DNA from: Ostrea edulis
Lineage: Eukaryota
Length of the DNA: 64,000 nucleotides
NCBI RefSeq assembly: GCF_947568905.1
Contig: NC_079169.1
Coordinates: 57,784,001-57,848,000, forward strand
Direction of reading: 5' to 3'
Shown here: one piece after another, positions 1 through 64,000 of the stretch
Layout of the letters: each line of letters opens with the position of its first letter
Position numbering within the stretch: the stretch's first letter is position 1
Program-made: the position numbers and the translations under genes
Notes under the pieces: model-generated
What the model was told of the DNA's origin: nothing
Databases searched by the model: none
What the model saw: only the letters and a program-made list of their open reading frames with translations

Positions 1-428
1 AAATCAACCATTCAAACATGCACACAGTTTACTTCTGGGTCAACGGTTGATTAATGGTTTCATGTCTCAATGAGAATATTTCACTCATGTCGACGCGACC
101 TCAGAGCCTTGGACTCCGTTCAGGCGGATCAGACGCGATATTTTAAAGTATATACTGATTGATTACTCATCTTCTGACATGAAACGCCAGGGTCGTAACA
201 CAACTGACCAACCGAGGTCTCTTATCACGTGGGGGAAAAGAACTGGTCAAGTTGAATACCTACTAGATTTAAAACACCCATGGGACACATCGCTCACCGA
301 GGCGACGTTTGGTCTAGAGCAAATAAATAGCAGTGTAGGTAACATGTCAGAATGCAAATCAATTTAACAATTATGTAACTGAATATATTTTAAAAAACAT
401 TTTAATCAAACTACATAGCCAATATTGA

Positions 429-939
429 AGGGACATGGACACGATTTGAGCTTGAATTTTTCTAAATTTATTATCTACAATGCTTAACTAAAGTATTTCT
501 AATGGTCAACCAAAATTTTATTATCAGTTGTTGAGTGACAAGTGAGATACAGCACTCGCAATTCTTTGTTGTGTAAACAAGGCCTGTGCTATGTTTTGTT
601 TACATATAGATTGCTTAATTGGAAATAGCATGTTTAAAACAAAATGAGATGTGCCAAACACTAGAAACTATCTAATTGTGTTCGGAATTAACTTGTAAAT
701 TTAAAAAATCTGCTTGAAACGAAAACTTTTACTAGTATATTTACCCTATGTAAACAAAAACATGGCACGAGCCTTGTTTACATAACAAAGCTCTGTATCT
801 CCCATGTACATCAACAACTGACATTCAATTTTTTGCTGACCATTAGAAATACCTTAAATAATGTAGTTAGACATTCTAAACATTAAAAATGAAAAAATAA
901 AATTTGGAAATTTTCAGTTCAAATCGTGTCGATGCCCCT
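429..939. mobile_element. Non-autonomous TIR DNA transposon (MITE)
   Basis: Left end agggacatggacacgatttga and right end tcaaatcgtgtcgatgcccct are imperfect inverted repeats. The interior is non-coding and partly palindromic. Confidence 0.55.
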
Positions 940-2742
940 TCAAGCTTTGAACCCACGGTGACCCGCTCTAGCTTCACTGACCAGTGACCATGACATGAAC
1001 AAATCTAAAACTGCACAACAGGAAGATGCTTACATATTTATCTGTACTATTGTCATTCTCTTAATATTCAAAGATTGTTTCCTGGCTCCCGGGTCGTGAC
1101 ATTAACATAAACGAGAGCACATAACATGCGAATGTATTTAAAGTCGTCAATTTATACCCTTGTGGTTTTTTAAAACAAAATATTCACTGACTAAGCAATG
1201 ATGAACTTTAAACCAATATTGTGAGCCCGCGCTGATGATTAATTTCATTTCAAGTTCTTAAGGTAGGTCCCTAGTCCTGGACCTACTTGTGATTTCTCAA
1301 AAATTTGAGTTTAAATACTTAGATTGTTCATTTGAGAGTATGATAAAAAATGGGGGGTTGTCAGTATAATGAGTAAATTATGGTATTTTTATTACGTGTA
1401 CCCCCATTTGTCAAACGGCAATATCAGAATTCATTGAAGAAATCCTAGAATATGTCCATAAAATTTTGTTTGAGGTATGATGCTGCAATTTTTTTCCTCC
1501 AATATTAAATAAATATGTCTAACTAAATAATTAAAAGTGAAATGTTACAGTTTCATGTTTTTTTTAATAATGGTGGTACAAAATTGAACCCAATACAGAC
1601 CCTCGGCAGTCAAAAATACGGCACTGCAACACCACTAATATGGATATTTTAAAAATTTGACTTGTGATTTTTCATTCAAACTCACATATTATGTTCATAT
1701 ATGAATGCTTGTTAAAATATATCTTAAAAAATCTGCCCTTTCTCAGCATAATATTTTCACAGCATCTCAATTTATATTTACATTTTTTGGCCAAAATAGC
1801 CATTTTGAAGATGATTTTCACATAATAGAAGATAACAAATATATAACAAGATAACAAATATATAACAAGTGCAGAATTGTTTTATTTATTTGCACAAGTG
1901 CATTATTGCATATCATGATTTTTTAAAATAATTTACAAATAATTTTAACATGTAATACCTCTGTATATCAATTAAACAAATATGTACCTCTGGTTTTATG
2001 TGTGAATTAGATGACAAAAAATGGAAAGAAGATTGGAGCCATAGTCTACTCAAATATAAGTGATTGAGTGTTATTGTACATGTATTCATTTTACTAAATT
2101 AAAAAACATCCAGGTAAATGTAAAAATACGTTTGATAATAATAGTACGTGAACCAATACCGGAGTTCGATCCGGACATGACGTCACGTTACTAGACCCCT
2201 ACTTTTAATAGAAAAAAATTATGTAAACTTTTGCATGAAAATGCAATTCCTTATTAAAGCATTTCAGTACACATGTTCTTCCTACAAACCGCAATGTATA
2301 ACTCAATCTAATGAAATTAGACCCTTTAATCCGCTGACGTACACTATGTATATCGCTTTCTACGTGATCGGATCAAAAGTTCTAATTTTAAGATTATGTA
2401 TAACTCAAGGTGAAATAAATCAAGCAGTAATCAAATTCTTGTAAATTTGTATGGTGTATCATTTTTATTTGATTAAGATATTCAACGCATAACAGAAGGA
2501 TAGTGAACAATTTTGAAGGATTTAAATCAGAATAATTGTCTATTGTTAAATAATGATGTAAGTGATGTAGATGAAATTCACCGGTAAATGATTAGAAGCT
2601 GACCATTTTGCACCTGAGACTTTTATAACTTTTATCTACCCTTTGTATAGATAAGAAAAAGCTCATTTTCTAAATATGTGTGTGGTAAATGATTAATCTT
2701 CTTTCATATTTTCATAAAGAGAAAGAGTATGTAATTGTCTAC

Positions 2743-3142
2743 CGAAACGCGCATCTGGTGCATCAAAATTGGTACCGTATAAGTTTTACATTATGACCCC
2801 TGGGTCGAGGCCTCTGCTGGTGGACTGTTAGTCCCCGAGGGTCTCTACAGCCCAGTAGCTAAGTACTTCGTTACTAGCTTGAAAATACGGATGTATATTT
2901 AATTGCTGTTATAAAATTTAGAAATTCATTTCAAAATTAAGGATTATCTCCCTCATGCATAGCTCTTATCCTTGGACGATTTTGGCTCCACTTTTTTGGC
3001 ACGCTGTTTTTGGCTATATTTAGCTCCAAAACTTCATAGTTATTTCGGATTTCAAACATTTCGGTTGAGCATCACTGAAGAGACATTATTTGTCGAAATG
3101 CGCATCTGGTGCATCAAAATTGGTACCGTATAAGTTTTACAT
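2743..3142 (+). mobile_element. Retrozyme-like head-to-tail repeat, 351-nt period
   Basis: The block gcgcatctggtgcatcaaaattggtaccgtataagttttaca occurs near 2749 and near 3100, an offset of 351. The second copy is part of a complete hammerhead motif; the first is 5'-truncated. Confidence 0.75.
3069..3112 (+). ncRNA. Minimal type-I hammerhead ribozyme
   Basis: Stem I GCATCA(3069-74)/TGGTGC(3107-12); core CTGAAGA (3075-81); stem II GACA-TTATT-TGTC; GAAA (3095-98); palindromic stem III ATGCGCAT; AUC cleavage triplet, predicted cut after 3106. Confidence 0.8.
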
Positions 3143-3666
3143 GAAGAGATAATTTCTTTTTAAAATATTTTAATAAAACATGCTCTTCCCTTAGACTTCA
3201 ATGTTAAATTCTAGTTGAATTAAATCAAACAGTATACAAACTTTTGAAAAATCCTATAATGGATTATTTTTAATTGAAGATCCCTTCAAAATGATACCAT
3301 GATTGCAAAAATCACACCATCCATTTACTAGATATGAAATATGATCTTTATACATATAATACTTATGGCAATCTGTTTTGGTTGTTGTTTTCAAAGAGTT
3401 TAACTATATAAAACAATTTAAAATACTAAGCCCCGAGCGCCATGGCTTGAGCGCCATGGCTTAAACAAACCTGAACTCTCAGTATACATGTATAAGCATT
3501 ATTTGCATTCAGTTACGAATATTTTGGTCTCTTGGTTCTTCAAAAGAAGATTCTTTTAACAGCCCGATCCGTTTTTCCTGGAGGTGGTCCTTCATTTAAA
3601 TTGTTGAGTCCTTTTTATTAAAGTATGATTTTGGACAAGTTTGGTTAAAATTATCCTAGTAGGTCA

Positions 3667-3930
3667 TGATTGATTTAATATTGTTTAACGTCCCTCTCGA
3701 GAATATTTCACTCATATGGAGATGTCACCACTGCCGGTGAAGGGCTGCAAATATTTGGCCTATTCTTGGCGCTTATAGCCTCTGAGCAGGGAGGGATCTT
3801 TATCGTGCCACACCTCCTGTGAGACGGGGCCTCTGTTTTTGCGGTCTCACCCGAAGGACCGCCCCATTTAGTCGCATTTTACGACAAGCAAGAGGTACTG
3901 TGGACCTCTTCTAACCTGGATCTCTACGGG
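3667..3930 (-). mobile_element. SINE, 5'-truncated copy
   Basis: The (gatt)-like tail and aatatttcactcatatggagatgtcacc body resemble the SINE copies at 13095-13960 and 34525-34866. Confidence 0.65.
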
Positions 3931-4269
3931 ATTAGTAGGTCATGAGAAGAAGTCACAAAATTGAACATTTTGAATGCGACATAAAACAGACGACAACAAA
4001 CGGACGACAGACGACAACAAACGGACAACAGACGAATATTAATTAGGAAAGGTCAAATGTTAACCCACTGATCTACATGTAACCTAGGTAACCAGATATA
4101 CAAAGACTATATTGTTCATACTTATGATTATATGCATCTGTATTTCGGAAGGGTGCACCACTTTAAAGGCACTTGGGGGTGTAATATCACTCAAACGTAC
4201 AAATATAAATATTGAGTTTAATTTTTATATTCACACATACAATGTCCTCTCGTTATTTTGCATTGATGA

Positions 4270-4590
4270 AAAGCGAAGATAACGAACAGTGATCAATCTC
4301 ATAACTCCCATAGAGAATACAGATTAAATATTTGGGCATACACGGACCCCTTGGACATACCAGAGGTGGGGACAGGTGCCTAGAAGGAGTAAGCATTCTC
4401 TGTCGACCGGTCACAGCCGCCGTGAGCGCTGTCTTGATCAGGTAAACAGAGTTTGTTTGTTTTTTGCCGTTTTCCGCCACACTCAACAATTTTTCAGTTA
4501 TCTGGTGGCGCCCAGTTTTCATTGGTGGAAGAGAGAACCCAGATACAATGTACCTGGGAAAAGACCACCGACCTACCGAAAGTAACACAC
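4270..4590 (-). mobile_element. Penelope-like 3'-end fragment fused to a SINE fragment
   Basis: 4270-4445 matches the recurrent gataacgaacagtgatcaatctcataactc...ggatcaggtgcctag block. 4445-4590 is the reverse complement of the SINE core at 18900-19050. Confidence 0.6.
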
Positions 4591-5295
4591 CCCCCCTAAA
4601 TACCCATATGATATCCAAAGAATGAACTTTTTCACAGATTTAGCCATATTTGAATAAAATTTGTCACATACTTAAGCATATGTTCTATAATTACTCTGAC
4701 GGCCAATTTGCTTTTGACCTAGATTCAAGGTCTTGCACCATAAAAAAGTTGATAAGGTTTCTGCACTCAATTAAACGTATGTCATAGATATAAAATCCAC
4801 AGACAAACCTTCTTGATGAAATTTGTCTTACCTTTTCAATTTATAAAGTTTTAGTAAGTTGCTGAGTATTTGAAGATACTGATTAAAATGGGGGGGGGGG
4901 GGTCTTTCCTTTCTTTTGTTTTTTGTTTTTTTTTTTGTTTTTTTTTTTGTTGTTGTTGTTGTTTTTTTTTTTGGTTTTGTTGAAGTATTGATCGTGTAAA
5001 AGCGAAATTTCATAACAATTGCATATTGATTTTAAAACCAAACTACGATGTTATTCAGTCAGTCTAATTTGTTCCACTGACCTATATAAACAAACGTCAC
5101 GTTTTTATATTATTTATTGGTATCCAGACAGTTATTCTACACAACACGTAAACAGTGTGTACCCATCCATGCGATCAATCGAATACGAAACGCAAGTTCA
5201 TCACAGAAGAGCTGATATTTCAAAAACTGCATCATTCCAAGAATGTGCCAGAGTTTTTGCATGAAATATCAATCATATATACAACAGTTTTTGTA

Positions 5296-6549
5296 TTAAA
5301 TTAAAAGCAAAAGACTAAACAAAATCCAATGAAAGAAAATGAAAATGTAAAAATAGTGTGTTAACACTTTATCATATCCTTTTGCCAAAGTTTTCCAATT
5401 CGTAATTTTGTCCAAATCTTTAATTTCCGTGTTTCTCCTCACAAAAGCTTTATCTCCAACATTATTCTCTCCCATCTGAAAAGATTCTGTCTTTGTTTTC
5501 TTACAACAACTGAACAGACAACGAAACTGGAGAAATTTCAGAAGATTTAACAATATTCTGGACACTTCCGTATTCGATTCTCTGAAATGAAGGCACAAGG
5601 TAAATATAGTCAAAAGAATGGCGATTGTACTCATGCACATCGTCTCAATTAAAAAATACGACATCAGAGCCATAGGTTCCGATGACTTTGGCATGTTGTC
5701 ACTAAGCAACGTCATGAAAACAGCAAACGACAAGAAAATTGTAATTGCATAAGACAAGCGTTCTCCACTGTCCACTGGCAGAACAAAAACCAAAGGGTTA
5801 AGAATGGACAAAAGGAGAATGGGGACAAGCATGTTGAAGACAAAATATATAGACTTTCTTTTGAATGTCAATCTGATTTTCAACCCAGTGACTTTCCCTC
5901 CAAAATCATGATACAACAAGGTAGCGTCTTCTAAATCCCACTGTCCGTTCTTCTTATAGTAGGACGTGTCCACTGCAGTGTTGTTATTCATGGGAACCAG
6001 CGTCGCTTCACTTCTATAATATCCCCACAGTGCTAGTGTTAACGTACACTCCTGTGTGTCAAACGGGAATTTATACATATTAACATTGCACAGAGATTGG
6101 ATCAATCCACCGGGTGACCATAACACGGTGCCGTCACTCTGGATCCTTCCAATGAAATCATCACTACCAATAGCTTCCATTTTATTGGCAGGATCTATCA
6201 TAAAAATGTTGGGAACCCAAATGGCTTTCTTCGGAAGAGTTAAACTTTCCAGTTCACCATAACTGCTGGGATCCCAAGAGAGATGGAAGTCTTTCCAAGA
6301 CATTAAAACGCCAGCAACTATTGATACCATACCGGACACTTCATCTAGATCGTTCAGAGAAAATAAAAACACTCTCAAACTTACTTCAGTTGTTTCTGAT
6401 AGATTGAATTGTGGACGAAGATCTGGTGTGTAATTCCTAAACAGGTCTTGGTAAAGAGAAAGGCTGTCGGAGAACATTGCTCCCCAAACCTGAGTTTCAA
6501 ATGTCACAAAAATCAAAAACATAGGACGAATAAACGATGTTGTCTTCAT
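5296..6549 (-). CDS. Intronless Cys-loop ligand-gated ion channel subunit (nicotinic acetylcholine receptor-like, non-alpha type), 417 aa
   Basis: Uninterrupted ORF with a signal-peptide-like N-terminus, WxPxI motif (WVPNIF), Cys-loop CNVNMYKFPFDTQEC, M1 ...LVFVLP, M2 DSGERLSYAITIFLSFAVFMTLLSD, M3 and a C-terminal M4. Confidence 0.93.
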   Translation of the reverse strand: MKTTSFIRPMFLIFVTFETQVWGAMFSDSLSLYQDLFRNYTPDLRPQFNLSETTEVSLRVFLFSLNDLDEVSGMVSIVAGVLMSWKDFHLSWDPSSYGELESLTLPKKAIWVPNIFMIDPANKMEAIGSDDFIGRIQSDGTVLWSPGGLIQSLCNVNMYKFPFDTQECTLTLALWGYYRSEATLVPMNNNTAVDTSYYKKNGQWDLEDATLLYHDFGGKVTGLKIRLTFKRKSIYFVFNMLVPILLLSILNPLVFVLPVDSGERLSYAITIFLSFAVFMTLLSDNMPKSSEPMALMSYFLIETMCMSTIAILLTIFTLCLHFRESNTEVSRILLNLLKFLQFRCLFSCCKKTKTESFQMGENNVGDKAFVRRNTEIKDLDKITNWKTLAKGYDKVLTHYFYIFIFFHWILFSLLLLI

Positions 6550-7784
6550 ATTATCTTGAAGAAGCTTCTTAATACCAATTAACTCGAGAAATATTAACGA
6601 GTCCTGTAATTGTGTAGCGACAAATACTCCACCGTATGGTTTTAATCATTGGATTAAAGAATACGTAAACAGATTATATCGTATTAAAATCCATTTAACC
6701 TTTCTCTACCGGCACATTTTAGAGGTTTTAAAGACTAAAAGACAATATTTTCGAAATCGATCTGTACTGTACTGATTAATTACTGGTGTTATCTTACAAA
6801 GTATTCCTTTAGAAACCATCTCTAGACGAATCAAGTATGTCAAAGGTGCCAAATTTAAACTGTCGATGCCATGACACAAAACGAAAAAAATGTTAATGGA
6901 TGTTCCTGTTTCCTCACTTAAATAAGCTTATTTCCCACGACGGGTGTGACAGGTCAACAGGGGATGCTTACTCCTCCTAAGCATATGACCCCATGTCTCG
7001 GGGTCCGTGTTTGTCATACTTTTAATTCTACTGAAGTTATGAGATTGATCACTGTTCGTTATCTTTGCCTTACACCATTGTGGTCGCATGTTTCGAAACT
7101 ACAAAAGCAAAATATTTTCTTATCATTTACCCAATTCCCCAATCTTCCATGTGATTCAACACATCATGAATGTGTGCACAAACATTTTCTAAAACTAATT
7201 ACTTTATTACGAAATTTTCAAATATTAGACAAAATTAACTGCAGTACTTAGAATGATCCGTTGCATATTATTATGGCATGTGCTGTTTTAAAACGCGATC
7301 TTCATCCACTGTATATTATCTCGCCCACATAAAGGGACTGTCGTTCTATGTGTTTCATGAACGATTGCTAAAGTGTGACGTTCGATTGCTTTGAAGTCCC
7401 TTTAGATCAATGTACTCACTTTCCAAAAACTTGAATAAACAATATTTAGTCAAACTACAAGTATATGTGTACCTTGACATAGAATTGGTAATGGTTTTAC
7501 GCTGTTTTGGCATTATTTCAGCCATTTTACGGACTTTTTGGCATTATATCAGCCATTTTACGGCCTTGACATTGAAAATACCTAAAAGTAAAGGGCAATG
7601 TTTGGCTAATCTATCGGGTCTCCCTTCAAAAGATTTAATATTTTTAAATGACATAGATTAATTATGAATTGGTAACATAAATTCAATCTCACTTTATTTT
7701 AATAGATTTTTATCTTTCAACCAATCAGTTTTAAATCCACATCACTATGAATTCTTATTTCTTAACATGTAAATTTTAATGAAA

Positions 7785-8085
7785 AGGTGACAATAACAAC
7801 AGTAATCAATCTCATAAATTCTATAAAAAAAAAATACAAAATTAGGAGTAGGTTAAACAACGACTCGGTACACATCAGAAGTGGGATCAGATACCTAGGA
7901 GGAGTAAGCATCCCCTGTTCACCGGTCACACCCGCTGTGAGCCCTATGTATTGATCAGGTAAACGGAGAAATCCGTAGTCAAAATCAACGGCCAAACAAT
8001 TCGTATAAAATATGTCAGACAGCATTCGACCTAATGACAGGTTTTATTTAGATTATTCTAAAGACCACAGAATTTGCGAAATGTA
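7785..8085 (-). mobile_element. Penelope-like 3'-end fragment
   Basis: Same recurrent block as 56590-57000. An opposite-orientation fragment lies at about 6935-7060. Confidence 0.6.
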
Positions 8086-8236
8086 GACTTTAAAGTGATC
8101 CCCACCCCTACCCAACGATACCAGACTTTAAAGTGATCTCCACCCCTACCCAACGATACCAGACTTTAAAGTGATCCCCACCCCTACCCAACGATACCAG
8201 ACTTTAAAGTGAACCCCACCCCTACCCAACGATACC
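8085..8236. repeat. Minisatellite, 4 x 38 bp
   Basis: agactttaaagtgatccccacccctacccaacgatacc starts at 8085, 8123, 8161 and 8199. Confidence 0.9.
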
Positions 8237-8351
8237 ATTTTCTGAACGTCATGAAACAATTTATAGAAGATAATTCCTACTTCATATATATATGCACATT
8301 ACAAAATTGTATTTTTAAATAAGAATGAAAATAATATATAACTAAATTTTA

Positions 8352-8540
8352 ACTCACATAGAGACATCACCAGTTCTAGAGAAAGTGTCACAATTTTCAC
8401 TCATATAAAGGCGTCACCAGTTCTAGATGAGGTGTCACAGTTTTCACTCATATAGAGACGTCACCAGTTCTAGATGAGGTGTCACAATTTTCACTCATAT
8501 AAGAACATCACCAGTTCTAGATGAAGAGTCACAATTTTGA
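8352..8540. repeat. Minisatellite, about 4 x 47 bp, derived from a SINE segment
   Basis: actcatatagagacgtcaccagttctagatgaggtgtcacaattttc units start near 8352, 8399, 8446 and 8493. A degenerate SINE body follows to about 8750. Confidence 0.75.
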
Positions 8541-9039
8541 CCTATGAATATGCCATCCAAAGTCTTAGCAGTGAGGGAGGCCTAATGTAACATAGGATCT
8601 CGGTTTTTCTACAAAGACCTGTGACGTTTACTTCGAATGCTAAGCTGTTGGCAAAGGAACAGTCACTGTCTGTGTAAAACATCTTAAATTTGACGTGGTA
8701 CCAGGATCCAGAATTATACTCAGGAAAGAGAACCTAAACCACTGGGCTATCATGACCATTAGAAAGCTAAGTCAAACAGATCGAATTTATCTATAAATGA
8801 AAATTACGAAATAGTCATATAAGCAACATAGATAACCCAAGGATATTCAGAGCCAAACCAGAAATGACAAGATCATAAAGCAAACTAAAGTATACTGCCA
8901 ACAGTACATAATACGCCCGTGAAAAGCTAATATAGGGTGTTTTTCTTACACCATGATTTGTAGAATTTGGCTTCAAGTAGTATCAGCAATCATCAGGGTG
9001 TGACATACTTTCTTTGCGTCATTAAAACAGACAAATAAT

Positions 9040-9510
9040 GTGAAGACAAGTAATATTTTCACTTGGCATAAGATGTATGTGTACAAAGTTTGATGGTCCT
9101 AACCCCAACAGTTCAGTCTGTATCCTGCTATTACGACCTTGACCTTTGACCTTGAGAAACAATAGGCATCCTCCACTTAAGTGTATGTGTACCAAGTTTG
9201 ATGGTCCTAACCCAAACAGTTCAGTCTGGTTACTGCCTACAAGGTTTTCCTACCAAGTGATACTGTGACATTGACCTTGAAAAATAATAGGCATCTTCCT
9301 CTCATTATGGTCATCAAATGTACCAAGTTGCAATATCCTGAAGCTTACGGTTCAGTTTGTATCCTGCCTACAAGGTTTTCCTACCAAGTGATATTGCGAC
9401 CTTGACCTTTGACCTTGTAATATCCTGGAGCTTACGGTGCGGTCTGTATCCTGCCCACAAGGTCCGGACAGACGGATGATGTCATACCCTAATACGCCAG
9501 GTGTATAAAA
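9040..9510 (-). mobile_element. Degenerate Helentron-associated (HINE-like) element with internal tandem units
   Basis: Repeated gtaccaagtttgatggtcctaacc and gaccttgacctttgacctt motifs, with a ggacagacggatg microsatellite-like end. Confidence 0.4.
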
Positions 9511-12500
9511 AAGTGAAATTGACATTTAATGCAACACATCTATACAATGATTATTAACCAACAGCAGTATGGGTTCAGAGGATGTGACTATCAACTAACC
9601 AAGCGTGGAACGGAACAAGTAACTAACAGCAGTATGGGTTCAAAGAATGTGACTATCAACTAACCAAACGTGGAACAAGTGCATGCATACCTTTAGCCAT
9701 AAAACCTTCCATCATTCATCCCAAACCAAATCAATTAACTTATTAGGGTAAAATCATTCGTGGACAACCTATCAAAAATGACTGCTAGCTTACACTTCCA
9801 GACATTGAAACTAAGCTAAATATTGAAAACTAGTTTGATAGATGTTCAATACACATTCATCTCTTACATCATAAATACTGACATATCTCAGATAATTGCA
9901 AACTTCTCAGTTGTAAAGGTGGTTGTTCACCTTTTTTCAAATGTCAACATTCCTCCTCTTTGATTCATTAAAGCTTGTTCCACTTCCAAATATAAATGTG
10001 ACACCATTTCCTCTGCCTTTTCTTACCTCATTACATGTATATTATTACCGCGGGCATAAAGTAAAATACAGAAGACTCAATTTAACTCTGCAACTTTAAT
10101 TCATGGCCATCATGAAGGTATTTGTTGCACCTTCTGTAACACTAACAGAAATAATCTATCCTCATAAATTTACCTTACATGAAGAACCCATACCTTACCC
10201 TCTGTATTCATAAATTTGTGGCGATCAGACTTGCCAGTAGCAAGAAAGCCCTGAATTCATATATCCTGGCATGGCTTATGAATTTGCGTAGTTGCCTTAG
10301 CATGAAGAAAAGGTAATAACAAATGATTTTCCTTATGAACGAGTTGAGATTTCATAAAAAATTATGTTTCACTTATCAGTCTGATATAGTAGGATCATCA
10401 AACGAAAACATCACAAAAGTAAGTGATTTACAGGAACTCCCCAATCACCAAGAATGAAACATGCTATTGCACCTGTAATAGTGAATTAAAAAGGTTCAAA
10501 CCTGAGTTTTAAATTATTGTCCATTCTTTTGAAAGAATACTGTATCTTTAATTTCTACATTAAAGTGCAATTATAAAATGAAAATAAGCTCACTTGAACT
10601 TTCATCTCAGAAAGTGAAAGTTAATGATCAAGTCCCTTAATTAATAATTGTATAAGAAACAAAAGTTTGATACAAAATTTAAGGTTAATTGATACTGATG
10701 TTTTTAAAACTTCAATTGGGTGTTCTGTTTGGGAAAATATATAAACAAATTCATAAATGCACACCTCTAAGTCTCTACTACATGCATTTGTATTTTAAAT
10801 CACAAAATTGAAATACATGTCTAGAGGATATACATGTAAATATTGACAATATTTTAGATGAAATAGAAATGGCAAAATCATGCAGATTTATTGCCTTTTG
10901 ATTCAAAACATCCCTCTGTCACAAAATGTAGTCCTTTAAAAAGCCTTTCTAACTTTGAATTCAAATAAAAAAGATTTCATCTGCATAAGGTTTAGTAACA
11001 ACTATATAATATATTTGAACCAATGAAAATGGTATAGAACTACCGTAGATCAGTTCACCTATGAGTTGGTTGTATAGTTTAGAAGGAATTGCCATTGACC
11101 CATTTATAAGTCGGTCTAACTTTTTTCAAGAATCGGTTGACAATTTCAATCTAATGTTTTTACCTGTGTTTCTAATAATATTTTGAGAAACGTGCTGATA
11201 TTTGATATTTTAGATCCAACAAATCAATTTCATATCAATACTTTCATGTGTTTATCTGTGTTCCAATAATATTTTGGGATATGACATTGATATTTCACTT
11301 TTTATTCTCAACAAATTAAACAGTTATTATTTTGTTTACTTCGTCCATGTCTTTGTAGTTTAAGAAATACTAGGCTATACATTACGCCATCCAGAAAAAT
11401 ACTAATCTTCTTAGGACACTCCTAGAAGTCGGACATATAGTGTTGGACCAAAATTTAAATCCGAAAAATCCGACTTATTGGCGAGTATATACGGTAGTAA
11501 CCTACATGTACTTAGTTATAACATTTTGCATGATGGTACTCAAAAGCTGAGGAGCTTGCATCCTTAATGAGGAATGATACAATAAACTGGGAACTGAAGT
11601 TGAAACCTGGCCCTGCAATGCCCTAAATACTGTCTGATTAAGCTATCCTTGTCGATAGCCAGCTGACCACTGATACCACGTTCTTCCTCTGTGACTCTTC
11701 AGATTTCTTCCTCCAATGAAATCTCTCACACAAAACTCCTCTTCACACCAAATCAGTATTTTGTAAGGCATCAATGTAAGAAAACAATGATAATAAAAGA
11801 TGTGGCTGGACTGGAAATCACACCTGAGACCTCTACATCAAAAGATAGATGCTTTATCCACTGAGCCATCCAGGTCAACAGCGGTCAATATCCAAGGTCC
11901 ATCTAAAATGCCAGCTAACTTGTAAAATGACATTCAATACTCTCTTTTCAGCCTCAGAGAATATTGTAATCAGGTTTTCTGAAGTTCTGAATGTGCATTT
12001 ATGATTAAACCAGTGGATTTTCCAAAATGAAGTTTTAGAAAAATTACCAGTCCCATCAGACTGACTGATGCAAATGTCAGTCAGTTTGCCAGACTTCCAA
12101 CAAGTCACAACTGATGTGTATATGTTCATTTTGAGCCCTGCATTTATTCCATTGGGTGAAATACACCCGATAACAAGGTACCTTTGTTTGAATTCACTGC
12201 CTTGTACAAATACTCTTTATTTCACAAGTCTACACTTTTGGGGTGGACTCTCTTTCACTGCTTAATAAAAGTCCCAGGTAACTTCCTGCTATAAAATGAT
12301 CTTCACCTGCAAGACCAGGGGTGGTGCACAGCACCAATCTAGTATAATATCTAAATTGTGTGTACATATATTATATGGAAAATGGAAAATATTTATTACT
12401 GGACCAGGAATCACACCAGGGATTCCTGTATTACAAGTCAGGTACCTCACGGTGCAGTGCTCTGACCACTGAGATATCCATTGTCCATATAACCCAAACT

Positions 12501-13094
12501 ACTTCATTTGTACAAAAAAGGTGTACTTCACATGGCAATATTTACATTCACTGAATCTTTCTCTTATATTTTTATTGAAATTGACATTGCTTTCATCTAC
12601 AACAATGAATGCATGTTGGTTGCAAACTACTTTGATCCGGTTTTTTAGTATGTACCACCTGTCTGTGTAATCAATACCAAATATGGAACGTCATCAAGGT
12701 CAAAGGGTGCATTGGCTGTTCCGTTTAACTTAATGAATGGTCAACCATATGATATTTTAATACTTAAAACTAGTTTGAATTTTAAAACAAAGCATAAAAA
12801 TATAAACACAAATCCCCGTGTAAGCGGGCTATTTAAATTTTTTCTGCAATGCTTGCTACATTCATCACCCAATGAAATAACAAAGAAAAACATCTTATCG
12901 TTTAACTTAAACATGATGTGATAAATTTTGTAATAGTAAGAGGACAGGGCTCAAGTACAGAATAAGACGAAAATAGTTCTTTTAACATTGTGTAGGAATA
13001 TTTTAAGTAACATTGAAAATTTGTTTCCTATCTATTGATGATTAAATTAATATTCAAATATATTTGATTAGTTTTTTTGCTTCTTATATGACCC

Positions 13095-13960
13095 ATTGAA
13101 ATTTCCTCACTCATATGTATATTGAGATGTCACTAGGGGTGAATCAATATATCGATAATCGAAATGTACCGGTATACGCCTGTCCAGCGATATACGATAC
13201 AGTGTTTCGACGATACGATACGATATAATGTCGGGGTTAAAAATAGTCGGGATCGAAGTTCATAATTTAAAAATGGCTTCTAACAGGAACACGATTCCTC
13301 AGACTTTAATCCCCGCATTTTCATTGTGACATTGGAGATTCCTCAGACTTCAATCCCCGCTTTTTCATTGTGACATTGGAGTTTCCTCAGACTTCAATCC
13401 CCGTTTTTACTTTGTGACACATCGGAGATTTCTCAGACTTTAATCCCCGCTTTTACATTATGACATTGGAGTTTCCTCAGACTTTAATTGTCATTGTTTG
13501 TTTTGTTATGAAATAAAAGATATTAAACCACTTCATTTTTTTTTAAAATTTTGATATTTTACTTCAGAAAATATTTAACTACCTTGTATATCCAATATAT
13601 CGGATATCGCATCAGAAAATATTGTATCGTATTGTATCGTAAAATCTTGAGCAATACACACCCCTAGATGTCACCAGTTGTAGGTGATACCATTGTATAC
13701 CTGCTTAGCGATCAGGGCTGTAGCAGTGAGGGCTCTTTACCGTGCCAACGCCTGCCATGATAGAGGAACTCCGTTTTTAAGGTCATATCTAAATGACTCA
13801 TGACTCTCACTTCTAAAAGCCGAGCATTTGTTGAAGGAGCAATCTTTACCAGTGTTTATGTTTTAGATTTGATGTGCCCATGGCATGAGTGGGGCATTAA
13901 CTCATGACTTCACAGTTATGAAGAGAACGTTCTACCACTGAACTACCATAACCAGTCCAT
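13095..13960 (-). mobile_element. SINE interrupted by a hAT MITE
   Basis: The SINE body ...ctcactcatatgtatattgagatgtcac resumes as gatgtcaccagttg... after 13666. Confidence 0.6.
13134..13666. mobile_element. hAT-type MITE (533 bp) with an internal 44-bp minisatellite
   Basis: TIRs TAGGGGTG...CACCCCTA; perfect 8-bp TSD GATGTCAC (13126-13133 and 13667-13674); cgatac subterminal repeats; about 4.4 x 44-bp tandem units at 13293-13488. Confidence 0.85.
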
Positions 13961-13995
13961 AATGAGAGGAATATAAATCTCAAACATTTTCCTAC

Positions 13996-14126
13996 CTAAC
14001 AGGCCACCATATCCACACCCAATGTCTGCAAATTCCACTCTGTGACTGCAGTCTGTAATCTTCTGACCAGGATTAAAAAAATCTGGGTAATGCTCACACC
14101 AATCCATTTCTTCGGGCTTCACTGGG
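13996..14126 (-). CDS. METTL1: tRNA (guanine-N7)-methyltransferase, exon 2
   Basis: AG acceptor and GT donor flank 131 nt encoding [17 protein letters not shown]...[14 protein letters not shown], which includes SAM-binding motif I. Confidence 0.92.
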
Positions 14127-14205
14127 CTACAATATCAAGAATGATCAATCACAAACACACACAATTCATTTCTTCAGGCTTCACTGTGGCCAAGGGGGGG
14201 GGGGG

Positions 14206-14264
<59 letters not shown>

Positions 14265-14481
14265 CTAATATATCTTTCTTGTGTTTATATTTGCATTACA
14301 AGAAAAAGACATTGTCAAATCATTTGCACACCCCTCCTCCGGATTCTATATGCCTGTAGTAACATAGACCCCTACTATCATTATTACAGACAAATTTAAA
14401 TCATCGGTTCTTGTGGCTGTGGTTACATCAATACACGTAATTTAAAATAAAAACTGGAGCAAATAACATAACTGTACCTAC

Positions 14482-14564
14482 ACGTCAAAATTATGGTCTG
14501 TCATAGGATTTGAGTGGGCTCTCTGTCTATAGTATTTCTTCTGTGGTAACCGTACTGCTTCCAT
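14482..14564 (-). CDS. METTL1: tRNA (guanine-N7)-methyltransferase, exon 1
   Basis: ATG at 14564 encodes MEAVRLPQKKYYRQRAHSNPMTDHNFD, with the conserved Trm8/METTL1 PQKKYYRQRAHSNP signature. The donor GTAGGT is in phase with exon 2. Confidence 0.92.
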
Positions 14565-15350
14565 TTCATTTGTATAGTTATAATACAAGTTACAACACAG
14601 GAACGTGCTTACAGCGTTTTTTACTTTCGCTTTGCAACTCATCAACTTTCTGTTCAATCTGAGCCCGATGATGAATAAATTGATTTCTGTAAGAGACTTT
14701 CTGATTGTATTGTGTTATATCTGGTCTCTCATACAGATAAAAAATCTTAAGCTTATTCAAAAAGCTTTTTATTTTACTTAATGATGACTGTAATGAAACC
14801 TGTTATACACAAATAGTAATCGGGATCGAAGGTCCATATTGGACAGCTCATCAAACCAAAATAAAAGTTGGTGGACGAGTGGTGTTGTTACATTGTAACA
14901 GCCCAACAGGATTTCCGAACCAAAGGCTTAGGACTGGTAATTTTATTCCATTTACATTTACTAATGTTACAGTGAATGAAAAAATGCATTGTCTGAGAAT
15001 TTATAAGGCGGTCTATAAGACTCTCAGACGATTTAAACTTAGAATCGCCCCCAACTTATATTACAAATAATTTATAGCATAAAGGCGAACACTAACCCAA
15101 CTTATTACAAATAATTCACAGCACAAAATATTCATGTACATTTTTATACAGTCAGAGGAATGACATAATGCCTTTGATGAAGTATTAATAACATTTTATG
15201 TTTTATCATTTATTCAGATAAAGGTGTACACATTTGATAGATAACTTTGAACATACTGTCTTTGGCCCAGTTCTAGATAGAATGTTCTATCATTAAAGTG
15301 ATAATGTCCTACAGACCCGACCTGTCTCGAGACACAGTTAGATTATCCTA

Positions 15351-15712
15351 TGTAACAGGAAAGGAGAAAATGCAACAGACCAGACCAGGATTCGAACCTG
15401 GGCCCCCTGAATCTCTAGTCAGGTGCTCTACCAACTGAGCTAACTGGCCACCGGCGATCGAATCCGGCTGACCGCTACGCTCCTCCTTCAAATGTATTCA
15501 CATTTGAAAACATCAACCCAGGGTCTTAATCCCCTGGCAGGCATTTTCACCTGTCAGTTCCAGGGGCTGGTCACGGCACCAAATGTAACAGGAAGGGAGA
15601 AATTGCAATGAACCAGACCAGGATTCGAACCCGGGCCCCCTGAATCTCTAGTCAGGTGCTCTACCAACTGAGCTATCTGGCCACCGGCGATCGAATCCGG
15701 CTGACCGCAGCA
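15351..15712 (-). mobile_element. Complete TRIM (non-autonomous LTR retrotransposon) with tRNA-derived LTRs, Helenus-like
   Basis: Two 129-bp LTRs (15351-15479 and 15584-15712); PBS TGGTGCCGTGAC (15570-15581, tRNA-His type) 2 nt from the 5' LTR; PPT GAAGGAGGAG (15480-15489); 4-bp TSD CCTA on both sides. Confidence 0.88.
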
Positions 15713-16199
15713 CCTAACCAGCTCAGTTCCGGATCACTTTTTCATTAATGATTGCTGACGGTACAATCCACAGGCACCTTTAGTGTTGATAGCTTGTATA
15801 GATCTTATGTACATACCCCCCCCCCCCTTCTAAAAAGAAATTATTTAAAAAAGAACCAATAAATTGTCCAAAATATGTTATTTCCCCACCAATCACCCTC
15901 ATAAGTCATTCTGAATAGTCAGTTTCAACCTTTTGTAAGCTTTAGAGATGACCACTTGTGAGATATATATATGTGTGTGTGTGTGTAAAGGTGTGCAACA
16001 AAACATGTAAACAAATAGGGGGCTACCTGCTTATAGACCGATTCAAGGGGTATAAACCAACTTTATCGAAGGAATTTCTGCGACTCTCTCATCAGGCTAA
16101 TGTAGTTCTACTTATGTCTTTCATCTAAATCCCATGCCATCCATTTTATTTGTCGTATTCTGCCTTTTTTTTTTCATCGTACCTGAGCTTTTACGTCCA

Positions 16200-16800
16200 T
16201 TGACAGTCTTAAAGGAGGTTGTGATATCACTTTGCGTCTCGCGTTATCTGATTGGCTTGCACTTGCGTCATCTTTCAAAAATACACTTCGGAAAAGTATT
16301 ACAGCTTAATTAATTTTGATTGATTATCATCTTCAAATAATTAATTCTATATAGTTATGTATCAAAACTAGTTTTTTACCTTGAAATAATCCAAATTGAT
16401 ATTTCTATTAGTCATTATCATGCGCCTTTGAAAAATTTTTAATAGCTCTTTCATGTATTTTCGTTCATTGCTAAGAAAAAGATTGAGGTGGTCAGAATAT
16501 TGAAGAGCCAATCATTTAGGCATAGTCAAAATTAGGGCTTTCAAAATCCTCTTGATTAGAATTGATATATAATTATCTTTCTCTGAATCTGTTAATGATA
16601 TAACTTTTTATCATATACTTGGTTATGATTATGCAGATTCTGAACTGCGTGATACGGGTGACGTCACAATAGACAATATCAACGACCAGTCCGAAAATCC
16701 ATCACATATCAGACTGGTGTGCAAAAATGCACATCAAACCGGAAATTGCGTATTTGCTCGTAACAATCAGCGTATCAATGTTTTCTGCCATGGTAATATA
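16200..16800. promoter_or_regulatory. Putative promoter region between divergent METTL1 and MFSD5
   Basis: Locally CpG-richer. Contains a CCAAT box (ctgattgg, near 16247), a CRE TGACGTCA (near 16659) and an ETS-like CCGGAAAT (near 16739). This is a motif-only inference. Confidence 0.35.
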
Positions 16801-17165
16801 ATGTATCAATGTTTTTTACTGTAGTAAATCAATCAATGTATGGGAGATTTTACCATAGTTAATTATAATTGATATATCAAAGTTTTTAGCACCATAGTTA
16901 ATTATTCAATGTACCAACATTTTTTTTACTGGAGTTGGTCTAAATCATTGTATCAAGGTTTTTAACATAAAAAAGTAATGTATCAAATATTCCTTGATCT
17001 GCCTTTGAAATGCAAAAACATAGCCCGCATGTGATAACAAGAATATTATTTTATAAAATCAGCTTTTGAAGTCCGTATAAAAATTTTAAAAAATCAAAAC
17101 ATCAAAAATACTATCCGGTTTGTATGAAATATTTGAGCATGGAAAATTGCAGTATATGATAAACA

Positions 17166-17292
17166 GAGTATTACATGCCAAAATCCATATCATATGTCAT
17201 ATTAGCCCTTGGGCCCCATATCAACCCTCAGGCTGATATGAGGTCCCTCAGGCTGATATGACATATGATATGGATTTTAGCATGTAATATTC
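17166..17292. mobile_element. Small fold-back (palindromic) MITE
   Basis: tattacatgccaaaatccatatcatatgtcatattagcc ... ggctgatatgacatatgatatggattttagcatgtaata are inverted arms of about 40 bp. Confidence 0.6.
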
Positions 17293-18654
17293 TCTATATA
17301 TCTACCTGAGATGGCAATTCCTCACCATTTTCTTGTGATATTGGCAATCAGGGTGGGAAGCTTGGGGGAAAAATATCAAAGGCATAAGATTAAATATGCT
17401 AAAGTTAAAGAGACACTACAGCTCATTTTCCACATTTTAATGAAGAGTTTTTTAAAACACGTATTGATAAATGATAAAAATCATATCCATACTGACAGTT
17501 TTAAACAAATTGGATGCATCCATTTGCTCTCAACTTAGCTTTGAAGATCGTCCAGAATTCAAATGTTTCTTCATGCTGACTTGAACTTTTGAATGCTTCA
17601 CGTGATTTTGAATGACAGCAAATTAAAGTGTTGTGTAGAAATTTATTTAAATACTCCCTCAAGGGGGTCCATACTCACCTTTCCAGTATGAGATTATTCC
17701 CTGCTCCTTATGATAAGTAATTGTAAATCATTCTTCAACAGAAACCCTTTTATGTTCCTATTGACCAATGTCTTTTACAACTAACACGTGCTGTGTTCAG
17801 ATAAGAATAGCACTTTTAAAGCAGTGTGTTCGCGGCTAGTCCCAATGGCATATTTAGAGGGGGCCAGGACCCCCTCCCTTTTATCGCCACAAATTGTGAG
17901 TAAAACTCCAGATTTTGCACCCAGAATGGCTGATTTCTTTGGCTAGTATTTGACTTTCATATTCCCCTATATCCTAGATCCGTCGCTGAGTCCTGCATGC
18001 ATTTCTCCTAGCTCTTTGTTTTCCAACGGTCATACTGATCCCAAAGTAAATTTTAGTTCACGTATGAATTTTAACTCATTCTATTTTTACCTCTTTTCTC
18101 ACAGAATCTGTCAAAATTTGTATCTATCCATGGATCTATTCACAACACTTTCTCTCACTGGACGACATGCTGCACTGTTTACTGAATTGAAATTTGGAAT
18201 ATAGATATATTATAAGAATATGCAAGTCAAATACTTAAATTACGGGTTGAGTTGGATAATATTTGGCAGAGTTATGGCCCTTCAGCTGAGGCGTCCATGT
18301 TCCTATGACATATATCTAATTCTAAATAATATTGCTAAGGAATATTAATGGATGATTGATAATCAGTCAAAACTTTTTGGATGGGGGCTGGATTACAATA
18401 CATATAAATATGATAAAGTTGGGTGCTCTTTACTCTCACATTCACTCTGTGAATGGAAAACAAAAATGAAAAACATAATTTACAAAATCATTGCAATCAA
18501 TCAATAATAAATGTAGATGGTAGTAAAAGTTTAGTTTGAAATAATTTTCTAGTTTCCCAGTTTTAATTAAAAGACAAATTGCAGATTTCGAAAACAAAGT
18601 AAATCATGAATTGTTGAGTTCAAATCAATGCATGAACTCTAGTTCTAATGTTAA

Positions 18655-19739
18655 ATTTTTATATCAAGTTTTGAAGGAAGAAGAGTTCATAGCCCCACAA
18701 CTCAAAAGAGAGAAGTGGGAAATTTATCTCAATGAAACTATTTCAGAAAAATGTTGGGAATTTTATTATATGAATAAGAAACAAAATTAATTTATTTTCA
18801 ATAATTCCATGGCTGAGTTATGGAGTTATGGCATCGCTCTCAAAATCACACGGACTCTCACCTCTGTCGGCGCGAGTTCGAATCCCGCTCACGTCGGTAA
18901 GTGAGAAAGTTTCCCAGTTTACTTTGGGAAGGTCGGTGGTCTCTTCTTAGGTACATTGTATCTGGGTTCTCTCTTCCACCAATGAAAACTGGGTGCCACC
19001 AGATAGCTTAAAAATTGTTTAGTGTGGCAGAAAACATCAATCAATCAATACCGTATACTTATGTGTTATATAGCTACAAACTCTTTCCTTCACAAACTTA
19101 AACTTGTAGATAATGACTTGTGTTCATTTTGCAAAAGCAAAAGAGAAACAGTCACTCCTATTTTTTTATGACTGTGTTTATGCATCTGCCTTCTGGAGAG
19201 ATTTTGTGAAATGGTACAATGCGTTTGAAAAAGATTATAAAATCACAAAAAGAATTGTGTTACTAGACAATATTGATGGAAGTTGTTTGGAAAATTATCT
19301 TCTTTTGTTAGCAAAAAAGCACATTTATTACTCTAGATCACAGGGCTCAAAACCTGAATTGTCGGTTGCAATTAATTTGTTTAAATAGTATAGAAATTTA
19401 GATAAATATTGTCAAAATGTATTTCATAGCAAATCCAAAATGCTTGGTAAATGGGCATTGTATGATAATATAATGGACAAGTAGTTTGTTGAAAATCATA
19501 ATACATTTATATGAAAAATAAAATAATTACTTTATCTTTGAATGTGTATGTATATATATATATGTTTATGTGTGTGTATATATAAATGTGTATACATGTA
19601 TATAATATATATAATTCATTGTTATTGTTGTGGATGCAGAAGGTGCACAGAGTAATTGCAAGTATGAATGAGTGAGTGTATAGTACAGTTTGTATGTATA
19701 GATATGTTTAAAATACCAAAATAAAACATTAAAAAAAAA
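18655..19739 (+). mobile_element. 3' fragment of an L1/Tx1-type LINE (zf-RVT region), interrupted by a SINE
   Basis: Broken reading ATNSFLHKLKLVDNDLCSFC..E...FYDC....FW....W ... LLLLAKKHIY, followed by (TA/TG)n and an A-rich tail near 19730. Confidence 0.65.
18810..19050 (+). mobile_element. tRNA-derived SINE nested in the LINE fragment
   Basis: A-box-like tggctgagttatgg, B-box gttcgaatcc, a core shared with 4445-4590 and a (caat)n tail. Confidence 0.7.
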
Positions 19740-19862
19740 GTTCCCCAGTTTTCAACTAAAAAATTGGAAATTTCTACCCACATTTCTACTGGTTTATTAT
19801 CAAATTAAATGATTTTTGTCTTATCTTTTAGATGATGATGGTATGATTGCTATCTGAAAACC

Positions 19863-21224
19863 ATGATTGGACCAGTTCTATACTTCACCCTAATTCTTCT
19901 CGCTGTTGTATGTGCTGCCTTCCAGTATGTGGCTCATAGACTTCGTAGAGATGCTTCTATTGGCAACAATCCAATGTTTGTCAAGTTCCAGCGAGGCTAT
20001 TTCGCTGCCTACTTGATGGCGATGTTTGCTGACTGGCTCCAAGGTCCATACCTGTACAAATTATACCATCACTATGGTTTTCAAGAGGAGCAAATCGCCA
20101 TATTGTATGTGTTTGGATTTGCTTCAACTGTCCTTTTGGGAACATGGACACCAATTGCTGCAGATCAATTTGGGCGAAAGAAGTTGTGCATGTCTTTCAC
20201 AGTTTTATATTCTGTGTCATGCATATTGAAGCTGTCAACCAGTTATGGGGTTCTACTGATTGGCAGGATTTTGGGTGGAATTGCCACATCAGTTTTATTT
20301 TCTGCTTTTGAAGCGTGGTATGTTCATGAACATATTGAGACACATGACTTTCCAAAAGAATGGATTGCAGTGACCTTCTCTAGAGCGTCATTTTGGAATG
20401 GTTTGTTGGCCATTCTAGCAGGATTTACGACAAATGTCCTTTGCGACTGGATGGGATTTGGTCCAGTTGCTCCGTATATATTGGCAATTCCGTTCTTGAT
20501 CGCTGCAGGCGTGATTGTTACATACACTTGGAATGAGAATTATAGTGGACACACAATTAAGTTTCGGAAATTGTGTGGTGAAGGTTTCAGAAGCATTGTG
20601 ACGGAGGAAAAAATATTTATGTTAGGAGCTATTGAATCTCTGTTTGAAAGTGTTATTTATATCATCATTTTCTTATGGACACCCATTTTAGAACCTACTA
20701 AACCTATGTTTGGTGTTGTATTTTCCACATTCATGATAAGTATATTGACAGGCCAGGCTTTCTTCCAAGTGATTTCTTTGCGCAAGAAGATGTCCACAGC
20801 CGTTTTACTCTTGATATCTATCTCGATAGCCTTCTTTTCAAACATACTGCTAGTATACTCGACCCATCCTGGTACTCATGACTATGCTCTGTCTTTTTCT
20901 GCCTTCGTCGTCTTTGAAATAGCCGTGGGCATTTATTTTCCCGCCATGGGATATCTCCGTTCTAGAATCATTCCCGACACGCATCGCTGGAGCATCATGA
21001 ACTGGTTCCGTGTTCCGATTAACCTGATCGCGTGTGCAGTTTTATTATTGCTTCATGAGGATGTTTTCCGCCATGGAAACCAAATGATCTTTGTGATTTG
21101 TGCAGTTTTGTTATTCCTGGCTATTCTTAGTGGTATCCGATTTAAGACTCTTACGAAAGACGACGAAAGTTTGACACAAGAGGCAGGCTGGCAGGAAAGT
21201 GATCATATTCACAACATCTTTTGA
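19863..21224 (+). CDS. MFSD5: Molybdate-anion transporter / major facilitator superfamily domain-containing protein 5, 453 aa, single coding exon
   Basis: Multi-TM MFS ORF with ADWLQGPYLYKLY, FSAFEAWYVHEH, FESVIYIIIFLWTP and NWFRVPINL motifs typical of MFSD5. An AG acceptor at 19830-31 implies an upstream 5'UTR exon. Confidence 0.93.
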   Translation: MIGPVLYFTLILLAVVCAAFQYVAHRLRRDASIGNNPMFVKFQRGYFAAYLMAMFADWLQGPYLYKLYHHYGFQEEQIAILYVFGFASTVLLGTWTPIAADQFGRKKLCMSFTVLYSVSCILKLSTSYGVLLIGRILGGIATSVLFSAFEAWYVHEHIETHDFPKEWIAVTFSRASFWNGLLAILAGFTTNVLCDWMGFGPVAPYILAIPFLIAAGVIVTYTWNENYSGHTIKFRKLCGEGFRSIVTEEKIFMLGAIESLFESVIYIIIFLWTPILEPTKPMFGVVFSTFMISILTGQAFFQVISLRKKMSTAVLLLISISIAFFSNILLVYSTHPGTHDYALSFSAFVVFEIAVGIYFPAMGYLRSRIIPDTHRWSIMNWFRVPINLIACAVLLLLHEDVFRHGNQMIFVICAVLLFLAILSGIRFKTLTKDDESLTQEAGWQESDHIHNIF

Positions 21225-21770
21225 AGTTCATAATGATACATATAATCGATATAATTATAATAACAATGGAACATGTTTCATATTAATCATTGGATGTTAA
21301 TGAATTTAAAACATTTCTCACTTACCTATATAATTTTTACACCTCCTGAATATTTCACTACTACATTAGCAATTTTTCAAAATATGTTGTAAGCTTATTG
21401 TAAGGAATGTATGCCTGTACGCGTTTGGAGGGTTTAGGGTCCTATAACTGTTACCATAGATGTGCTGTAAATTGGATATAAAATTTGAAAATAAATCAGT
21501 TCTTCGCATGTCTGGAGTCTAGTACTTGATCTATGGATCCCTCCAGGATAAATGTTTAGTGTCGGAGATTTATTTATTAGTCGTGAAGAGTTTGGGCATG
21601 TGTAGGGACAACGAAGACGACAACTTCCCTCTGATGTTTGAACCAAATGTTTTCTTTTAGTGCCTTGTTTCAACACTGCTGCATATTCTATACTTTGATG
21701 CATGTCATTTGTGTAGATTTGATGCATGTCATGGATGGTGGATTGATACATTCAACTTGTTAAAGCTTAA

Positions 21771-22151
21771 GGAGGTGCTCTACATCTGACATCGTCATAA
21801 TGGCTGACTTCCTTTTAAAACATGGATGAATATCGGCAATATGTGTTTATTAATTTCTAAAATTATCGCCTAACTCAGTAGGTTAGCACGTCGACATCTG
21901 AACTGTAGATCGCGGATTTGAGTCCAGCAGAGGTTTTCAATTTTTTCAGATTGCTTTCTACTAAAACTGCATCTAAAAAAAAAAAACCTACTGGACTCGA
22001 ACTCGCGATCTACAGTTCAGCAGTCCATGCACTAACCAACTGAGCTCCTCGGCTAGGTAATGAATTTTGAAATGAATAGACAAATATTGCTGATATTTAT
22101 ATTTTCATCCATGTTTTAAAAGAAAGTAATCCATTATGACGATGTAGAGTA
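21771..22151. mobile_element. Fold-back MITE with a tRNA-like sequence in each arm
   Basis: Arms of about 165 bp (21780-21945 and 21985-22150) are imperfect reverse complements. TTAA lies at both outer ends. The right arm has AGCTCAGTTGG and GTTCGAGTCC boxes on the minus strand. Confidence 0.65.
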
Positions 22152-22668
22152 TTAAAGAACCCCAAACTACTACGACGCTGAGCGCCAAGCATAAGCCGCA
22201 ATTCGTGGTACTTTACCTACAGTTGGTAGAGTTTCGACTGGACATCAAACAAACAAGCTAATTAATCCCACCCCCCAAAAAATGATGCATTCAAATGCTG
22301 CACTTTATTTTTAAAATGTTATGTATATCACAGACACTTTACAAATACCTTGTCGAATTCAAGGGTATGCATACACATACTTCATCTGATAAATACATTG
22401 CATGTAATACATGGACTAGTACTTGAGTGATTCAATCTGAAGCAAAATTTGAAAAGCGAATACAGAACGCACATGTCATGTTGTCGCATAGATATGTACC
22501 AAATGAATTTGTATATATTTTACGTTTGTTTCACAAATATCGACGAATTTGCTCAATAATTTAAATAAATAATTTCACTTTACATTTCATTTTACAATCA
22601 CAGCGCATGCATATTAATCATGAATATCTGAGTTTTAGTTACTCTTTTCAATTTACAGGAGAACTGAG

Positions 22669-25600
22669 TTAAATCATTTCAATCAGTTTCTCTCCTTGCG
22701 ACCTCTGTAGTATATCTTCCGCTGTGATGGAGGGCACATCAAACGGAGCGTTTTTCCATCTCTTCTTAACATCTCTTCTTCCCATACTATCCTCCAACGA
22801 AAACCTCTCTATCTTCAATATTGGGAATTGTGCGTTTTTGTATATAGATACGTTTCCAAGATCAGACCCACAGGAGCGACAGAGGAGTTTACCAACAGCA
22901 CACTTCAGGTCTTCGTCCTGAAATTGCGGTTTTGGAAGACGTTTTCCTACTACCCGCTCTTTTATGTCATTACAAATACATGCATGGTGAGCGTCCTGGA
23001 TTTTCCGAACTTCATTTGACATGCAAATGTATTTGCTGCACTTCTCACACCTATTGGAAAGAAAATATACAATAAAATATTTCATATATGTTACCGGGTT
23101 CCAAGTAACCATAAAGACAAACACAATCGCTGTTTTCAATATTGTATTGATGGCACTGTAAATTATAGTCTGAAACAAACATATTCACATTCAATACACA
23201 ATAAAATAAGACATAGTAACATGAAACAAAGACAGATAATTTCACCTATATTCATATCGCAGAAATTATCTTAAGTGTTGTAGAAATGGTAAAACTAAAT
23301 TACTTTTACTATATGTATCATGATTTGATCAGAATAAAATATAATTTGCCAATATTTACTATTAATTCAATAGAAAATGAATATATCATAAACTTTTACT
23401 TCAGACTGGAATTATTAGGAAATCACACTCGCCCTGGTCTTCTAACGTTGTACTTGTTCAGAAGAAAGACAACTCTATACGATTCTGCATTGACTTTCGA
23501 CAACTCAACAAGAAAACTAAAAAAGATGCTTACGCTTTACCCAGAATTGAAGAACTCTTAGATTCAATGGCAGGCAACAAATTCTTTTCAGTTATCGACA
23601 TGAAATCTGGCTATCATCAAGTGGAAATATATGAACCTCATAAAGAAATAACTGCATTTACTGTTGGTCCACTTGGATTGTATGAATTCAATCGAATGCC
23701 ATTTGGTCTGTCGGGTGCTCCTGCAACTTACCAAAGATTGATGCAAGATATCTTAGGAGAACTTCATATGAAAATTTGCTGTATATTCATCGACGATATC
23801 ATAATCTTTTTCATCATCATTTGAAGAGCACATTTCCAATTTGAAAATAGTTTTTGATAAAATCCGAGAAGCTAATTTGAAATTGTCTCCAAAGAAATGC
23901 TCATTTTTTAAGTCAAATATGTAGGACACATTATTTCAGAAAATGGAGTTGAAACTGATCCAGAGAAAATAGACAAAATAGTTAATTGGCCTACTCCATC
24001 AACTGCAGAAGAAGTTAGAAAATTTATTGGATTTGCTGGTTATTACAGAAGATTCATACATCATTTTAGCCAAATTTCCAAACCATTAACTGAACTTATG
24101 CCAGTTCATAGTAAAAAGAAAGATAAGAAGAAGAAAACAGTTAAGCAGAAAGAATGGTCATGGGGAACTGAACACCAAGCAGCATTTGATACATTGAAAC
24201 AGAAGCTCTCTTCGTCTCCTATTCTTAGTTATCCAGACTGCAGTAAACCATTTGAAATTCATACTGATGCTAGTAGAATAGGACTTGGTGCTATACTCTA
24301 CCAAGAACAAGATGGTTTGAAGCGAGTAATTGCCTTTGCTAGTCGCAGTTTAACTAAATCAGAACAGAATTATCCGGCACATAAATTCGAATTTTTAGCG
24401 TTGAAAATGGGCCATCTGTGATAAATTTCATGATTATCTATATGGAAATTCTTTCACTGCAGTAACTGACAACAATCCTTTAACATATGTTCTGACAACC
24501 GCAAATTTAGATGCTACAGGACACCGATGGCTAGCAGCACTAGGAGTTTACAACTTTGAAATAAATTATCGGCCAGGCAAAAGCAACGAAGATGCAGACA
24601 CCTTATCAAGACTGCCTTCAACTGCAGAGAACATAAAAATATCAGCTGATTCTGTGAAGACTATCTGCAACAGAACAACTGTTCCATTTATTGAAACTAT
24701 ATCCTGTGACCAGAATACCATCAATAATGTTGAAATAGACCTTCACATGGACATCAGAAATGAAATCAATTGGGCGGATTTTCAAGATCAAGATTGTGTA
24801 TTAAGAATTTGGAAGAAATATGTCGGAGAGGGAAAGAAACCGAAGTGAGGTGAAGTTTCACCCAGTCCATTATTTAAGCTCTTCGATCAACTAATTCTGG
24901 AAGATGGAATTTTATACAGAACCGTCAAAATTCAAGAAGAAGACCAGAAGCAGTTAGTGGTGCCATCAGTCCAAAAAGCCAATATTTTAGAAGCTCTTCG
25001 TGATGAAATGGGTCATCAGGGTCGTGATAGAACTACCAATCTTATATGAGACATATTCTACTGGCCTGGTATGACGACTGATATAGAGAAATGGATCGGT
25101 CAGTGTCAGAATTGCATCAAAAGGAAGAAGGAACCATCGATTGCACCTTTGGTTAACATTGAAACTACTCAACCTCTAGAACTAGTGTGTATTGACTATT
25201 TATCTTTGGAAAAATCAAAAGGAGGATTTGAAAACATATTAGTCATAACTGATCACTTCACTAGATATGCTCAAGCCATACCTACTCGAAACCAAACTGC
25301 CAAAACCACTGCTGAAATTTATTCAATAACTTTATCAACCATTATGGAATACCACAAAGAATTCATTCGGATCAGAGGGCAAATTTCGAAAGTAATTTGA
25401 TGAAAGAGTTGTGTAATTTAATGGGAACCAACAAATTTAGAACTACTCCTTACCACCCCATGCGTAACGGAATGACTGAACGCTTCAATCGAACTCTCTT
25501 AAACATGCTAGGAACTTTAGACACAAGTAAGAAACAAAACTGGAAATCTTATGTTGCTACTATGGTCCATGCATACAATTGTACTAGACACAAGTCAACA

Positions 25601-28600
25601 GGTCAGTCTCCATATTTTCTAATGTTTGGCAGAAATCCAAATTTACCAGTCGACATTGCATTTGGTCTAGTAAGGAAGTACAGTCATAAACCACATACAA
25701 AGTATATTAAGGATCGTAGAAGCAGATTGGTTGAAGCTTACAAGACAGCTGCTGAACAAATTAAGAAGGCACAGAAAAAACAGAAAAGTAGATATGATTT
25801 GAAGACGAGGGGTGCAGTGATACAGAAAGGTGACAAAGTATTGGTCAAATTGGTCAGATTCGATGGAAAACACAAACTTTCTAACAAATGGGAAGATGAC
25901 ATCTACATTGGTACAAATCAACCAAATAGAAATATTCCAGTTTACACAGTCCAGAGAGAGAACGGTCTGGGGAAAGAAAGAACATTACATAGGAACTTAT
26001 TATTCCCTATTGGATATATCCATAATGAAAATTCAGCACCAGACAAACCAAGACCTAAACCTAGACCTAGAAAATCAAAGATAGCTGAAACCAGAATTCC
26101 AGAATTCAGTAGCTCATCAGATGAGGATGAAGTGTTGTTACGGAAACATGAGCTGACTTCAGCCAGTCAGGACCCTAATGATCTTCCGTCAATAACTACT
26201 TTGTCCGATGCTGGAAGCGCTTCCCACGCCACTGAAGTAGATGCTATGCTTAACACTGGTGTAGAAAGCGAGGAGGTTGATGAAGATGATGCAGCCACAG
26301 GAGGAGATGAAACATCCGAAGATGAAGTGGAGGAAATTCCTAGGCGTTCTACCAGAAGGAGAGAACCGCCAAAGTGGATGACCACTGGATAATTTGTGGT
26401 TAAATCAGCAACTACAAAGAACTGGAAAGAAAGAGCAGATTATGCTGTTAAGCTAATGGAAAGAGGTTTAATCCAAAATGCAGAGAAAACGTCTGATGCC
26501 ATTTTGAATTTTATATTAACTTCATAATGTAAACCAGCATTCGAACGGTTTATCCAGTATTGAAATTTTAGTTCAACTTGAAGATATCTATCCAGATATC
26601 AACTCGACATTGACATTAACCTTTTTTGTGTCCTGAGATGTGGCTCTTGGATCCCATATTCCTGTTCCTGCAGTAGATGACGGGAATGACATGGAAGTCA
26701 TTTTTCAAGGAGGGGGAGTATGTGGTAGTGTGTGTGTGTGTAAATAAATTTTTAAATCCCAATTTAAATAAGTTTATACATGTCACTAAATTATAAAGTA
26801 TTACATTAATTGCTTTCCTTAAGGTTATTTTAATAAACCCTTGATAAATTATTATGTGTTGTATGGATTTCCATAGATTGTCATTAGTGACTAGTGTTGT
26901 TTATGGGTGATTGATTTTGGAGGTTTTGGTTGGTTAAAAGTTTAGGTCAGGTGATTTTCTTAGAGTTCTTTCTAGTCTATTCAATTATCTTTGAATATAA
27001 CACTTTTGCCAGTTAAGCTGAATGGTTGCATTTCCTATATACTGTGATCTTTCTTTTTATGGGACTTTAATCATTGCAGTGCAGAGCTACCTGATGTGTT
27101 GATTGGTCGTACTGGTCTGGTACCACATATTGGACTATAATTTACAGTGCCATCAATACAATATTGAAAACAGCGATTGTGTTTGTCTTTATGGTTACGT
27201 GGAACCCGGTAACATATATGAAAGGCGATATATGCACTAACAATTGTCGTTTCTCAATAAAGGAATATTTACTAATCCACTTTACCGTAAAACGTATTCC
27301 CCTTGGCGAACAATTTGACCATCTTTATTCTGTGCAGCAAGATCGCGCTCAGTTTTGGATTTCTTCTGCATAAATAGAATTATATCCATGCACTTTCTGC
27401 GGTTTGTACGGAACTTTTCCCTCAGCATTTCTATTGCACGGTTCATCATGGCTTCGCGGATCATGTTCAATTCCTCCCTCTCTGCTGTTTTGTCGCCTTG
27501 TGCTGCTACAACGTAGTATTTTCCATTCTCTCTTCTTCCTCTTCCTGCAATTGTACAATAAAATCACAATAATCAGAAACATTTCATCAATGTTCGACAA
27601 AAGTGATGGCGTATTCACCTTTCGCTTCCTAAAGTTCTAACATCGCATACAGTACCTCTTGCTTGAACCATAGCGATCTCGTTGCTGACGTATGAGTACC
27701 GAATGACGAGGTTGCATTTCTGAATATCTAACCCCTCTTCTGCTACTGACGTTGCAATTACAATCTTGTGTTTGCCATCTTTGAACAATGTCAAGGCATC
27801 AGTTTGTTGAACTTTAGTCATCCCTACGGCAAAGATAGGTAATAGTTAAAGTAATTTGAAGGACAAATTGTGCCAGATATACCGATCTATGGGTTATTTT
27901 CTGCTTTTACGGATGGGGAAACAACTGGGAGACATACAATTACGGTGGAAATAGGAAAAACATACTTTTGACAATACCCATTTCTTGAATTCTATTGTGT
28001 AATATCGTGTTGATTTTCTTCTCCTCAAATAGGTCTATCATGTTATATAAGATTATGTGTGTATAGACCGTTGCACGTGGACTCTTACATACAATTTATC
28101 AGAAAATGAGTACCTCCTGCGTTGCATTTCGCTTGGGCACCAGTGAACATGACTGGTTTGAATTGTCGAAGGTCTTCCGTCTCTTCCATCCAGCGATGGA
28201 TTGCTTTCACTAGATCTCGTGTTCTCACAAAGATAATTCCACGGGAATCTGGCACAGTTGCAAAAGCATTTATAACCAGTTTTTGTAGTTCAAGGAGTTT
28301 TGGGTTGTCGTGATTTGGGTCATCTGCATTTATTTGCAAATTTGCCTGACTCTCTGTAAACAAATAAGATTAAATACAATTATGATTTTTGATAGTTGTT
28401 CTCCTCCTAGACACCTGATCCCTCCTCTAGTGTGTCCAAGGATCCGTGTTTGTTCTATTCTTAATTTGTATCTTTTATGGGATTTATGAGACTGATCACT
28501 GTTTGTTATGTATATTTGTGATACTTTTATTAATCAAATGATCTGATTGAGTTGTATTTGGACATTTCGCTTTATGATGTGATACTAGCTTTATGATCAT

Positions 28601-31600
28601 ATGAATTTATAGAACGAAATTTTTCCGGTATCTATTTTTATACAATCTTCATATGATGTGAAAATGCTATTAACTTTGCAAGTTCATTAAAATCTTAGTT
28701 GTCAGTCTGTCTAACAAGCAAGGTCTTATATGAAGCCATCTTCACATCTCAAGGGTTATTGATTCGTTACATCGTACTAACCCTTGACATCAGTCACCAT
28801 TCAAAACATGGGTTCTAGACAGAGCATATGATTGGTGTTGCAGCCTGTAGCGTGGAGTCTATCAGAAAACGGTTTTTATAATCTGTCAAAAACGAAACTA
28901 AACACGTATAGCGACGACAACATGGTGTAGAATTTGTGGCCAGTTACCAGTAGACAGATACCGTCGATTGATTTTAAGAAATTAATTTTCTTTGAAGAAA
29001 CAATTAAACGAAGTTTTAGATGCTTTTCACTTATCTTTTCTTCAATAGACGACATTTTTTACATTCTGGTTATGTTCTTAATCAAACTTGCAGCTGATAC
29101 AAGAAATATCATTGGCTGATTTAAAGTTTAGCGTAGTGTGTCATTCTACATCTCCAAATCTTTAATGGTGACTCTCAAAACTCCTATAAGGTATACGAAA
29201 AAGAGAGTTGAACAAACACGGACCACAATGGCTCTGGAGAAGAAATTGAAAATATGAAAAAATCACGGACAGATTACAGGTGCGAAACAGGTGTGAAGAC
29301 GGAAGACAAATCTCGATCAAAAAGTTCTTTCAACTTTCAGCTCGACTGAGCTAGGATCAAATAAATTTCAAATCAGTCCTTATTTTCTTCTAAGAAAGCA
29401 GTTTTTATTGTTACAAAACCCTTTGGTTTAATCGTATTAACCCTCAGTTTAATTTTGATTTCAACATCAAGCGATGAAACCTTGTCTTGGCTTACCAGTA
29501 CAGAGGCGAATCCATGACACTACTAAAGGGGGTTTATACTTTTTCTGTCACAAAAGGGGGTTACAGAACTAATATTTCTCAACAAAGAGCGGTGGTACAA
29601 CACCATCCAGATCGCAAACTACACTGTGCACCCTGTCCGATTACTTGAGAAATTCAAGCGATGTGGGGAGCTTTAATGAAAAGATTAACTTATCCTCGAA
29701 AAAAATTGAATTGTAATGAATGGAGAATACATTGGTCCGATGTTTTTCAGACACAAAAAAGCCATACACCTTCAGTTTACCATGATAAATGACCAAAGAA
29801 CCGGGTCTATTTTTCCTATTATATAATAGCATAGGTGCATGTTCTTATAACTACATGTATTTATAAACACAATCTTATCCCATTTTACGGCCTAGCATAA
29901 GGGAAGGTAGTGCTATTGAGGGGTTAACAAACTGTCCTCCAACCAGCACAAAGTATACTGTATACATGTAAAACTTGTACGGTACCAATTTGGATGCACC
30001 AGATGCGCATTTCGACAAATCTAAGGCTTCAACTCTTACTTTCAAAGAATGACTTCAGCTTTTTGTCAGTGTCGTCTGCGATGAGATGTTCATCCCACTT
30101 TTTCAGCTCTTCTCTGATGAATGCTAGAGAGTCCGAGGCTCGAGCGTCGGTGTAAATGATCAGTGCTTTGTTGTACATCTTGAAATAGGGAGAGAAAGAA
30201 ATATGATTTTGTTTGCAGAGTATTTTATGTTATCATTATCAATTAATATAAATATTCCCAAGAATATCACAAGGACTTTGAATGGTTTTTATTAATATCA
30301 CTCTAGATTTGAGATTTTCATTAATGTTTCGCTAAGCATAACCCGAATTTTTCGTAAGTGTAGTAGCTAAAAAAGGTGCACGTGTTCATCATTGCTTTGA
30401 AGAAATATTAATCAAATTTCGTCAAGAAACAATATTTCGTTACATCCAGGTAGACCCGGCAGGTATGGATGAAACGCCTTGCTTTCTCGTCCACTATTTT
30501 GGCCTCCTCTTTCCATAGACGGCTTAGCCACTGTGTGTACTGGTCATTGCCTCTAGCAGCAGGTGGCTTTAAAATGGATTGGTCTCCCAACTGTGTTGAA
30601 TCTGTCAAATGAAAAAATGTTTTATGAAATTGCAAAGTGTTTGAAAATCGTTAATTTTTTCCCATTGAGATTTTCTTGTACGTTTCGAATTGATCATCCA
30701 TTTCTGTATAGCTGCCATGATCCCTTCAATGGTTCTTCCAAAGTCATTTTTCTTTCTGTGGGGTGTTTTCTTTACGTCTGAAAGTGGTAAAAGATAAATA
30801 CTTTATTATTTATTTTTTGGTCTACTGGCGTATAAACATGTAGCTTGAAATTATCAATGCTTCTAATAATTTTCACAATTTCTTTTTCCATTTCCAAGAA
30901 GTTTAAAATTCAGGGGTTTTTTCATGTACATTCTATATATGCTACGATATATGCAGTAAAGCTGAATTTTACAATTTTTGAAGCTAAAGGTCGTGCATGT
31001 ATGTTCTCATATTTCATAATGAATTTCAATCTGTCTTTCAAATTTACCGAACGGATTTCATTAATAAATGTCAATGTCTCACAAACTTTCATCGGAAAAT
31101 GACCAAATGTCCATTATTAGCTGAATGAGATACAAAATGTAGTTGCATTTTAAGTGATATTGATCGGTAAGATGGTCGTCACTCTAGATATAAATCTTAA
31201 TATTTGATCTTAAAATTACATTGCTCGGGAATATTGACATGTTGTGCTAATTCTGTCCTATTATCTTCCACTACACTTAGTTCTTCAGCATCCATATTAG
31301 CCATCATGCTGTATATCCACTCCATTGCTTTCTCCTCATTTTTGGCCTTTCCGACACCCACAGATGCCGTCAAGCCAACAATCTATAAATAGAAAGCATT
31401 TCATGGAAATTTAATCGTATAGATATCATTATCAAATACCGAGTATTTTATAAACATTCAATTTTCATGTTTTCCAGATCACCTGAGGAAGTTGTTTGTG
31501 TCTGTCTTCAAGTTTCAAATCCAGATAATGTGACATGATTTGGTTATAAGGATGCTTTGCATGAGAGTGGTGACACTCATCAAATATTATCAAAGAAAAG

Positions 31601-34068
31601 TCCTCAATCCGAACGTCTCCGACCGCTAATGCGTTGACCAAAATTTGAGAGGTGATTACAAGGATATCTTTCCTAAAATAGAATTTCAAAATTCCCATTT
31701 ATCTATTTATTTGTTTGTCTTATGTTTTGTAAATTGTTTGAAAAACATAAAAAGATTTACTGTTGTATCCAACAGGACAAATTTTGAAGACTTTCAGTTC
31801 TCTGTTTTTCTCCAGTGATGACTTTCACTTTACAGGCTAAGAACTCTTTACAGACTTTCCCCTGCTGTTCAGCAAGGGCACTTTGTTCCACAAGGAAGGC
31901 CACTTTTGTGATATGTAGACGCCTACGTTTTTCTCTGTGATTCTACAAGATTTGTTAGCTTAATAGTTGATACAGAAGCCTATTGTTGACAAGAGAATCT
32001 ACTAGCGCTTCTAATTTGTACATCACTGATACTGAATGATTTCCATATATAAGATAAATTCGCACCTGGATTATTTTCATGGCAACGTGAGTTTTTCCGC
32101 TCCCTGTTGGAGCAACTATGATGCAGTTTTTATCATCGAGAGCTGCTCTGGCTAGTTCTAACTGGTAATTTCTCAACTGGAGTTGTTTAGCAGGTATGGC
32201 ATCTTCATCGCTTGAACTGTCTGAATTGTTACCATCCACGGACTGTACATCTTCAAAGTGAAAGATAATCGTGTCAAAACAATACCAGAGATGTGCACTC
32301 TATCCATGATGGCTTTTTTGGGGGAGAGGGCCTACATAGGCTATGCCTGTTGCCCAATCCTGTTGAGTTTCTCAATAAAATATGTTTAAATTAAAATGAT
32401 GGCTTTTTAAAAATATTTGATAACTTAATTTTAGTCCATTACCTAATTCTGGTCCAACGATGTTCGGACGGGAGCCTCCTTCTCTCTGAATAATGTCGTC
32501 TACACTGTTTCCAATGCTATCTAACAACTTGTCAACAGTGGATGAATGGATACTACTTAAATTACCGGAGTATTCCCCACTCACGGAAGTAAAATCTGTT
32601 CCCGATGGTCGATCACTCATAGAGGAAATCTCTCTTCCTAAAGGTGTATCACTATTAGAGAGAGAGTATGGCATAGGCATTTTTCCTACAGGGAGGGCTA
32701 AATCTGGTAGGGATTCTTTCGCATGTGACTTGCTTTTAGAATTTGCCTGATATTGGCGTTGAAAGTTATCTTGAGCTTCCCTTTTTTCGCGTTTTATTTG
32801 GTCCTCTTCTTCTAAATCGCAGTTCGAGAGCATTGAATCCAGAGTAAGTTCACTCTCTTCCGAAATTGATAGATCGGCAGGCGGGATTGATTGATTTGCA
32901 AAGGAATTTTGAGGTGGACCTGAATCTTAAGACAATATTAACATTAATGTTTCTCATTGTTTAGCCATACTTAGTTTACATTCTGTCTTCAATGAACAAA
33001 ATGATAATATTTACCTGATGTGTAGTCCTCCAGGATAGATATGGGTTTCATTGCAGACGTACCAAATGATGTCCTTGTGTCACTCTCATTCTGTGATTTC
33101 CAGGCTGTGAAGATAAATATTCTCTTACAAATTATGAATAAAATACAACTGTTCATAGACATCAAATATCATACTTACATTGAGCAAATTCGATGTCCAT
33201 ATTTTCCACTATTGTAAGATGCCCTGCAGAACACAAAACTTCCAGAAGTCCATGGTACCAATCATCGTGTCGTTTCCACACTCTGTCTAGGAGCACCGTG
33301 GTACCGGCTATTTTTCCATGGTTGTTCATCTCTGCCTGAATCTCCTCTATATCAACATTGTTCAGTAACCCTCGACTTGACAGGTCTGGAAGAAGATTAC
33401 TGGGGTCTAATCGATGAACTAGTTTGGCGTTATGTCTCAATAATAGTTTTCTGTACTTTTTGAAAACATCACTTTTTACTTCCCCTCCTTTCAATGCCCT
33501 CGCAACATATCTGTATTCTGCAAGGAAAATTTTTAAAGGTTAAATCGAAAATAAATAGTCTATACAATAGTGTACATATGAAACTTGCATGTATGAAATC
33601 AGTGTTCCTTACACTTACCATTTGCTTCTAGAGCTTCTACAAATTTGTTCCATTTATTTGGCTTTTCACTATCCAGTAACAAATTCAAAAGGCAGTCCAT
33701 CGATTGAATGCTCCCGCAGTTTTTACCAGTTTGGCGAACTTCTTGACGACCCCCTGTGGGGAAAACATGATATTTTGACATTTTATATGTCTTATGATAA
33801 AAGTAACACTTGCATTAGATATATTTTCAAACATCATTTTGAATTCTTTACGATCAAAATTTGAGAGATACGCGACCAAAGAGTTTGACTTACTGGGGTC
33901 GATGACATCACTGAGATGAGACACTAGTTCCAATCCACTTACACATTGTACGATTAGTGGTCTATACAGCTCAATAAGTTTGGGAATTTCTGGAGTGTCC
34001 AGGGTACACGTAATACTATTCAAAGCGGACAGCGAACTCATAGGCTCGGGGCCACAGCAGTCCTCCAT
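22669..34068 (-). CDS. RIG-I-like receptor A (2xCARD, DExD/H helicase, Zn-binding CTD), 16 exons, 1125 aa, intact
   Basis: Exons: 33894-34068, 33619-33753, 33179-33517, 33015-33104, 32443-32919, 32066-32250, 31761-31942, 31483-31672, 31220-31382, 30682-30777, 30444-30601, 30040-30178, 28114-28353, 27656-27823, 27286-27544, 22669-23050. All introns are GT-AG and the exons total 3378 nt in frame. Motifs: [43 protein letters not shown]; CTD CEKC...CRSC. Confidence 0.93.
23080..23170. repeat. Left arm of a 91-bp inverted repeat (partner at 27133-27223)
   Basis: tttcatatatgttaccgggttccaagtaacc...aattatagtc is the reverse complement of 27133-27223, with one mismatch seen. Confidence 0.9.
23400..27127 (+). 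mobile_element. 5'-truncated, degenerate Ty3/Gypsy LTR retrotransposon in the last intron of RLR-A (antisense to host)
   Basis: Domain order is RT ([28 protein letters not shown]), RNase H ([13 protein letters not shown]), integrase ([27 protein letters not shown]). There are many frameshifts and stops. PPT at about 26707-26720. No gag, protease or 5' LTR was seen. Confidence 0.92.
26721..27127 (+). repeat. 3' LTR of the Gypsy element (407 bp)
   Basis: Starts TGTGGTA directly after the PPT aaggagggggagta and ends with the inverted terminus TACCACA. Confidence 0.8.
27133..27223. repeat. Right arm of the 91-bp inverted repeat
   Basis: gactataatttacagtgcc...ggtaacatatatgaaa is the reverse complement of 23080-23170. 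Confidence 0.9.
29965..30020 (-). mobile_element. Fragment of the hammerhead/retrozyme repeat family
   Basis: The reverse complement reads atttgtcgaaatgcgcatctggtgcatccaaattggtaccg, matching 3088-3128. The CUGANGA half is missing. Confidence 0.75.
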
Positions 34069-34524
34069 TTTTCACCTTTAATGGAAGTCAACGTAAACTA
34101 TGCTGTCATTGTCTGGTAAATTATCTTCATCGAAAGATATCCTTATTAAATACTTGTAGATTTTAATTAAAGAATGTTTTAAAATTACCTGATATAGATG
34201 TATATTTCCGAAAAGTCCGTGTTTGTAAAAATATTAACTTTTTTCTGCAAACAGTTATTAACAACATTTACTTTCTGTTTGATTTCTGTGTATGGCTCTA
34301 TAAATAGTTTATCGTCTATTTTTAGGTATCCGTGTTTTCCACAAACCACGTTTTGGTGGTTTGTAAAACGTGGATAAGGTTTAAACTAAAAAACATTTTT
34401 CGACTCTATCATGAATAAAATTGGTATCCTGTACACACTTTCCATGGCACCGTATTCTTAGATATTTTCTTTGAAACGTGTTTTCAGAGGGAAAATGCAG
34501 ACGACAATACAATACACAAGTGGA

Positions 34525-34866
34525 TGCTTGATTGATTGTACAATGTTTAACGCCTCTCTCTCGAAAAGTTTTTACTCATATTGAGACGTCACCAAGACCG
34601 GTAAAGGGCTTCAAATAGGCCTTTGCTCGGCGCGTACGGCCTTTGAGCAGCGAGGATTCTTTAACGTGATAACCTACTGTTGCACTAGACATCCGTTTTT
34701 AAGGTTATCTCTGAGGACCCGTGACATTCACACCTGATGCCGAGCGTTTGGCGATGGAACTGTCACTACCTGTTTTAACGAATTTGGTCTGTCGCGGCCG
34801 GGATTTCAACCCCGGCCTTCCGCATGCGGGGTGAACGCTCTAACCTCTAGACCACCGCGGCAGTTC
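34525..34866 (-). mobile_element. Near full-length tRNA-derived SINE between the two RLR genes
   Basis: Minus-strand head gccgcggtggtctagaggttagagcg...gggttgaaatccc (A and B boxes), the conserved body and a (caat)n tail. Confidence 0.75.
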
Positions 34867-35479
34867 CCATGTGAATGACTAACTAAAGCAAATATATATA
34901 TACCTAGATATAATATGTATTCCTTTAACTGTACTATACGAAGCGATGGTCGCCCTTATTTACGTTTCAAAAATGTCTGATCGAGAGCATGCAACATTGA
35001 CCCAAACACATGGAAATATTTTGCTCATGGACGCACTGCATGGAAAGAAATGACAACAGGTGGCTTGAGACACGGTTAAACACCTCACCATACGCTACGC
35101 CATATTCTGCAGACTGAAGGAGACCAAACAAACAAAACTTGAACTGTTACTATTTTATTGTAAATTCATTACTTCTAAAGAAAGCAATTTTCTTTTCAAT
35201 TTACATGCATGTATAAATAGTGTGACACTAAGATGAATTTTTCAATACGTATTTTCTTTTTCATTAACCTACCAGTATATATAAAATGAGGAAGCTTCAC
35301 GAACTGCGTCATTTCCCTGTACATTTTCTAAAACTTTAGAAATAATTGATTATGGCTAAAGGACAAAGGTATCTAAAAAAAAAATTATCTACTTTACCGC
35401 ATTAACATGTATGTACCTGTGTATAATTTATCAAAGATTTATATTTAAGAAATAATTTTCATATTTGCAAGCACATGAG

Positions 35480-35741
35480 GCGTGAACTGAAACGCTTTAC
35501 GTCAGCATACTTCGTTTAAAAAAAATATTCTGACGCAAAGCGCTGCTGTTCATACCCTTTTTGTATTTTCGAAAACTGAAATTTATTTTATATTTACATT
35601 TTACTTTCATTTCTGTCGTAATTTCCAGTCATTCAAATAGCCGTACTACGTTTACCAAGATTCATGCTCACATTGCTTACATTCATGAGAAAATGGCTAT
35701 CATTTCAGTTGTATTGGTAAAATCGAAGGTAAAACATTGGA

Positions 35742-35817
<76 letters not shown>

Positions 35818-36300
35818 GAAATGTTACAACTTACTGTTTAGTGTATGTTTTACATAGCTACTCCTACAGAGCTTTTGATAACGTCCCTGCACTCCTTATA
35901 CACCTTGTTATGTGGTAATAAAAATAGATAGATAGATAAAATAAAATATGATGAAAATAGAATGTAACGAATATAAAAAAAAAAAAAAAAATACACGTAC
36001 ATGACAACATGCAATAAAAGTGTCGCCACTGAACCCCTAGATGGTTGTCCTATTATAAAGCATGATATATGAAAAGATGCAAAACAATGCAAATTCGATC
36101 TCAGCACAGTCTGATTAAAATCAAACCTCTCACTCGCTATCACAGCGATACCTCTCAATGATTTCGGTTTTTCATTAGATACGAAACAATATTTTATACA
36201 GTGCCGTATAGCATTTTTCGGAAATGTGTTTATAATTTTAGCAACAGAAAAATCTGACATAACTGCATATGGAAGATACATTTAGTTTCATTTTACATGT
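35480..36300. promoter_or_regulatory. Cluster of IRF/ISRE-like motifs in the shared divergent RLR promoter
   Basis: GAACTGAAAC (35484-93), GAAAACTGAAA (35571-81), TTTTACTTTCATTTC (35599-613) and AGTTTCATTTT (36284-94), plus an inverted pair of TGACG half-sites (35493-35542). Motif similarity only. Confidence 0.45.
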
Positions 36301-36460
36301 CGGTACACAGGTGACGATATGTATTTTGGTGTCCACATGTAAGTATGTCAATATTATTGTTTGCGTGGATGTTGGTGTTTGTTTTTGTTTTCAAAATTGT
36401 ATGATCAGTGATTTTAATTATAGAGTGTGTTGGTGAGAGGTCAAATAGCACTACTGGACG

Positions 36461-36880
36461 ATGGCGAGTCTCCAGTCGTCAGGACCCCCGAGTTCCATCG
36501 ATACAATGCCTAGTCGACTAGACAGCGTTGAGATACCTACGATTGTAAAGATGTATCGCCCTTTGATTGTTAGATGTATAAAATACGACCAAATAATCCA
36601 CTCTTTTGACCGCCGTGTAATGGACACACGTGAGTATCATGTAAAGCTGTAATTTTCAGTCAGGTATAACTGATTAGACTCCTCTGTTCCGAAAACGAAG
36701 AAACTTGTTCTCTTCGATCTGTACGACATATACTTGCACAGCTCTGATAACAATTCTTACCCCGTATTGAACAAGATAATTTTGTGCTCATTTGACGTAA
36801 CATTACAACCTAGATTTTTTTAATTCGTGTTTTCATATCTTTGTTTCATAAACGTTTAAGGAAATTTAAATTTACCCTTG

Positions 36881-36913
<33 letters not shown>

Positions 36914-38098
36914 ATTCTGAATCGCCTGTTGTCCGTCGTCTGTCCGTCTGTAAACTTTTTACATTTTCGACTTCTTCTCCAGAACAAATGGGCCAATTGC
37001 AACTAAAGTTGGCGGTCAAAAGCATCCTTGGGTGAAGGGCTTTCAAGTTTGTTCAAATGAAGGACCGTGTCCCTTTCAAAGGGGAGATAATCACAAAAAT
37101 GCAAAAATAGGGTGGGGTCATTTCAAAATCTTCTTCTTAAGAACCAGTGGGCCAAAAGAGCTGATATTTACTTGAAAGCTTCCTAACATAGTGCAAATTC
37201 AAGTTTGCTAAATTCATGGCCCCCGGGGTTGGATGGGGCCACAAGGGGGGATCAAAGTTTTTCATACAAATATTTAGGTAAAATCTTTAAAAATCTTGTT
37301 CTTAAGAACCACTAAGCCAGAAAAGCTGAGATTTACATGAAAGCTTCCTAACATACTACAGATTCAAGGTTTTAAAAATCATGGCCCCCGGGGGTTGGAT
37401 GGGGCCACAAGGGGGGGATCAAAGTTTGGCATACAAATATATAGAAAAAATCTTTTAAAATCTTCTCAAGAACCACTGAGCCAGAAAAGCTGAGATTTAC
37501 ATGAAAGCTTCCTAACATAGTGCAGATTTAAGTTTGTTCAAATCATGGCCCCCGAGGGTTGGATGGGGCCACAATAGGGGATCAAAGTTTTGCATACAAA
37601 TATATAGGAAACATCTTTAAAAATCTTCCTCTCAAGAACCACTGAGCCAGAAAAGCTGAGATTTACATGAAAGCTTCCTGACATAGTGCAGATTCAAGGT
37701 TTTAAAAATCATGACCCCCTGGGGGTTGGATGGGGCCACAAGGGGGATCAAAGTTTTGCATAGAAATATTTAGGGAAAATCTTTAAAACTCTTCCTCTCA
37801 AGAACCACTGAGCCAGAAAAGCTGAGATTTACATGAAAGCTTCCCAGCATAGTACAAAGTTTGTTAAAATCATGGCCCTAGGGGGTAGGATGGGGCCACA
37901 ATAGGGGATCAAAGTTTTACATACAAATATATCGGAAAATCTTTTAAAATCTTCTCCTGAAGAACCACTGAGCCAGAAAAACTGACATTTACATGAAAGC
38001 TTCCTAACATAGTACAGATTTAAGTTTGTTTAAATCATGCCCCCCCCCCCCCCCGGGGGGGTTGGATGGGGCCACAATAGGTGATCAAAGTTTTACAT

Positions 38099-38162
<64 letters not shown>

Positions 38163-41100
38163 AAAATCTTTAAAACTGTTCTTCTCAAGAACCATTGGGC
38201 CAAAGAAGTTGACATTTACATGAAAGCTTTCTGACATAGTGTAGATTCAAGTTTGCAAAAAACCATGGCCTCCAGGGGTAGGTTGGGGCCATAATAGGGA
38301 CTAAGATTTTACATGCAAATATATATGGAAAGTCTTCAGATTTGGGCCAAGGTGACTCAGGTGAGCAATGTGGCCCATGGGTCTCTTGTACGATATGTCG
38401 GGACAGTATACATCATGCGAACTTAATATACCGTATAGAATTAGTAAAAACTGGTTTCATCTCTAATGATTTAATCTAGAAAAACGAAGTTGATATAATT
38501 TGATAAACAATGATAAAGAAAATATGAAATATTGATGACGTAGAGTAGTATTGTCATAACAACAATAAGGAAACGGCGGAGGCAAACGTGTTAAGTCATT
38601 CCTAGGACGTCACATGACACGGCTTAATGACAATTTTGTTACACGAAATAGAATGTTGATCAAGTTAAAGTTTGTTTTACTATTCGAATTGAATTATAAA
38701 ACGGTTTTGAAAAATTTAAAGCATATTCATAGAAATGTTCGGAAGTTCCGTCGGCATGAACCAAGCAGGATACGGGGTATATAAAGTCAGTTTCTGTAGT
38801 CGTCGCTACATTTTAAACTTGTATCTTCAAGTAGGAGTAACCTTGGTCTAATGCAATATCTAAATCGAGTAGAAAATGTTTTGCACAGGCTGCCACACAG
38901 TTCAACTGATGCCGACATGCAACCATGAGTGAACTGTGAGTGACCTTTATCCTCATCACAGCACAGAGAAGATTTGTTTGTTTTACGTTATGTCGAGAAT
39001 GTTTCATTCCTTATGAGTGAAAAATTCTCGAGAGAGACGTTAAACAAGATACAATCAATCAATCATTCCCAATGTTGTATTAAATGCACAAGAATAATAC
39101 ATGACTGCAACAGATACTTTATCAAATGTACGTCAATGTAAAAATGGCTGCGACATTTAAATCAACAACAACGAAATAAAAACAAAATTTTCAACAAACT
39201 GTAAATTTAAAATAAACCATTTAGTACTTTCAAAATGTTCTAACCTATGACGTCAAAATAGGCGCTGGTTAATTTTTGGTTACATGGTATAATTGTAGCC
39301 TAGTAAGCGGGGTTCTTGCACTCGGAAGGCCTCGGGTACTAGACAAGGTATAATTATACGTATTCTCATGACGCCATAGTACACATGCTTGGTCAGTAAA
39401 CCACGTGGAAGGGACAAATTAGCAATATTAGGTTAGTTAGAGACATAATATCACTGTATATAGTATTTGTTTCAGCCAATGAAATTCTAAGATTTTTATC
39501 AGATACAGGATAATGTACACTCCAGCCTCAAACCATACATAACATTAGAATACGACCGAGTGAAAGATATACCTCCACTGATTAAACAACTCCAATACGA
39601 AACATGCTTTGCAGTGTTTTCCCTAAGAACCGGCCGCCGGCCAAATTGACCGTTTCAAACGATTTTCTGGCCGGTTCAAATATAAAAAAAAATCAAAAAA
39701 TAATATGTTGTCAATTTCAGTGATGTTGATTTACACGATCAATCTTTGCAAAGAAAGTATGCGGAAGCAATTGGTTGACTATAAATATCTTTCATATTTC
39801 TTCCTTGTTTATGTTTTTATCGAGAGCTTTTTGAAACGGCGATTTTGATTGGACGATATTTTAAACTCTCACCTTGCGCGTGAGAAGCACATGGCAGTGA
39901 AAAATAATGAAGTGTCGAACGAATACATTAGGGCTGTTCCAGAAATGATCAAATGGGGGGGGTCGGGCGGCAAATGAATTTTTTTTTGTGTGGGTGGTCA
40001 TATTTTTTCATATTTTATTTGGTCCGTGGTTGGACTGTTAAAAAAATATTTATTATGGGTAGTGGGTAGTTTCTATTGTTTTATTTTGTGCCACGTGGGT
40101 GTTGAGTTTTCAGAATATTTTTATTGTCGCTCTTGTCGTGCTGGTTACAAAACGTCGGAGGGAAAATTGAAAACGTGCTTTCGAAATGCTGCTTTCGAAA
40201 GTAACAAAGAACTATTAGAGTTGTCGCTCTTTGCAGCGCATAACTTTCCATTACGACACTCTTCAAATTAGAGGCGCGTTTAGTAGGGTCCCTTTGGACG
40301 TGATGGCGGCGAACTCTGTTCTGTAGATTATTACAGTGCATCGATTTTGGGAATATTTTGAAACCAATAGGTATTCCGTTTTCTAATAAAAATAGGCAAA
40401 CGTTAGTTGATTTATACGAGGGTACCGATGCGTTATATTTATCAGTCAGTGTGATGGTGATATAGAGGCCTCCGGGCGCGGGCTCCATTAGAAGACGAAC
40501 GATTCGTGGATCGTTTGGACTCCCGATCTTTCCAACATTCCCGCCATAGATGCCTTTGATTGTTGATGTGACATCGTTTCTTCAGAACTACTGTGATACA
40601 ATGTCGCACAGGCATTACCGCGTCATTGACTAGAATGTTTGTCCCGAAAACCTCGCGAGATTTGTACCGTTTTCATTTTTAAAAATATTTTTGTAGTGGG
40701 TCTGGTTAGTTTTTTTTTTTTAGATGGGTCATTGTAAAATGAGTTTATCAATTTGATGGGTCATGGGGTAATTTTTTATTTTTTTTTATGGGTGCTTGGT
40801 ATATACAAAAGGTGCCTCCCGACCCCCCCCCCCCCCCTCATGTATTTATTTCTGGAATAGCCCTTACATGATTTCTTCCAGTCAAAACATCGGAAAGGTG
40901 TGTATTTAACACCACTGTGACTAACTTGTCCGAAGTAAAAATGTTCAACCCTTTGGTATATATTTAAAAATGTAGGTTAAAAAGTGGCATATGAACAAGG
41001 GTCATTTTGCCCCCTGAAATGCCTCAGAATGCAGGATTTTGCGTCTAATTTTCCAAAATTTCATGGGGGGAATCCCCATACCCCCCTCCCCCGGCCTGTT

Positions 41101-42595
41101 ACAATTCTAAATGGGCCTGTTCAAATGAAATGAATGGAAAACACTGGCTTTGTTGTACTTATTTATTCAACATTTCATGGGTTTAGAAACTTTTGTATAT
41201 ACAAAATACCTGTTGTACAATTTTTGCATTTTGCATGATAGGCACCAAGGAGGAAATAATACAAACCGGAAATCGAGAGGGGTCCACAGTAGCAATGGAG
41301 GATATCTTGATTGCTATAGAAGCGAGTGATGACGAAAACAAGTGGGAACAATTCATCAACATAGTCCAAGACCAAGGTAAATCTTTCTGACATGATAGGA
41401 GAGTCAGGCCTATTTGGTGTGTTGTAAATAGTGGTTGAGCTGTGTTTTACTTGAAATGAAGAAAATGATTTTTTTTTCCTGAAGGTTACATATACCTGGC
41501 GAAAGTCTTGAAAGGCGAATATGTACCAAGACATGTGTGTACAACATACGTTAGAATGTTGCAACGAAAGAAAATGACATTTGTTAAAGCAAGTTTCGAC
41601 CCTAGCCAAGTCCTTAGCTTACTGGTGGGACATGGTGTTCTTGAGAATAGCGACTATGAACAAATAGAAGCTGAGCAAAGAAATAAAGGCGCTTTAGCAG
41701 CAACTATTGTTCTCTTGGACAGAATTTGGAGGAAACATGGGGATTGGTATAGATTATTTCTTACCGTACTATGCGAGAAAAAATTCCATCACATTGTAAA
41801 GGATATTGACTATAAATTTCATGAAGGTAGGTGCGATGCTTCCATTTAAATCAGCTTTTCAAGACAAAATATTTCGTGGATACATTGGTTGTTTATGGAG
41901 TTTTGCATCTAGTTGGTTGTGTTTTCTATAATGTGTAGTTTGTTAGTATCAATGATCTTTTTAAAACCATAAGTTAAAGTCAACTAAACATGTATATGGA
42001 ATTGATTAAAGAATGGGAGAAGAGAAACCACCAGAAGCAGTCTTCAGAAGAGACCGTTCACAGAGAAACACCAAACCATCAGGAGAAAAGTGAGACCGCT
42101 CACAACGAACCACCAAACCATCAGGAGAAAAGTGAGGCCGCTCACAAGGAACCACCAAACCATCAGGAGAAAAGTGAGGCCGCTCACAAGGAACCACCAA
42201 ACCATCAGGAGAAAAGTGAGACCGCTCACAAGGAACCGCCAAACCATCAGGAGAAAAGTGAGACCGCTCACAAGGAACCACCAAACCATCGGGAGAAAAG
42301 TGAGACCGCTCACAAGGAACCACCAAACCACCAAGACGAAAGCGAGTACTTTAACATTTTTATATACCGTGAACTCATTTCTTTAAGACTGAGAAAATTA
42401 TGTAAAGCTCATTCACATTATATTCCAAGGTAAATGAACATTTTGTATTTTCAAAATTTGACACAATATTTGGAACATGGGTAAAGATGAAAATTTGTTC
42501 AAGGCATTACACTCATCAGGCTTTGAGGTTGAAAACCAGAAGTTGTATAAGAAATGTATTTAACATTTTCCACCTGTATGAACCGTAAAATATTG

Positions 42596-42650
<55 letters not shown>

Positions 42651-45600
42651 TGTGTGTGTGTGTGTGTGCGTGCGTGCAAATTGCCATTTGCATTTTAGTT
42701 AAATAAAGGACATTTACACGATTTAGGGAATGTGATACTAAAACGCACATTATTTAGAAATGCCATAATCTAATGATATTACTGCTATTATATAAACTAG
42801 TAAATATATTTTTTTCTAGAGAAACCTATTCAGGTATCTGAAGTGCATGAGAAATACCCAGGTCCAAACATCGCAGTAGGAGCACACGGAAAACTGTCTC
42901 CTTACGACGCTAGTGAAGAAGACGCTGAAACTCGGGAGAAAAAGACCTATACGGATTCAGAAGTAATGGATTATAGTATTGGTTCCGACTTGAACTTTGA
43001 TGATCTCCTTTCCTCTGACCTGATGAAAAGCAAAGATTCGTCAGAAGTAGTCGAAATATCAAAACAGACAAGAGAACGTAGCCAGGCTAATAAATCTGTC
43101 TTTACAGAGAGCACAACTGAAGTAAAAGTTCTCTATAGCAGAAATGGGGATCCCGAAGAAAGTCTCTCAGGTAGAAATAATATCCCTGAATTTGACCGCA
43201 AATTTACGGAAAGGAAATATGTTGAATACGGTAAAAATGTTCAATTTTATGTAAAATTCATGTTTGTAGTACTTTATCCAGCGTATAACTTTCATTTAGA
43301 TGATAATGTGATATTAGTAATAATGATTTTCAAAATGTCTTTTTTTAAATTTCAGATGACTTACAGAGGTTGAGCAAGAACGATATCCCAAACAAGACGT
43401 TGAAATTGAGACAATATCAACTGGAACAAGCAGAGAAACCTATGAGTGGGAAAAATTGTATAATTATTTCACCAACCGGTAGTGGCAAAACGTATGTGGC
43501 TATCAGAATAATTCAGGTATTTACTTTACTTGCGTTTTCTTCAATTCGTTTTAAAATTGCACTAACATATTCTTTGTTCCGCTTTGTTTTTGAATGATAA
43601 GAATTGGTTTCAATTTCTCACTCATATTACCGTAGCATCACTTGGAAGAAATGGGGAAAATAAAGAAAACTGTGTTCATCGTGGACAAAAACAACTTAGC
43701 AAACCAACAGTCAGAGAAAATAAGAGACCACGTAGAATGTCGACTGAAAGTGATATCAGGCGATTCTCAGAGAGAAGAAGATTTTCAAGAAATAAAGCCA
43801 CTTCTTCCGCAGTTTGTAGATATACATAAGTATACATTGTATATTTAATGAAACACAAAGATGAAAATCATTTTCTATTGCGAACTTCTAATAATCATGA
43901 ATCAGGTGACTCTCAATGGCTCGAACTTCGACCTTTCGAAGTAATCCCGGTTCCTCTTTCTTTTTCATGCCTATATAAATAAGCACATTTACTCTCGTTC
44001 TCGAGATCTATTGAAAAGGTGAAGAGAAGATAGCGAACAGTGATCAATCTCATAACCCCTTATAAGAAATACAAAATAGAGAATTGGGCAAACACGAATC
44101 CCTGGATATACCAGAAGTGGGATCAGGTGCCTAGGAGGAGTAAGTATCCCATGTCGACCGGTCACACCTGCCGTGAGTCTTATATCTACTGTCGTTCTCT
44201 CGAGGTAAAGGTTTGTCCAGTTATGTATAATCCTTTAACATTTACTCTCAGTACCTCAAAATGTTTACATGTATACATATGATGCTGTCGGTCATTTGTG
44301 ACCAAATTACATTGTAGTACCTTGAGAATTTCTTCGTTAATAGTTGTAACAGTTAAAAAACACGTATTGACGACTTGGTAATTTGCATTGACACATCACC
44401 AGGTATCTCAACTTGGGAATCAATTGGTCTGTTTCATAGTCGGCTGTAATTATTACCTATCAATATCATTAAATTTAGAAATGTGAATGATCATTACATG
44501 CGTCATTAATATTTCCGCTGCAACAAATAAAGAATGAACACACACAAGTAAGAATATTTAGTTTCTCTATAATTTATATGTCAGATGAATAGAGTTTTAA
44601 AATCAGATACATGACCTGGGGAAACGACATGAATTTTACTACCCTGACGCGTTAGATATGATTCGCGTAAACTTTAAAATTCGTCGATCAAAGTACCGAT
44701 TTCCGAATTCTCCAAATTGTTTTTTTTTTTTTACTGTGGTCACGTGGACCCCAAGTTTTAGAGAGGCACCTGTAAAATTGTTCAAATACTTATTCTTTAG
44801 TAAATTGGTAAAAATTTGCTTTGTGCAGCGACAAATCTGTATCAGTAAAGGTATACAAGCTGATGCCAGATTTCTTCTATTACAGGTATGATGTTTTTGT
44901 AGTCACAGCTCAAATGCTGGTCAATGCCCTGATAAGAAGGGATGTCAGCATCGTGTCCTTTTCTATGCTTATTTTTGACGAATGCCACCACTGTTATGGA
45001 AGCCATCCATTTCAACAGATAATGAATCATTATATCGACGTCAAGCAGGAATTATCGAAGGAAGAAGAATCCCAGCTTCCTCAAGTATGAAAATCATTCT
45101 CGAACATGTTTGTAAATGATATCATTGTATGATGAAAGGTGAAGATAACGAACAGTGATCAATCTCATAACTCGTATAAGCGATACAAAATAGAAAGTTG
45201 GTCAAACACGCACTCCTGGACACACCAGAGGTTGGATCAGGTGCCTAGGAGGAGTAACCATCCCCTGTCGTCCGGTCATACCCGCCGTGAGCCCTATATC
45301 CTGATCAGGAAAACGGAGTTATCCGTAGTCAAAATCAATGTGCCAAGAACGGCGTAACAAACGGTATGAAACACATCAGACAGCATTTGACCAAATGATG
45401 GGTTGTATTGACGAACTAGATCGTTATAACGACCATAGAATTTGTGAAATGTTGACTTCAATCGAGATTGTTGAAACCCCTGTACCATCAACTTGTTTGT
45501 CAGTAGCTTTTTAGCTCTTCTGAGCCGAAGGCTCAAAGAGCTAATCATATGGCCATATGTTTGGCGTGCGGTGTGCGTCAACTTTTTTGGGGGAAAAGGC

Positions 45601-48600
45601 TATATCTCAAGAACCCTTTGGCCAATTTTTGTCAAATTTGTCACAGGGTATCCTTGGCCCAAGGGCTTTCATTTGTACTAAAACTAGGGTTGTGATCCTT
45701 TAACAAGGGGAGATAATTATGAAAACAAAAGTAGTGGTTGCTAAAAAATCTTCTTCTCAAGAACCACTGTGCAAATTATCACCAAACTTATGCATAAGGA
45801 TGAGGATAGGTTGTAGATAAAAAAAAAAATTGTTCAAGGCATCATCCTGGTGCAAAGGGTGTGGTCTCGAGGTCAGTTCAAAGTTTACCTTAAATTTTGT
45901 TTTGTTAAAACTTTGATATTTTGCTTAGTATAAGGACTAGGATCATCAAATTTTGTCAGTTGATGCATCTTAGGATCTAATATCATGTTGTCTCAAAAGT
46001 AGGTCATGGTGACCTACTTTTTGAATTTCGTAGGTAATTATTATCAAATGGATTTTGATGCATATCTTGGACACTTTTGAGCCTATGATCATCAAAAGTT
46101 GTCAGTTAATGGATCATAGGACCTTGAAGTGCGTCATGTGAAAAGTATGTCACCATGACCTACTTTCTGAATTTTATGGCTAATCATTTATGAATACATT
46201 TTAGGTTGTTATTTCAGATTCCGAGAGGTTTAGAATCATCAAACTTTGTAAGTTGATGCTCCTAGAGGCCTCGAAACATATTTATTAAAAAAAAAAAAAG
46301 TAGGTCACAGTGACCTACTTTTTGAATTTTGCAGACATTCAAATTTCACATTTTCAATTTTAGATACATATTTTGGCCACTATGAAAGCTAGGATCATCA
46401 AACTTTGTCAGTTGATGCATCTTGAGTCTTCATAGTTTGTTGACTGAAAAGTAGGTCACCGTGACCTACTTTTGGAATTTGACGGCTATATTTTAGTATT
46501 TCAGATACTATTTGACTTACAATTATCAAACTTTGTCAGTTGATGCATGTTGAGTCTTCAGAGTGTGTTGACTAAAAAGTAGGTCACCGTGACCTATTTT
46601 TGGATTTTGACGGCTATATTTGAATATTTCAGATAGTATTTGACATACAATCATCAAACTTTGTCAATTGATAGGTCTTGAGTCTCCAGAATGTGTCGAC
46701 CAAAAAGTAGGTCACTGTGACCTACTTTTGGAATTTGACGTTTATATCTGAATATTTCAGATACTATTTGACTTCAATTATCAAAGTTTGTCAGTTGATG
46801 CATCTTGAGTTTTTGGAGTGTGTCGACCAAAAAGTAGGTCACTGTGGCCTTCTTTTGGAATTTGACGGCTATATTTGATTACTATTTGACTTGTCAGTTG
46901 ATGCATCTTGAGTCTTCAGTGTGTCGACCAAAAGTAGGTTACCATGACCTACTTTTGGACAGTTACATTTAAATTTTCAGGTACTATTTGACTTAAGAGG
47001 CCGTCCACGGAGATATCAAGCAGTAGCTATAATACGGCTGGCACATGCAATTCCCCAAAATTTTATTCATACCCAATAAAAGTTAAGGTCATACGCCAAT
47101 TTTATCGTATGTAAAGTGAATTTCACCAAAAAAATTGTTAGATGCCAAAACTTGGCCTATTTCATAAATTCGAGGACACTATATAATCTATAGAAAATGA
47201 TCATTTTGTAACGTTAAATAATACCCAATACAATAAAATTTGTCCAGAAAGTATAAACAATATTTGAAGGAAATTCCTTAATAATTAAGAGGAAACAATA
47301 AAATTGCTGGGAAACAATGCTGTTGTTGAGCATTTACTGACAGAAGTAGCCAAAAAGCCAGTAATTTGAGTTACCTCCCTTGGCGTAAAAAATGTAAAAT
47401 GATCCGAAACTTGCATAAATTGTAATTTTCGAAGAAAACAGTATTTATTTAGAACATTTTTCACTTATCTCGATTTTTTTATCAAGTGTAAACGTGGAAT
47501 TTTTTTTTTTTTTTAATTTGATGGTGAAAAATAAATATTCAGCCCGGACCTTATCAAAGTTTCGTGGGTAAACAGATATGGCTGACAAGTGATAGAAACG
47601 TGAAGTTTTTCTAGAAGTGGTCCTTATTTTAGGGACTTGTCAATCCTTAATAATTGTTCAAAAGACATAAGTGGATATTCAAGATATTTTAAAGTTGGAA
47701 CTGCGTGTAATATTCAACCGAGATTGACCCCCTGCTGTACAGATCGGGGTACTTCGAATTCGACGTAAAAGTTTAACTGTTTAAACTATCGTGCACGGTG
47801 CAGATGCTTACTAGTATGCCGAGGTCATTGCGATTCTTTGGGATTTACTGGAGGCAACCACCACCAAATGTAGTTATCTACTACACAAAGGAAAGTGTAA
47901 AGCAGACAGAGCAGTAAACTTCAATGTTTCAAGGGAAATATTTGTTCCCGTTGGAAGTGGTAAGTATAAATGTCGAATTTTCTCTGTTATTTTTCTTTGA
48001 AAACTGTCTTTGATTGCGAGACAATTTTGATGCAAGTTCTCATGATGTGTCAATGCAAACAATTCATTTGATGAAATTATTCTTTTTAAAATAATAATGA
48101 TTAAAATGATAAATCTGTACTACAACACAATGTTTATCCACAAATCATTGAATTAAGAAACAATAGAATCACACAAAAACAAGATGAAAGTGGTGAAAAG
48201 TGTTTATTGTCCTGCAAGCTATGTACATATCAGCATGCATGCATAAAAAATAATATATATTAAAATTATATCAGATTATTTTTGACTGATTTTTTTTTAC
48301 TAGCTACTTTTCACATGTGTTTGTTTTTTGGATTCCTAGATTTAATAACTATTAAAGGATGAATGAATCAGTGTGAGAGGGTAGTATATGTACATGTATG
48401 TATGTGACAAAAACCGAACAATAAATATAAAAATAATAATGATATACATGTATATTTATTCATGTAATTATGCAACTATAAGAACCATTATGTGTGTGGG
48501 GGTGGAGGTGGGGTGTGTGTTACAGGTTGATGTATATCATTAATTTCTCTAAATTTAAGCTGAATGGATTATAGAATTCAGATGGTTTAACATGACACAA

Positions 48601-51600
48601 AATCTGATGATTTATTTGCATGCACACAGGTACTAAAGTGTATTAGTGTGACATACATGTATATACCAATTACCAAATCTCGATAATGAATACAACACCC
48701 ATTTCATTACAGATTTGGAAAATAATTATAGTCAAATCACCCCTACTGCAAGCCAATTATCAGACTGTATCAGTGAGTATATTTATCTATTTCAATCAAA
48801 ATATTTTAAATTCAGAACATGGTACATCTGACCTTGTCATATTGTCATAATTCATAAATTATGTAAGTTTAGAACTATTACAGATATGAGCTTAATTCCA
48901 CATTTGACATGTATATTTCTTGAGACAAATCCTGACCAAAGGCATCCAATGTTATGATGTCACAATCCTTTTGTTTTAACTCACTTGACAGACATACATG
49001 TAGAATATAAAAACTTTAACTTTGACAATAACATAAGAATGGTTAGAGATGGGGGTTGGATATTTCAGAAATGTGTGTTCCTTCATGTCATATGATAGTA
49101 ACATTTTTACCTTACGACCTTGACCCTTCATATTGAAGTTTTATGTGATGTCACCATGCCACACACAACACATACATGCATTTTTAATTCATGACTGTTA
49201 TCAAAGATTTTAACCCACTCGACAAGTTTTAAACTCTCTTCAGACAATTCTTGTTTAGATAATTTCAAATACTAGCTCGTATATATATACATATATATAT
49301 AAGTCAGAGGTGATGTTTTGAAATCAGAATGTGGTTTAATTTTTGAATCAATGAAAATATAGTTGGGTTTTTTTAGCTCACCTGAGCTAAAGGCTAAAGA
49401 GGCTAAATAATTAGGGTATGGAGGAGATCAAAGTATGATGTGGGAATATACAGGAAATTAAAACAAATTCTTTTCAAGGTTAGCAGGGCCACACTAAATC
49501 CTTTCAAACTGCAAATGTTCCTAATTTGTGTTGATTCATTTTTCATTTCTATGCACCCATGACTAAAGTCAGGGAGGGGGATATCTATCTGGAACTTGCT
49601 CATGTTAGTAATAAGGCTCTCATATTTTTATTCCTTATAATAAGACATTTCTTTTGATATCAATTTTTTTTTTACTTTTGTGCTTGGCCTACTTTTAACA
49701 AAATATAACCTACAGTAGGCAATTCTCCTGAACTATATATAAGGTAGTCTAGCCTTTTATGTTTAGTATTTAGATATCTTATGGCAAGAACTTTCATTTT
49801 ATACCATGCTGTTTGATATTGTGACCTTGGTTTTGAAGTTTAACCCAGATTTTATTATATTGATATTTTACATAAAGATATACAAAATGTGTATATTCTT
49901 TATTACCAGACTTTTAATTTAGTACCTGACCTTAGTCTTTAAAATAGCATGATTTTCAAAAACTTTAAATTGGTATATAGTTTCTCAGCCACTTTGGATT
50001 GGGCTTTGATATAGATTTCACATATTATAGATTACTAATGAAAAGAGCTTTACTTTTGAACTTCTGACTTTGACCATGTTGACCTACTTTTGAAAAACAT
50101 TCATTATTACCAGATCTGTTATATCTTGAGGGATAAGGTATTGGGTTAGTTTGCTTCACATGAAATGCCTAATGACCAGAATTTATTTTATATCATGACC
50201 TTTGACCTTGTGACTATATCAAACATATGATCTTGACTTTCTTAGTGCATTGCTTACAGTACTATTTACTATTTAAACATGTTCATCATTTTATTTCCAT
50301 TAATTTACACAACTGTTGTTATTTAGATCTCAGCTGAGTCCAAGATAGGAAGAGGCTTTGGAGAGAACACAGAATTACTACAGACAAAAGACTTGTGAAG
50401 TTATAAGGGGAATTGCAGAACTCATAGCTCCATTTCAATCTAGATATGTTGACAGTTATTTCACAGAAACACTTTGCAGCTGACAAAGATAATCAAATGA
50501 TGACCACTACTTTAACTCTATGGTTGCAGCATATTTCAATTTTTGAAGTGACAAATTTTATTCCTGTTTGTGAACCAATATTCAAAAGAAACACTGCTAT
50601 GGCATTAGACATAAATTAGAAGAGAGTGGTGGGGTGGCAAAATAAGATTCCATACTGTGAAATGTATCAATTGTTAATATACATGTATCAATATAAATTC
50701 AGTGCCAATTTTCATAATTTCTAGGGGAAAAGTTTGTTTGTAACAAATGTCAGAAATATGCACTAGCTCTTACTTTGCAAACCATGCTACTAAGTACCAG
50801 GCATTAAGACATGATTTGTTTATTGTCATTTGTTAAACAGAGACAGAGACAGTGATTTGAAAGGGGGGGGGTCCAGAAAAATGATCTAAAATCTGCATTA
50901 GGTCATATCCGATGAATTGATAAAGTAAATATGTTTATTATTGATTGCTAGTTACATGTAACCTTTTATGCATCAGTTGAAGATACTTTATGAACATTTT
51001 CTGTCACTGGGTAAAATTCAACAAACATTTTGTGTATCTGGAAGTGGTCAATATATATTTCAACATCAGAGTAAACATGCATTAAAGCAAGTCTGCCAAT
51101 CTGATGTAGGCAGAAAATGGAATATGGCATGTTATTTCATGAATGCAAAGGGAAATGCTTTACAAGAGAGTCAAAAAAATTCTGGTTAATGCTAAATAAC
51201 TATCTAGATGTCCCAGAGAAAAGGAGAGGGTCAAAAAATTTCTGGTTAATGCTAAATAACTATCTAGATGTCCCAGAGAAAAGGAGAGGGTGTTTTCTAC
51301 CCCTCCCCCCCAACCCCCTCGGGATCTGCCAATGTCAAGTTTGTAATGTGAGTGAATGAATTTAGATTCTTCATGATAGGCAATTTATTAAAATTTGATT
51401 TACTGATAATTTTAACTTCATATATGTGTGTTAATTAATTGACTATTATCTCAAATCCTGTGTCAGAAATGACCTCTAAAAATCAACATTGTAAAATTTT
51501 ATACAATGAATTACATAGGCATTTTTTTGCCTTTATTATATAGAATGTATACAAAGACATGAAATTTATTTCTGAATGTTCATATGTTCTAGTAATTTTT

Positions 51601-54600
51601 CATGAATTTTAATCATTTAATCATTGATTTGTTATATCTACTTCATATTTATTTCTATTTATGTAGTTCAACAATCTTCATTTAAGTAGTTGACCTTTTT
51701 GCACTTATTGAAAATTTTGAGATTTCAGTTCAACTTTTCACCATCAAACCTTGCTTTTCCCACTGAATTTATTTTTGTAACTTGAAATACACCTCTTCAA
51801 GTTTCTGGTTATACATAATCTATTTCTTTTGAGACATTGTATTGGGTTTTGTGAGATCTTATATTTTGATCATTATTTTGTAAAATATATTGGTGTGAAA
51901 TATGTGCAATTTTAACAATTAATAAATTCATTCATTGGATGAATATACACACAAAAACCCTCTTAGTTATTGCATATAGTGTATATCTAACATATAAAAT
52001 ATTGCTTTTCTCTATTTTTTAGTTATATGACATTTTAGAGCTGTTCAAACATAGCACTTTTTTCCAATATTTCGTGACCTTTTTGCACCGAAAATTATCT
52101 CAAAGTTGTTTTTCCATGTTGAACCCAAACTAAACATGATAGAAACTTTTTATTTGGCAAATTTCATATTGGGGTCAGTAGGAACCTGTCCACAAAGTTT
52201 CATGAAAATCTGAGAGATAGCATGTGCCGACCTCTGCCTGATATCATAATGGACACCCTCTTAATATCATCAAACTTTGTTAATTGATGAATCTTGGTTA
52301 GTGAGAATTTTTGCCTGTTCTACAATGTATCAGAAGAGCGATTCTAGGCCCATGGGCCTCTTGTATTTTAACAAATCACAAATCTGTTTGACTTTACTCT
52401 TCAGCTTTCGACATCTACAATACATTTAAAATTACTTATTGCTCTTCGTTTTGAGTAACTGCCAAAGGAACTGATTTTGGCTTTTCTTATCAGTTTCTTC
52501 AATTTTGTCGGAGAAAGAGAGATACCTTTTGGATAATAAACTTTGAAAGTTCGTTTTACGATAAGATCAATCTATATCATGGATATACTATATCGTGTAT
52601 TTGTATCATCTGAGTAGGTAGTCGGTTTTACGGCGTCCATTGGAGTAGGAAAAGCCAAAACAGTTGAAAAGGCTACAGAACATGTACAAACAATCATGTC
52701 TAATATGGACGCCGAGTACCTGGTGACAGTACAGGAAAACAAGGCTGATTTGGGAAGACATGTGAACTCGCCAGAACAATGTATGCTGTTGTTTTCCTTG
52801 ATCTCTCTCCAATGTGTAATTATTCATCGCGTTAGAAGGACAAACCTGTTTTGTTCCTATTATAATTGATCATCTTATATTATGACTTATCTACTATGCT
52901 GATTGTTTATCGCCTTTTCAAACGTCATATTGTTGAAAGCATAATATGTGTCTTTACTAATTTCGAATGAATTTCCTTCTCTCATGGGAATTTCATGGAC
53001 CAATATCTGGCTGTGACCACCCTGAGTTCATTTGCATAGAAAAGAAGGTTGCGGGTGATTTAGGGTGATTTGTATATTTAAACCAAATGCTATATTACGG
53101 GAGGCGTTTGAACGATACAAATCCTCGTTATAATAATCTAACTTCATAGAATATATTTTTAAAAGTGGTACTTCTCCAAATGCTAATGGCACATCGATAT
53201 GAGTATAAAAAAACTTGTTGGGACGAGATGTTGAACATTGATTGAATAATTATAATCAATCTTTCAGTCATCAAAGAGGTACCTATACGTCGGAGGGATG
53301 CGTTTGGAGAGCGTGTAAAAGTGCTAATGACTACAACTGAAATGTATTTGGAAGACACAGACGGTATGTATGCTTAACAATTTGAATGATGTTTTATATT
53401 ACATAGGCACAATGTTCAGTTACAGTAATCCTTATAATGATGACATTCTCAATCATTTTCTTTAACGACTAAGAACGACTTTGGTTGAGGATCTCATTTA
53501 GTTGTTTATTTCAGTCGAGGTTGTGGACAGGAACGCTGTAAAACCCCCCTCATCAAAAGGCAATGAGCAGTATACCCAGTGGTTGGAGGAAACCCTTTTG
53601 AAATCATTAGCAAAGCTTACCAAATCTGAAGCAACTCGATCGCTGTATACTCTAAGGAAATATTTAGAGGTGTGCTTTACCTTGAAATATCCGAGCTATT
53701 TTTAGCTATAGTCTATAGTACAATATATGTTTACTGTTTTGGGAATGCAAGCAAAATATGATGTACAAAGTGACATCTGATAAAAAAAAAAAAAGAGCTG
53801 TTGAATAATTCCAGTGAATGCGTACCTCGATTTTCATATTTCGCAGAATATAAATGTTTACTTTAAAACTGTTGAAACACTGGCAATATATAAATCATCA
53901 TTTGCAAGAAGTGGCATATTTGTTCATAATTTAATTTCTTTCAGATATACAACAATGGCCTCATCCATCATTCATATGCAAGAGCAACTGATGCTCTGTA
54001 TTGCATTAAATCTGGCATAGAGAACCTTAAATTAGCTAAAAACGAAAATGAAATAGAGAAGAGAGTTAAAGCGTTATTTGAAGGTAATTCTATGTCAAAT
54101 GTATTTGTATTTTTCCCTCTATTCCATTTTTTTCTCTCTCACACATATACACGCTTATCTAAATCATTCCAGAGGAATATGTAGCATTAGAAGAATGCGC
54201 CTTAGACAGAGAAAGGACCGCAGAAAATCCTCTTCTACTGAAGCTAAAAGATATCATAATAGCCAGATATGCTGAAGAATCAAACATGAGAGGAATCGTC
54301 TTTGTGCGAACTCGTATTCTTGCAAATATTCTTGTTTCATGGATGGATAGCACAAAGGAATTGCAACATATAAAAGCCCGGAAATACACCGGTGCTCAGG
54401 CTCACAATATAGATGGAGGTGGGTAGCATCTTTCCTCTTTAATTCATGCCTAATTTTCGCCAGAATCTCAGACCTTGTATAATAATGAGATGAATTCTAA
54501 CATGTAAATCCTTTCCAATCTTTTGCAGGTATGACAAAACATGAACAGATAAATGCAATCGAGCTCTTTAAAGATGGCCAGTTCAAAATCATCGTTGCAA

Positions 54601-57600
54601 CCACTATTGCAGAAGAGGGATTGGATATCAGAGAGTGTAATCTCGTTGTAAGATATGACTACGCTGGAAATCCTATTTCTATGGTGCAAGCAAGAGGTAA
54701 TCTTTTTTTGAACTGTAATCCTGCAGCACATATCATTACTTATGTACATGTAATTATTTCAAAATGACGACCTAAAATAACAAACTCATTTCAAAGATCC
54801 GAAATTCAGGGAGTCCCAATCTTTTAATTGTCATCTCTATCATGGAATCTATCGACGATTATGATGGGCTGAAAATGAAGAGGAAGACTTAGATACTTTG
54901 TCAGAATGGTTAAAAAGAATGAGAGGAATATTAAAATCCCGTATCAATCAGTGATGAAGGAATTGAATAAATCACACGAGAAATATGTATTGGTTCCAAC
55001 TGACAAAGCTTTCTACAATATTGTCATCGATTTCATGATCATTTTACAACTGTATTTTAGAAGAGTTTGATCTTGATCCCACATTTGATAGTCCAACTTA
55101 CACTGAAAGTTCACTCAAAGAACGAAATCCCATATCCATACACTAATATTCCATTATTACATGTAAATGGTGTTTACATGACACAACTGATTCGATACCC
55201 AAAAGCGTCTTCTAACCGAGGCAAGTTACTGACAAATAAAATAAGTTGATGTGACAAGGTTTCAACAGTATCGTTAAAATTCAACATTTTGCAAGTGCTA
55301 TGGTCATTGTGCAAAAACAATCTGTCATTATGTCGAATGCTATCTAAAATGTTTCATACCAATTGTTAGGCCGTTCTTCACATACTGATTTTGACTAAGG
55401 ATTAATCCGTTTAAACTTTATTCTTAGTTTATGGTATTGAAGGCAGATACCTAGAAGGAGTAAGTATTCCCTATTTGACTAGGCACACACACTCGCCATA
55501 GCCCCTCTATCTTGAACAGGAAAACGGAGTAATCTGTTGTTGAAATCAGCGTGCAAAGAACGACCTCATTTAGTATGAAACATTTTACCCAATGACAGGT
55601 TGTAATGGTAAATTAGATCGTTATAACGACCATAAAAATTGCGAAATGCTGACTTTAAACGAGATTGTTGAAACCCCTCAAACATCAACTTATTTGTCAG
55701 TAGCCTGTCTCGATTTTCAAAAAGTGATCATATGTAGAACAAGCTCTTGTGTATCGAATCGGTATATAAATATAAACACCATATGCAGGTGATAATGGAA
55801 TATTGCTAAATGAATTATGGGTAGTTGACGATGGAAAAGCTGAAATAATCCAGTTTGTCATATAAAGTTGAGATGCTAGTTTGCCGATAACATCCATGTT
55901 CAATAAAATATATGAGTTTGAAGCAGATGTAGAAGACTGTGGTAACTTTTATTTCGAGTTCAGTTGGATATACCGAAGAAAATTTGAATGAAAATGATTA
56001 TTGTTCGTAAATAAAACGTAGCTGATCTACCGGTATCTAAATGTTGAGTTTAAGGCTACAGCAAGATATGTTTTCATCTCATGTAAAAGGTTTTGAATAG
56101 ATTAAGCTTTGTAAGAATATTGAAACAGGTCAGTGATAAAGGAACATAATTCGTGCCCATGGGAATTCTATAAGATTGTTGGAAGACCTGATCACCAAAG
56201 ACTACGAAGGTAGTGTCATTGAGGAACACCAGCATCTTTTTATATCAACTTCAGAGTACATTGGTGTGGTCCTCTTCACATCATCATTTTGTTTGAAATA
56301 TAACATGTCACCGAAAATGTTCTCCAAACTCTATATTCAAAAGCTAAAATTTAAGACAACGAGGGTTTATTTCAAATCATGAGCAATGTGTAAACTCATA
56401 CGTGTATGTTCGTTTTATAAAGTTCAATCCCCAAAAGTACATTCTCTGTTTAAGTTTTATAAACCAGCAACTTTTAAATTATGTGCTAGATAAATCTTTG
56501 AGGTATGGTTCTCAGTTTATGGTGTTTAAAAGGCCTGATCTCACCACTAGTTTCCAGGGGTCAGCTGTGTTTGCCACGTACTCAATTTTGTTTTCTAAAT
56601 GAAAGGCAAATATAACGAACAGTGATCAATCTCATAACTCCTATAAGCAATACAAAACAGGAAGTTGGGCAAACACGGACCCATGGATATACCAGAAGTA
56701 GGATCAGGTGTCTAGGAGGAGTAAACATCCCCTGTCGACCGGTCACACCCGCCGTGAGCCCTATATCTTGATCAGGTAAACGGAGTTATCCGTAGTCAAA
56801 ATCAGTGTGCCAAGAACGGCCTAACAATCGGCATCAAACACGTCAGACAGCATTTGACCCAATGATAGGTTGTATTGGCAAACTACATCGTTATAACGAC
56901 CATAGAATTTGCGAAATGCTGATTTTAAACGAGATTGTTGGAATCCCTGCACCATCAACTTGTTTGTCAGTAGCCTGCTTCGATTTAAAAACTTACCAAA
57001 CGCAGAACAAGCTCTTGCGTATCGAATCATTTGAGAGATGTAAACACCATATGCAGGTGATAATGGAATATTGCTACATAAATATGGGAAGTTGACGATG
57101 GAGAAGTTGAAATCATCCCGTTTGTCATAAAGTTGAGTTGTTGGTTTGCCGTTAATATCTACTTTCAATAAGATATCTAAGTATGAAGCAGAAGTGGACG
57201 ACTCTGTGGTAACTTTTATTTCAAGTTCACTGGGATATATTGAATCGACATATGAATGAAAATTATTATACATCGTCGATATATTTAAATGTCGAATGTA
57301 AGGCCACAGCAAGAGATTTTTCTTCTCACGTAGACGTTTTTGAATCAATTCTGCTTCATATGAATATAAAAAACATGTCAGCTAAAAAAAGGAGCACAAT
57401 TCGTGCCCATGGGGATTCCAACAGAGTGGTGGAAGACCTGATCACCAAAAACCGCGAAGATATTGTCAATGAGGAACTTTAGCATATTTTTTCATTTCAA
57501 CTTCAGAGTACTTGTGCGTGGAATCAGAATGGCGTTTAACATACTAATTTTTGGATGACTGATCACTAGATAGGAATATTTCCGTTTTCCATTTTTGTTG

Positions 57601-59579
57601 AAGAAGCAACTGTCTATGATGTCCAAAATACTAGTCTTTAATTTATCATGAGGAATGGTCGTGTAAAGAGTTGAACAGTCATACGTTTTGATGTTGTTAA
57701 TTTGAGAAAAGTTTTGTGATTTCAAGTTTACTCAAAATTCTTTAGAATTTTTAGAATCCACATTTGATTCACACCACTTCTGGCATATGTAGTCGCACAG
57801 TACGTTTAGATTTTCTCCTTCACAGTTGTTAATATTTTCGAGAGGAGCAAAGACAGGGGCTTGGTAGAACATTTACTGAATCCGGCAATGTATCTATGTT
57901 TTTAAGGGTTTCTATGAAGTTTAGGAATCCAATATAGGTACGGTAACTCATATTCATCCGACCCATTCACTGTGATATTAAATGTGTCTAAAACTAAAGC
58001 ATGACTTTGAAGAATTTCGTCTTTTGAAAGGGCAGTTGGGGTATAGGTACGATTACTAAAAGTGGAAGTAATGCCAAGTTCGTTTAAAATGCAGTTGTAA
58101 TAATGAACCTTACAAACAGACAATGTTGTTACAAGCTTTGTCAGCTGGAACCAAAAAACATATTCCTCATGTAACTTATCTAATTCTTTTATCACTTCTG
58201 GTTTACTAAACACGTAGGATATATGAGATTGATCACTGTCCATTATCTTAAACATTTTCATGGATGGTTAATGTATAACTCACATCAACCAACTACATTT
58301 GATAAAGTCATGGTCCTTGGTCCATATTCTTATTGCATTCTGTTTTGAAAATTTGGTCCCAGCCGACTGAATTTCTGAAATTTAAGAGCCGCTGTGTAAT
58401 GTTGCACAGTGTTTTGAAATTGGACTGGTAGTAAAAATGTTTGAATTTCAAACTCTTGGAAACTAAATTTGACATGTATTCACATCACAATTTTAATCAT
58501 GAATTGCAAGACCAGTTTATGTGAATTCATGTACCCATTGGAAAAATAATTTTAATTCTATGTAAATAAAATTAACGCAAAAGAATGTTTCTGGGAAAAG
58601 AATTGTTTCCTCGAGAAAACACAAAATTTATTGCTGTTCATTTTTAGCTCACCTGAGCTAAAAGCTCAAGTGAGCTATTCTGATCACCCGTATTCCGGCG
58701 TCCGTCCGTCTGTCCGTCCATCCGTCTGTAAACTTTTAACATTTTTTACTTCTTCTCAAAAACCACTGGGCCAATTTCCTCCAAAGTTGGCACAAAACAT
58801 CCTTAGGTAAAGGGAATTCGAAATTGTTAAGATAAAGGGCCAGGACACCTTCCAAGGGAAGATAATCAAGAAAAAGTCAAAATAGAGTAGGGTCATTAAA
58901 AAAATCTTCTTCTCAAGAACCACTAGGCCAGAAAAGATGAAATTTATCGATAAACTTTATTAGGTAGTGCAGATTTTAAATTGTAAAAATCATGGCCTCC
59001 GGGGGTCGGATGGGGCCACAATAAGGGATCAAAGTTTTACATACAAATATATAGGAAAAATCTTTAAAAATCTTCTTCTCAAGAACCACTGAGCCAGAAA
59101 AGCTGAGATTTATATGAAAGCTTTCTGATATAGTGCATATTCTAAATTGTTAAAATCCTGGCCCCGGGGGTCGGATGGGGCCACGATATGGGATCAAAAT
59201 TTTACATACAAATATATCGGAAAAATCTTTAAAAATCTTCTTCCCAAGAACCACTGAGCCAGAAAAACTGAGATTTATATGAAAGCTTTCTGACATAGTG
59301 CAGATTCAGGTTTGTTAAAATCATGGCCCCCTTGGGTAGGATGGGGCCACAATAGGGGATCAAAGTTTTACATACAAATATATAGGGAAAATCTTTAAAA
59401 ATCTTCTTCTCAAGAACCATTGGGCCAAAGAAGTTCACATTTACATGAAAGCTTTCTGACATAGTTGAGATTCAAGTTTGCAAAAACCATGGCCTCCAGG
59501 GTAGGTTTGGGACCATAATAGGGACTACGGTTTTACATGCAAATATATATGGAAAGTCTTCTGATATGGACCAAGGTGA

Positions 59580-59614
<35 letters not shown>

Positions 59615-60178
59615 CTTATTATTTTCATCCAAATATTTTTAAACAATACTGCTTGTACATGCATTTTGTAATATCAATGCAGGTCGAGGTCGCGCAGAAA
59701 ACAGCCATTTCTATGTTTTGGCTTCTGCAGAAAAATGCGTTGCTGAAAGAGAAAGGAACAACACTTTCAAAGAAACGATGATGGAGGAAGCTATGAAAAA
59801 GGTTCAGCAACAAATTGATGATAATCACGATGCGTTTCTTGTTAAGCAACGTGAGTTACAAAAAGTGGCAAAAAGAGAACGTGATGTAGCAAAACGAAAC
59901 AAGAGCGGCAGAGTCGTACAGCATGGACAGTTTTCACTGAGGTAATTGCGGTAATGTTCTATTCTGTAGTGGTAGTAATGTTATGTATGTTTGTGTTACT
60001 TGTGTTCTTTTTTGCATAGATCCGTTGCTCTGTGCATTCATTTACTGTTGTATAATCCAGAATGAAAGCGTTGAGCCAGGACTTCTTTGTAATTCACAAA
60101 CATTATGCAATATACAACTTTTCTAATTGTTTGATTTTTGAAAATAACAATTACTCGTACAATTGCTAATGTTTTGTG

Positions 60179-60250
<72 letters not shown>

Positions 60251-62008
60251 CTCTAAAGTGCGATGATCGCTCCAAAGTGCGATGGTCTGCGCCAAAGTGC
60301 GATCGTTTGTTAACGTTACGGACCCCAAAGTGCGATGGTCACGCCAAAGGCCGACGGTGCGGAGTTCAGTAACGTTTGTGATGTCACGTCATTGTGACGT
60401 CATTCTTAACGTCTTTCAAAATAAAACCAAAGAAATGCAACATGGAGGACAGTAACGGCTAGGTTTACACTGTTGAGGATAGTGAGAACGGCAAAGTACA
60501 TTTGTTGTTGAACTATCTACTTCGCCCAAACATTCTTTATTCATGATTATTTATTACTTTGACGTATTTAATTCCTGGGGGTATGTTGTAATACAAAACA
60601 TTCTATATGATTTCGCGTTGGAAACTCTTGTGTTTGATAACACGACAACTAAATGGTAATGAAATAAGTTCTTATTCTTATCTTTTGGTGAAACAACACA
60701 CGGTTTGTTCAGTCTGTACCAAAATACTGTGTCGTTTACAAACCAATGGATTTCGGCATGTCACACCATCGCACTTTGGCGTATCAGACCATCCCACTTT
60801 GGCGCATGAGTGTGGACCATCACACTTTGGCGTGTTACACCATCGGGGTTTCGCACAAACCATCGCACTTTGGCGTGACCATCGCACATTGGAGTCCTAC
60901 ATATATATATTCTCATTAAAAATCAGCATCTCACAAATTCTATGGTCGTTATAACAATCTAGCTCACTAATACAACATATCATTGCGTCAAATTCTGTAT
61001 GACTTGTTTCATACCGATTGTTAGGCCGTCCTTGGCACGCTGATTTTGACAACGGATAACTCCATTTACCCGATCAAAATATCAGGCTCAAGGTGGGTGT
61101 GACCGATCAATAGGGGATGCTTACTCCTCCTAGGCACCTGATCCCACTTTAGGTATATCTAAGGGTCCTTCTTTGCCCAACTTTCTACTTTACATTGCTT
61201 ATAGGAGTTATGAGATTACTCACTGATCGTTATGTTCCCCTTTCATTCCTACGAATTTATACATTCGTTTTTCTTTAAAATCACTAGCCTTTCAATTTGA
61301 CATTAAATACCTAATTAGTCATGGAACAAAACAAGTTAAATCACAAATCAGTATAAATATAAGAAATGAATGCTTAGGTTGTTTGTATTATAAAGGTCTA
61401 TCAACATTGGAAGCGACGGGTATTGTGACTCTTTGCCTCCATCGTTTTATACCACCCTAAAGCAAACGACATATCCGTGAATGCCTTGAGCGTTTCATAT
61501 CAAATATATATTTCATTTATTTAAAAATAATCGATACAAGTTGCTGATAGATATGAAAGTAAATGTTGTTCTCTGAATGATTTATATTTACACAGATGAC
61601 ATTGATGATTCATATTTTTTCAGGTGTTTGAAATGTAGCACATTTCTGTGCATGTCCAGTGAGCTACGAAAGTTGCTGAATGCCCATCACGCTTGCATTA
61701 GTGAAGATATCAAGAACAGCATCATATGCAAAAAGTTTTCCAAACCAGGTTATCCCGGAGATGATATAGAAATGGGAGTCGGTCAATTTAATTGCAAAGA
61801 ATGCAATGTGAAATTGGGAACCATTGCTCTGTATAAGGACATCTTCTTTCCGATATTGAGCATCAAAGCCTTGAAAATCGAAGATGATATGGAGAAAGGT
61901 GATACGTTGAAGAAGTGGAACTTGGTAGAGAAGTATTTCCATGTGCCTGAGATTACAACAGAAGATCTTGAAAACATTGGGAAATTCGGCAGACTTCTCG
62001 AATTTTGA
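36461..62008 (+). CDS. RIG-I-like receptor B (2xCARD, DExD/H helicase, Zn-binding CTD), 16 exons, 1093-1177 aa depending on the exon 4 donor, intact
   Basis: Exons: 36461-36629, 41242-41376, 41485-41826, 42012-(42089 to 42341), 42820-43230, 43356-43516, 43636-43811, 44886-45084, 52618-52780, 53268-53363, 53515-53669, 53945-54083, 54173-54418, 54529-54696, 59683-59941, 61624-62008. Intron phases match RLR-A and six exons have identical lengths (135, 163, 96, 139, 168, 259). Motifs: [43 protein letters not shown]; CTD CLKC...CKEC. Confidence 0.92.
36879..38389 (+). mobile_element. Non-autonomous Helentron (HINE) carrying about 7 units of a 166-bp HindIII-site satellite
   Basis: 5' ttagctcacctgagc and 3' ctcaggtgagc subTIRs; 3' hairpin ggcccatgggtc; gtccgtc microsatellite; aagaaccac units at about 37139, 37305, 37468, 37635, 37801, 37962 and 38187, most with AAGCTT. 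Resembles the oyster Cg170/HindIII satellite. Confidence 0.85.
39612..41146. mobile_element. TIR MITE (CAGTGTTTTCC termini, hAT-like) hosting a Harbinger-type insertion
   Basis: cagtgttttcc at 39612 and ggaaaacactg ending at 41146; a 6-bp direct repeat GCTTTG at 39606-11 and 41147-52. Confidence 0.65.
39931..40863. mobile_element. PIF/Harbinger-type non-autonomous element (933 bp)
   Basis: TIRs gggctgttccagaaat / atttctggaatagccc, with a TTA TSD at 39928-30 and 40864-66. Confidence 0.8.
42050..42343 (+). repeat. Coding minisatellite, 7 x 42 bp (ETAHKEPPNHQEKS), in RLR-B exon 4
   Basis: Seven near-identical 14-codon units; each ends at AAA|GTGAG, and the last at AAA|GCGAGT. Confidence 0.92.
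44020..45505 (-). mobile_element. Two Penelope-like 3' fragments flanking RLR-B exon 8 (about 44020-44180 and about 45130-45505)
   Basis: Recurrent 3' block. The minus frame LTNKLMVQGFQQSRLKSTFHKFYGRYNDLV matches the RT C-terminus at 56821-57348. Confidence 0.7.
45508..52364 (+). mobile_element. Non-autonomous Helentron (second family) split by a 5.26-kb insertion
   Basis: 5' tttttagctcttctgag pairs with 3' tcagaagagc; 3' hairpin ggcccatgggcc at about 52347. Internal units of about 127 bp contain aagtaggtcaccgtgacctacttt. The unit sequence resumes after 52264. Confidence 0.75.
46997..52260. mobile_element. TTAA-specific DNA transposon relic with GAG...CTC termini (Sola3-like), 5264 bp
   Basis: TTAA at 46993-96 and 52261-64; imperfect TIRs of about 60 bp (gaggccgtcca..gatatcaagcag..ggcacatgc vs gagggtgtcca..gatatcaggcag..ggcacatgc). 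Broken plus-strand Cys/His-rich coding remnants near 47810-47970 and 50330-50620. A HINE fragment is nested from about 49373. Confidence 0.65.
54860..58290 (-). mobile_element. Cluster of degenerate Penelope-like (Naiad-type) retroelement copies in RLR-B intron 14
   Basis: Minus-strand RT motifs YLYWIPKLHRNP, KTYDCSTLYTTIPHDKLK and LYDKRDDFNFSIVNFPYLCSNIPLSPAYGVYISQMIRYARACS. Copies: about 54860-55405 (+), about 55440-56400 (-) and about 56590-58290 (-). Confidence 0.8.
58641..59613 (+). mobile_element. Non-autonomous Helentron (HINE) with about 4 units of the 166-bp satellite
   Basis: Same termini as 36879-38389 (tttttagctcacctgagc; ctcaggtgagcgatgtggcccatgggcc). It ends 70 bp before the exon 15 acceptor. 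Confidence 0.85.
60244..60901. mobile_element. MITE with subterminal ccaaagtgcgatgg repeats, inserted in a (TG)n/(TA)n tract
   Basis: Termini tgtaagactc / gagtcctaca, with multiple direct and inverted aaagtgcgat motifs in both arms. Confidence 0.65.
60950..61245 (+). mobile_element. Penelope-like 3' fragment
   Basis: Reverse complement of the recurrent block at 56590-56900. Confidence 0.65.
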
Positions 62009-63589
62009 ATACAAGTAGCTAAAATCTAGTGTTTGCATAAACATGTACTTTTGCATACAACTGTGCAACAAAATCATAGCAAAATACTTCATATTTATCA
62101 CTGAAGAAATTCAATTGAAAATTGTATCAACACATGACTTTTTTAATATATAGCTTCAAGCATTTTTATATGTTGATTATGTAAATATGAAAATTGTATA
62201 TGCAAGTGGATATATATTTGAATATGCTGCTTCCAGCAAGGTTTTTAATGTAAATTGTAAGCGTTGAAATATTTATGGCAATGGTCCATTGTAAATGAAA
62301 TGACCATTAGTCTTGTTCTGAAGGGTGTATTATATTACAACATTCGAAATTTGTTAATTTGTTTTATAAGGATAGACGGTGCATTCGTTTTTAATTCGTG
62401 ATGAAATGTCATTACCCTTGAAATAATTTCCACACCTTTTTCTTTCAATTATTGAAAAAGCCAATCCTCAATTTGCCTGGTTTTTACGTATGATCTCGGG
62501 ATTTAACATGTTGCTGATTTTTATCTTAGAAAATGTTTTAAGCATTGCTATCTGTTGCAATTTAGTCAGCTTACACATATACCCAGTGGGGTTACCTTTC
62601 AAAGAAAAGGTAGGTATTCAATGAAAACAAATACGTGTATGTTCATTAATTTATTTATTGTAATATACATATAAATATCTTACTATTATGAATACACTAA
62701 TGTATTTCATTTATTGTTTGTACATGTATTATGACTGTGAGTCAAGTGAAAAATTACGATTTGTGATACCGATGGAGTATTTATTGTTGTAAACACTAAT
62801 TGTGCTGTGATCTTTATAAAGAAAAAATATATAAATGGTCCTTAGCATTTTGTTTTACATATTCATTTTTGTTGTGTTATTGGTCTTGTTTATTCTGTAA
62901 ATATACAAGTTGTTTTCCTACATTGCCTATATTGACCTATATTTTCCTAACAAGTGACAGTGTGAAGTGTTTGAAGACATGTTCATTTTCAAGAATCTGC
63001 GTGTTCTAAAGCAAAGAAATTAACAGTAAAACGTGGTTACAGTGAACTCTTTGGATGAAACGAGTTACGTTTATAACGAATCAAACGCAGTACAGTTAAG
63101 ATTCCTGTAAGGGGCGTGACCTAATCTATACAGGAATGTGTATTATGACATCACACAAACAAAACAAAACAAACACGCAACCCTTCAAAATACCATAAAA
63201 TAAAATAACTAATTTTTTAAATTGCACGGAAGTATAGCACTACACAAAAACTTAACATAAAACTTTCTAGTCATTGATGTAATCTGAAACCTGAGAAAAT
63301 TGATCGCAATACATTTGCCATCATGGCTGCATGATAGTCTAAAACATTTCCTTTCCAAGAAGTGGCTGATCAACAGTTTTTTCGCGATGAAAAAATATAT
63401 TTTACAATTAAATGGAAAAATGTTTGCAGATATTTCAAACGACAATTAATTTGAGAACAATGTTTACCTTATAATTTCAGTAAACTATTTTCTATCTTTC
63501 TCGTAGAAAACCATTCATGCTTTATTTATAAATACGGGGGTAGATTGATGGGTCTTACAAATCGATTAATTGCAAGGTCATACTCTCAA

Positions 63590-63850
63590 AGCATAATAAT
63601 GCAAGGCGAAGATAACGAACAGTCATCAATCTCATGACTCCCACAAGGAATACAAAATAAAGAGTTGGGCAAACACGGACCACTGGACACACCAGAGGTG
63701 GGATCAGGTGCCTAGGAGGAGTAAGCATCCCCTGTCGACCGGTCACATCCGCCAAGAACGGCCTGACAATCGGTATGAAACACGCTAGACGGCATTTGAC
63801 CCAATGATGTTTTGTATTGGCAAACTACATGTAGAACGTTATAACGATCA
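63590..63850 (-). mobile_element. Penelope-like 3' fragment
   Basis: gcgaagataacgaacagtcatcaatctcatgactcc...ggatcaggtgcctaggaggagtaagcatcccc block. Confidence 0.7.
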
Positions 63851-64000
63851 TAGAGTTTATAACGATAGGAATTAGATATTTTTGACATGGATTTTACAGA
63901 ATCAAAATTTGATTCAGAGTAATTATTTATAAGTTGTGAAATTGCGTTACATTATTTAGACTTAACGTTAAAATCTTATATTAATGTAAAAGGATTTTCA

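Follow-up and report, generated by a model that had tools for sequence, protein, structure and literature searches.

Two RLR genes standing head to head in the genome of the oyster Ostrea edulis raise the question of whether duplicated receptors of one animal have come to engage RNA in different ways, and whether their arrangement has any part in this. Ligand specificity of invertebrate RLRs is barely known, and in oysters only the binding of poly(I:C) by CgRIG-I-1 has been shown. We analysed a window of 64,000 nucleotides (NCBI RefSeq assembly GCF_947568905.1, contig NC_079169.1, positions 57,784,001 to 57,848,000 of the forward strand), to which all coordinates below refer. It contains RLR-A on the minus strand and RLR-B on the plus strand, with ATGs at 34068 and 36461 and stop codons at 22669-22671 (-) and 62006-62008 (+), respectively.

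RLR-A (22669..34290, minus strand) comprises 16 coding exons specifying 1127 aa, is represented in a spliced RNA contig and is 67% identical over its full length to the Saccostrea RIG-I-like proteins P0157 and P0207. Exons were located with full-length homologues; BLAST of RLR-A against RLR-B at a loose threshold was too noisy. The survey of reads and contigs covered positions 30700-36699 (the RLR-A exon 1-10 part, the spacer and RLR-B exon 1). In runs X1 and X2, spliced contigs cross nine RLR-A introns there with CT..AC joints; DNA runs X3 and X6 lack these joints. The 5'UTR is contiguous with exon 1 and reaches at least ~34260. Exon 1 (33894..34068; RNA joint 33753 to 33894-8) opens with the ATG and encodes the first part of CARD1, the remainder of which lies on exon 2 (33619..33753; RNA joints), where a partial CARD_2 match stays under the Pfam cut-off (E 1.6e-4). 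Exon 3 (33179..33517; RNA joints) encodes CARD2 (Pfam CARD_2 2.2e-15, CARD 1.5e-10). Exon 4 (33015..33104) is a 90-nt, in-frame mini-exon of the linker, established by the RNA joints 32925/33015 and 33104/33179 only. It is followed by exon 5 (32443..32925; homology and RNA contigs), the acidic, serine-rich linker between CARDs and helicase, of which RNA contigs contain a 96-nt in-frame indel variant (32639-32734). Homology and RNA together define exon 6 (32066..32250; motif I, APTGSGKT), exon 7 (31761..31942), exon 8 (31483..31672; motif II, FDECHH) and exon 9 (31220..31382; motif III, GLTAS), and an RNA joint (30777/31220) defines exon 10 (30682..30777). The gene model supplies exon 11 (30444..30601), exon 12 (30040..30178), exon 13 (28114..28353; motif IV region), exon 14 (27656..27823; motif V and the start of motif VI) and exon 15 (27286..27544; the end of motif VI and the pincer). 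Exon 16 (22669..23050) encodes the whole CTD (Pfam RIG-I_C-RD, 2.3e-23) and the stop codon.

RLR-B (36424..62008, plus strand) likewise has 16 coding exons, 15 of them firm and one placed by homology, and encodes 1093 aa; its full-length identity to P0201 of Saccostrea echinata is 62%. Exon 1 (36461..36629), with the ATG and the first part of CARD1, is transcribed, as an RNA contig (36424-36630) covers it and extends past the donor. Exon 2 (41242..41376) carries the remainder of CARD1, again a partial CARD_2 match under the Pfam cut-off (E 0.003), and exon 3 (41485..41826) carries CARD2 (Pfam CARD_2 1.1e-11, CARD 8.9e-10). The putative exon 4 (42012..42089) is a mini-exon recognized by homology to the Saccostrea orthologue P0201 and to P0202. 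Its donor recurs in every 42-bp unit up to 42299, with a phase-1 GTGAG at 42090, at 42132 and onwards. Homology defines exon 5 (42820..43230; linker), exon 6 (43356..43516; motif I, SPTGSGKT), exon 8 (44886..45084; motif II, FDECHH) and exon 9 (52618..52780; motif III, GFTAS). Exon 7 (43636..43811) ends with a weak donor, GTTTGT; across its junction P0201 reads the same peptide, KPLLPQYDVFVV. Exons 10 (53268..53363), 11 (53515..53669), 12 (53945..54083), 13 (54173..54418), 14 (54529..54696; motif V and the start of motif VI) and 15 (59683..59941) come from the gene model, and exon 16 (61624..62008) encodes the whole CTD (Pfam RIG-I_C-RD, 4e-19) and the stop codon.

The two proteins are 38% identical, and their genes share one architecture. 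Both have open frames, GT-AG introns throughout, exons of nearly equal length and identical intron phases (1,1,1,1,1,0,2,0,1,1,0,1,1,1,2). Helicase motifs I-VI are intact in both, including QARGRGR; those of RLR-B read SPTGSGKT, FDECHH, GFTAS, ATTIAEEGLD and QARGRGR. Both contain the constituents by which the RLR family is recognized: a DExD/H helicase core, a RIG-I_C-RD domain (PF11648) with its zinc cysteines (C1, C4, C57 and C60 in either protein) and tandem CARDs. CARD2 scores above the Pfam cut-off (56.8 bits in RLR-A, 45 in RLR-B), CARD1 is partial on exon 2, and both N-termini align with CARD-bearing orthologues. The Hel2i domain RIG-I_C (PF18119) is precomputed for the orthologues P0157 and P0201, which align along their whole length with RLR-A (67%) and RLR-B (62%), respectively. 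The initial annotation had described two intact 16-exon RLRs with equal phases, complete helicase motifs and zinc cysteines, and this description is borne out, with exon 4 of RLR-B inferred from homology. The short motifs it had quoted are also present: GKLLC, PILKIE and PKPQF in RLR-A, GQFNC and PILSIK in RLR-B, and GLTAS versus GFTAS in motif III.

The difference between the two receptors concerns the CTD pocket. In RIG-I, K858, K861, K888, H847 and K851 bind 5'ppp; this basic cluster is absent from MDA5 and LGP2, neither of which has a ppp preference (PMC3045611). We aligned both oyster CTDs to solved CTDs, including that of human RIG-I, with HMMER. Human K861 corresponds to K54 in RLR-A (codon 22888..22890, -) and Q54 in RLR-B (61784..61786, +), and K888 to K79 (22813..22815, -) and S79 (61859..61861, +). 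Since the zinc cysteines and a conserved proline fix the register here, the earlier manual alignment of the two lysines is confirmed. The capping-loop lysine K49 of RLR-A, beside the K858 position (22903..22905, -), is E49 in RLR-B (61769..61771, +). A proper alignment might have placed basic residues of RLR-B in the pocket; instead it places E, Q and S there.

RLR-A had been proposed to be a RIG-I-type 5'ppp sensor, and this proposal stands in part. The lysines at K861 and K888 speak for it, together with retained H830 (H21), F853 (F43, codon 22921..22923, -; the human residue stacks against the terminal base pair), K909 and, in the form of R, K907. Against it, H847 is replaced by L, K851 is absent and the counterpart of K858 is ambiguous (L or C beside K49). 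The pocket thus appears to be a partial RIG-I ppp pocket, and the reading of RLR-A as a 5'ppp sensor is weaker than claimed. With Q at K861, S at K888, E for the loop lysine, F at H847 and N at K909, RLR-B lacks K858, K861, K888 and K909 of human RIG-I and possesses no basic ppp cluster, and its CTD is near neutral (pI 6.3, compared with 8.8 in RLR-A). The aromatic cap and the histidine are found in both proteins (F43/H21 in RLR-A, Y43/H21 in RLR-B, the latter matching H830), and RLR-B also keeps K907. Among solved CTDs, RLR-A matches that of human RIG-I best in sequence (2.5e-11) and RLR-B that of LGP2 (4.3e-5); chicken LGP2, too, has PILSIK.

RLR-B might still read phosphorylated 5' ends through other basic residues of its CTD. 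Lysines K3, K36, K37, K40 and K97 are indeed present, and the top structural match of RLR-B is the Caenorhabditis elegans DRH-3 CTD with 5'ppp RNA. However, the site that DRH-3 itself employs is positively charged and comparable to the RIG-I site (PMC8464030), RLR-B has E, Q and S at the equivalent positions of its pocket, and the differences in Foldseek ranking are small. We consider this possibility very unlikely. AlphaFold2 models of both CTDs (pLDDT 93.2 for RLR-A, 94.6 for RLR-B) adopt the RLR CTD fold. Foldseek ranks 3LRN (RIG-I) first for RLR-A, and DRH-3 first and LGP2 second for RLR-B, and both models match RIG-I, LGP2, MDA5 and DRH-3 CTDs alike with TM 0.75-0.85. We tried this ranking as a functional discriminator and rejected it, because the scores are too close.

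Phylogeny bears on the origin of the pocket difference. In a careful IQ-TREE run, with the same topology in another tree, oyster A-type and B-type RLRs form sister clades (UFBoot 100, SH-aLRT 99). The joint clade sits inside the RLRs of pteriomorph bivalves. Vertebrate RIG-I is separate from it, and so are MDA5/LGP2, which cluster with amphioxus in another part of the tree; RLR-B is not with them. Because the tree places the duplication within oysters (100/99), A and B diverged independently of the separation of RIG-I, MDA5 and LGP2 in vertebrates, as the initial annotation had supposed. Lysines at both K861 and K888 occur in RLRs of scallop, mussel, ark clam, Solemya, Lingula, Lottia and chiton and in vertebrate RIG-I, and judged by this distribution they are ancestral. 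The stem branch of the B clade is about three times longer than that of the A clade (0.85 vs 0.27).

The replacements are conserved. E49, Q54 and S/N79 are found in 7/7 members of subclades B1 and B2, belonging to the genera Ostrea, Saccostrea and Crassostrea, and every one of them reads IEMGVGQ and PIL(S/N)IK. Three charge-removing changes preserved identically in all seven proteins across three genera point to purifying selection on the new state. They also weigh against the view that both receptors sense the same generic dsRNA and that their CTDs differ as by-products of an arms race (escape from a viral CTD antagonist) or of neutral drift, since the three positions are those at which RIG-I contacts RNA. 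This view has some merits: both genes of the window share architecture and motifs, the Crassostrea counterpart of the A type binds poly(I:C), and bivalve RLR CTDs are reported to be under positive selection, with surface charge varying among scallop paralogues (PMC8998645). On balance we regard it as unlikely.

The long B stem and the near-neutral CTD could be read in yet another way. The changes at K888 and K909 could mean generally weaker RNA binding, not a new specificity, so that RLR-B would be a weakened duplicate of lowered RNA affinity, acting as a modulator, for example through CARDs that mix with RLR-A or MAVS. The retained ATPase motifs, zinc site, Y43, H830, K907 and CARDs are hard to reconcile with decay. 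The gene is transcribed, the B clade has survived, with additional duplications, in three genera or more, and MDA5, a true sensor, lacks these lysines as well. We therefore find a weakened RLR-B quite unlikely. A role as regulator in the sense of LGP2, which the initial annotation had allowed for, is likewise unlikely, because neither the tandem CARDs nor any ATPase motif is missing from RLR-B.

How do the two proteins compare with receptors of known function? CgRIG-I-1 (1152 aa) of Crassostrea binds poly(I:C), the only ligand tested, and its CARDs bind CgMAVS (PMC5557890). RLR-A resembles it in having two CARDs, a helicase as well as RIG-I_C-RD, and its clade holds the 1152-aa Logan proteins P0158 and P0208 (64% to RLR-A); it differs in species and by an identity of 64-67%. 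RLR-A is assigned to the orthologue type of CgRIG-I-1, a link made by the 1152-aa length alone. To human RIG-I (DDX58) the CTD of RLR-A is similar in fold (TM ~0.8), in its four zinc cysteines and in K861 and K888, but human RIG-I is no orthologue in the tree, and H847 and K851 are lacking in RLR-A and the match of K858 is unclear. RLR-B shares with vertebrate MDA5 (IFIH1) the tandem CARDs and the absence of lysines at K861 and K888, which are both missing from MDA5 and LGP2 as well, and its PILSIK resembles PCLSIK of shark MDA5; it is nevertheless non-orthologous, being sister to oyster A-type RLRs. With vertebrate LGP2 (DHX58) it has in common the best solved CTD match and the PILSIK of the chicken protein, but it bears two CARDs where LGP2 has none. 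By this analogy, MDA5 is most plausibly the functional counterpart of RLR-B.

Tandem expansion of bivalve RLRs has been published: 8/13 Crassostrea gigas RLRs lie in tandem arrays, and, in line with our tree, no RIG-I/MDA5/LGP2 divergence was found within Lophotrochozoa (PMC8998645). Local, lineage-specific duplication links RLR-A and RLR-B to the arrays of Yao et al. 2022, a study that centres on grafting of N-terminal domains; K858/K888, pocket lysines and a head-to-head pair are not part of it (PMC8998645). As placed in our tree, RLR-A and RLR-B are lineage-specific duplicates, and bivalves were known to have such duplicates.

Next, we examined the arrangement of the locus. The initial annotation had proposed co-regulation of the pair, RLR-A being the 5'ppp sensor and RLR-B a sensor independent of RNA ends, or a regulator. 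In its full form this model makes the two genes a bidirectional unit driven from one promoter. The genes do stand head to head, their ATGs are 2.4 kb apart (spacer 34069..36460), and the same two RNA-type runs, X1 and X2, give contigs over both. Bidirectional pairs share a short promoter, usually with less than 1 kb between transcription starts, and keep their layout across species. Here, the outermost transcribed bases seen (~34260 in the RLR-A contig, 36424 in that of RLR-B) are at least 2.1 kb apart, high-copy repeats occupy 34500-34900, 35500-35700 and 36100-36300, and the Saccostrea genes lie on the same strand. ISRE, IRF-E, NF-kB and STAT/GAS motifs were sought throughout the spacer 34069-36460, and their counts are about the background density, without enrichment. 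The same-strand array of Saccostrea, the repeat-filled spacer of at least 2.1 kb and the lack of immune-motif enrichment leave co-regulation unsupported, and the incomplete ppp pocket of RLR-A weakens the remainder of the proposal. In C. gigas, 11/13 RLRs are co-induced by OsHV-1 (PMC8998645), which is compatible with a bidirectional unit but makes co-induction likely whatever the layout. We judge such a unit distinctly improbable.

The layout is better explained by rearrangement. A single-exon gene for a molybdate-anion transporter-like protein (MFS_5, 19863..21224, plus strand; Pfam MFS_5 7.5e-81) serves as synteny anchor, and the order in the window is MFS_5(+), A(-), B(+). In two Saccostrea species, MFS_5, A, B2, B1 and B3 all lie on one strand, MFS_5 being upstream of the A-type RLR and another RLR sitting between A and B1. 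Tandem duplicates arise in direct orientation. Given the same-strand array of Saccostrea, RLR-A looks locally inverted in the Ostrea lineage, a polarity based on the two Saccostrea genomes and the rule of direct orientation. Crassostrea is unusable to polarise the inversion, because in C. gigas and a second Crassostrea assembly no RLR sequence occurs in the 10 kb downstream of MFS_5. We sought inverted repeats on either side of RLR-A that might have mediated the inversion. No such pair spans the gene; what turned up was a 91-nt pair within an intron and small hairpins of local extent.

Taken together, a different function of RLR-A and RLR-B is plausible from their sequences. We put at about 0.6 the probability of our preferred reading, according to which the two are oyster tandem duplicates, RLR-A being end-binding and RLR-B a retained dsRNA-dependent ATPase that engages RNA differently, and their layout results from inversion of RLR-A. 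Both genes go back to a tandem duplication within oysters. RLR-A keeps the ancestral lophotrochozoan CTD, with the F43 cap and basic residues at K861, K888, K907 and K909, and would have remained an end-binding sensor. RLR-B belongs to the fast-evolving sister clade, in which K was exchanged for E at 49, Q at 54 and S/N at 79 in B1 and B2 and the new state then became fixed. Its CARDs, ATPase motifs and zinc site stayed intact through this loss of charge. RLR-B is predicted to be signalling-competent and to resemble MDA5 in depending more on the body of the duplex, and less on its phosphorylated end. RLR-A would later have been inverted locally in the Ostrea lineage, so that the head-to-head arrangement would not be an old conserved bidirectional unit.

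A bolder version extends to the CARD-less B2 relatives (P0004, P0198, P0199 and P0200), which are separate genes outside the window. Ostrea edulis also has the B2 protein P0199 and the B3 protein P0203. Oysters might have rebuilt the vertebrate three-way split in one tandem array, with A (a basic end pocket besides its CARDs) RIG-I-like, B1 (CARDs, pocket lost) MDA5-like and B2 (pocket-less, no CARDs) LGP2-like. All three would derive from one bivalve RLR after oysters had split from scallops and mussels; of the set, A and B1 would be the members present in the window, with A secondarily inverted. We mention this version tentatively, as a possibility with the odds against it.

The pair is a natural experiment. 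It provides two paralogues of one architecture, 38% identical, one with the ancestral basic pocket and the other with three fixed charge losses that parallel the difference of MDA5/LGP2 from RIG-I. If the RNA preferences of RLR-A and RLR-B prove equal, these lysines would not be predictive of specificity outside vertebrates. In other respects the locus is an ordinary case of the tandem growth of RLR families that has been published for bivalves. If the preferences differ, end sensing and duplex-body sensing would have parted two or more times in animal evolution, and the biology of antiviral defence in oysters, against OsHV-1 as well as RNA viruses, would gain a concrete pair of sensors.

The window (G+C about 35%, free of N runs) carries two RIG-I-like receptor (RLR) genes. 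RLR-A lies on the minus strand (ATG at 34068, stop codon at 22669-22671) and RLR-B on the plus strand (ATG at 36461, stop codon at 62006-62008). Exons were identified by comparing stop-to-stop ORFs of both strands mutually and against full-length homologues, and splice sites were placed using frame, the GT-AG rule and the junction peptide. Both reading frames are open, every intron obeys GT-AG, and the final ORF on either side encodes the RLR C-terminal domain (CTD). Sequence identity between A and B is 38% over full length; the two genes have identical intron phases (1,1,1,1,1,0,2,0,1,1,0,1,1,1,2) and exons of near-equal length (e.g. 135/135, 163/163, 96/96, 139/139, 168/168, 259/259). The head-to-head pair described by the initial annotation is thus confirmed in coordinates, open frames, shared phases and CTD motifs, the last matching exactly. 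Pfam domains are distributed alike in both: exon 3 has CARD_2/CARD, exon 2 a partial CARD_2 and the last exon RIG-I_C-RD. Both genes have helicase motifs I, II, III, V and VI in intact form, and the claimed motif III difference is present (GFTAS in B vs GLTAS in A), F being common to most of B's clade.

Transcription was examined in runs X1 and X2, whose RNA-type spliced contigs come from a close relative or other strain, about 2% divergent from the window. At nine RLR-A introns their joints coincide with modelled exon borders, all being CT..AC on the plus strand, i.e. GT..AG for the gene; DNA runs X3 and X6 contain no RLR-A splice joints. The spliced contigs brought to light a 90-nt exon (33104-33015), and the RNA-corrected RLR-A comprises 16 coding exons for 1127 residues, with a 5'UTR unspliced up to at least about 34260. 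A separate contig (36424-36630) covers RLR-B exon 1 and extends past its donor, so B is also transcribed. In the X1 and X2 spliced contigs, RLR-A exon 5, encoding a linker, shows a 96-nt in-frame deletion (32639-32734) with non-canonical ends, and X2 has the full-length form as well. Rather than an intron, this is probably a length variant, between alleles or strains, of a low-complexity linker. The 4.2-kb last intron of RLR-A contains, at 23080-27223, a 91-nt inverted repeat (arms 23080-23170 and 27133-27223, 99% complementary), between whose arms a plus-strand ORF (25397-26392) weakly matches an integrase core (rve_3, 8.5e-6).

The counterpart of the 90-nt exon in RLR-B, mini-exon 4 (42012-42089, plus strand), was predicted from Saccostrea orthologues. 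A 42-bp tandem repeat (42050-42330, 6.7 copies, 95% matches) starts within it, and each in-frame unit of 14 residues contains a phase-1 GTGAG donor. This donor ladder would offer six predicted alternative exon 4 ends, from 42089 to 42299, each frame-preserving. A weak donor at 43811 is backed by a junction peptide identical to that of P0201, a Saccostrea echinata homologue. Other repeats of RLR-B are a perfect (TC)25 run in intron 4 (42598-42647) and, in intron 1, a 166-bp tandem repeat (37121-38109, 5.9 copies, 85% matches) flanked by an (AT)n run (38103-38160).

The gene order was compared with that of related oysters. In Saccostrea cucullata and S. echinata (loci L001-L004) it is MFS_5, A, B2, B1, B3, MFS_5 and the four RLR genes lying on a single strand and the CARD-less B2 measuring 835-837 aa. 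The window has MFS_5(+), A(-) and B1(+) in that order, and B2 is missing between A and B1. The intronless MFS_5 gene (molybdate-anion transporter-like, 453 aa, 19863-21224, plus strand), which thus adjoins the array in both genera, is >90% identical to a Crassostrea protein. Since duplicates formed in tandem usually point the same way, the best reading of the head-to-head layout is that A was inverted in the Ostrea lineage, alongside which B2 would have been lost or relocated; this is polarised by the two Saccostrea species, not by Crassostrea. No inverted repeats flanking A were found.

The proposed co-regulation of the pair found no support. The A-B spacer is filled with high-copy repeats (34500-34900, 35500-35700, 36100-36300) and shows no excess of ISRE, NF-kB or STAT motifs, and so lends no support to a shared promoter. 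Another high-copy repeat lies in RLR-A intron 5 (32300-32500); in the DNA runs, summed contig depth over all these repeats exceeds that of adjacent bins 50- to 20,000-fold. The spacer also contains a perfect (AG)27 run (35762-35815). Most oyster RLRs are reported to be co-induced by virus, whatever the layout (PMC8998645).

The closest relatives of A are the Saccostrea RIG-I-like proteins P0157 and P0207 (67% over full length), and that of B is P0201 (62% over full length). Two trees, one of 68 rows and a careful run of 39, agree on the following topology. The A-type clade is sister to an oyster-only B-type clade (support 100/99), with an A stem of 0.27 substitutions per site vs 0.85 for B. 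Both are nested in pteriomorph bivalve RLRs, themselves within a lophotrochozoan group, and vertebrate RIG-I and MDA5/LGP2 are placed elsewhere, supporting the suggested origin independent of the vertebrate RIG-I/MDA5/LGP2 split. P0158 and P0208 (Logan, 1152 aa each), which fall with A, have the length reported for CgRIG-I-1, which has been shown to bind poly(I:C) and, through its CARDs, CgMAVS (PMC5557890). Within the B-type clade, B1 comprises the window's B and Saccostrea P0201 and P0202, with CARDs; B2 consists of Ostrea, Crassostrea and Saccostrea proteins of 741-837 aa without CARDs, and no CARD-like exons were found upstream of the Saccostrea B2 genes. B3 members have CARD or DED N-termini; one, P0009, has a DED-family match (PF01335) and no CARD match.

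Tandem RLR arrays in bivalves, CARD-less types, scallop paralogues differing in CTD charge and the lack of a RIG-I/MDA5/LGP2 split in Lophotrochozoa were described by Yao et al. 2022 (PMC8998645), who mention neither the pocket lysines nor this gene pair. A and B are therefore further members of an already described bivalve expansion, new representatives of a known kind of gene.

The RNA-end pocket was examined in alignments to solved CTDs and a cross-family residue table. HMMER aligned A's CTD to human RIG-I (2.5e-11), and the best solved match of B's was LGP2 (4.3e-5); B's PILSIK motif also occurs in chicken LGP2. In human RIG-I numbering, C810, C813, C864, C869 and H830 are kept in both. 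K861 and K888 are K and K in A, Q and S in B, reproducing the earlier manual alignment; the HMMER alignment is secure at both sites owing to a zinc cysteine three residues on and a conserved proline. F853 is F in A and Y in B, K907 is R and K, K909 is K and N, and H847 is L and F; K851 is deleted in A and was not scored in B. K858 corresponds to L or C in A, beside K49 (CTD-internal numbering), and to I or M in B, beside E49. The triphosphate is bound by K858, K861, K888, H847 and K851, and blunt-ended dsRNA also requires K888, K907 and K909; MDA5 and LGP2, without the basic cluster around K858/K861, show no 5'ppp preference (Lu et al., PMC3045611). A's CTD has a pI of 8.8, B's one of 6.3. Confident AlphaFold2 models (pLDDT 93.2 and 94.6) gave as top Foldseek match, by narrow margins, the human RIG-I CTD with 5'ppp dsRNA for A, and C. 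elegans DRH-3, then LGP2, for B. With K861 and K888 kept, A may be a 5'ppp sensor, but judged by its residues the case is weaker than the initial annotation put it, with H847 replaced by L, K851 deleted and K858 aligned with L or C. A functional split of A and B may be considered plausible, at about even odds.

K861 and K888 are lysine in scallop, mussel, ark-clam, Solemya, unionid and Mya RLRs, as well as in those of Lingula, Lottia, chiton and leech and in vertebrate RIG-I. A has therefore retained the ancestral residues. IEMGVGQ and PIL(S/N)IK occur in each of the seven B1 and B2 members; in B3 the K888 site is Q or N and the K861 site varies. In vertebrate MDA5 the K861 site is E or T and the K888 site N, S or K, and in the single LGP2 compared the two are R and C. 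The derived state is accordingly old, fixed in B1 and B2, and convergent with MDA5 and LGP2, a pattern that speaks for retention of a new function and not for decay. What is new here is that one lineage of oyster RLRs has lost the charges of the end pocket clade-wide and convergently.
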